Assembly: GCA_047631715.1 (NCBI GenBank)
Contig: JBLICC010000003.1
Coordinates: 1-34,499 of the forward strand
DNA from: Alteromonas naphthalenivorans
Lineage (GTDB): Bacteria; Babelota; Babeliae; Babelales; CAIQNR01
Reading direction: 5' to 3'
Length of the DNA: 34,499 bases
In this document: piece by piece, positions 1 to 34,499 of the stretch
How positions within the stretch are numbered: the first letter of the stretch is position 1
Layout of the letters: each line of letters begins with the position of its first letter
Program-made: the position numbers and the translations under genes
The notes under the pieces: model-generated
Seen by the model: only the letters and a program-made list of their open reading frames with translations
Told to the model about the DNA's origin: nothing
Databases searched by the model: none

Positions 1-1338
1 CTCTGTTCTCAAGAACCAACTATGGTACTGAGGACTATTTTCTGCTTTTATTACATGCTCAGAACCGGTACTAATCGTTGCACCAGCTTTAAGACCGTAT
101 CTTGCTTCCCAACCAAATGTGTATGATAATTGATTTGTGCGGTTTTTAATCATGTTGTAATCATAAGTACGTGATGGAGTGTTATCTGTTGATTTAACCG
201 AGTCTTTTGATTTATGACGAAGCTGCATATATAATCGTGTATCAACTTTTTCTTTAAGCAACATACGATTACCAATTTCTAGATTCGCAATACCACCTCG
301 ACGACGAGCCACTTCGATAGCTGCATCTGCAAAAAATGGTACGAGTGAATCATAAAGAGTATACGCTGTGTCAATAGTCATTGTATGAATACCTGATGCT
401 GTTATAACATCATTGTCCGATAGCGACCCTGCTCCAGTACTTGTTTTTTGTTTTGGGACACGCATTTTTTCTGTATGTCTTAATGCTCCAAATACTTCAC
501 CCTTTAGATACGGACGCATGCAGCTTGTAAAGTCTAGCTCAAGCGCAAGGTTTACACCCACATAGTTAGCACCCCAACCACGAATCGCTGGCCATACAAT
601 GTTATGCGTATCACCTTGTGGCGCTCTTCTTACAAACTCGAATCCAAATTGTGCTTTTTGAACATCGTCATCCCAAGCATGACTGATATCAACTAAAGCA
701 AATATACGTGGAGACCCTAACCCAAACGTACGGTGCACATCATGCATAGTTAAACCTTTTGGTGCTAAAATCTCTTGCTCAATAAATGAATCCATGGTTG
801 CATTATTATTGAAGAAATATTGAAGATTCAAGTTATTGTCTCCCGCTTGAGTACCAAGCAGTCCAACACCAGTAAAATCATAACGCTTGTTAATATAATG
901 CTTATAATATTCAAACGGTAACTGAACACCAACCGTTAAATGCGTATCAGAATCAAACAAGGGAAGCGTTACAGACCCTTCGATACTTGTTTGAAAACGT
1001 TTTTCTTCAAAATCAAAATCAATAACAGCATTATTAATAGCTCTTATATAGTCATTTGTAGTTAAACTTGTATGACCTAATCCTGCAAGCATACTCAAAA
1101 AATAGATGTCTTTGATTTTAACTTGGCTTTTACCAAGTACCAATGTATGCAATGCAACTTGGTCTTTATTAGAGTCAAAGGCTCGGTATGCAAGGTCGTA
1201 TCGAACAGCCGGAGCCGAAAGATAACCATGCTTTCCAACATCCATGGGAAGACCAATCGTATTTGGCATATTCCACAGAGCATGAGCGCTCGTTGCACCT
1301 AAGAGCGCAACAGTTAAAAAGACAATCTGTTTTTTCAT
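1..1338 (-). CDS. Secreted probable outer-membrane beta-barrel protein (partial, runs off the window's left edge; absent from the ORF track)
   Basis: Manual translation from ATG 1338 is open for 446 codons to base 1: MKKQIVFLTVALLGATSAHA-LWNMP...THLTVGVQLPF...AQFGFEFV...YVGVNLALEL...YTFGWEARYG...ATISTGSEHVIKAENSPQYHSWFLRTE. It has a Sec signal (AHA), many alternating hydrophobic/polar strands and an AAGGA RBS. An in-frame alternative ATG with GGAG lies at 1371. Confidence 0.8.
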   Translation of the reverse strand, partial: MKKQIVFLTVALLGATSAHALWNMPNTIGLPMDVGKHGYLSAPAVRYDLAYRAFDSNKDQVALHTLVLGKSQVKIKDIYFLSMLAGLGHTSLTTNDYIRAINNAVIDFDFEEKRFQTSIEGSVTLPLFDSDTHLTVGVQLPFEYYKHYINKRYDFTGVGLLGTQAGDNNLNLQYFFNNNATMDSFIEQEILAPKGLTMHDVHRTFGLGSPRIFALVDISHAWDDDVQKAQFGFEFVRRAPQGDTHNIVWPAIRGWGANYVGVNLALELDFTSCMRPYLKGEVFGALRHTEKMRVPKQKTSTGAGSLSDNDVITASGIHTMTIDTAYTLYDSLVPFFADAAIEVARRRGGIANLEIGNRMLLKEKVDTRLYMQLRHKSKDSVKSTDNTPSRTYDYNMIKNRTNQLSYTFGWEARYGLKAGATISTGSEHVIKAENSPQYHSWFLRTE

Positions 1339-1384
1339 CGCTTTCCTTTTTTTAAAAACGCATATAATCATAATCTCTCCCTTA

Positions 1385-4300
1385 CTATACAGCTACCTGA
1401 GCACCATTTGCATCCGTAGTAATTCTTCTTTGTAATCCTGTTGAACTATCTACAATTACAACTTCTGTAACTTTAGAAAGAGCTATTGATTCACTCTTTG
1501 TAGCTCCTGCTCCAGTATCTTTATAGGTTTGTATAACTTGCTCAGTTGCAGTCAATTTAATTTGCTTAACCACATCTGTAGCCGCGCCATTTGCATCTGG
1601 AACGTTCAAGTACACAGCTGGGCAATTATCACCACAAGTATTTTGATATGCGTTTGCTGGATCTACAGACAACTTACGAACGGTTTCTGCCATAGTAAAG
1701 CTACCTACAAGATTCGTTTTTGTTAGCTTCATTTTATCATCTGTCGCAAATTGCATTGTTGGTTCAGCTGCAGTATTAATACCCTTAATATTAACAGTTG
1801 TTTTTGAACCATCACTGTTTTCAAACATTTGCACATTACCTGCAAGTGTTGTTGCATCCATAGTCAATGTTTCTACTTTACCATTCGGAGCTGCTGCTCC
1901 ATCAACTGAGTTAAATCGAGCACTTCCACTTGAAGCATCAAATTTACAATCTTCCCAATTAATACTGGTTTGGCAACCCGTTTCCCATTGGGAACCTGAT
2001 TCGAGAACAGTTGCAGATCCACCGGTCATATCATGTTGATATCTATCATCTGCAGCAGTTCCACCTACAAAATGACCACCCGCAGCAATGTTTTGTCTCC
2101 CACCATCGCCAAGCACCATTCTTCCAGTTCCTGATGTTCTTACGTCAGCTTTAATTCTATTAATGGCACCAGATTCATATCTCATTTCAGAGAAATCACC
2201 ACTACCAAAGTCCATAGTCATTTGTTCACCGAACGCACCAAAGTCCTGGAATCCTTTTCCAGAAAACTCAGTGTTTCCAAAATTATTAAATGCTGCACCA
2301 CTTACAGATTGAACTGAGTCCCTATCGCTAAAACTATGAGCAACTGTTTTACCCGCTTCTGTTGCAAAATCATCAAACCCAAAGTTTCCTGCTCCAGTGA
2401 ATGGACCACCGCCACCGCCGCCAAATCCACCTGCTGCTGTACCTGCAGATACGGAAGGAGCATTAGTCACAGCTGGACCAAAGGTTACTGGGAATCCTTT
2501 ATACTCAAGAGTACTTGTGGTACCACTTGGAGTTGTTGCTTCCCATTGACCAACATTAACGTAAAGTGGACCCATACGTGTACCAAGAGCAACACCATCG
2601 AGTACTATTTTTGCAGTACTATCTTCGAATACAATGTTACTCAATACTCCGTTACCATTAGCATCAGGAATTCCAAATGTTCCACCAAACTCATATGCGT
2701 TTGTGATAGTGAGTGTTTTACCAGATTTAATAGTCAACTTTGTATCAGGGAACATAAAGAAGCTTCCTTGACCGTTACCATCAAGTATGGTGTTTTCTAG
2801 AACATCAATGCTTCCTTTAAGCATAAACATGCCTCCATTAATTTTGATGGTTCCGTTTTTAACTGTTGCATTAACCGGTTTTTGGAATGTTGCTAACACA
2901 CAGTTTTGAACAGATCCTTCAGAATTATCACGGAATAGCGAGATACCATCACGTAGCATTAATCCTGTTTGGCAGTTTTGAGTAGAAAGAAAAGCTCCAC
3001 TGTATTGATTTTCTATATATTGCCCAAATGGATTGATCTTAATAAGTACACAACCTTCATCGGTACTAATAATAAGAATTTCACCACGCTCATCCCATTG
3101 AATATCATTTATTTTAGTAACGCCTGACATTGGAATAAACATAGGAATTGGGAACATTTGGCCTGTAAATGAATCAACATGATAAACTTGAATAGTTGTA
3201 CCATCGGCAACTGCAACTAAAGTCTCTTGCGGATGCGGTGCAATTTTTGCATCTGCATTTCCAAGCGGTTGAATACTTGGTGCATTGGTGATTGTCGGAG
3301 GTTGAGAACCACTTTGACGTACTTGCACAATACCCATTTCTCCACCACCAGCACGACTACTTGCCCATACAAGATTACGTACCGATTCTAATGAACCTTG
3401 TCCACCACGATCTTCTGCCATCCATTTTAGCTGGGTTGTAGCCAGCGATCCTGAAGCTGCAGATCGCACAGATGGTACTGCGATATTTACTACATTAGTT
3501 GTTACCGATGCGCTATTGTTTTTAACCGTACCGTTAGTTTCTACATTATAAAGAGCAATAAAGTCTTTACCACTTTCACCAGCAACACCATCAGTTAATG
3601 CAAGAGCTGCCCAGTTTTTGTTTTTCCATGCAGCGGCTGTTGCGGTAAGTGTTGTATCACTTGCTCCAATTCCTGTTGCTTTAAACTCACCTGCGTTGCT
3701 TGCAACTTTTGCAAATGTTGGAGTGTCTTTATCAGTAAAGTCATAAAGGTTTGCAATGGCACTGTTAGTAAATTTAGCTTGTGTTCCAGCTGCAACTACA
3801 AGTACTCCATATATCTTGTCACTACTGTTTGCGCCAGAACCTAGTCTAAATCCACCTGGTCTCCATGCAACTTGCGACACATCACCATCACGCATGCTTG
3901 CAGTTGTAATAGGTTGAGACACTTTTTCAGTTTGCGTACTCGACCACACAGTAGAAGTAGCACCAGTGTTAAATTCATCGACTCGAATAATAGAAGTACA
4001 TCCGTCTGCTCCATTACCACGGTTGCAATAACAGACCAAGTTACCATCACCAAGCGTTACACTATTCATAGTTTTTGCGAAGGCATTACCCTCAAGAGGC
4101 CCTGAACGACCTTGAGTATTATTTAATGTTATAGAGTCACCACCTGGCCACTCACCTGCATCTAAGAAGGTAAGTGTGTTGCCACCAAGTGCTAACTGAC
4201 GAGCTTTTAGATGCCCACGTACAGATCTATTTGCTTGCAGTGTAAGAAGGTTACCAGCAAAATCTTCTATGATTGCACCCGCATCACCACCACCGCCAGT

Positions 4301-6463
4301 TTCTCGACGAACAACAAATCGATCGTATTCTATTCTAAAGCCTTGGCCATCAACTCGACCGCCATTAACTTTATCAATTATTCCTCGATCCATAAATACA
4401 TCAGATTCAAGGATTGCAACTGCGCCATCAAGCTTAAGTGTTGTTGTATTATTACTATCCTGATTACCTGAAAATTGCACACTATCGAGATACTTTCTGG
4501 TAATACCACCAAACTGAAAACTTTCTCTTCCGCGCAATCCTTTAAATACAAGATTTTTAAGTGTTAATGTTTTTCCGTTTGCAATACTAATACGACCACC
4601 ATCAGGAACGGTAAGTGTAAATCCGTTACCTTCTATAATGGTATCATCTTGAATATCAAGAAACGAGTTGAGTGTTACATTATTATTAAGCACAAGACGG
4701 ACCTTACCCAATGAGCCACCAGCACTCAAACTACCTGCATCAAAACGGTTAATTACAAGATTTTGACTTGCTGTTGGTAAAGCCGCACGTAGAATTGCCT
4801 CGTTTTCAGCTTCTGGAGACCACCGTGCTGAATGCACATCTGCCCCTCTATCCATAGCTTGGAAAGAACTTATACCGCTTTGCTTATTTTCCAAAACGTC
4901 ATCTTTTTGAAAGTTAAACAAACGCATGCCACTATCAGTAGAAACAGTAAAGAGAGAACCACTTGGATGCCAATTTAAATCATGAACCACAAACCCGGTT
5001 GGAGTTGTACCTTCTGAAGTAGTACCCGTTGTAATCAATGCAGTTCCATCTAAGTATCCATCAAAGTGTCTGTAAAAACGTATACTTGCAGAAGCCGATG
5101 CATCAGGAACTCCATCACCATCATTTGCCGTAAAAATATTATTAAAAATTACACCAATAATATCACCATGTGGATGAAATGCTGCCGCTGCAATATTACT
5201 CAAACCATCTTTTGTCTGAGTATTATAAATAGCGCCATCTGCATCAATTTCATAAACATGCAGTTCTCCATTTGATGCAAGAGTAATTTTTGAACCATCA
5301 GGAGACCAACTCAAAACATTGTTCATTGGTTTAGAAAGTGTAGGCATACTTATATCTGGAATAAATGCTTCTACCTCACGCTCAACCACACCTGTTTTAG
5401 AAACTTGGAATATCTTTAATTTATATACATAACCAACTTCACTATCAGCATTGCTTTGACCATACAATATCGCCAAGAAGTTTCCTTGGTATGACGTGGT
5501 ACCAGTCCAACTGCCATGTGGTCTAAATGCCAATGCATATACAGAAGCAGCTTCATGTACATCTTCTGTATTATTCCAACCAATACGTGTTGCAGTGTAT
5601 ACTAACCCGGTTGCTCCTGGCTCTTGTGCTAATGCTAATGTTGCAGCATCACCATTAGTAGGGAAATTGAGTGGTTTATATTGTAATAAGTTAACGTTTG
5701 TAGGAACCCCTTTAACAGTGCCGGCTGTATAATTTTGCCCAACAGCAATGAGGTAATTTCCTTCAGAAGTTTTTTGTGGTGCACAACTTATACAAGAAAC
5801 AGAGTTATCACCACCTGAAGCTATACTTCCTGTTGAATAAGCATCTCTATTTAATGCCCCTGTACCAGTAACAATTGCTTCAGTTGTTATGGTTCCAGCT
5901 CCACTTGGCTCATAGCTATATGCTTCTAATCGATCATTCTTTGCGGATGCTCCAGTATGGAGAGCCAACATATATTTACCATCATAAGTCCAAGCACATG
6001 CAGTTACCGTATGTACCATATCAGTTGTAACAACCGTTGAAGTATTAGTTATATCAATTGTTGCCCCTGCAGGAAACCCTGTAGTCCGTGGTGCAAAAAC
6101 AATACGGTTATCGTTTCCATAAATGGTACCAATGGTATCAAATTGCCCTGTACCACTAAAAATAAGATCGTTATGTATTTGAAGGTTTTGATCGTTTAGA
6201 GATATCGCACCTTCCATTGGAAAGAGAGAGTACCAGCCGAGAGTATTTTTAGTTGCATCACTAGTAGTATTCATATCAATGTTTCCGCCAATCATAGTGA
6301 ATGGCCGCACATTTGAAGTTGTTCCGGGGCTATTCCCCGTTGCACCAAGTGCACTTACCGTTGAAACAACATACGTGCTGTTGTCAGCAGGTAGAGCCGC
6401 GAAAATGATTGACTGGACACATAATAGAACGGAAAGTAGGGAAACATATTTTATGCTTCTCAT
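1385..6463 (-). CDS. Large secreted surface protein with two WD40-like beta-propeller plus beta-helix modules
   Basis: 1692 aa with N-terminal signal peptide and AGGAG RBS. Propeller blade motifs: CAWTYDG, AFRPHG, LSWSPDG, AFHPHG, LNWHPSG, ARWSPE, then VAWRPGG, APHPQE, IQWDERG. Duplicated beta-helix segments: DDTIIEGNG..ISIANGKTLTLKN and ENTILDGNG..LTIKSGKTLTITN. Confidence 0.85.
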   Translation of the reverse strand: MRSIKYVSLLSVLLCVQSIIFAALPADNSTYVVSTVSALGATGNSPGTTSNVRPFTMIGGNIDMNTTSDATKNTLGWYSLFPMEGAISLNDQNLQIHNDLIFSGTGQFDTIGTIYGNDNRIVFAPRTTGFPAGATIDITNTSTVVTTDMVHTVTACAWTYDGKYMLALHTGASAKNDRLEAYSYEPSGAGTITTEAIVTGTGALNRDAYSTGSIASGGDNSVSCISCAPQKTSEGNYLIAVGQNYTAGTVKGVPTNVNLLQYKPLNFPTNGDAATLALAQEPGATGLVYTATRIGWNNTEDVHEAASVYALAFRPHGSWTGTTSYQGNFLAILYGQSNADSEVGYVYKLKIFQVSKTGVVEREVEAFIPDISMPTLSKPMNNVLSWSPDGSKITLASNGELHVYEIDADGAIYNTQTKDGLSNIAAAAFHPHGDIIGVIFNNIFTANDGDGVPDASASASIRFYRHFDGYLDGTALITTGTTSEGTTPTGFVVHDLNWHPSGSLFTVSTDSGMRLFNFQKDDVLENKQSGISSFQAMDRGADVHSARWSPEAENEAILRAALPTASQNLVINRFDAGSLSAGGSLGKVRLVLNNNVTLNSFLDIQDDTIIEGNGFTLTVPDGGRISIANGKTLTLKNLVFKGLRGRESFQFGGITRKYLDSVQFSGNQDSNNTTTLKLDGAVAILESDVFMDRGIIDKVNGGRVDGQGFRIEYDRFVVRRETGGGGDAGAIIEDFAGNLLTLQANRSVRGHLKARQLALGGNTLTFLDAGEWPGGDSITLNNTQGRSGPLEGNAFAKTMNSVTLGDGNLVCYCNRGNGADGCTSIIRVDEFNTGATSTVWSSTQTEKVSQPITTASMRDGDVSQVAWRPGGFRLGSGANSSDKIYGVLVVAAGTQAKFTNSAIANLYDFTDKDTPTFAKVASNAGEFKATGIGASDTTLTATAAAWKNKNWAALALTDGVAGESGKDFIALYNVETNGTVKNNSASVTTNVVNIAVPSVRSAASGSLATTQLKWMAEDRGGQGSLESVRNLVWASSRAGGGEMGIVQVRQSGSQPPTITNAPSIQPLGNADAKIAPHPQETLVAVADGTTIQVYHVDSFTGQMFPIPMFIPMSGVTKINDIQWDERGEILIISTDEGCVLIKINPFGQYIENQYSGAFLSTQNCQTGLMLRDGISLFRDNSEGSVQNCVLATFQKPVNATVKNGTIKINGGMFMLKGSIDVLENTILDGNGQGSFFMFPDTKLTIKSGKTLTITNAYEFGGTFGIPDANGNGVLSNIVFEDSTAKIVLDGVALGTRMGPLYVNVGQWEATTPSGTTSTLEYKGFPVTFGPAVTNAPSVSAGTAAGGFGGGGGGPFTGAGNFGFDDFATEAGKTVAHSFSDRDSVQSVSGAAFNNFGNTEFSGKGFQDFGAFGEQMTMDFGSGDFSEMRYESGAINRIKADVRTSGTGRMVLGDGGRQNIAAGGHFVGGTAADDRYQHDMTGGSATVLESGSQWETGCQTSINWEDCKFDASSGSARFNSVDGAAAPNGKVETLTMDATTLAGNVQMFENSDGSKTTVNIKGINTAAEPTMQFATDDKMKLTKTNLVGSFTMAETVRKLSVDPANAYQNTCGDNCPAVYLNVPDANGAATDVVKQIKLTATEQVIQTYKDTGAGATKSESIALSKVTEVVIVDSSTGLQRRITTDANGAQVAV

Positions 6464-6516
6464 GCGAGTTCTCCTTTTTTAGGTGAGATTTATTTACGAA
6501 AAGACTTTACTTTAGC

Positions 6517-6545
6517 ACCCTATGAAAGCGATATATCTCTGTCAA
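6517..6545 (-). promoter_or_regulatory. Putative sigma70 promoter for the propeller/beta-helix plus barrel operon
   Basis: Minus strand reads TTGACA (6545-6540), N17, TAGGGT (6522-6517), about 50 nt upstream of the ATG. Confidence 0.55.
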
Positions 6546-6570
6546 CACTTTTATTTTCTTTCAAAAAAAA

Positions 6571-6699
6571 TGATCCCTCGATACTATTTTTCACTTACGT
6601 CAAAAAATCACTCGGGATGAACTAATAAATTATTTTTTTAAATAACCAAGTTAACTAGTTCATTTCGAGTGATTTCGTAGAAATTGTATCGAGAAATCA
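6571..6699. repeat. REP-like inverted palindrome pair, copy 1
   Basis: Left arm TGATCCCTCGATAC..CACTCGGGATGAACTA, AT-rich spacer, right arm TAGTTCATTTCGAGTG-ATTTCGTAGAAATT-GTATCGAGAAATCA. Lies just downstream of the ileS stop. Confidence 0.85.
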
Positions 6700-6709
6700 G
6701 AATATTTTT

Positions 6710-9625
6710 TTAATTAACGGTACGTTCGACTACTGTTTTGCAACGAAGACAGAGTCCATCTTTATCACCAGAAGCTTCCCACTTCCAGCAACGGGGGCAT
6801 TTTGCACCATCCGCATGCTCAGCCTTAACTTTTAGACCAGCGCCTGATGGAATACAATCTGCAAATGCTTCGAAAGAGTCTTCATCAAAATCATCTTCTA
6901 AGTCATCTACATCTTCGTAATCAATAATCTGACAATCAGAAATAATGAAAAATTCTTTTAAGAACTCGTGCTTTGATTGGCCGGTTTTTTCAACTTCATC
7001 AAATAGCTCCTTTAGCAAGCTCATGTCGTCTTTTTTTGTGTCCATGACAATAGTCACCTTCGCTTCTAAAGAATGTTTAACAATCCCTTGCTGTCGTAAC
7101 TTTTCGATCGCTTTAAGCGCTGACGAACGTAAACTACGCAACAACTCCCACTGCTTTTCTTTTTTCTTGGCATATAAAATGGCTTTTTCTTGGCCACCAG
7201 TTTTAGCTGCCTGGTATTCCCATACAAAGGGAACGTCCCTAAAATCTTGTAAATGGATAGATTCAGGCTTATCTGCCTGATAATGGTCAGAAATCTGCTC
7301 TGCTGTAATCGACATTACTGGTGCCATAAGCCTGATTAAAACATCCAGGATATGCCAGCAAACAGTCTGTGCAGAGCGCCTATCAACCCCATCTGCTTGA
7401 TCAGTATAAAGCCGATCTTTTATGATGTCCAGATAAAAAGAACTCAGCTCTACGGTGCAATAATCGGTTAAGGCGTGGAATACTGCCGTAATATTTTTTT
7501 CTTCGTAGGCTTTTCTTACTTTTTGGCTAAACAAAGCAAGCTCATGGAGCGCATAACGATCCATCATACGCATGTCTTTAAGCTCAATAGCATCTTTTTT
7601 TATATCAAAATCATATAAATTAGAAAGTAAGAACCGAGCCGTATTTCTAACTTTTCGATTAACTTCACCAACATTACTTATAAGATTCTTAGAAACTGTA
7701 GCATCACCCTCAATATTAATAGCTGATACCCATAAACGTAGTCCATCTGTTCCAATTTGCTCAATAAGCTTATCTGGCGCCATAACATTACCCAACGACT
7801 TAGACATCTTACGGCCTTTGTCGTCAACCGTAAATCCATGAGTGGCAATGCCCTTCATAGCAGGCTTAGAATCGAGCATTAAGCTTGTAAGTAGAGAACT
7901 TTGGAACCAACCACGATGCTGATCGATACCTTCTAGATATAAATCTGCCGGATATTTTTGCCCACGCTCTTTAAGAACTGTGGTATGCGTTACGCCAGAA
8001 TCGAACCATACATCAAGAATGTCCTGTTCTTTTTTAAACTCAGTGCCCTTACATTCAGAACAGCTTAATCCAGCTGGAATAACTTCTTTTACATCAACAT
8101 CAGCCCAATACTCAACGCCCTCTTTTTCTATGCCTTGAGCAACAATTTTTATCAGCTCTGGAGAAGTATGCTCTTTATCGCAACCGATACAGATAACTGC
8201 AACAATAGGAGTTCCCCATACTCGTTGACGAGATAGGCACCACTCATAACGACTTGCAATCGTTGATTTTAAATGGTTACGTGTTGCTGCCGGCCAAAAC
8301 TTAATTGACTCAATAGCTTTAAGTGCACGTTTTTGTAGATCGTTATGCCCAAGTTCGCAGAACCATTGCTTGGTTGCTCTAAACATCAACCCATTTCTAC
8401 AACGCCAGCAATGTGGATACGGATGCTTAATAGATGCTTTGAATAATAATTTTTCTTTTTCGATAAGTTTTTTAAGTACCCATCCAAGCGCAGCGGTAAT
8501 CTCCATACCTTCTAATTCAACAGGCTTAATGCCTTCTGTATATTTACCATCACCACTTAATGGAGAGAAAATCTCGAGCCCATAACGAACACCCATCTCA
8601 TAATCTTCTGGTCCACAACCAGGAGCACTATGGACTACTGCTGTACCATCTTCGAGACCTACAAAATTATCTGCTAGTATTGGTGTTTTTTGACCTTCGA
8701 TAAAGGGATGATCTGCTGTTGACCCAACTAAATCTTCTGCTGTGCAGGTTGCTAGAACTTTCTTTTCTACACTCATAAGAGCGCAAAGCTTATCTGACAG
8801 TTTTGCACCAACTACCACTTGCTTGCCATTAACCTCTAAAAGCTCATACTCTGCTTTAGGTTTTAAGAACAAAGCACGGTTTAATGGGATAGTCCACGGT
8901 GTGGTTGTCCACATCAACATACTAACCGGCTTGTCTGTATTAAATACTTTTTGTGCGGCATCTTTATCGAGTTCAAACTCAACATATACCGACGGATCTT
9001 TTCGGTCTTTATGTTCGATCTCTGCTGATGCAAGAACGGTTTTACATGATGAACACCACGGAACTGTTTTGTTCTTTCGTGAAATGTATCCACCATCAAC
9101 ACAAGTTGCAAAAGCACGTACCGTATTAGCTTCTTGTTTATAATCCATAGTTAAATACGGATTATCCCAATCCATAAGCACACCAAGATCTTTAAACTGT
9201 TCTTTTTGTGCTTTAATCCAATGATTAGCACTTTCTCTACATTTTTTACGCAATTCTTGAGCATTAGCTTCTGGGTTCTCTTTAGAAACTTTTAGCTCAA
9301 TTGGTAGACCATGACAATCCCAACCTGGCGTAATTGGAACATGCTTACCAGCCATACGTTCTGATTTTGAGATAATATCTTTTAAAATTTTATTATATGC
9401 ATGCCCCAAATGGATGTTTCCATTGGCATAGGGTGGTCCATCGTGCAACAAGAATGCTGTCTTACCTTTGTTTTTTTCAAACGCTTTGGCATAAATATCG
9501 TCTTGCTTCCATCGATCAATAATTTTAGGATCTTCAATTTTAGAATTTCCACGAATAGGAAAGTCTGTAGTTGGAAGATTAAGCGTGTCTTTAAAGCTCT
9601 TTTTTGCCTTTTCGTCTTGAGCCAT
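6710..9625 (-). CDS. ileS: Isoleucine--tRNA ligase (bacterial IleRS1 type)
   Basis: Motifs HDGPPYANGNIHLGH (HIGH), GWDCHGLPIE, WTTTPWTIP, WCLSRQRVWG, LEGIDQHRGWFQSS, KMSKS and a C-terminal CPRCW..LCLRC zinc finger. Confidence 0.98.
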   Translation of the reverse strand: MAQDEKAKKSFKDTLNLPTTDFPIRGNSKIEDPKIIDRWKQDDIYAKAFEKNKGKTAFLLHDGPPYANGNIHLGHAYNKILKDIISKSERMAGKHVPITPGWDCHGLPIELKVSKENPEANAQELRKKCRESANHWIKAQKEQFKDLGVLMDWDNPYLTMDYKQEANTVRAFATCVDGGYISRKNKTVPWCSSCKTVLASAEIEHKDRKDPSVYVEFELDKDAAQKVFNTDKPVSMLMWTTTPWTIPLNRALFLKPKAEYELLEVNGKQVVVGAKLSDKLCALMSVEKKVLATCTAEDLVGSTADHPFIEGQKTPILADNFVGLEDGTAVVHSAPGCGPEDYEMGVRYGLEIFSPLSGDGKYTEGIKPVELEGMEITAALGWVLKKLIEKEKLLFKASIKHPYPHCWRCRNGLMFRATKQWFCELGHNDLQKRALKAIESIKFWPAATRNHLKSTIASRYEWCLSRQRVWGTPIVAVICIGCDKEHTSPELIKIVAQGIEKEGVEYWADVDVKEVIPAGLSCSECKGTEFKKEQDILDVWFDSGVTHTTVLKERGQKYPADLYLEGIDQHRGWFQSSLLTSLMLDSKPAMKGIATHGFTVDDKGRKMSKSLGNVMAPDKLIEQIGTDGLRLWVSAINIEGDATVSKNLISNVGEVNRKVRNTARFLLSNLYDFDIKKDAIELKDMRMMDRYALHELALFSQKVRKAYEEKNITAVFHALTDYCTVELSSFYLDIIKDRLYTDQADGVDRRSAQTVCWHILDVLIRLMAPVMSITAEQISDHYQADKPESIHLQDFRDVPFVWEYQAAKTGGQEKAILYAKKKEKQWELLRSLRSSALKAIEKLRQQGIVKHSLEAKVTIVMDTKKDDMSLLKELFDEVEKTGQSKHEFLKEFFIISDCQIIDYEDVDDLEDDFDEDSFEAFADCIPSGAGLKVKAEHADGAKCPRCWKWEASGDKDGLCLRCKTVVERTVN

Positions 9626-9730
9626 AACTGTGATCCTTAAAATTAAAATGGTGATCGATATTCACTACTCAATAAGCTTGCAGTATACTCTTCTTGCTTG
9701 TTTTCTCAATCAAAAAACGTGGAGGATCGC

Positions 9731-19000: not shown

Positions 19001-22000
19001 AAGTTGCCGTCTGGTAAATCTGCAACCGCTACATAGTCATGAGCCTGCCCATATTTTACAGCGCTTGTTGGTGTAACAGCATAAATATAGTTACCATTTG
19101 TAAGCCCTTCTCGATTAAGACTTAATGTTAGTTTACCAAAATAAATCGGATATAAACTTTTTTGTATTTGTTCTTGAGCAGATTGCATTGCAGTGTTCAA
19201 CGCATTTTGTAATGCCAGAGGAAGTGTTGCAAAAATAGCTTTTATACTTGTTCCACGAGCAACTCTTGAACCTACCTTACCTTGATTGTTTAAAGCTGCC
19301 ATAAGGATATCGTCTGTATTAAACCTTACCTGTACACCTGTTCTAACTGGCGGAGGAAACTTACCTTGAGGAGCCTGAGTACCACCCTTATACACATTTT
19401 GGCCAACTGGTTGCAGACTACAGTTGATGTCTCTCATATCTCCTCCAGAACATGCATAAGGAGAAGCTGATTTTAAGTACTGACCTTCTTTTGCTCCTGG
19501 TGGAACATATGGTGTATAAACTTGCCCGGTTCCTACATTAATAAGATAGTTACCCGCTACTATACTTGCATACGGTCGACCAATGTTTTTTAATTGATTA
19601 AGTGCAGTAACCATGCCATTTGCAGGCCCTTCTGCACATACAAAGATATCGTTTGGAGAGAACCCTGATGCTCGATAAAAGAAGTGACCTTTTGCAACAT
19701 CTTCTCTACTTGTAGCCGTAATATACACGTTATTAAATACTCGTTTTGTAAAGTTGAAAGGCCCCATAAACCCACTCTCTACCCAGTAGTTAGTAGCATC
19801 TTGTGACAAATTCCACTCTGTGTACGTTGCAAGAATACTTAGATATTTTTTTCCTTTTTTATTTCTACCAACAGACTCAGCAAATGCATAAAATGTTTTT
19901 TGTTTTCGTGGCCCACTGTTAGAACCTTTGGCTACTAGATCTTGTGATAGATTGAATCCAGAGAATGCTTCTGGCAACACACTCATAAGTGTTCCTGGAG
20001 TGCTTTTACCTATAGTAATACGTGTAGGTGCTTGACACGGTTGTGTTACAGGCCAATTCATGGTGGTACTGTGTATTGCTTGCTGTGATTTTCCAGACGG
20101 AGGAGCCGGAGCGGCAGATCCACCACCCGGACCAACACCTATAGAGTTAACATCCTGTTGGCAGTAAGATAATCCTGGGAAAAAGAGGTAATACAATGGT
20201 GGAACATCAAGAACCACAGAACTAGGCTTCCATGCTGTAACTCCTGGATGTGTATTAACAATTGCTTGCAACTTTTCATATCTATCTTGCGCTGCCGCTA
20301 AATTACTTGCTGTACCTTTTGTACTTTTTACAGATTGAATTCTGTTTATTAACTCTTCACTAAAACCTTTCGTTCTTAAAAATGCTGGTGTATGAGTAAG
20401 GCCATAATCTTTAGTTGCAGCAGAAAGACCTTTGAGCGAAGCAGTCTGGCTTTGGAATGCTAGACCATATTGGATTACTTCTTTTCTTGCCTTTTCGTAA
20501 GCTATTCTAAGGGGTTCATTAGTAATATATCTGTTATAGGGATTATAATGTGTTGGCATAAAGGCTGCACCCATATACACATTAGGAATAACTCTTATTT
20601 TTTGTGAAACTCTTTTGCCACCTTGTTTTGTAAAAATAGTAACTTCTTGCTCTTCAGGAGAACTGGCTTGCTCATACCCTTCACTTGTTTCGCCATGAAT
20701 AGGGAAATAAGATCCTTGGCTCAATGGCTTCATATTAACAGTGTACCAAAGAGGAAGGTCGTTAAGATCAACGTCATACCCTCGACCAGTAATTAAACTA
20801 AAGACTCCTTCTACTCCATGCGCATTTAATCCACCCGTAACTTGATCTGTTCCCAATGGCATAATTTGGAACGATCCTTCTTCTGCGCCACCTAAAGCTA
20901 TAACATAGTCTGTAAGTTTTTTATTTGTAGGAGATAGAGTACCATCACCATTTTTATGCGTTACTTGATAAATATAGAATTTTGATAAATAAGCTAATTT
21001 AGCTTTTTGGCTCCATTGTGTTTGCGATGCCTCTTGGCTTCCTTTACTAGAAGCGTTAGAAAGTATAGCAGCCATATCAGAAACAACTTTGTCTTCTTTA
21101 TTAATGGCGCTTCCTCCAAGAAGATCAGTAAGTGGCACTCGTGTAAACTTGTATCCACTGTATGTGGTAAATGGACCATTAACAGAATTTGATGTTGTAA
21201 AGTTTGTCATTGCCACAATCTGATTAACAATATTCATATCTCCGCCAGCTGCATTAAGTGCTTGTGAACGTGCTGCGGCTGCATAAGAAAAATCAACCTT
21301 ATCATCAGCAGTCATATAAGGAGTAAGTAACTTAACATCACTCATTGTTGTACCACTGGTATTTTCAACTGTTTGTTTTCCTTGTCCACTTCCCTGCTCA
21401 TAAGTAAGACCCGTTGTTAAACTAGAGATATATGTAATAGCTGGATTAACTACCAATTGCACTGTTGCAGCACCAGTTTTAACTGTTTTAGTTTTCCCAC
21501 TCTTATCAACAACTTGGCGTGATTGACCACCCACAACTTGCGGCACATAAAGTGGAACCATTTGTACTTGTGCATCTAAACAAATCACATACTCTTTAAG
21601 TGGCACATACGCATCTAATGTATTACGCAACAATGCATGAAGCGATGGAGTCATTACTCCAGCGTTTGCATGATCAGTAACAATTTCGTAAATATAAATA
21701 CCGCGTGCATTAATATTTTCTTCTATAGAAAAACCATATTCTGTTGTAGGAGCTTGTTGATCTTTAAGCTCTTCTGATACTTTTTCTTGTGCTTTTTTAA
21801 TGGCTATTATTTGATTAGTGTCAAAGAAAATATCTCCCGTCTTGGGATTAACAGACATAGTTTTATTAAACGCTTCGTTCTCATTTTTTAACTTTCCAAG
21901 TGCCTTTCGCAATGGCTCATTGACTTTGCCTTCGTAATTAATATCATTATTGAGCAATACATTTAAAAACCCGTTACCTTCCATTTGCTGTATTTTTAGA

Positions 22001-23799
22001 CCGCCAAATCCCTTTGGAGATGTTGGTGTTCTAAACTTACTAATTGCGTTATAAAACAACGGAGCTGGAGGTAATTTTTGACCAATACCAGCAAGTGCGT
22101 CTGCAACTTTTGGTCCACCTGCAGGAGTAGGAGACATAAAGAGTTTTCTAATAGTTGGATCGTTAAACGAGTGAGAATCTGATTTTGCCATTAAACTTGA
22201 TGAATCCATACGCACCCAATCGGCAGCACCAGCAGTATGAGAGAATGTTGTTGCACCAGCCATGTTTATAAATCTATTCACAAATGTTGAAATAGTGTCG
22301 ATCAGAGGGAATGTTGGTGCCCCTGCGCTATCTGCAGTACCGTTACCGGTAAAGTTCCAACCCGTATTTAGGTTGACCATTGCCCCAGTAAAGGTTGCGC
22401 TTCCAATATAGGTTGTTCCCCAATAAGTTGGTTGTGTTGCAGAACTCACATAGTAGTTAGCTGTTTTAAGATACGAAGGGTTAAAGTAACTTGCTGATTG
22501 TTTGTTGCTATCTGGTACTTCGCAGTACAAGAATGCTGAACTTGTTGCATCATTTTTATTAACAAGTTGCGGTGGAATCTGCAACCATAAATTACCAAAC
22601 TGTTGCGGAGCAGAAACTTCTTGATACAATGCTTCTTTTGCTTCAGCAGCAACTGTCATTTGATACAACGCACTTGGAACCGTAAAGGCCAGTGCTTGAC
22701 CAATTAACATGGCAAAGCCGGATACCACTGATTTTATAACGCGACCAATTGTTTTAACAGTGTCTTTAATTCCACGTCCTATTTTCCTAAGTACTGTCTT
22801 ATTATCTTCTATTTGTTTTTTAACACCTTCAACTTTTTCTTCTGCTGCTTTAAGTTCAGAGTCTGTAGCATCGCCTTTAGCGTGCCGAGCCCTTACTTGA
22901 TCAAGGTCGCTTGTTGCAGTATTAAGATCTTCATCAAGCTTTACGCCCCTTACTCTTATTCTTTCTACAGTACCTTTACCAGAAACCCAATCTGCGCCTC
23001 CACCAATACCATCTTCTGCATAATCTAAACCACGCCCTATTTTTTTTACAGTACGATCAGCCCAGTTTCCAGTATCTCTACCTCTTCGGGCTGCAGTTAA
23101 ATCGTCACCTTCTCGAACCATGCTATCAACTGTTTCTGTGATCTCTTTGTTAACGCCCTCGAGTTTTTCTTGCGTTTGCTTTTCCCCGAAAGTATCCCCT
23201 TTTGCTTGCTCATCTTTTAATCGTTCTTTTAATTCCGATTTTTGATCCTTAAGCTTCTTATACTTTTCTACTCTTTCTTCCGCAGGAGTTTTTTCTTTGC
23301 CGCCGCTTTCCTCAGGAGGCTTTTCGTCTCCGCCGGCTAAAAAATTATCGTCGCTGCCAGTTTCTGCTGGGCCTGTTGCGTCTGTTACATCTGCGGCATT
23401 ACGACCACCTGTAGTTCCTGCCTTGGCTACATCGGGATTATCTTGCTGATTTAAATCTGATGCAGTTGTATTATCTGACTGTGTAGCTGCTGCATCTGCA
23501 TTATGAATTTCCGTTTCTCCAGTTTTCCCAATGGTATTTAAGCTTTCAGTATCACCACTAGTTATAGTATTAGATTCATTCATAGTAGTATCGGTATTAG
23601 TACTTAAACCCGAATCATCTGTTGCTGTTGCACTATCCCTTAAATCAGCATCACCTACCCCATCAGTATCTTCACTCAATGAATCGGTTAGTCCACTTTC
23701 AACATCTGAAAGTCCCATTGCATAGAGTGGAGAGAATTGGATGAGTGGTGTGGCGGCTATGATAAGCGCCAGGAGAGTGAGATTTATTTTTATTTTCAT
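16087..23799 (-). CDS. Giant secreted hypothetical protein with dispersed internal repeats
   Basis: 2570-aa uninterrupted ORF. Architecture: signal peptide, acidic S/T/D-rich region, duplicated coiled coil, amphipathic then hydrophobic segment, repeated Y-I-Y..D-Y-V..S-L-x-T-G-x-x-Y modules and a Gln/Pro-rich tail. Confidence 0.9.
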   Translation of the reverse strand: MKIKINLTLLALIIAATPLIQFSPLYAMGLSDVESGLTDSLSEDTDGVGDADLRDSATATDDSGLSTNTDTTMNESNTITSGDTESLNTIGKTGETEIHNADAAATQSDNTTASDLNQQDNPDVAKAGTTGGRNAADVTDATGPAETGSDDNFLAGGDEKPPEESGGKEKTPAEERVEKYKKLKDQKSELKERLKDEQAKGDTFGEKQTQEKLEGVNKEITETVDSMVREGDDLTAARRGRDTGNWADRTVKKIGRGLDYAEDGIGGGADWVSGKGTVERIRVRGVKLDEDLNTATSDLDQVRARHAKGDATDSELKAAEEKVEGVKKQIEDNKTVLRKIGRGIKDTVKTIGRVIKSVVSGFAMLIGQALAFTVPSALYQMTVAAEAKEALYQEVSAPQQFGNLWLQIPPQLVNKNDATSSAFLYCEVPDSNKQSASYFNPSYLKTANYYVSSATQPTYWGTTYIGSATFTGAMVNLNTGWNFTGNGTADSAGAPTFPLIDTISTFVNRFINMAGATTFSHTAGAADWVRMDSSSLMAKSDSHSFNDPTIRKLFMSPTPAGGPKVADALAGIGQKLPPAPLFYNAISKFRTPTSPKGFGGLKIQQMEGNGFLNVLLNNDINYEGKVNEPLRKALGKLKNENEAFNKTMSVNPKTGDIFFDTNQIIAIKKAQEKVSEELKDQQAPTTEYGFSIEENINARGIYIYEIVTDHANAGVMTPSLHALLRNTLDAYVPLKEYVICLDAQVQMVPLYVPQVVGGQSRQVVDKSGKTKTVKTGAATVQLVVNPAITYISSLTTGLTYEQGSGQGKQTVENTSGTTMSDVKLLTPYMTADDKVDFSYAAAARSQALNAAGGDMNIVNQIVAMTNFTTSNSVNGPFTTYSGYKFTRVPLTDLLGGSAINKEDKVVSDMAAILSNASSKGSQEASQTQWSQKAKLAYLSKFYIYQVTHKNGDGTLSPTNKKLTDYVIALGGAEEGSFQIMPLGTDQVTGGLNAHGVEGVFSLITGRGYDVDLNDLPLWYTVNMKPLSQGSYFPIHGETSEGYEQASSPEEQEVTIFTKQGGKRVSQKIRVIPNVYMGAAFMPTHYNPYNRYITNEPLRIAYEKARKEVIQYGLAFQSQTASLKGLSAATKDYGLTHTPAFLRTKGFSEELINRIQSVKSTKGTASNLAAAQDRYEKLQAIVNTHPGVTAWKPSSVVLDVPPLYYLFFPGLSYCQQDVNSIGVGPGGGSAAPAPPSGKSQQAIHSTTMNWPVTQPCQAPTRITIGKSTPGTLMSVLPEAFSGFNLSQDLVAKGSNSGPRKQKTFYAFAESVGRNKKGKKYLSILATYTEWNLSQDATNYWVESGFMGPFNFTKRVFNNVYITATSREDVAKGHFFYRASGFSPNDIFVCAEGPANGMVTALNQLKNIGRPYASIVAGNYLINVGTGQVYTPYVPPGAKEGQYLKSASPYACSGGDMRDINCSLQPVGQNVYKGGTQAPQGKFPPPVRTGVQVRFNTDDILMAALNNQGKVGSRVARGTSIKAIFATLPLALQNALNTAMQSAQEQIQKSLYPIYFGKLTLSLNREGLTNGNYIYAVTPTSAVKYGQAHDYVAVADLPDGNFKGLGGKAITPYTKTLMSLVTGSVYTVSGQSIPNYLQSVVLAQNGGREGSVPSLLMQMIERSTKSKINPALAQRIMELNTLYIRQGKELQKEGSLLNSAPQLPIEALKHARAVTQPTIDDASVPSSHLITVGGEYFLQAKSVLAGTDKNKTQSLTTIFDFNATDQKRDSSLGVYYTLPKDKNSQFMVPTSALTGFELEAMRAAHGIAVAPNGEQEVTIPVTRIPLPLGPGEKTLIPDYGKDGRYMVNAKHINPVTNNAKGERYYYYYHIKTRAYYALVQDVTGNAYTKGESKAADNGYFVDLMSGDEYYVNGQPRMEQSSVAYALQKDERGEVVDVQQPLFMWGQANNSYGGQSLNVMANVGQGYSQYMYVQFSSVHKFQSSDKSKIMYLGYHVSGEGAGKQITPMRMMGSAQDPENLQRENLSVPKNIDTSGMTQSQVAELAYTSEVEQVMKAGWKLYRIDYDISPSGMQNGSVTFSEMTESMPKRYQMGNMQYVEGGIQGFKYPLAQTNKLTQALVYGRSFVAEGMGNRKGHTGIPTGIAALGTALCGVTSADSDAMIGFIPSMQSDFYVATQGTPRLGQFADYQSRSGGIQAIVTNYSLTGQKSASGVAIQSSYLGFRLDQQDEAIYGFAYSYASDKKLSDLKQSVNVFTNAEGHMQLVQEISATPRVNVSVPQGSIGSDYLIGFSNPVKRILYRIPPLRVAESYFEKDKTQYDTGDGSTARAFDLFKNMVSTYGVGTLVDYSSGAIFEPKKSDKKYLYPTGNTVSMQGLKLIRKQFKNATADPGSLRLTLPGSISRAIHYAQENKKPPMAPGARRELVAGHGTPQLMEQQSSRPPAAPRESEHGSGRPQSPPPNYRAPEQGHQKEQQQDSRGPQQQQQPQQEQQESNQPRAYQAPQQEQQQDSRGPQQQQQPQQQRQQDSDQPPAYQSPQRPEQRQAGLRMPTQSPRTALLDLGARIAAILRQPVII
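16240..16400 (-). repeat. 99-bp-period coding repeat (EQQQDSRGPQQQQQPQQ x2)
   Basis: GTGAATCTTG recurs at 16281 and 16380, with synonymous differences between the copies. Confidence 0.8.
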
Positions 23800-23980
23800 G
23801 AGTTAGGCCCCTAAATTTTATTTATCCCTATAAGGAATAAGCTTAAAATAAAGCGGCCTAGAAAATCAAGATTTGAATAGAAAAAAGTTTTCTCTATTTA
23901 TAACTTTAAGAACGCAACATACTTCGATACAACCACCTGTAGTGCCCACTCAGTATGACTTTGATTTGAATAAAAAAAAG

Positions 23981-25465
23981 TTAATCTTCTTCGGTATACG
24001 TATCAGACACAAGAAACTTTTTAATAAACTTATAAAGTTCTGGACGGTCCATGATATCGTGAAAACGGCCAACAACTTTATCGCCACGCATTACAAGAAA
24101 ATGCGGCACATCTGGCACTTTGTACTTTTTGGTCATATCAAAAGCGTCCGCAGCATCAACTTTAAAGAAACGTACTTTGTTTACAAATTTTGCAGCTGCC
24201 CAATCGATAACTGGCATCATATGCATGCATGTAGGGCAGGCATCGGTATAAAAATCTAAGAAAACTAATTTTTCTGGAGAGTCTTTCATACGACGTCTAA
24301 TTTCTACATCACTATTAATGTGAGCCACTTCAATCTTTTTAATTGGTTTTTCGAAAAAGAACGGTTCCAATTTATTTTGTGCTGTTTGGTTATATCCTAA
24401 AGAACTCAACCACCACACCACATCAAGACCAGCTTTAATACCATCACCGGCTGCAACACCTGCTTGTCTATAGCGAGGATCGCACACATCACCAGCTGCT
24501 ACCACACCAGAATATGAAGTCTGTTGCGTTCTACCATCAATAACTAAATAATTGTTTTTATTGGTTTTTAAACTTTCTTTAAAAAGCTTAGTGTTTGGAT
24601 CGTGTCCAATTCCCAAGAACACTCCTGTGATTGGCCAATTTTCTATTTCTCCAGTTTTAGTATTTTTTACATCGATATTGGTTACGTGGTATCCATCACC
24701 TTTAACTTCGGTAATCGCTCGGTTATGCTCAATCACAATATTATGACACCCAAGCACTCGATCTACCATACTTGGAGAAGCTTTTAATATATCTCCTCGA
24801 ACCAAAATGGTAATATTTTTTGCATACGGAGAAAGTTCAATTGCTTCTTCCATAGCAGAATCACCACCACCAACAACCACCACATCGTGGTCTCGATGAT
24901 ACGGAGCATCACAAATTGCACAGGTTGTTACCCCACGCCCCCAATAGGTCTGCTCACCTTCAACATTAAGTCCTCGAGCCGTTGCCCCTGTTCCAATCAT
25001 GATTGCCATGGCATTAATAGTATGTCCTTCCTCGGTCTCTACCACATAGGGCCACTTAGAAAAATCAACCGAGCTGACTGTGTCATCCACCATGATGGAT
25101 CCAAAGCTTTCTGCCTGTTCTTGCTGCAGGGCAACAACATCTCCACCTTTTATACGCGTGATACCAGGCCAGTTTTCTATATATGAGGTTCCTGTTAGTT
25201 GCCCTCCTGGTTTATTACCTCGCAAGACCACTGTTCTTACTTTTGTCCGAGATCCATATAAGGCCGCACTCAATGAAGCAGGGCCCGATCCTATAACTAA
25301 AAAGGGAACCACATTATCGAGACCTTCAAGCTTTTTAAGCATAAATCCTTTTGTAGTCCAACCAGAAAGCTGTGGTTTTTTTAAATAACGCCAACCTCCT
25401 GCAACACCAAAACATACTAGTGTGACAAGACCCCAAATAATATATTGTGATGGCTTTTTTAACAT
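23981..25465 (-). CDS. trxB: Thioredoxin reductase-thioredoxin fusion with N-terminal membrane anchor
   Basis: Motifs VIGSGPA, GGQL..IENWPG, ATG-like GTGA, GRGVTTCAICD, VVGGGDSAMEEA, GIGHDPN and AAGDV..YRQA. C-terminal thioredoxin domain DFYTDACPTC..KVDA..VP. N-terminal TM YIIWGLVTLVCFGVAGGW. Confidence 0.92.
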   Translation of the reverse strand: MLKKPSQYIIWGLVTLVCFGVAGGWRYLKKPQLSGWTTKGFMLKKLEGLDNVVPFLVIGSGPASLSAALYGSRTKVRTVVLRGNKPGGQLTGTSYIENWPGITRIKGGDVVALQQEQAESFGSIMVDDTVSSVDFSKWPYVVETEEGHTINAMAIMIGTGATARGLNVEGEQTYWGRGVTTCAICDAPYHRDHDVVVVGGGDSAMEEAIELSPYAKNITILVRGDILKASPSMVDRVLGCHNIVIEHNRAITEVKGDGYHVTNIDVKNTKTGEIENWPITGVFLGIGHDPNTKLFKESLKTNKNNYLVIDGRTQQTSYSGVVAAGDVCDPRYRQAGVAAGDGIKAGLDVVWWLSSLGYNQTAQNKLEPFFFEKPIKKIEVAHINSDVEIRRRMKDSPEKLVFLDFYTDACPTCMHMMPVIDWAAAKFVNKVRFFKVDAADAFDMTKKYKVPDVPHFLVMRGDKVVGRFHDIMDRPELYKFIKKFLVSDTYTEED

Positions 25466-25583
25466 GAAGACCCTTTTATTTTTTATAGCTCTTATTTAAA
25501 AAGACTGATTGATAGAGTGTTTTGCAGCAGTATAACAAAAAGATTTAATAAAAAGCAGTATACTTTTATTTTTCTTTCGTTCT

Positions 25584-25612
25584 TTGACAAAAAACCCCCC
25601 GTACGGTACTCT
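25584..25612 (+). promoter_or_regulatory. Putative sigma70 promoter of the FtsH-like gene
   Basis: TTGACA (25584-25589), N17, TACTCT (25607-25612). Confidence 0.6.
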
Positions 25613-25673
25613 ACCAGCACTTCTTACTAAAAAGATAAAAATTACATAAACATGGACAAAAAAGGTATTTTAC

Positions 25674-28343
25674 ATGAATCAGTCCTCTTACTTACGAAGA
25701 TCTTTAGGTGTTTTTCTGACCCTTACAATGTTAATCAATACGCCTCTTTCTGCAGAAGCTCGTCCCACAAAAACAAGCGAAATCACACTTTCTCAGCTCC
25801 AAGACAGATCTATACTCGCTCTTAAACAAATGGATGTTTGTGCTGCAGTTATAGAAACAGCTGCCCAAAATGTAACAAATGGTGGCGCAAGTAATCTTGA
25901 TCAGAAGAAAAAAACTCAAGTACGCCTTCAGTTTCAATTACTTCGTAAAGAAATGAATCTTATTAAAGATGCTGCCGCAATTCATATTAATGAACAACAA
26001 CTTGTTGCTCTTACCTATTTAACTAACGAAGTTATCCGTGTATTAACTGCTGCAATCAACTCTGGTCTAGAAGTTGTTCCAGAACTTAATATCGAAATTC
26101 TTACAAAGAAATCAACAGAAAAACCAACTCTTGCACAAATTGATCGTATCTTAGTTCATAACGAAAAACGTCTGAAGGAACTTACAGATCTTTCAGAAAA
26201 AATCGGGTTAACGCAACTTAATAAGATGTATCGTGGCGCACGTAAGATGTATAGAAAATACTATGTATGGCCAATTGTAGAACATACACTTGTATATACT
26301 GCATTTATTCACTGGTCTGTATTTGTTACACCACGCTGGGCCGTAACAAACATGAAAAACGCAACCGACGATACTATTACACAATGGTTAGGTGAGTCTT
26401 TTGGTAGCATGCAAAAATGGATGGGTAAACCTCCTTCTAAAGCGCAACAAAATCACTCTCAAGTTCAATATCTTGTTGATGTAGATAAAAACGCTATCAG
26501 CTTTAAAGCTGCTCCTGAACTAAGAATTGATAATGCTCAAGTAAGAACAAAAAATACAAAGGGCGTGCTAGAAAAAATCTCTATGGAAGACCATATTAAT
26601 AACTTGGTTGACGAAGTAAGTATCTATCAAGATGAAAATGGAGAACTTGTAAAAAGATCTAAAGATGAAATCAAAATCATCAAAAAAGAACTTGAAGAAG
26701 CAATTTCCGATAATCTTCTTGCTATTGAAAATGCTCCAAAAGATGTTACTATCGACAAAACAAAAACAATTTCTGGTGCTGGTGGAGGATCTGTAAACTA
26801 CTGGACAGATCGTTTTGAAGGTATTGTGGATATGGATTGGAAATCAGCTCTTATTCAAATCCCTATCGCAAAATGGTTCCATAGCTACTTAGCAAAAGAT
26901 TATGACGTTGCTTCAAATTACCTTAGTAAAGTTACTAACAGAGTTGATGATCTTCTTTTTGGTATCACCAAAAAAAGTACCTACGAATCTCTAAGCATGC
27001 CCGAAGAATCTTTTGACGACATTGTTGGAAGAGAAGAAATTAAAGAAGAATTAAGCAAATTGATTGAGTACATCTGTTCACCAGATAAATTTGATCGTGC
27101 AGGCATTAAAGTTGAACGTGGCTATCTTTTTGCTGGTGACCCGCAAAATGGTAAGACATTTGCAGCAAAGGCTCTAACAAGAGAAATTAACGAAGCTATG
27201 AAAGCTACCGGCAGAAACGATAAAATGCGTTTATTCGAAATTAGCACCGATTCGTTAATCCAAAAAGGTATTGCCCATTGGATGGATCTTGCTCGTTACC
27301 ATGCACCATGCATCTTATTCTTAGACGAACTTGATCTTTTAAGATTGCAACGTGATGGCGATTCAAAACTATTGAGTGAGTTCTTAACCTGCATGAGTGG
27401 TACATTGAGTAAAGATGAAAAGTCTCATGTTATTATTCTTGCTGCAACCAACAAACCAGAAAACTTAGACTTTGCGCTTCGTCAACATGGTAGATTTGGT
27501 AAAATGTTCTGGTTCGATAAACCAACATTCAACAATCGTATTGCGTTCTTTAAAAAAGAATGTGAAAAACGTTGCATGAATACTGATCGTTTTGATTTTA
27601 ATGAATTAGCACAACAAACAGAAGGTTGCTCATTTGGTTCGCTTGATATTGTAATGAAAAAAACACTTATGCTAGCTAAGTTTGCTGGAACCTCTGTTAC
27701 TCAGCAACATTTCGAAAAAGCACTTGATAGCGAAATTAAAAAAATGATTCCTTGTGGGTATGATGTTCCTGCAGAAAAAGAACAAATTGTAGCTGTTCAC
27801 CAAGCTGGTAAAGCGATTATGAACATTATTCTTGAATCACAAAAGCAATTAAGTAAAGTAACAGTACTACCTATTACACAAGATCTACAAGAAGAACATG
27901 TAACACAGCAATACAACATTGCAGGGCTTCAGAGCAAAGACCAACGTGCTATTCGTCACGGCGGCATCTTCTCTTATCATTGGTCAGATTCACTTAATCT
28001 TGAGTCTCAAGATGAGTTAAAAAAACAATGTAAGATTTTGCTTGCAGGTAACGTTGCACAAACTGTGTTTGGTTTACCAAGTCCTTCTTACGACAAAGTA
28101 GACAAGCAAGAAGCATTTAAAATTGCAAAAGATATTGTGTTCGAAGGTCTTGATCAAAAAGATGTTGCTAAGGCAACTCGAGAAGACAAACTAACGCAAG
28201 CGTATCGTTTAGTTGAGCAATACGAACGCGAAATTGCAGTTGAACTTACAGAACAATTAACATGGCTTGTTAACACTACTACAGCGCTTCAAGATAGAAA
28301 GACTCTTTCTATTGGAGAACTTAACGAGTTACGCAGTAAGTAA
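25674..28343 (+). CDS. FtsH-like AAA+ ATPase with an inactivated M41 protease domain
   Basis: FDDIVG, Walker A GDPQNGKT, Walker B LFLDE, SRH ATNKPENLDFALRQHGRF, and M41-like VAVHQAGK (HEAGH lost) plus LLAG. About 440-aa N-terminal region with a signal or TM segment. Confidence 0.88.
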   Translation: MNQSSYLRRSLGVFLTLTMLINTPLSAEARPTKTSEITLSQLQDRSILALKQMDVCAAVIETAAQNVTNGGASNLDQKKKTQVRLQFQLLRKEMNLIKDAAAIHINEQQLVALTYLTNEVIRVLTAAINSGLEVVPELNIEILTKKSTEKPTLAQIDRILVHNEKRLKELTDLSEKIGLTQLNKMYRGARKMYRKYYVWPIVEHTLVYTAFIHWSVFVTPRWAVTNMKNATDDTITQWLGESFGSMQKWMGKPPSKAQQNHSQVQYLVDVDKNAISFKAAPELRIDNAQVRTKNTKGVLEKISMEDHINNLVDEVSIYQDENGELVKRSKDEIKIIKKELEEAISDNLLAIENAPKDVTIDKTKTISGAGGGSVNYWTDRFEGIVDMDWKSALIQIPIAKWFHSYLAKDYDVASNYLSKVTNRVDDLLFGITKKSTYESLSMPEESFDDIVGREEIKEELSKLIEYICSPDKFDRAGIKVERGYLFAGDPQNGKTFAAKALTREINEAMKATGRNDKMRLFEISTDSLIQKGIAHWMDLARYHAPCILFLDELDLLRLQRDGDSKLLSEFLTCMSGTLSKDEKSHVIILAATNKPENLDFALRQHGRFGKMFWFDKPTFNNRIAFFKKECEKRCMNTDRFDFNELAQQTEGCSFGSLDIVMKKTLMLAKFAGTSVTQQHFEKALDSEIKKMIPCGYDVPAEKEQIVAVHQAGKAIMNIILESQKQLSKVTVLPITQDLQEEHVTQQYNIAGLQSKDQRAIRHGGIFSYHWSDSLNLESQDELKKQCKILLAGNVAQTVFGLPSPSYDKVDKQEAFKIAKDIVFEGLDQKDVAKATREDKLTQAYRLVEQYEREIAVELTEQLTWLVNTTTALQDRKTLSIGELNELRSK

Positions 28344-28353
28344 CATACAAAAA

Positions 28354-28393
28354 TCATCCTGAGTGATTTCGTAGAAATCGTATCGCAGGATCA
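28354..28393 (+). repeat. Solo REP-like arm
   Basis: TCATCCTGAGTG-ATTTCGTAGAAATC-GTATCGCAGGATCA, 10 nt after the FtsH-like stop and abutting the terminator. Confidence 0.8.
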
Positions 28394-28432
28394 AAAAAAT
28401 AAGACCGGTTTAAACGCCGGTCTTATTTTTTT
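28393..28432. terminator. Bidirectional intrinsic terminator, copy A
   Basis: A7-TAAGACCGG-TTTAAACG-CCGGTCTTA-T7, between convergent genes. Confidence 0.85.
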
Positions 28433-28446
28433 AAACTATAACTATT

Positions 28447-30321
28447 TTATGCTGCAGATTCTGTGCTCTGATCTGCTTTCCATTTTTTAAATCTCTTTTC
28501 TTTTTCGTTTGCTTTCCATTTTTTAAATCTCTTTTCTTTTTCGTTTGCTTTCCATTTTTCAAATTTTTTATTTGTATTATTTGCATAGTCGCTATATGCA
28601 TTATCTTTTTTTTGTTCATAAGCGAATTTCTTTCTTTCACCTTTATAAGTCTGTACGTCTCTTATTAGATGTTGTTTATCATTTATATATTTCGTCTTAT
28701 TATCATACTTTTTTTTATCTTTTTGTACGTTTTCAAAATCCTCATAAACATACCTTGTAAACATAGGATCACGAGAAAAATGTTCTTTGTTAAATACACC
28801 TTCAGGATTAGTTCTTCCAATTTCATCACCATCGTCATCGATATATGGTGGATATGTTGTTTTTTGTTTAGCCAAACCTTCAAACAGTTTATCTCTAGCA
28901 CTCCAATCGTCATATCCCCCTACTTGAGTATGATCTTGTTCTGCATCATCTTTTTTAAAATTTGCCCTATCTATAACATTTTGTTTATTTGATTCTTTGT
29001 AAGCTTTTTGCGTCTTTTTATCAAAAAAACTACTCTGTCTGAGCCAATCTTTAAAGTTAATATCTAACTCTTCTTTTTCTTCTTTATTTATGTCTTCTCT
29101 TTGACCTTCTATTAATAGGTCATACTGGTTGTCTTCTTCCACAGAGTCAAAAGGCCTTGGTTGATCATAATCATCAGAATCCATCCTTTCATCATTGGTA
29201 AGGTCGAGATCATTTATCTTTTCCTTATATTTATATTTAATTTTTTGAATAGTTTTTTTATTCTCTTTTTCCCATTGTTTTCTAAATTTAGAATCTTTAT
29301 TATTTGCTTCCGAATCAATTGACTTAATTTTCGCATCTCGTTCTGTTCTACCTTTTTCTGCTTTAAGTCTTTTTTCATGAAGTTTTACAAAACTCTTGTC
29401 TTTACTAAGACCTTCTTCTTGTTCCTGTATTTTTTGTAGATTTTTACTCCAAGATTTCATTGAATTGTGTTTAAGTATTGTTTCGAGTTTTGCGTCAATT
29501 TTTTCTATTAATTTATATTTATAACCTGGATTAGATTTTTCTAATTTTTCCTTAATATCTGCTAATGATGAAAACTGATCGATTGCCTCTTCTTCTTTAT
29601 CTTTAGGTTTCTTAAGTTTATCTATTCTTGAAAAATCTATATTGTTAATTTTTGCTTCTTTTTCTTTCTTATTACTATCATACTCTTCGATGTCATCTGC
29701 AGAACGGCCATAAGCCCATTTTGCACGTGCCAGTTGAAGTTCACTATCAAGATTTTTAGGATCTTTATAATATTTATTATTTTTATCTTTAAACTTATTA
29801 TTTATATCTTGTTTAACTGATTCAGATTCATCTTCCCATAATTCAGTTATTTTATTTTGATCATTTTTATTAAATTTTCCCCAATGCCTAAGATGACTAT
29901 TTATCTCATCAGTAAGTGGGAGGTAATTAGGAAGAGAACGTTCATAATTAAAAGAATAATGTTCCGTATAATCTTTTTTGAAATTCACTAAATCAGAATC
30001 TTCTGCCTGCGTAGGTTTACCTGATCCTACCGATGTTATAACGCTAGATGCTCTCTCTTCACCTGGTGCTGTAACCGTATTAGCCGCTGCCGCTGCATCA
30101 AGGTCTTTTTCGCCTACGGTTTCTGCTGCAGATTGTTGCCTAAGAGTCATGTTTGCTTGTAACTGTTCTGCAGCTACAGAATCTACTGATGTAGTATCTG
30201 GATTTTCACCTGAAGATGGACCTAATTCTTGTTCTTCAGGTATCGGTTCCATTGTATCCATTCCAAAAATTGGCGTTACTAATATGCTGGTTAAAAACAA
30301 TAACAGTATTCTTTTCTTCAT
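28447..30321 (-). CDS. Secreted, highly charged (K/E/D-rich) helical orphan protein
   Basis: 624 aa with signal MKKRILLLFLTSILVTPIFG, AAGGA RBS, low GC and a C-terminal tandem repeat. Confidence 0.85.
   Translation of the reverse strand: MKKRILLLFLTSILVTPIFGMDTMEPIPEEQELGPSSGENPDTTSVDSVAAEQLQANMTLRQQSAAETVGEKDLDAAAAANTVTAPGEERASSVITSVGSGKPTQAEDSDLVNFKKDYTEHYSFNYERSLPNYLPLTDEINSHLRHWGKFNKNDQNKITELWEDESESVKQDINNKFKDKNNKYYKDPKNLDSELQLARAKWAYGRSADDIEEYDSNKKEKEAKINNIDFSRIDKLKKPKDKEEEAIDQFSSLADIKEKLEKSNPGYKYKLIEKIDAKLETILKHNSMKSWSKNLQKIQEQEEGLSKDKSFVKLHEKRLKAEKGRTERDAKIKSIDSEANNKDSKFRKQWEKENKKTIQKIKYKYKEKINDLDLTNDERMDSDDYDQPRPFDSVEEDNQYDLLIEGQREDINKEEKEELDINFKDWLRQSSFFDKKTQKAYKESNKQNVIDRANFKKDDAEQDHTQVGGYDDWSARDKLFEGLAKQKTTYPPYIDDDGDEIGRTNPEGVFNKEHFSRDPMFTRYVYEDFENVQKDKKKYDNKTKYINDKQHLIRDVQTYKGERKKFAYEQKKDNAYSDYANNTNKKFEKWKANEKEKRFKKWKANEKEKRFKKWKADQSTESAA
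28474..28564 (-). repeat. 36-bp coding tandem repeat, about 2.5 copies (KKWKANEKEKRF)
   Basis: TGCTTTCCATTTTTTAAATCTCTTTTCTTTTTCGTT is perfect at 28474 and 28510 and partial at 28546. Confidence 0.92.
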
Positions 30322-30441
30322 CTTTTCTTCCTTTTAAGCTTGCGTACTCTTTAAACTAATAGAACTATTAGAATAACAAATCGGAAGATCAGAAATAAAG
30401 AGTTTTCTTTCAAAACTAGCAATCTAAGCTTATTTTGCTCT

Positions 30442-30497
30442 TTAAACTTTCAAAAATAAGACCGGTTTTAACGCCGGTCTTATTTTTGAAAGTTTAA
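30442..30497. terminator. Intrinsic terminator, copy B (24-bp perfect stem), downstream of rpiB
   Basis: TTAAACTTTCAAAAATAAGACCGG-TTTTAACG-CCGGTCTTATTTTTGAAAGTTTAA. Confidence 0.85.
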
Positions 30498-30513
30498 TTA
30501 TTAGAAGCTTATA

Positions 30514-30942
30514 TTAGCCATCAATCATGGTAAGTCGTTCTTGATACCTACCGCCTAAAAATTTTGCCTTGTACCAGACTCTTATCATGGCAAGTGCATC
30601 ATCTAAAGAAATGTAACTTGTAGGGAGTACTAAAATATTTGCATTGTCGTGCTCTTTGCTTAGTTTTGCAATCTCTATATTCCACGCAAGGGCAGCATAT
30701 ACACCCTTAAATCTATTTGCTGCAATAGACATGCCTACACCAGATCCACACAAAAGAACTCCTCCATCAACTTTTTTGTCTTGAACTTTCTTGGCAACTT
30801 CTTGTGCATACAATGGAAAGTCACAATTATTGGCGCTTTCGCACCCTACATCAACCCATACAATCGAATCTATATGCATCGACTGTATTAAATGATTTTT
30901 GAGTTCAAACCCACGATGGTCGGTTCCAATTGCAATCTTCAT
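30514..30942 (-). CDS. rpiB: Ribose-5-phosphate isomerase B (RpiB/LacA/LacB family)
   Basis: Motifs MKIAIGTDHRG, LCGSGVGMSIAANRFKGV, EHDNANIL and F.GGRY..R. Confidence 0.94.
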   Translation of the reverse strand: MKIAIGTDHRGFELKNHLIQSMHIDSIVWVDVGCESANNCDFPLYAQEVAKKVQDKKVDGGVLLCGSGVGMSIAANRFKGVYAALAWNIEIAKLSKEHDNANILVLPTSYISLDDALAMIRVWYKAKFLGGRYQERLTMIDG

Positions 30943-31682
30943 GATTTCCCCTTTTTCTTTTTATTACGAAGAACGGAAGAATGTTTTTTTATTTTTTTGG
31001 GAGCTATTTTTTGTTTATCTACAGATGGAGCGCGATGTTTTACAGTAGAAACATTACCCAAAGTATCTACATTCCATTGGGCAGAAGAAAAGTGCTCAGG
31101 ACTACTGAAATAGAGCTTCATCTTATGCGCATGGCCCTCTTGCAGAATATCTGCGCCATTACTATTAGTGCGTTCAAAACGAACTTCGTAAGGTGTTTTA
31201 TGATTATTAAAGAGTGTTCCAAACATTGTTTTATATTCTACAGCAAGCTCAATAGATTTAACTTCAAACGGCATGTAACGCTTATCATCAACTTCGAGAT
31301 GCATTGCCCATGGCACCGGTTTAACAGACAGTGGATTGTCGTGCGTACTCAATACATAAAACGAAATATAATGTTTATTTTCTTTGAGCTGTCTACGTAC
31401 AAACGCATGGCGCACATCGGTATTTTTCCCACGCATATCAGCATTTATATCTGAATACACCGTACGCATTTCATCAGAAAGCCACAATGCGTCAAACAAA
31501 CCTAGCGTATTAAAATTATCATAAATATTAACCTCTTTTACATACTGCTTAATTTTCTTTTGATAATTTTTATATTCTTTACCTTGTGGAAAGTTTTCTT
31601 TTGCCGTATCAATTATAGTTCCTCCGCACCCAGGGAGCAAAAAAAGCGCAACTAACATGGATAGATTGATTATTCGGTTCAT
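30939..31682 (-). CDS. Lipoprotein, hypothetical
   Basis: Lipobox LPG-C after a hydrophobic stretch, GAGG RBS, Lys-rich tail and an ATGA overlap with rpiB. Confidence 0.85.
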   Translation of the reverse strand: MNRIINLSMLVALFLLPGCGGTIIDTAKENFPQGKEYKNYQKKIKQYVKEVNIYDNFNTLGLFDALWLSDEMRTVYSDINADMRGKNTDVRHAFVRRQLKENKHYISFYVLSTHDNPLSVKPVPWAMHLEVDDKRYMPFEVKSIELAVEYKTMFGTLFNNHKTPYEVRFERTNSNGADILQEGHAHKMKLYFSSPEHFSSAQWNVDTLGNVSTVKHRAPSVDKQKIAPKKIKKHSSVLRNKKKKGKS

Positions 31683-31768
31683 TCATTAGCCTCTTTATTG
31701 TACACTAACAGTTAAATTACATTCTGTTAGCCTAAAAAAAAGATGAAGACTTTACAAGGTACCAGTCG

Positions 31769-32986
31769 ATGAGTTTATCAATAGCAACATTTTTAGCATG
31801 GCGTTATGCCAAGCAAGCAATACGCCAATCAACGCTACAGACAATGCTATGGATCTGTTTTGGTAGTATTTTTGTAGGAACTTTTTCTCTTGCACTTATT
31901 GTTTCTATCATGAGCGGATTTGAATCAGAAACACAAAAAAAACTACAAGGTATTTATCCAGACATTATTATTGAATCACCTACAGGCACTTTTTTAGATG
32001 CTCCACCACTTATTAAACATCTTAAAAAAAACTTTTCAACCATTGCCCATACCTGTACGTATAGCTCGCAGCAAGTACTTATACAAGCACCACACACACA
32101 AGAGCCTACCATTGTTGGCATACTCAAAGGCATTACCCCAGAAGAAGAACGGGTTACCAATCTGCATACCAAATATCAGTTGGCTCCCAATGTACAACTT
32201 AAAGGTCCTCATGTTATTATTGGCAAAACAATTGCAGAAACACTCAATAAAGAAGTTGGCGAGACTATAACTTTGCTCTATAGCGCGAACCCTCATGCAC
32301 AACTGAATAACATACGTTTTTCTTCTCTAGAAGTAACAATTGCAGGTCTCATAAGCACTGGTATGACAGAATACGACAACGCTCTTGTGATCGCTCATCA
32401 AGGATTTGTTACATCACTCTTTGAAGAAGAATGCATTAATCAAGTAGGCGTTAAACTTACTAACCCAATCCAAGCACAACACATAGCAAAACAATGCGCT
32501 ACAATACCCGAGTTACATGCTTATCGATGGCAAGACTTATACCCATCGCTGGTTTCTGCTCTTAAATTAGAAAAATATGCCATGTTCTTTATTTTGGGAT
32601 TAATTGTACTGGTTGCAAGCATGAACAATATTTCTCTTTTATTTATGTTTATTACTGCAAAACGTAAAGAAATTGCCCTTCTAAAAATGCTCGGTATGAA
32701 CACGCGCACCGTTATGCTTATCTTTTTATTCTTTAATCTTTTTATTACGTGCATAGCAACACTGTTTGGACTTGCATGCGCCTACGGTGTAGGAAGGCTT
32801 TTACAACGCTATCCATTTATCGAACTCCCTGATGTTTATTATATTTCTCATTTGCCTGTACATCTTGACCCGTATATGTTTTTAACCATTTTTATACTTG
32901 TACTTGTATTGGGAATACTTTCTGCCTTACTACCCCTCTTTTCTATTAAAAAAATTAACATCACCCAAACCCTACGCTTTGAATAA
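31769..32986 (+). CDS. LolC/E-family (FtsX-like) lipoprotein-releasing ABC permease
   Basis: Motifs AWRY, TM1..SIMSGF, periplasmic domain, WQD..L.SAL.LEK, VASMN..S.L.M.I..KRKEIALLK.LG, YYISHLP and C-terminal LRFE. Confidence 0.9.
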   Translation: MSLSIATFLAWRYAKQAIRQSTLQTMLWICFGSIFVGTFSLALIVSIMSGFESETQKKLQGIYPDIIIESPTGTFLDAPPLIKHLKKNFSTIAHTCTYSSQQVLIQAPHTQEPTIVGILKGITPEEERVTNLHTKYQLAPNVQLKGPHVIIGKTIAETLNKEVGETITLLYSANPHAQLNNIRFSSLEVTIAGLISTGMTEYDNALVIAHQGFVTSLFEEECINQVGVKLTNPIQAQHIAKQCATIPELHAYRWQDLYPSLVSALKLEKYAMFFILGLIVLVASMNNISLLFMFITAKRKEIALLKMLGMNTRTVMLIFLFFNLFITCIATLFGLACAYGVGRLLQRYPFIELPDVYYISHLPVHLDPYMFLTIFILVLVLGILSALLPLFSIKKINITQTLRFE

Positions 32987-32987
32987 G

Positions 32988-33110
32988 GTGTCTCTCGATA
33001 CAACCGCCTTTGGCGCCCACTCGAGATGAACTTTATTCTTTGTTATTATAAAAATCGTAAATTAATCGGTTCATCCCGAGTGGTTTCGTAGAAATTGTAT
33101 CGAGGGACTC
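32988..33110. repeat. REP-like inverted palindrome pair, copy 3
   Basis: GTGTCTCTCGATAC-AACCGCCTTTGGCGCC-CACTCGAGATGAAC ... GTTCATCCCGAGTG-GTTTCGTAGAAATT-GTATCGAGGGAC. Begins 1 nt after the permease stop. Confidence 0.88.
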
Positions 33111-33204
33111 ATTGCTGTATTTAAAAACCCTATGCTTTGAATAATGCCAATGTTGTGTAAACTACGTAAAAAAGTAGCAACTCAGAAGCACAGAGGTAGT
33201 ACTT

Positions 33205-34371
33205 ATGCAATCGCAACTCCCAAAAGCATCTTTAAAAAACAAACGTGTTATTCTTCGCGCAGACCTTAATGTTCCTCGCAAACCGGATGGCTCCATTGCC
33301 AGTGACTTTAGAATTAAAGCACTTTTGCCCACTATAAATCTTATTTTAAAAAAAGGTGGAAAAGTTATATTACTTACCCATTGCGGGCGCCCTGTAAAAA
33401 AAAGTAAAAAACTTTCTACCAAAACACTTGTTGATTGGTTTAAAAAAAACGACTACCACGCAGTATTTGCTCCAACTGTAGAAAAAGCACAGTCCATGAG
33501 CACCAAAGACAATAACAATATTGTAATAGTAGAAAATCTACGCTTTTTTGATGGAGAACAAACAGAAGACAAAACTTTTGCTCAAGAACTTGCTGCCCTC
33601 GGTGATTACTATGTAAATGATGCTTTTGCACTACTTCATAGAAATAATACCTCCATAACACTACTCCCCAAACTTTTTGCCCCCAATAAAAGAACCATCG
33701 GATTACTTATCGAAAAAGAATTATGCGAACTCGATGCTCTTATGCAAAAAAGCAAATCGCCCTTTGTAATACTACAAGGCGGCATTAAAGGCAGTACCAA
33801 ACTTTTACTTTTACAAACACTACTCGATAAAGCTGATACCATTTTGATCTCAACCCCTCTCTGTTTTTCTTTTTTAAAGGCTCAAAATAAAAACGTAGGC
33901 GCATCTTTTACAGAAGACGGCCTTCTGCCTCATATTGAAAAATTCTTACAAGCAGCAAAAGAAAAAAATGTTAATGTGGTTTTGCCCATTGATTACCAAG
34001 TAAGTTCAAAAAGTTTTTACGAACCCCATGTATTACGCGAGGTAACAAGCATCCAGAATAATGATACGGGAGTTTCTATTGGTCCAAAAACGGCAGTATT
34101 ATTTTCCAACTATATTAAAAAAGCAAAAACCGTTTTTGCAAACGGCTTACCTGGAAATTATGTTTACCCAGAAACATTAGAAGGAACACGCATGTTGCTC
34201 CAAGCTCTTAGGCAAACTAATGGATTACATATTCTTGCAGGTGGAGATTCTGTTGCTCTAGTTGAAAAACTAGGCTTTAACGACGTTGAATATCTTTCTA
34301 CCGGCGGTGGCGCCACGCTTGCCTATCTTAGCGGCCAAACGCTTGCGGGCCTTGCGGTCTTTGGGAGCTAG
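33205..34371 (+). CDS. pgk: Phosphoglycerate kinase (divergent)
   Basis: Motifs RADLNVP, RI..LPTI, H.GRP, ENLRF, YVNDAF..HR, GGDS and LSTGGGA; GAGGT RBS. Confidence 0.9.
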   Translation: MQSQLPKASLKNKRVILRADLNVPRKPDGSIASDFRIKALLPTINLILKKGGKVILLTHCGRPVKKSKKLSTKTLVDWFKKNDYHAVFAPTVEKAQSMSTKDNNNIVIVENLRFFDGEQTEDKTFAQELAALGDYYVNDAFALLHRNNTSITLLPKLFAPNKRTIGLLIEKELCELDALMQKSKSPFVILQGGIKGSTKLLLLQTLLDKADTILISTPLCFSFLKAQNKNVGASFTEDGLLPHIEKFLQAAKEKNVNVVLPIDYQVSSKSFYEPHVLREVTSIQNNDTGVSIGPKTAVLFSNYIKKAKTVFANGLPGNYVYPETLEGTRMLLQALRQTNGLHILAGGDSVALVEKLGFNDVEYLSTGGGATLAYLSGQTLAGLAVFGS

Positions 34372-34494
34372 TGGCTTTTGTAATACCTCTACACTCACAA
34401 ACTTTTTATGCGCATACCCTTGCTTAATTTTGTAGTACATAACTCGATCAAATATAAAAAAAATGCTCATTAAGAGCGCAAGCTTTTTAATCAT
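34270..34494 (-). CDS. Possible small membrane protein, or the 3' end of a gene entering from the right
   Basis: MIKKLALLMSIFFIF hydrophobic start, with GGA just upstream at the window edge. It overlaps pgk antisense by 102 nt. Confidence 0.3.
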   Translation of the reverse strand: MIKKLALLMSIFFIFDRVMYYKIKQGYAHKKFVSVEVLQKPLAPKDRKARKRLAAKIGKRGATAGRKIFNVVKA

Positions 34495-34499
34495 TGTCC

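Follow-up and report, generated by a model that had tools for sequence, protein, structure and literature searches.

Two adjacent genes at the start of the DNA analyzed here are proposed to form a dedicated export module, in which an outer-membrane barrel of the FapF/COG4313 class exports a giant passenger as its dedicated client through the barrel (probability of about 0.55 for the module as a whole). The window, as the entire 34,499-nucleotide stretch is called here, is the start of contig C3 of a Dependentiae genome that is 90% complete. Members of the Dependentiae live as obligate parasites of protists and have genomes of ~1 Mb.

The gene pair and its passenger protein

The passenger and barrel genes are consecutive on the minus strand (Table 1), and the pair is as real as the preliminary description held: the passenger has 1692 residues and ends QVAV, and the MKKQ start of the barrel gene follows after 46 nt. 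The passenger is also free of a C-terminal barrel, as had been claimed, with the barrel-family profile matching the downstream ORF and not the passenger. The barrel ORF (1..1371, minus) is open at the window edge and has two candidate starts, both with purine-rich stretches upstream. The first ATG (1371) is an alternative start that leaves a gap of 13 nt after the passenger, and the second (1338, MKKQ...) gives the gap of 46 nt and 446 residues in the window. Contig C8, which overlaps C3 by 154 nt with one mismatch, supplies the missing end (...FLRTEVGF and a stop codon); thus, the barrel protein is 449 residues from MKKQ, and the terminal aromatic BAM signal that had been sought is present as a final Phe. 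A hairpin with a 20-bp stem lies 3' of the barrel stop on the same contig.

Table 1. Features of the passenger and barrel genes in the window (residue numbers are those of the passenger)
Feature	Position	Strand	Description and basis
Barrel gene	1..1338	minus	446 aa inside the window from MKKQ; signal peptide ending AHA; last 3 codons and stop on contig C8
Passenger gene	1385..6463	minus	1692-aa ORF; hydrophobic N-terminus/signal peptide; end ...ANGAQVAV; no barrel domain
Passenger C-terminal region	1388..2263	minus	Residues ~1400-1692; tail ...ITTDANGAQVAV
Gly/Phe-rich low-complexity linker	2264..2506	minus	Residues ~1320-1400; read from translation
Duplicated unit, copy 2	2681..3352	minus	Residues 1038-1261; modelled at pLDDT <55
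Duplicated unit, copy 1	4505..5278	minus	Residues 396-653; last propeller blades and start of beta-helix-like module (IEGNGFTLTV...)
WD40-like beta-propeller region 1	4784..6016	minus	Residues ~150-560; Pfam PF12894, AF2, Foldseek
Conserved N-terminal module	6053..6388	minus	Residues ~26-137; phmmer and BLASTP
GGAG ribosome-binding site	6474-6471	minus	Upstream of passenger gene
Promoter-like site	6517..6545	minus	Perfect TTGACA (6545-6540), 17-nt spacer, weak -10 TAGGGT (6522-6517); read from sequence

A single promoter had been predicted ahead of the pair. The perfect -35, the ribosome-binding site and the lack of any terminator-like site between the two genes in a consensus scan are in its favor, while the -10 is weak, and the promoter-like site is absent from the consensus-scan list because its -10 matches at just 3 of 6 positions. 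Upstream of the pair are the housekeeping genes ileS, murD and ftsW. The order ileS, passenger, barrel is kept in three loci of the window's own clade (the window, G014 and G002), among which the passenger varies in length (619, 1531 and 1692 aa).

The passenger had been read as alternating beta-helix and WD40-like propeller modules. One propeller region is supported: ANAPC4_WD40 (PF12894) matches residues 492-530 with 28.2 bits (cut-off 22.9), the remaining WD40-type Pfam matches falling below cut-off, and Foldseek of an AF2 model that covers residues 1-1200 at low confidence (mean pLDDT 47.9; 50-80 over residues ~150-560) places only 7-bladed WD40 propellers on top (E ~1e-8, TMt up to 0.69). 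BLASTP also aligns two units of the passenger with each other as a duplication (24% identity over 267 columns, E 4e-7), of which copy 2 includes a weak Pfam beta-propeller match (residues 1073-1143) and copy 1 a GNG motif that matches the cargo-module profile described below. The beta-helix parts are less secure, with short strands in DSSP and a thrice-repeated motif of the GNG type suggesting such a fold.

The N-terminal module of the passenger is found at the same position in proteins of other barrel clusters (phmmer: L011_5, E 1.4e-16; L018_3, 9e-8), with six further phmmer matches at E up to 4e-4. The C-terminal region is possibly a diverged copy of the cargo C-terminal module, as judged from weak sequence matches by phmmer to residues 941-1097 of L075_3 (E 4.6e-4) and by the cargo-module profile (domain 4 at residues 1437-1502; 1e-5 at Z=1), and from a tail that resembles the family consensus ending F-x-I-x-x-x-G-x-R. 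The passenger has no paralogue in its own genome by phmmer (E 1e-3) and no peptidase or Fap match in Pfam and NCBIfam.

Predicted fold of the barrel protein

The downstream protein is modelled as an outer-membrane barrel, in agreement with the preliminary description. An AF2 model built on a 72-sequence alignment (pLDDT 89.9, pTM 0.86) is 12-stranded and has long loops, three of which comprise ~50, 46 and 64 residues (from DSSP), ~160 outward-loop residues in total. No sequence similarity to solved structures is detectable, and no Pfam or NCBIfam family names the protein. On the strength of this model, however, the protein can be assigned with high confidence to the 12-stranded outer-membrane barrels of the FapF/COG4313 class. 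VIA-align superposes it on COG4313 (4rl8; Z 25.6, rmsd 2.3 A, 257 of 267 residues) and FapF (5o65; Z 24.5, rmsd 2.5 A, 257 of 276 residues), which are also the top Foldseek matches (E 5e-10 to 6e-9; FapF 4.6e-10). The autotransporters Hbp, NalP, BrkA, AIDA-I, EstA and EspP follow at Z 15.8-19.2, a type IX translocon chain at 11.9 and CdiB at 9.5. The closest folds are not those of type V barrels, to which the pair had been likened. The earlier reading that type V signatures are missing does hold: Omp85, POTRA, autotransporter and TPS Pfam signatures were found neither on the two proteins (E up to 0.1) nor on the 72 relatives of the barrel. FadL/OmpP1 was considered as an identity for the barrel and rejected, with no Pfam match and a Z of 13.5 at 4.5 A vs 25.6 at 2.3 A. 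The preliminary description had also named an ordinary porin as a conceivable identity, and the result touches on this without amounting to it: COG4313, which ranks first among the structural matches, is regarded as a channel for the uptake of small molecules.

In a rather improbable account of the pair, the barrel would import hydrophobic host molecules in the manner of COG4313, and the upstream protein would be a substrate-capturing co-receptor on the surface or just a co-transcribed neighbor. Several features are in accord with this account. Host-dependent bacteria need lipids, Pput2725/COG4313 is the best structural match, and the sole recurrent Pfam match of the barrel family is PF13557, which is weak in 4 of the 72 members (best E 0.022, none reaching 0.01) and does not match the barrel of the window at E up to 1. 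The list of Pfam families matched by the 72 members has 18 entries and includes none of PorP/SprF, DUF560 and PF03797. The barrel of the window also has no extension of the FapF type: strand 1 is preceded by 37 residues including the signal peptide (~17 mature), with no helix predicted after the signal peptide (DSSP, residues 22-37). Against an importer, many members of the family have long, charged, FapF-like N-terminal extensions (50-1000 aa) before the barrel begins; the residues before strand 1 have a median of 65 across the family and a maximum of 213 in A2, and reach ~1030 among search matches. The extensions of the long 'fused' relatives are charged or repetitive, and none of 124 proteins includes the cargo module.

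Two sequence features recur in the family. The C-terminal residue is Phe in 67 of 72 members, including the window (...EVGF), and a P-[TS]-G motif follows predicted strand 5 (P in 66, T/S in 65 and G in 47 of 72). At these columns the barrel of the window has RAPQG, its P-Q-G lying two columns further on (strand number from DSSP in both cases).

Linkage across related genomes and the proposed export route

A neighborhood survey shows that homologs of the barrel throughout the phylum lie in close linkage with large secreted proteins, in support of the preliminary description. Among 52 full-length barrel ORFs in 49 loci of related genomes, 50 have a same-strand upstream neighbor, with no more than 62 nt between the two in 47 cases, counts that are not independent because the genomes are kin. 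The neighbor is usually a large secreted protein. Large proteins (at least 480 aa, or at least 400 aa if truncated by a contig end) number 43 and lie one or two genes upstream of the barrel, and only small upstream proteins are found in 7 of the 49 loci. In 39 of the 49 loci, upstream ORFs (40 in all) have one C-terminal module of ~400 aa in common, and the split of passenger and barrel into separate ORFs is likewise seen in this set. In the reciprocal direction, all six cargo-module genes of five near-complete genomes have a same-strand barrel ~1.3 kb or less downstream (one a pseudogene), a linkage that spans several families of the order. Among close relatives, no homolog is found in the one same-genus genome searched (95% complete), and just 3 of 15 same-family genomes match the protein query.

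From this linkage, the barrel and its upstream protein are likely to be functional partners. A general porin that happens to lie 3' of a large secreted protein would fit the position of the window's pair after housekeeping genes and the putative nature of any direct interaction between barrel and passenger; such chance adjacency is, however, very improbable given the 50 of 52 same-strand neighbors and the reciprocal linkage across several families of the order. An uptake channel, in turn, leaves unexplained why the upstream proteins are so consistently large, secreted and in possession of one shared C-terminal module, and why genomes of ~1 Mb have up to seven matches to the barrel profile, with one locus carrying three full-length copies in tandem after a single cargo gene.

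In the proposed mechanism, the passenger and the barrel protein would both enter the periplasm by the Sec pathway, as is suggested by their signal peptides. The 449-residue protein would then be inserted by BAM, as the Phe at its C-terminus and the presence of two Omp85 genes in the genome suggest, and form the 12-stranded barrel, with the 1692-residue all-beta passenger as its dedicated client. Most likely, the unfolded passenger would be threaded through the barrel and fold outside, as do Fap subunits with FapF and passengers of type Va systems, and it may stay docked on the large outward loops of the barrel after export. The role of translocation pore for the passenger is attributed to the barrel tentatively, at slightly under even odds, and handling of the passenger by the barrel, the direction of transport and the surface exposure of the passenger are all conjectural; the fold cannot tell import from export because FapF trails COG4313 by just 1.1 Z. 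The short N-terminus of the barrel, its displaced P-Q-G, the weak matches of the passenger to the cargo module and the few homologs among close relatives also weigh against the proposal. No alternative type V route was found, the 90%-complete genome having no match to the PF03797 autotransporter domain. The broader idea of two-gene export or display, as originally put forward, is thus upheld in part, by the predicted barrel, its terminal Phe, the lack of type V signatures and the linkage, and is altered in that the closest model is FapF and not a split type V system.

Passage of the passenger by another route, with the barrel as a surface docking site only, is an unlikely alternative, though it has several points in its favor. 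The genome encodes two secretins as another possible export route, and the three long loops of the barrel could serve in docking. WD40-like propellers are an unusual cargo for a narrow 12-stranded pore, and as closed rings they seem better suited to folded export. Such docking would resemble type IX secretion, for which PorP-like barrels are described as holding proteins of the type B CTD class (PMC9143113). Set against this, the nearest characterized folds are channels and translocators and not passive anchors, contact between barrel and passenger is as putative for anchoring as elsewhere, and the tight pairing with module-sharing cargo suits export and anchoring equally.

The recurrent pairing across the phylum suggests a mode of export or anchoring for surface proteins that has hitherto gone undescribed, and no published description of the passenger-barrel system was found in the literature. 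It is a speculative extension, and doubtful at present, that FapF-class barrels and giant beta-rich proteins constitute a phylum-wide, undescribed Dependentiae export system, in which the pore reads the C-terminal module or tail and threads the product of the neighboring gene to the surface. If true, this system would amount to type Va secretion with a free-standing barrel and would tie COG4313 channels, FapF and autotransporters together evolutionarily. It would also account for the large adhesin-like proteins on the surface of these parasites in the absence of a classical type V system. In one cultured Dependentiae member, 44% of the proteins have signal peptides, and of their export the Sec step alone is described (PMC6561590). 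Conserved pairing of a cargo with a FapF-like barrel would give such proteins one outer-membrane route, carry the FapF principle of a stand-alone, autotransporter-like pore beyond small amyloid subunits to surface proteins that are giant and beta-rich, and provide a simple two-gene system that is testable in E. coli. The pair in the window is atypical, with a barrel that has no N-terminal extension and a passenger that has WD40-like propellers and faint traces of the cargo module. It thereby adds a minimal barrel form without periplasmic extension and a passenger in which the propellers are inserted between beta-helix-like modules.

Comparison with known systems

FapF is described as an autotransporter-like barrel of 12 strands that stands alone and exports unfolded proteins encoded by other genes, and its secretion depends on a periplasmic coiled coil and a plug (PMC5557850). 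Similarly to FapF (PDB 5o65/5o67/5o68), the barrel gene here stands alone downstream of separately encoded, putative Sec-exported substrates, the family has P-[TS]-G after predicted strand 5, where FapF and COG4313 have a PTG motif, and many members bear charged N-terminal extensions. By contrast, the barrel of the window has no coiled-coil extension and ~160 extra loop residues, and its cargo is a giant all-beta protein instead of a small amyloid subunit. Neither FapA-E partners nor a C39 peptidase (FapD) was found by Pfam among the other ORFs of the window.

The COG4313 protein Pput2725 (PDB 4rl8; PF13557 Phenol_MetA_deg) is a proposed uptake channel for hydrophobic small molecules (PMC4493636) and shares the 12-stranded barrel as the best fold match. 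The structural alignment begins at model residue 27 vs chain residue 2 and therefore takes in the N-terminal segment, which in Pput2725 lies within the lumen. The barrel of the window is, however, ~180 residues longer, and no pairing with giant secreted proteins is known for the COG4313 group.

Type Va autotransporters have in common with the pair a 12-stranded barrel (second-tier fold match) and a large beta-rich cargo, and by analogy the shared C-terminal module of the cargo may play an autochaperone role. Here, however, a stop codon and 13 or 46 nt lie between the passenger ORF and the barrel ORF, and no linker helix was identified. Type Vb systems (TpsA/TpsB) likewise encode cargo and transporter in two adjacent genes; TpsB, an Omp85 barrel, has 16 strands and POTRA domains, whereas the barrel here superposes on 12-stranded barrels. 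The placement of a barrel gene beside the gene of a large surface protein is shared with PorP/SprF and type B CTD proteins of type IX and with Slam of type XI, systems in which, as described, a C-terminal domain of the cargo pairs with the barrel (PMC9143113, PMC12282271).

Organization of the passenger-barrel locus

In the source assembly (845 kb, 58 contigs, 90% complete), the window opens contig C3 and covers its first 34,499 bases; contig C8 overlaps the end over 154 nt with one mismatch. The C-terminus of the barrel is supplied by C8 and reads FLRTEVGF followed by a stop codon; owing to this overlap, the terminal aromatic residue that the preliminary description had proposed to look for is found (Phe). 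The first ATG of the barrel frame (1371) leaves a gap of 13 nt to the passenger, and the second (1338), from which translation yields MKKQIVFLTVALLGATSAHA with a standard signal peptide, reproduces the 46-nt gap and the 446 aa described previously.

Coordinates of the passenger-barrel pair, other window features and related sites
Feature	Position	Strand	Remarks
Barrel ORF	1..1371	-	Open at the window edge
Passenger ORF	1385..6463	-	1692 aa; begins MRSIKYVSLLSVLLCVQSIIFA; last residues ANGAQVAV
2570-aa ORF	16087-23799	-	Second giant protein; no Pfam match at E <= 1e-3; no adjoining barrel of the passenger-linked family
494-aa ORF	23981-25465	-	Fusion of a thioredoxin-reductase-type flavoprotein (Pyr_redox_2) and a C-terminal thioredoxin domain
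889-aa AAA protein	25674-28343	+	Matches the FtsH peptidase M41 domain below threshold, over only 39 residues
GACCGGTTTAAACGCCGGTC, window copy	~28403		After the 889-aa AAA protein
624-aa ORF	28447-30321	-	No Pfam match; lies where GC is lowest in the window
Low-GC stretch	29001-30000		GC 0.28 vs ~0.38 elsewhere in the window
GACCGGTTTAAACGCCGGTC, second copy	Locus L002 (contig C8), 182-229		After the barrel; 48-nt perfect hairpin
471-aa open frame	Locus L091 (window's genome, G000:C44), 340-609	-	PF13557, 21.5 bits
Tandem barrels	Locus L066 (G061:C21), 4227-9371		Three full-length paralogues directly after one cargo gene of > 1391 aa
Decayed barrel	G066:C1:1262377-1263776		Six in-frame stops; adjoins an apparently intact 1277-aa cargo gene

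The passenger and barrel look like one transcription unit, as judged from a promoter-like site upstream, the absence of a terminator-like site between the two genes in a consensus scan, and a 20-bp-stem hairpin on C8 that begins 16 nt past the barrel stop, before a convergent gene. The upstream site, read from the sequence, pairs a perfect TTGACA with a weak TAGGGT across a 17-nt spacer, and a GGAG ribosome-binding site follows. This promoter-like site is not listed by the consensus promoter scan, which finds fewer promoter-like sites in positions 1-7000 than expected (9 vs 21.5). The 20-nt palindromic core GACCGGTTTAAACGCCGGTC occurs in exactly two copies in the genome, both between convergent genes, and has the appearance of a terminator that is shared and acts in both directions. 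The AAA protein preceding the window copy may be related to FtsH, its protease domain being degenerate or missing.

The genome encodes no paralogue of the passenger, whose single Pfam match above cut-off is to ANAPC4_WD40 (28.2 bits vs 22.9, residues 492-530), with several WD40/propeller matches under threshold. No deep alignment exists for the passenger. An AlphaFold2 model of residues 1-1200, built from nine sequences, has a pLDDT of 47.9 overall and 50-80 over residues ~150-560, and is too poor to describe residues 707-1082 or 1134-1200. Every top Foldseek match of this model is a 7-bladed WD40 propeller (E ~1e-8, TMt <= 0.69). Residues 396-653 and 1038-1261 form a duplication (E 4e-7), each copy joining the last propeller blades to a GNG-x-L-x-V-x-x-GG-x-I motif. 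Three GNG-type motifs are present (~590-640, 1213-1263 and 1437-1502), and they are the only part of the passenger to match the cargo-module profile of other lineages. A Gly/Phe-rich stretch (~1320-1400) precedes a C-terminal region of ~290 residues, which matches the cargo module weakly (E 4.6e-4); ESM Atlas matches of the C-terminus to autotransporter and rOmpB passenger clusters (scores <= 0.81) are within the chance range and serve as a lead only. The alternation of propeller and beta-helix modules suggested earlier is thus plausible: the first propeller is half-shown by Pfam and AlphaFold2/Foldseek, and the remaining modules are inferred.

A FapF-like barrel family

The barrel matches no family of Pfam or NCBIfam, and in none of the 41 phmmer hits scanned is the barrel covered by a Pfam family. 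A word-index search retrieves one relative (P0003, 71% identical), and exhaustive phmmer retrieves 122 proteins at E <= 1e-3, including 43 at E <= 1e-10; a metagenome scan finds no relatives, and a sequence-profile search of the PDB gives chance-level matches alone (E > 1). The sole recurrent Pfam match among 72 family members is PF13557 (4/72, best E 0.022). Most members end in Phe (67/72) and carry a P-[TS]-G motif after predicted strand 5 (P in 66/72, T or S in 65/72, G in 47/72), in columns where the window barrel reads RAPQG. The PTG motif described for FapF and Pput2725 occupies the corresponding place (PMC5557850, PMC4493636). The links of the family to the COG4313/FapF class are faint at the level of sequence. 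A second, different FapF/COG4313-like barrel candidate of the window's genome is the 471-aa open frame on contig C44, which scores just below the 22-bit PF13557 cut-off.

The predicted structure of the barrel is of high confidence (AlphaFold2 from a 72-sequence alignment, mean pLDDT 89.9, pTM 0.86). Foldseek against the PDB places FapF (5o67/5o65/5o68) and the COG4313 channel (4rl8) at the top (E 5e-10 to 2e-8), with autotransporter beta-domains, OmpG and FadL next, none of them better than E 6e-6. In an independent VIA-align search over 48,161 chains, Z is 25.6 for 4rl8 (rmsd 2.3 A, 257/267 residues) and 24.5 for FapF 5o65 (rmsd 2.5 A, 257/276 residues), then Hbp (19.2), NalP (18.7), BrkA (18.2), AIDA-I (18.1) and KdgM (17.7), with FadL at 13.5 (rmsd 4.5 A). 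The model is read as 12-stranded because it superposes on almost all of a 12-stranded barrel at an rmsd of 2.3 A, and its DSSP string is compatible with 12 strands and short periplasmic turns of 3-8 residues. From this string we infer outward loops of ~50, 46, 22, 64, 18 and 5 residues, which would account for the ~180 residues by which the protein exceeds a minimal barrel; strand number, loop orientation and any occlusion of the pore are likewise predictions from DSSP and structural alignments.

Conservation of the pairing and the cargo module

The barrel protein as query matches 12 of 41 related genomes, including the window's own, and the barrel-family profile finds matches in 135 of 201 genomes from the phylum (E <= 1e-5); many weak profile matches span just the last ~90 positions and probably represent other barrel families. 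The pairing was surveyed in 49 loci, consisting of the window, eight loci fetched first, and 40 more that hold the best full-length barrel match of each of 40 further genomes on the profile-match list; genomes lower on the list were omitted, as were G067, G022, G069 and G173 (< 1 kb upstream on the contig). With naive ORF calling and the barrel HMM, these loci contain 52 full-length barrel ORFs, window counted. Consistent with the conserved passenger-barrel linkage that the preliminary description had proposed to look for, 50 of the 52 have a same-strand upstream neighbor, 47 with a gap of <= 62 nt or an overlap; two of the 50 neighbors are barrels themselves, in the tandem array of L066. One or two genes upstream of the barrels are 43 distinct large proteins (>= 480 aa, or >= 400 aa for contig-truncated ORFs), nearly all with a signal-peptide-like N-terminus, and the upstream proteins are exclusively small in 7 of the 49 loci. 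Because the genomes are kin, these counts are less independent than they look, yet the pairing extends across many families of the order.

Variants of this arrangement are noted. In several lineages (loci L068, L069, L075, L078, L080, L084 and L018), with the window not among them, a small gene (142-454 aa) lies between cargo and barrel and encodes a signal-peptide protein, often with an acidic C-terminus (e.g., ELDDDFDA), that may be a third component. In loci L065 (G087:C4) and L082 (G101:C1), the barrels are preceded, with no giant cargo, by several consecutive small signal-peptide proteins (160-330 aa), which may be a different class of client. FapF exports small subunits.

The cargo module, detected by jackhmmer started from the C-terminal 400 residues of a single cargo, is present in 40 upstream ORFs from 39 of the 49 loci. 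It has many relatives in the well-populated clade of loci L067-L090, in which cargo of ~1300 aa accompanies the barrel. Within the window's clade, which is syntenic (ileS, passenger, barrel) with barrels 29-34% identical and passengers of 619, 1531, >1137 and 1692 aa, the module is found in genome G014 and not in the passengers of the window or G002. Reciprocally, in five near-complete genomes searched with both profiles, a barrel is immediately downstream of all six full-module genes (one barrel is decayed, with six stop codons), and two of eight full-length barrels are missing a module-bearing neighbor. The module consensus ends F-x-I-x-x-x-G-x-R, and [GN]-x-R occurs within the last 7 residues of 15/43 cargo proteins vs 15/713 other ORFs, with Q replacing R in the window passenger. 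A sharp C-terminal sorting motif is not supported, as [GN]-x-R is also the end of the module and may be a mere terminal structural strand. Natural passenger-barrel fusions were likewise considered among the long barrel relatives (10/122 matches, 720-1504 aa) and rejected: none of 124 proteins matches the cargo-module profile, and the N-terminal extensions are charged or repetitive.

Proposed function and comparison with known systems

FapF is described as a 12-stranded, plugged, autotransporter-barrel-like protein that exports separately encoded, unfolded, Sec-delivered substrates, aided by a periplasmic coiled coil (PMC5557850). The Dependentiae barrels share with FapF the fold, a gene position downstream of the putative substrate and, in many cases, a charged N-terminal extension; by virtue of these common traits, the reading favored is that the barrel is dedicated to exporting or anchoring the protein encoded upstream. 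Several points weigh against this reading or limit its strength. The top fold match, the COG4313 channel, has been proposed to import hydrophobic molecules (PMC4493636). Unlike FapF, the window barrel is without the extension that FapF needs; the cargo module of the window passenger is degenerate at best, and its propellers would not be expected to pass readily through a narrow pore. Two secretin genes in the genome offer an alternative route, and the pair is absent from the one same-genus genome searched. Complex prediction for barrel residues 22-446 (alignment) with passenger residues 1320-1692 (single sequence, fold uncertain) gave 0.00 in both runs with 'no answer' as the verdict, which weighs neither for nor against coupling.

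The passenger-barrel feature is real. Full-text literature searches find no such pair in Dependentiae and neither a 'split autotransporter' nor a system like FapF that carries giant cargo, and in the available portion of the Chromulinavorax paper Sec is the only system mentioned (PMC6561590). The genome has two Omp85 genes and, in the 90%-complete assembly, no match to PF03797. The pair differs from COG4313, type Va and type Vb systems in being without PF13557, PF03797, Omp85, POTRA or a TPS signature, which bears out the earlier remark that POTRA and TPS features are lacking. Unlike type Va systems, the passenger and barrel are separate genes; unlike FapF, there are no Fap partners, and no coiled coil in the window's clade. 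To this comparison the window contributes a barrel of minimal form and a passenger that is unusual in bearing propellers, a pair whose probable mode of action is closest to that of FapF and resembles type Va or Vb secretion more loosely.

Follow-up and report, generated by a model that had tools for sequence, protein, structure and literature searches.

Dispersed tandem-G.A hairpin repeats of a Babelota genome as probable targets of small GIY-YIG nucleases

Background

Hairpin repeats that flank small GIY-YIG nucleases of single-stranded DNA (ssDNA) have already been published (Chenal et al. 2025, PMC11893778). In the account given there, SsnA cuts a few nucleotides 5' of its own hairpin, and the authors present the Ssn proteins as the first site-specific ssDNA endonucleases. 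The NTS/SRM repeats of SsnA (cd10448) are oriented, dispersed, multicopy and strand-specific hairpins, which enclose a small GIY-YIG gene of a single domain, their 5' ends outward, and are carried by host-associated bacteria. The CGTC REPs (CGTC-1 to -4 and Rickettsia RPE-4/-6), as defined in the text of PMC3733652 with its consensus figure left aside, lie after genes and between convergent genes, form dimers and clusters, include in-frame copies in replication and repair genes, and extend their tails over stop codons. The GTAG REP/REPIN-RAYT systems comprise non-autonomous hairpin pairs with apparent spread as a unit and nested mosaic clusters.

These properties recur in a repeat that we describe here from a window of 34,499 nucleotides (contig JBLICC010000003.1), except that the bracketing of a small GIY-YIG gene is seen in other genomes and not in this one. 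Whereas the NTS/SRM repeats have a plain 8–9-bp stem, and the CGTC REPs, in their text definition, an 8–9-bp stem with a 4–5-nt loop and a CCA tail, the units of the present repeat ("arms") typically combine a short outer stem with tandem G.A pairs, a bulge of three nucleotides (TAT) and an inner stem that varies, and none bears a terminal CGTC (or TGTC/CCTC) tag. Among the CGTC REPs tags-outward (HH) dimers predominate and TT dimers are rare (PMC3733652, same text), in contrast to subtype A of the present repeat, which is paired as TT only. In the literature searched we met with neither this hairpin nor its nuclease branch, and the core strings were absent from the supplements examined (12 of the 14 files of PMC11893778 and 4 of PMC3733652). 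As hairpin-flanked GIY-YIG ssDNA nucleases are on record (PMC11893778), the novelty is lower than first implied, though the hairpin and the nuclease branch differ. We propose that the repeats are probably the dispersed, gene-less end hairpins of a selfish element, likely to be cut in trans by a non-Ssn GIY-YIG nuclease.

Results and discussion

The repeat family and its loci in the window

The repeat family is real in this genome and far above chance: the arm motif occurs 69 times exactly and 86 times with at most one mismatch in 845 kb, as against 0 exact and 0–1 near-exact arms in three simulated Markov-3 genomes, and a control search with the reversed pattern gave 0 matches. An assembly artefact was ruled out, as the arms are covered by contigs of two runs, one of them possibly the source; positions 6551–6890 were found unchanged, with 0 differences, in a second DNA run of another study.

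An earlier note on the window had listed five loci, all of which are present, each 9–19 nt past the stop of a conserved gene (ileS, murD, pepA, an FtsH-like AAA gene and a lolC-like permease gene) and three of them as inverted pairs (Table 1); it overlooked a sixth locus, after trxB. The triplets CCC/GGG, TTC/GAA, CTC/GAG and CCT/AGG and the GAG...CGA core were likewise found as described. The C(GTA)G loop exists, but it is not the most common one, since cGTTAg (13/55 short loops) leads over cGTAg (10/55) genome-wide. The proposed arm consensus also has exceptions, namely the pepA arm, which lacks the TAT bulge and is the only bulge-less, perfect-stem variant found in the genome, the arm at 28354, where CGA has lost its 3' A, and the decayed arm at 11005 (ATC/TAA). 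The AT-rich spacers, which had been called unrelated, are instead homologous (mean best-partner score 17.7 versus 4.5+/-0.8 in shuffles, 14 spacers).

Table 1. Repeat arms and spacers in the window
Feature	Position	Strand	Remarks
Subtype-A arm, left of tags-inward pair	6571..6622	-	Core 6578-6620; CCC/GGG; long inner stem
AT-rich spacer, 39 nt	6621..6659	.	Homologous to other A-A spacers; 28/35 to copy on contig C32
Subtype-A arm	6658..6699	+	Core 6660-6692; TTC/GAA; cGTAg triloop; 18 nt past ileS stop
Decayed subtype-A arm	10994..11041	-	Core 11005-11039; conserved 3' tail overlaps murD stop TAA (10994-10996)
Spacer, 41 nt	11040..11080	.	30/37 identical to spacer 33030-33070
Subtype-A arm	11079..11120	+	Core 11081-11113; CCC/GGG
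Variant single arm	14392..14434	-	No TAT bulge; perfect 13-bp inner stem; 19 nt after pepA stop
Subtype-B single arm	23924..23958	-	ACT/AGT; 23 nt after trxB stop; absent in G054
Subtype-B-like single arm	28354..28390	+	CCT/AGG; CGA changed to CGC; 11 nt after stop of FtsH-like gene
Subtype-A arm	32984..33031	-	Core 32995-33029; CTC/GAG; tail overlaps lolC-like stop TAA (32984-32986)
Homologous spacer, 41 nt	33030..33070	.	Shared with spacer 11040-11080 (murD vs lolC)
Subtype-A arm	33069..33110	+	Core 33071-33103; CCC/GGG; cGTAg triloop

Covariation and predicted fold of the arms

The arm has the layout TCAY-xyz-GAG-TG-[variable stem with a GNA/GNNA loop, often with a second tandem GA]-TG-TAT-CGA-x'y'z', of which the inner part spans 13–27 nt. 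The APC-corrected mutual information is highest at the predicted pairs, and 0 of 5000 within-subtype shuffles matched the observed pairing at the three triplet positions; the view that pairing rather than sequence is conserved is thus upheld. Among 99 distinct arms from other genomes, collected with the triplets unconstrained, 87 pair at all three positions, with triplets that include GGT/ACC, GCT/AGC and GTC/GAC.

Folding is predicted for just one of the two DNA strands of the arm. Consistent with the strand-specific tandem-G.A structure put forward earlier, the first inner pair on the motif strand is G.T in 43 cases and A.C in 0, and a second YGAR/YGAR tandem G.A recurs in 21 of 36 long stems, compared with 0.14 in shuffles. 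The loops are mostly GTTA or GTA. DNA mini-hairpins with GNA/GNNA loops are described as far stabler than their RNA counterpart in the account of PMC13037366, and strong stacking of tandem GA-AG in DNA in that of PMC8163305; from this DNA chemistry we infer a sheared geometry for the G.A pairs of the arms. The DNA energies obtained with ViennaRNA are weak, and a different fold is often predicted. The box C/D consensus offers a yardstick for reading such a structure as a K-turn; this reading was dropped, as the base that follows the bulge is in a C-G pair and the orientation of the arms is independent of transcription.

Two subtypes with opposite pair geometry

All 13 A-A pairs have their tags inward, whereas the B-B pairs comprise 8 outward, 5 inward and 4 tandem arrangements. 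The spacers of the A-A pairs measure 39–42 nt between the TCAT starts, and those of the B-B pairs 27–37 nt. This suggests that subtypes A and B spread as different units here, and their opposite geometry would be a record of how the repeats move in this genome. The outward B-B pairs correspond to the layout expected of the proposed element minus its gene. Cutting 5' of the tag would not free a tags-inward pair, so that the proposed element does not account for the movement of the A-A unit.

The A-A unit has a feature of MITEs, in that terminal inverted repeats flank a common non-coding core, and it might be a MITE of about 125–140 bp with the ends TAAGG...CCTTA that an unrelated DDE transposase moves; we consider this unlikely. 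Such a transposase would target TA/TAA and so account for the position of the A-A pairs at stop codons, with the murD and lolC stops lying within the tail. The homology of the A-A spacers and their single geometry also agree with it, as do the tails, which in A-A pairs terminate in ...CCTTA: the end TTA follows 10–12 nt after CGA in 25/40 A tails against 3/51 B tails, and the A tail is specific to this genome, with 21 matches here and only isolated ones, 3 in all, across 260 other genomes. On the other hand, transposases of the families PF13358 (DDE_3) and PF01609 (DDE_Tnp_1) were not found in this incomplete genome, no transposase family is represented in 140 ORFs beside motif loci, and a DDE MITE would have no need of covarying, strand-specific pairing. 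The same-genus genome G054, only ~72–79% identical, is too divergent for a target-site duplication to be read.

Genomic setting and phyletic distribution

Relative to the neighboring genes the arm clusters are convergent in 16, codirectional in 26 and divergent in 4 cases, as compared to 45, 205 and 89 in the background. This clustering after genes could point to arms that act as RNA, either as mRNA 3'-end stabilisers or as terminators under transcript selection, as Di Nocera argued for REPs in the text of PMC3733652, and G.U-compatible pairs are indeed common. We regard this reading as quite improbable, because, of the A arms near stops (within 45 nt), all 20 occupy the strand opposite to the gene in question, with the B arms split 10 versus 7, and neither GTTA nor GTA is a GNRA loop. 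Further, Rfam covariance models matched none of the arms in the window and gave only miRNA matches far under threshold at 12 relative loci, and no terminator is predicted at 14392. The orthologous junctions also manage without the element: the comparison of empty sites that the earlier note had called for showed syntenic sites in G054 to be without it, including a murD-ftsW junction that lacks the entire 10994–11120 pair and a lolC-pgk junction that lacks the 32984–33110 pair. A secondary effect on RNA can coexist with end hairpins that are cut in trans.

Single arms show no bias with local GC skew, a crude proxy for leading and lagging strands (13 versus 13). The total for this genome is about 90 copies. 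Across the phylum the distribution is patchy, with 69 of 261 genomes motif-positive, and the copies compared number 72 here versus 1 in the same-genus genome.

Association with a small GIY-YIG nuclease

A trans-acting nuclease of the RAYT/HUH or GIY-YIG type, encoded outside the window, had been suggested to recognise the repeat, and the search for an arm-flanked nuclease gene favors the second type. When metagenome loci were selected by a protein search for ~95-aa GIY-YIG relatives, a tandem-GA arm lay within 300 nt at 63 of the 80 (shuffle expectation 0.75), and on both sides at 35. The nearest upstream arm is on the same strand in 41/46 cases and the nearest downstream arm on the opposite strand in 41/52; arms in other genomes thus bracket the nuclease gene with their 5' ends outward, which is consistent with the predicted role of this protein. 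Within the phylum, 18 of 30 nuclease loci have an arm within 500 nt, and the nuclease is present in 43/69 motif-positive versus 35/192 motif-negative genomes, kin among them not being independent. Loci picked by the motif hold a nuclease gene in 4 of 122 cases, and 7 of 20 genomes with at least 10 exact arms have no nuclease at E<=1e-18. The exact TAT-bulge arm occurs at only 8/80 metagenome nuclease loci, most of which have shorter cores. Arms at nuclease loci mostly start with CGY-TCRY; CGY is found in only 1/91 arms of this genome, where the starts are GAG/GGT/AGT/GAA-TCAY.

Searches of this assembly, which is 90% complete, brought up no GIY-YIG gene of any sort. It also lacks the match present in 255 of 261 phylum genomes, so that the assembly is probably missing genes, and the nuclease gene may be among them.

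Relationship of the nuclease to Ssn and YazA/YhbQ

The arms could be ordinary SRM/CGTC family members that Ssn (cd10448) nucleases cut, with which the arm-gene-arm layout, its 5' ends outward as at SRM-flanked Ssn-type genes, and the similar TCAY start would agree; moreover, some Bacteroidota arm-flanked proteins score up to 59 bits against the Ssn type. We consider this very improbable. The published degenerate SRM string (from the methods of PMC11893778) has 1 match genome-wide, on 0/102 arms, and the SRM motif occurs at 0/80 arm-type nuclease loci. In an unrooted tree of 47 rows and 92 columns, with 28 of the 93 arm-flanked proteins and with the Ssn clade represented by the proxy of SRM-flanked proteins, one of them from A. 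lipoferum 4B (the defining set of that paper), the 8 SRM-flanked proteins are grouped on a branch of their own (100/100, length 1.64), and all 28 sampled arm-flanked proteins fall outside it. The median score is 38 bits between the two groups, versus 86 and 107 within them. Since neither the SRM string nor membership of the Ssn clade was found, we set the repeat apart from the NTS/SRM-Ssn system.

The arm-flanked proteins are closer to YazA (median 51 bits) than to the Ssn type (38 bits), and the best solved-structure matches of the nuclease are YazA/YhbQ (PDB 1YWL and 1ZG2; E 2e-17 and 3e-17). YazA/YhbQ nevertheless form a separate 97/94 branch in this short, unrooted alignment tree, whose 92 columns do not show the arm-flanked nucleases as one clade. 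NCBIfam has no family above cut-off for 6 partner proteins. By sequence comparison the arm-linked nucleases appear to lie outside both the Ssn clade and YazA/YhbQ. The UPF0213 proteins (B. subtilis YazA, E. coli YhbQ) equal the partner nuclease in size, but unlike it have arms at 0/4 YazA-type loci, and two annotated YazA-type loci stand in a housekeeping context adjoining trmNF.

It is scarcely credible that a RAYT/HUH tyrosine transposase, the other type suggested earlier, mobilises the arms as REPs. Their distribution and dimers are REP-like, but we found neither the GTAG tag nor the HUH transposase link of the REPIN-RAYT systems. The genome, 90% complete, yielded no Y1_Tnp, and neither did the 140 ORFs that were scanned out of 211 beside 80 motif loci; none of those 211 ORFs has an HUH motif, whereas 3 GIY-YIG genes lie there.

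Proposed element and implications

The end-hairpin reading envisages a small selfish element composed of an arm, a GIY-YIG nuclease gene and a second arm, the dispersed copies here being end hairpins without the gene, which would have been lost from, or left unassembled in, this genome. Each arm is likely bound and cut in trans by the ~95-residue nuclease; recognition and ssDNA cutting are proposed by analogy to SsnA, and the arm/nuclease system may well work like NTS/SRM-Ssn. Spread could occur via nick-triggered copying or recombination while the DNA is single-stranded.

By the same analogy, the repeat likely marks a second family of single-strand DNA cutters. We give slightly less than even weight to the wider proposal of a cross-phylum ssDNA nuclease family, separate from Ssn and near the still poorly understood YazA/YhbQ, that reads sheared tandem G.A pairs with covarying flanks and spreads its own hairpins and gene-less pairs with no transposase. 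If true, the toolbox of site-specific ssDNA endonucleases would be widened by a second branch whose target is structurally different; this would provide a natural example of a protein that reads G.A pairs in sheared form, and offer a handle on how REP-like repeats multiply without a transposase. A mobile origin of, or link to, the UPF0213 proteins is also suggested.

Among the genes for DNA replication and repair, mutS and dnaX contain in-frame copies of the arm, and another lies in a TonB-like region that aligns poorly to G054. The mutS copy corresponds to a net insertion of ~18 codons relative to G054, and in dnaX a decayed copy is present in G054 too.

Census and placement of the repeat

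The repeat family is real. All five loci of the earlier note were recovered in the window, together with a sixth, and the genes adjoining its arms (single repeat copies), named from their Pfam matches, are ileS, murD, ftsW, pepA, trxB, an FtsH-like AAA gene, a lolC-like permease gene and pgk. In the source genome G000 (844,823 bases, 58 contigs, 90% complete, 35.6% G+C), of which the window is contig C3, the arm pattern TCAY-xyz-GAGTR-[8-40 nt]-TGTATCGA-x'y'z', where xyz and x'y'z' are pairing triplets, has 69 exact copies and 86 with at most one mismatch; three simulated genomes gave 0 and 0-1, respectively. Window positions 6551-6890 are unchanged in a sequencing run of another study.

A second census gave 102 candidate arms, and at least two triplet positions are paired in 91 of them; counts of geometry and gene context use this filtered set, which excludes the window's decayed 11005 arm and its 28354 arm. 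Two subtypes are distinguished, A (40 arms), whose triplet ends in C, and B (51 arms). In 13 of 13 inverted A-A pairs the 5' ends (tags) point inward, at a spacing of 39-42 nt. The AT-rich spacers had been considered unrelated, but those of subtype A prove homologous (best-partner score 17.7 vs 4.5+/-0.8 in shuffles), showing that the A-A pair has spread as a unit. Eight B pairs have tags outward, a spacing of 27-37 nt and a spacer visibly common to them, and the others are tags-inward (5) or tandem (4). The A tail, or 3' end, is almost exclusive to G000 and overlaps the stops of murD and lolC; of the 40 A arms, 25 have a tail that terminates in TTA. At several sites B arms are nested within A units. 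The 55 arm clusters occupy 26 codirectional, 16 convergent and 4 divergent gene junctions (background 205, 45 and 89), while 6 are contained in crudely called ORFs and 3 sit at the edge of a contig. A second repeat type (CCGCCATAGCC...GGCGACGGC and GCGAAGCCTGGGAGTG) is found fused to partial arms, and on contig C10 it interrupts an A-A pair.

The exact pattern occurs in 69 of the 261 phylum genomes; G000 has 72 copies, the same-genus genome G054 a single one. Among the matches listed, many named carriers of the motif are Dependentiae (Babeliales), and it is also found in Bacteroidota, Cloacimonadota, Peribacteria, Myxococcota, Proteobacteria and others. The proposed comparison of orthologous junctions did reveal empty sites in G054: between the same anchors, the syntenic murD-ftsW junction measures 133 nt versus 304 nt in G000, and lolC-pgk 199 nt versus 347 nt. 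G054 has no arm after trxB, ftsH, ileS or pepA, the last three having other neighbours there than in G000. As the dnaX arm has a decayed counterpart in G054, some insertions are older.

Pairing and predicted fold

The triplets had been claimed to covary, and larger sets uphold this. In 93 distinct arms, unfiltered for pairing, the four outer positions show 80, 83, 84 and 86 Watson-Crick pairs, and corrected mutual information is highest on the predicted partners, with the exception of the first inner pair, in which the 3' base hardly varies. As two subtypes could mimic covariation, shuffling was done within subtype, and at three positions none of the 5000 shuffles attained the pairing of the real set (92 arms). 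Among distinct arms from other genomes, 87 of 99 are paired at all three triplet positions.

Wobbles at the first inner pair are one-sided (43 G.T vs 0 A.C), and a second tandem G.A, in the form of a symmetric YGAR/YGAR, is present in 21 of 36 long arms versus 0.14 in shuffles. Short arms (n=55) are closed by loops such as cGTTAg (13), cGTAg (10) and cAAAg (7). A passage in one paper describes GNA/GNNA mini-hairpins as much more stable as DNA than as their RNA counterpart (PMC13037366), and a passage in another strong stacking of GA-AG tandems in DNA (PMC8163305). By standard folding, the motif strand is energetically favoured in 82 of 102 arms, and because the energies are weak and the fold often different, we infer rather than assign a sheared G.A geometry.

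A candidate partner nuclease

A trans-acting nuclease of RAYT/HUH or GIY-YIG type had been predicted, its gene to be sought between arms. The G000 contigs (90%-complete assembly) contain no GIY-YIG, Y1_Tnp or DDE match; for PF01541 this includes the uvrC-type match that relatives would lead one to expect. As a GIY-YIG match is present in 255 of 261 genomes of the phylum, the assembly is probably missing genes. In relatives, arms bracket genes for ~95-aa GIY-YIG proteins in which Tyr, Gly, Arg, His, Tyr and Glu residues are invariant. A metagenome protein search, its query built from 7 arm-adjacent proteins and flanks playing no part in it, gave 80 nuclease loci, of which 63 have an arm of the relaxed tandem-GA pattern within 300 nt (0.75 expected), 35 have arms on both sides, 8 have the TAT-bulge form and none has SRM, the repeat of the published NTS/SRM-Ssn system. 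The 5' end of the nearest arm faces away from the gene in 41 of 46 upstream and 41 of 52 downstream cases.

The genome-level association of arms and nuclease has an odds ratio of 7.4, inflated by kinship; the gene is missing in 7 of 20 arm-rich genomes, and the CGY start seen in arms at nuclease genes occurs in only 1 of 91 G000 arms. In the 140 of 211 ORFs scanned beside 80 motif loci there were 3 GIY-YIG matches and no Y1_Tnp or DDE match. The GIY-YIG part of the prediction is supported, and its RAYT/HUH alternative is not. Five loci in the phylum (L011, L017, L020, L025, L026) encode ~82-aa GIY-YIG proteins that make up a third clade (100/100 branch), most of them flanked by neither tandem-GA arms nor SRM.

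Relationship to known systems and proposed mechanism

The arrangement of repeat and gene is the same as that of NTS/SRM-Ssn, a hairpin repeat with a GIY-YIG ssDNA nuclease, in the part of Chenal et al. (PMC11893778) consulted, where SsnA binds the NTS hairpin only as ssDNA and cleaves a few bases 5' of that hairpin; by analogy, the arms would work in the same way. By two published defining features, however, they are not members: none of the 102 G000 arms is matched by the SRM string, and SRM-flanked proteins group on a 100/100 branch of their own, with the 28 arm-flanked proteins that were sampled lying outside it. The UPF0213 proteins YazA/YhbQ form a separate 97/94 branch in this short, unrooted tree, in which the arm-flanked proteins are not resolved as one clade. 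The latter have median scores of 86 bits among themselves, 51 against YazA-type and 38 against Ssn-type proteins, and among solved structures their closest matches are UPF0213 proteins. CGTC REPs, in the sections of Di Nocera (PMC3733652) consulted, share genomic habits with the arms but differ in tag, stem and dimer type, and the portion of PMC5737381 consulted contains no match. The hairpin is undescribed in the literature searched, a scope that leaves subscription journals and figures outside.

A primary role of the arms as RNA is unlikely, since every A arm adjoining a stop (20 of 20) lies on the strand opposite the gene and B arms split 10 to 7. In the most likely reading, the arms form the ends of a minimal arm-nuclease-arm element and would fold once a strand is exposed; the cognate nuclease would, by analogy with Ssn, nick the folded arms, and the ensuing repair would copy them. 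G000 would hold only gene-less derivatives. A cut 5' of the tag would leave the movement of tags-inward A-A units unaccounted for.

Other features

Location of features in the window and elsewhere in the source genome G000
Feature	Location	Strand	Remarks
Sixth arm locus	window 23924-23958
In-frame arm in mutS	G000:C1:89596-89634		absent from G054
In-frame arm in dnaX	G000:C2:13665-13698
In-frame arm in TonB-like gene	G000:C2:2192-2231
Second repeat type	G000:C10:7781-7850, C10:12241, C23:5147; also C6, C8, C14, C37
1692-aa protein	window 1385-6463	-	weak WD40/beta-propeller matches
2570-aa ORF	window 16087-23799	-	no Pfam match; C-terminal Gln-rich repeats
Thioredoxin reductase	window 23981-25465	-	fused C-terminal thioredoxin domain
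Two near-identical A-tract/T-tract hairpins	window 28395-28430 and 30442-30497		resemble bidirectional terminators
624-aa ORF	window 28447-30321
Three 36-nt tandem copies	window 28474-28581		encode repeated 12-residue unit at C-terminus of 624-aa ORF

The 1692-aa protein has no match in the syntenic G054 stretch. The two hairpins bracket the 624-aa ORF; in G054, where this ORF is unmatched, similar hairpins follow ftsH and ileS. The G054 counterpart of the 2570-aa ORF is only ~64-79% identical, in patches.

Follow-up and report, generated by a model that had tools for sequence, protein, structure and literature searches.

Twin terminator-like hairpins around a secreted-type orphan gene: a probable trace of local duplication and loss

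The locus and its two hairpins

The analysed window is a stretch of 34,499 nt, contig C3 of an 845-kb genome that is 90% complete (G000), and a genome of the same genus (G001) was used for comparison; the median protein identity between the two was 77% over 568 orthologs. At the locus, an FtsH-like AAA protease gene on the left flank, with matches in 15 of 15 other genomes of the family, converges on a hairpin, and the right flank is formed by rpiB and, upstream of it, by a family-conserved gene that was found in 16 of 16 family genomes and served as synteny anchor (Table 1). Two copies of the hairpin bracket the region between the flanks, and they enclose one real-looking ORF with its 130-nt upstream region, so the preliminary description was right in stating that there is just a 624-aa orphan and the region upstream of it.

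Table 1 Features at the FtsH-like/rpiB junction, with positions in the window
Feature	Position	Strand	Remarks
FtsH-like AAA protease gene, 889 aa	25674..28343	+	PF00004 E 6e-20, weak PF01434
REP-like palindromic unit beside left hairpin	28353..28393	+	folds alone, z -2.55; absent from the G001 gap
Left terminator-like hairpin	28393..28432	.	A-tract, 16-bp arms, 8-nt loop, T-tract
Left direct-repeat copy	28395..28453	+	predicted terminator and drifted copy of rpiB 3' UTR; orphan stop codon inside
Orphan ORF, 624 aa	28447..30321	-	signal-peptide-like N-terminus, K/E/D-rich; no Pfam match
36-nt tandem repeat, about 2.5 units, at orphan C-terminus	28474..28581	-	family D4
Orphan promoter and 5' coding part	30244..30452	-	matches G001 C2:153423-154562, from the hairpin's T-tract on
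Right terminator-like hairpin	30442..30497	.	24-bp perfect arms
Right direct-repeat copy	30452..30509	+	predicted terminator and rpiB 3' UTR
rpiB, 142 aa, right flank	30514..30942	-	PF02502 E 5e-46
Family-conserved protein gene, 247 aa, upstream of rpiB	30939..31682	-	synteny anchor

The core of the repeat is 36 nt long, and its two copies (28395-28430 and 30452-30487) were confirmed to be 35/36 identical, in direct orientation and with the same asymmetric 8-nt loop, as first described. Given the 67 terminator-like hairpins that were detected, the probability of such a pair arising by chance was roughly estimated at about 3e-8. Both hairpins fold strongly (z -6.7 to -11.7), and both have an A-tract, a T-tract and a GC-rich stem, with the T-tract present on both strands between gene ends. 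Judged from shape and position, both are likely to be bidirectional intrinsic terminators, of which the left one probably serves the FtsH-like gene and the orphan, and the right one is likely the working terminator of rpiB. A consensus scan flagged the right hairpin alone as terminator-like and gave no promoter excess (7 against 8.7), and in Rfam there were only sub-threshold matches to the hairpin. The outer arm of the right hairpin has some microhomology to the end of the gene upstream of the G001 promoter that is discussed below, and this arm may just mirror the rpiB UTR, so the microhomology was given no weight.

The repeat reaches beyond the core toward rpiB, where 50 of 59 columns are identical (15 of 23 outside the core), but on the FtsH side the similarity ends at once (3/15), so the repeated unit is the rpiB 3' UTR together with the terminator. 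The orphan's stop codon falls within the left copy. The two copies have drifted, and the longest perfect match between them is 18 nt. A third copy of the hairpin in G000 (C8:188-223; 30/36, same loop) is an old terminator that belongs to another gene junction; in G001, a related hairpin with this upstream flank stands at the matching junction. The genome-wide count suggested as a check in the preliminary description gave three copies in G000 and one in G001, the pattern matched 4 of 41 genomes, and there was no match in viral contigs; the hairpin is thus not a common repeat. On contig C8 there is also a small duplicated gene (C8:3713-3924), which is a short conserved ORF and not rpsR.

What was first taken for a solo REP arm next to the left copy turned out to be a self-folding 41-nt unit of an expanded family, with 31 blastn hits in G000 and 2 in G001. 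The core of this REP-like family lies within 110 nt of 12 of the 67 terminators, so its position beside the left copy is unremarkable.

The product of the orphan is predicted to be secreted from its signal-peptide-like start. Its GC content is 30.8%, compared with 36.2% for conserved genes and 34.1 +/- 2.9% for other non-conserved genes. The homologue searches gave no Pfam family, only the orphan itself or nothing elsewhere, and no usable Atlas match; a first metagenome scan found no relative, and contigs of run X2, from another study, covered parts of the orphan. The N-terminal 115 aa had weak phmmer matches to two C10 genes (E 4e-4 and 3e-3). A likeness by eye to the secreted arrays of C6 and C10 was rejected, as it proved weak when compared with 200 shuffles (best z 3.9 and 3.6, respectively).

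The junction in related genomes

In G001, the FtsH-like gene and rpiB converge over a gap of 162 nt that holds one homologous hairpin with the same stem. The empty site that the preliminary description proposed to look for is therefore at hand, and it means that a gene was added at the junction and the terminator was duplicated. To see the junction more widely, 147 records were examined, which gave 52 distinct loci with both genes convergent, some of them from close kin. The gap was shorter than 300 nt in 29 loci and filled in 23 including the window; the junction is a turnover spot that often takes up new genes. The different cargo that was also to be looked for at the site is present, as other genes lie in the 22 other filled loci, but it is bounded by a duplication in none of them (0/22): the end-to-end score was at most 24, with shuffle maxima of 19-31 and a score of 72 for the window, and old repeats at these loci could have decayed. 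The two similar hairpins around the insert of one relative (G006) scored 24, which is within the shuffle range, and they were not counted as a duplication.

The loop in both window copies is reversed relative to G001, G011, G012, G013 and G015. Since the reversal is common to both copies, either the flip came first and the duplication after it, or the copies became alike at a later time. Around inserted genes in G000 and G001, gene 5' ends and 3' ends were duplicated as well as terminators, and the orphan's promoter appears to derive from a locus about 10 kb away (see below). Thus, of the proposed capture of a gene at the hairpin, the addition of a gene with duplication of the terminator holds, but the aiming at the hairpin is unsupported, also by the 22 other filled loci.

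Source of the orphan and competing explanations

We compared the orphan's promoter plus 150 coding nucleotides with 1697 upstream regions of G000 and G001, and the top match was the G001 gene C2:153423-154562, with a score of 37 (next 31; mean 12.8, SD 2.4). In the reverse search with the promoter of this proposed donor alone, the orphan came first among 811 genes (31, next 19). By blastn, the orphan's upstream and 5' region matched the G001 donor with 62% over 223 columns (E 3.6e-9), which was the best in G000 and started at 30452. The donor gene is the first in a cluster of three genes for predicted secreted proteins and lies 9840 nt from the G001 hairpin, on rpiB's strand and upstream of rpiB. 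At the syntenic donor place in G000 (C37:2768), the upstream gene (C37:2768-3238) is intact and the promoter is absent; here two truncated REP-like fragments lead into a headless ORF of 290 aa that lacks a signal peptide, and this ORF resembled the G001 cluster weakly (z 2.6-2.8) and the orphan not at all (z -0.6). The placement of C37 after C3 spans a contig break and is taken from the order in G001, and both contig ends match G001 intergenic sequence.

At the protein level the similarity is weak, with z 3.0 for the orphan against the donor (3/500 shuffles) and z 3.5 against the donor's neighbour; phmmer of the orphan against G001 gave nothing significant, and with the first 50 residues of the orphan the donor ranked 7th of 1699. 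There is also a small promoter family, so that in a search with just the promoter the donor and a gene of G000 C17 score equally (30), and distant top promoter matches reach 34-40 in four other genes. For the 67 genes without a G001 protein match, the top promoter match was syntenic in 12, near in 5 (four at contig ends and the orphan) and far in 50. The 12 syntenic top matches show that the promoter test detects real positional matches, and true fast-evolving orthologs scored 9-100 (median 29, n = 23). About one near match would be expected by chance among the 51 non-syntenic genes, so the argument depends on the choice of the orphan in advance, the strand and side of the match, its reciprocity and the empty donor site. 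On these grounds, the promoter match would probably reflect descent.

The best explanation, to which we give a probability of roughly 0.65, is that a tandem duplication of a block of about 10 kb, followed by deletions in both copies as in the SNAP model, moved the orphan and left the twin terminators. The ancestor would have been similar to G001, with the C2:154697 gene, the promoter and small predicted-secreted cluster, several housekeeping genes (pgk, an FtsX/MacB-type permease gene, the 247-aa gene), rpiB, its UTR and the terminator following each other on the rpiB strand, and with the FtsH-like gene next to them in convergent orientation. The block between the start of the promoter and the end of the rpiB terminator, about 9.8 kb, would have been duplicated head to tail, which would place the promoter directly behind a terminator. 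The second copy would then have lost everything from inside the cluster to the rpiB UTR, so that the promoter, one gene body, the UTR and the terminator were left, and loss of the promoter and the start of the cluster from the first copy would give the order seen today. The hairpins would now be ordinary terminators insulating the moved gene. With such repeats, 2057 bp could on rare occasions be lost in a one-way deletion, but nothing indicates programmed excision.

We infer this order of events from what is directly seen at the two places: the anatomy of the repeat, whose 59 columns are likely the remnant of a direct tandem duplication and are single in G001, the empty site, the promoter match, and the absence of the promoter at C37:2768, which would be the reciprocal loss. 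A similarity search around and inside the insert found no leftover of the deleted housekeeping genes. The relocation comparison was made with one same-genus genome, G001.

Similar duplications occur elsewhere in the two genomes. Among terminator pairs less than 8 kb apart in G000, 6 of 39 scored above the 99th percentile of distant pairs (0.39 expected), all of them direct, and in G001 this was the case for 2 of 54 near pairs (0.54 expected). Two of the six G000 pairs are plain paralog arrays (C21 and C6). At C2:9.7-13.5 kb, where the HPF-like pair scores just below the 99th-percentile threshold, both copies of a duplicated HPF-like gene (58/111 identical) were kept around the second terminator, and the arrangement (GTPase gene, terminator, second HPF-like copy, terminator, two orphans, HPF-like gene) would follow from the G001 order by duplication and a single deletion. 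At C1:19.3-20.3 kb, a gene between 52/52 identical repeats lies before an FKBP-like gene, and in G001 it lies beyond the FKBP-like gene. Two terminator copies 6.7 kb apart in G001 bracket four conserved genes, a case that a cargo cassette cannot explain. Further inserts are bracketed by pieces of the neighbours' 3' or 5' ends without a terminator. About half of 18 other bracketed genes tested had no local source, examples being those at C27 and at tRNA-Met (C11), where the latter case looks like a classical islet. At the rpsT-like/C46 junction, repeats surround different genes in the two genomes, with 59/70 identity within G000, 62/74 across and 62/69 within G001 in a four-way comparison bearing on gene conversion (see below). 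The duplicated stretches in G000 and G001 have no common sequence, and gene 5' ends are among them.

More tentatively, and as a possibility rather than an expectation, lineage-specific secreted genes of Babeliales may hop short distances along the chromosome by repeated small duplications and deletions that end at terminator hairpins and REP-like repeats. If this were true, it would be a recombinase-free, terminator-anchored shuffling in which each moved gene gains its own promoter and terminator; it would drive the turnover of the secreted repertoire, and each genome would preserve, as a natural archive, several SNAP-type events that have run to completion.

Other origins of the twin hairpins have to be weighed against local duplication and loss. 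Outside DNA may have been patched in at a break near the hairpin, with the repair copying about 59 bp of target on both sides; the source would be another secreted-family locus or, via transformation, another strain, no dedicated enzyme would be involved, and the promoter match would be family likeness. We regard such an insertion as unlikely, if still a serious candidate, because it leaves unexplained both that the best promoter match is 9.8 kb away on the needed strand and that this promoter is missing at its own site. It does agree with the single target in the empty allele, the duplication of more than 30 bp and the lack of a mobility gene, as in the inserts described in the available portion of PMC2853133, with the presence of RecA and a ComEC-family gene in the genome, with the several bracketed genes without local source (for example on C11 and C27), and with the weak matches of the N-terminal 115 aa to two C10 genes. 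The orphan is also GC-poor, but its low GC agrees with a protein rich in K/E/D/N and is close to the value of other non-conserved genes, and no homologue was found outside the genome. Rather improbable in our view is that the duplication is old and that gene conversion kept the hairpins alike, which would alter the age and not the origin and could be combined with any of the other readings. It would account for the loop being opposite to that of the five relatives in both copies and for the core being far better kept (35/36) than the flank (15/23), but a flip of the loop before duplication together with selection on the terminator gives the same picture.

The preliminary description ended on an excisable cassette, which could be imagined as terminator-targeted, with the hairpin as attachment site and a recombinase acting in trans. 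Direct repeats with a common loop orientation, the empty site in G001, the different genes in many relatives (23/52 loci filled) and the repeats around different genes at the rpsT-like/C46 junction would all suit it, and there are two tyrosine recombinase genes (PF00589) in the genome. These two genes, however, occur in both genomes and outside the insert, and they are likely XerC/XerD; within the insert there is no recombinase, as had been noted from the start. No serine recombinase (PF00239), no Y1 (PF01797) and none of three DDE families was found in G000 (90% complete), and a role of GIY-YIG is unsupported, as PF01541 was found in G001 but not in G000. Duplicated ends are missing from all 22 other filled loci, and the duplicated stretches of the two genomes lack a common sequence, with gene 5' ends among them. 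In run X1, a minor variant (depth 3.7) likewise has the orphan upstream region, in a diverged form. Neither the excision joint (left to right hairpin) nor the circle joint was listed in the contigs of four runs, where contigs drop rare variants and break at hairpins, the junction overlap being 29 letters on one side compared with the 31 needed for bridging; runs X3 and X4 hold small shares and were left out. Efficient RecA recombination usually needs roughly 25 bp of identity, so copies that have drifted to a longest perfect match of 18 nt would give rare deletion at most. The cassette is thus very unlikely. Even less credit can be given to the footprint of a transposase of the IS1182-like type that targets hairpins and duplicates them whole; the element would later have been replaced, or would carry the orphan non-autonomously. 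The best conservation within the repeat coincides with the hairpin (35/36), but there is no match to PF13751, PF05598 or PF01609 in G000 or G001, no terminal inverted repeats were seen inside the hairpins, and the repeat continues past the hairpin for about 23 nt at just one side.

Comparison with known systems

Local duplication and loss would explain the twin terminators around the orphan without a new mobile system, and it offers a simple test, which is to seek the orphan's promoter nearby in a relative. Tandem duplication with random loss in mitochondrial genomes follows the same logic as the SNAP model. In SNAP, as set out in the available part of Brandis and Hughes (2020, PMC7055797) and supported experimentally, in the part likewise available, by Cao et al. 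(2022, PMC9016547), a segment is duplicated in tandem, different genes are lost from each copy, and the gene order is changed, which is the sequence of events proposed here. Some differences should be noted. The block is about 10 kb here, at the low end of the sizes given in those parts of the published work (tens of kb to over 1 Mb); no repeats are shown at the inferred duplication ends, and our case is read from two genomes. SNAP also involves selection and the loss of an essential or high-fitness gene per copy, whereas here the first copy would have lost just the promoter of a secreted gene. In an incomplete search of the literature, we found no account of duplicated terminators as relocation scars or of gene-order change in Dependentiae.

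The hairpins themselves have the same shape as known bidirectional intrinsic terminators, with A-tract, GC-rich stem and T-tract between convergent genes, and the duplication alone is unusual. There are also integrative elements and genomic islets by which the 3' end of a tRNA or gene is duplicated. Direct repeats from a transcript's 3' end are common to these islets and to our locus, and the tRNA-Met case on C11 resembles them, but neither coding nor tRNA sequence is part of the repeat here, the insert lacks an integrase, and the inserts of relatives at the site are without repeats. As far as the available portion of Furuta et al. (2010, PMC2853133) goes, their long target duplications are similar in that the insert is shorter than 20 kb, the target is longer than 30 bp and single in the empty allele, no mobility gene is present and the host has a competence gene. 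Their inserts are restriction-modification genes compared between strains, whereas ours is a secreted-type orphan without a Pfam family, compared between species and with a seemingly local promoter.

Secreted-type ORFans are many in a cultured relative, for which the available part of PMC6561590 gives putative signal peptides in 44% of the genes, and in G000 124 of 165 genes without a G001 match had a signal-peptide-like start by a crude pattern. The locus suggests how a small genome of a protist parasite, in which no transposase was found, may turn over its secreted genes. According to its abstract, PMC7055797 sees a need for further bioinformatic tests of SNAP in genomes, and, if our reconstruction holds, the orphan with its two terminators is a small natural example of how duplication and loss alter gene order.

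Gene bodies and upstream regions

Among the genes of the source genome (G000) that have no protein match in the same-genus comparison genome (G001), many retain the promoter and signal-peptide start of the syntenic G001 gene, with a body that can no longer be recognised, a pattern of very fast turnover of gene bodies behind stable promoters. A common upstream layout, in which a TAAGCT-containing box is followed by CTCTT and then by TTG(C/T)TAT(C/T)CT, was found in both genomes 5' of several secreted-type genes that are lineage-specific; these genes may share a promoter class or form a regulon. The 624-aa orphan, which carries this layout, also has at its C-terminus a recent 36-nt tandem repeat (window 28474-28581), the unit of which corresponds to 12 residues and is K/W-rich.

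Positions of the promoter, hairpin and repeat features
Feature	Genome	Position	Remark
Retained syntenic promoter and signal-peptide start, body unrecognisable	G000	C10:5863, C25:2724, C9:9266, C14:12072, C20:5444	among others
Shared upstream layout	G000	window 30322-30451	upstream of orphan
Shared upstream layout	G000	C17:360-480	
Shared upstream layout	G000	C6:22530-22680	
Shared upstream layout	G000	C35:3860-3990	
Shared upstream layout	G001	C2:154555-154720	
Shared upstream layout	G001	C3:62500-62660	
Shared upstream layout	G001	C4:9740-9920	
Hairpins with TTT(A/T)AACG loop	G000	C2:25473, C2:41200, C8:179, window 28393 and 30442	
Hairpin with TTT(A/T)AACG loop	G001	C1:486819	
Additional REP-like units	G000	window 6605-6693, 10992-11122, 23924-23966, 32982-33112	some form inverted pairs

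Hairpin loops and REP-like units

The TTT(A/T)AACG loop occurred in five G000 hairpins with different stems and once in G001; it may be the mark of an old terminator family, or of a stable loop. The REP-like family (short palindromic repeats) was far larger in G000 than in G001, and a longer variant with an inner hairpin gave 8 blastn hits in G000 and 0 in G001.

The FtsH-like/rpiB junction

In sequencing run X1, the depth over window 27071-30445 fell from about 12 to about 8.3, and diverged contigs of low depth were also present; it looks as if the insert and the 3' half of the FtsH-like gene exist as another allele in a second strain. Among other genomes, G023 (locus L039) had two tandem FtsH-like genes ahead of rpiB, and rpiB was absent from this junction in four genus-g8 genomes (G013, G008, G011, and G014; loci L098-L101).

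Direct duplications around other genes

Direct repeats also enclosed other genes of G000. A 363-aa orphan (C11:17515-18730) was flanked by a duplicated tRNA-Met 3' end plus terminator (39/41), and the G001 counterpart of this site had a single copy with a different gene behind it. Three genes lay between the two copies of a 212-nt direct repeat of 95% identity (C8:3713-3924 and 6295-6504), in which a short conserved ORF is repeated together with its terminator; the unit was single-copy in G001. G000 C46:1153-2440 and G001 C1:516506-517482 are one junction, where different genes were enclosed in the two genomes, in each case by direct repeats made of a terminator and the convergent gene's 3' end; these repeats may reflect either independent events or gene conversion.
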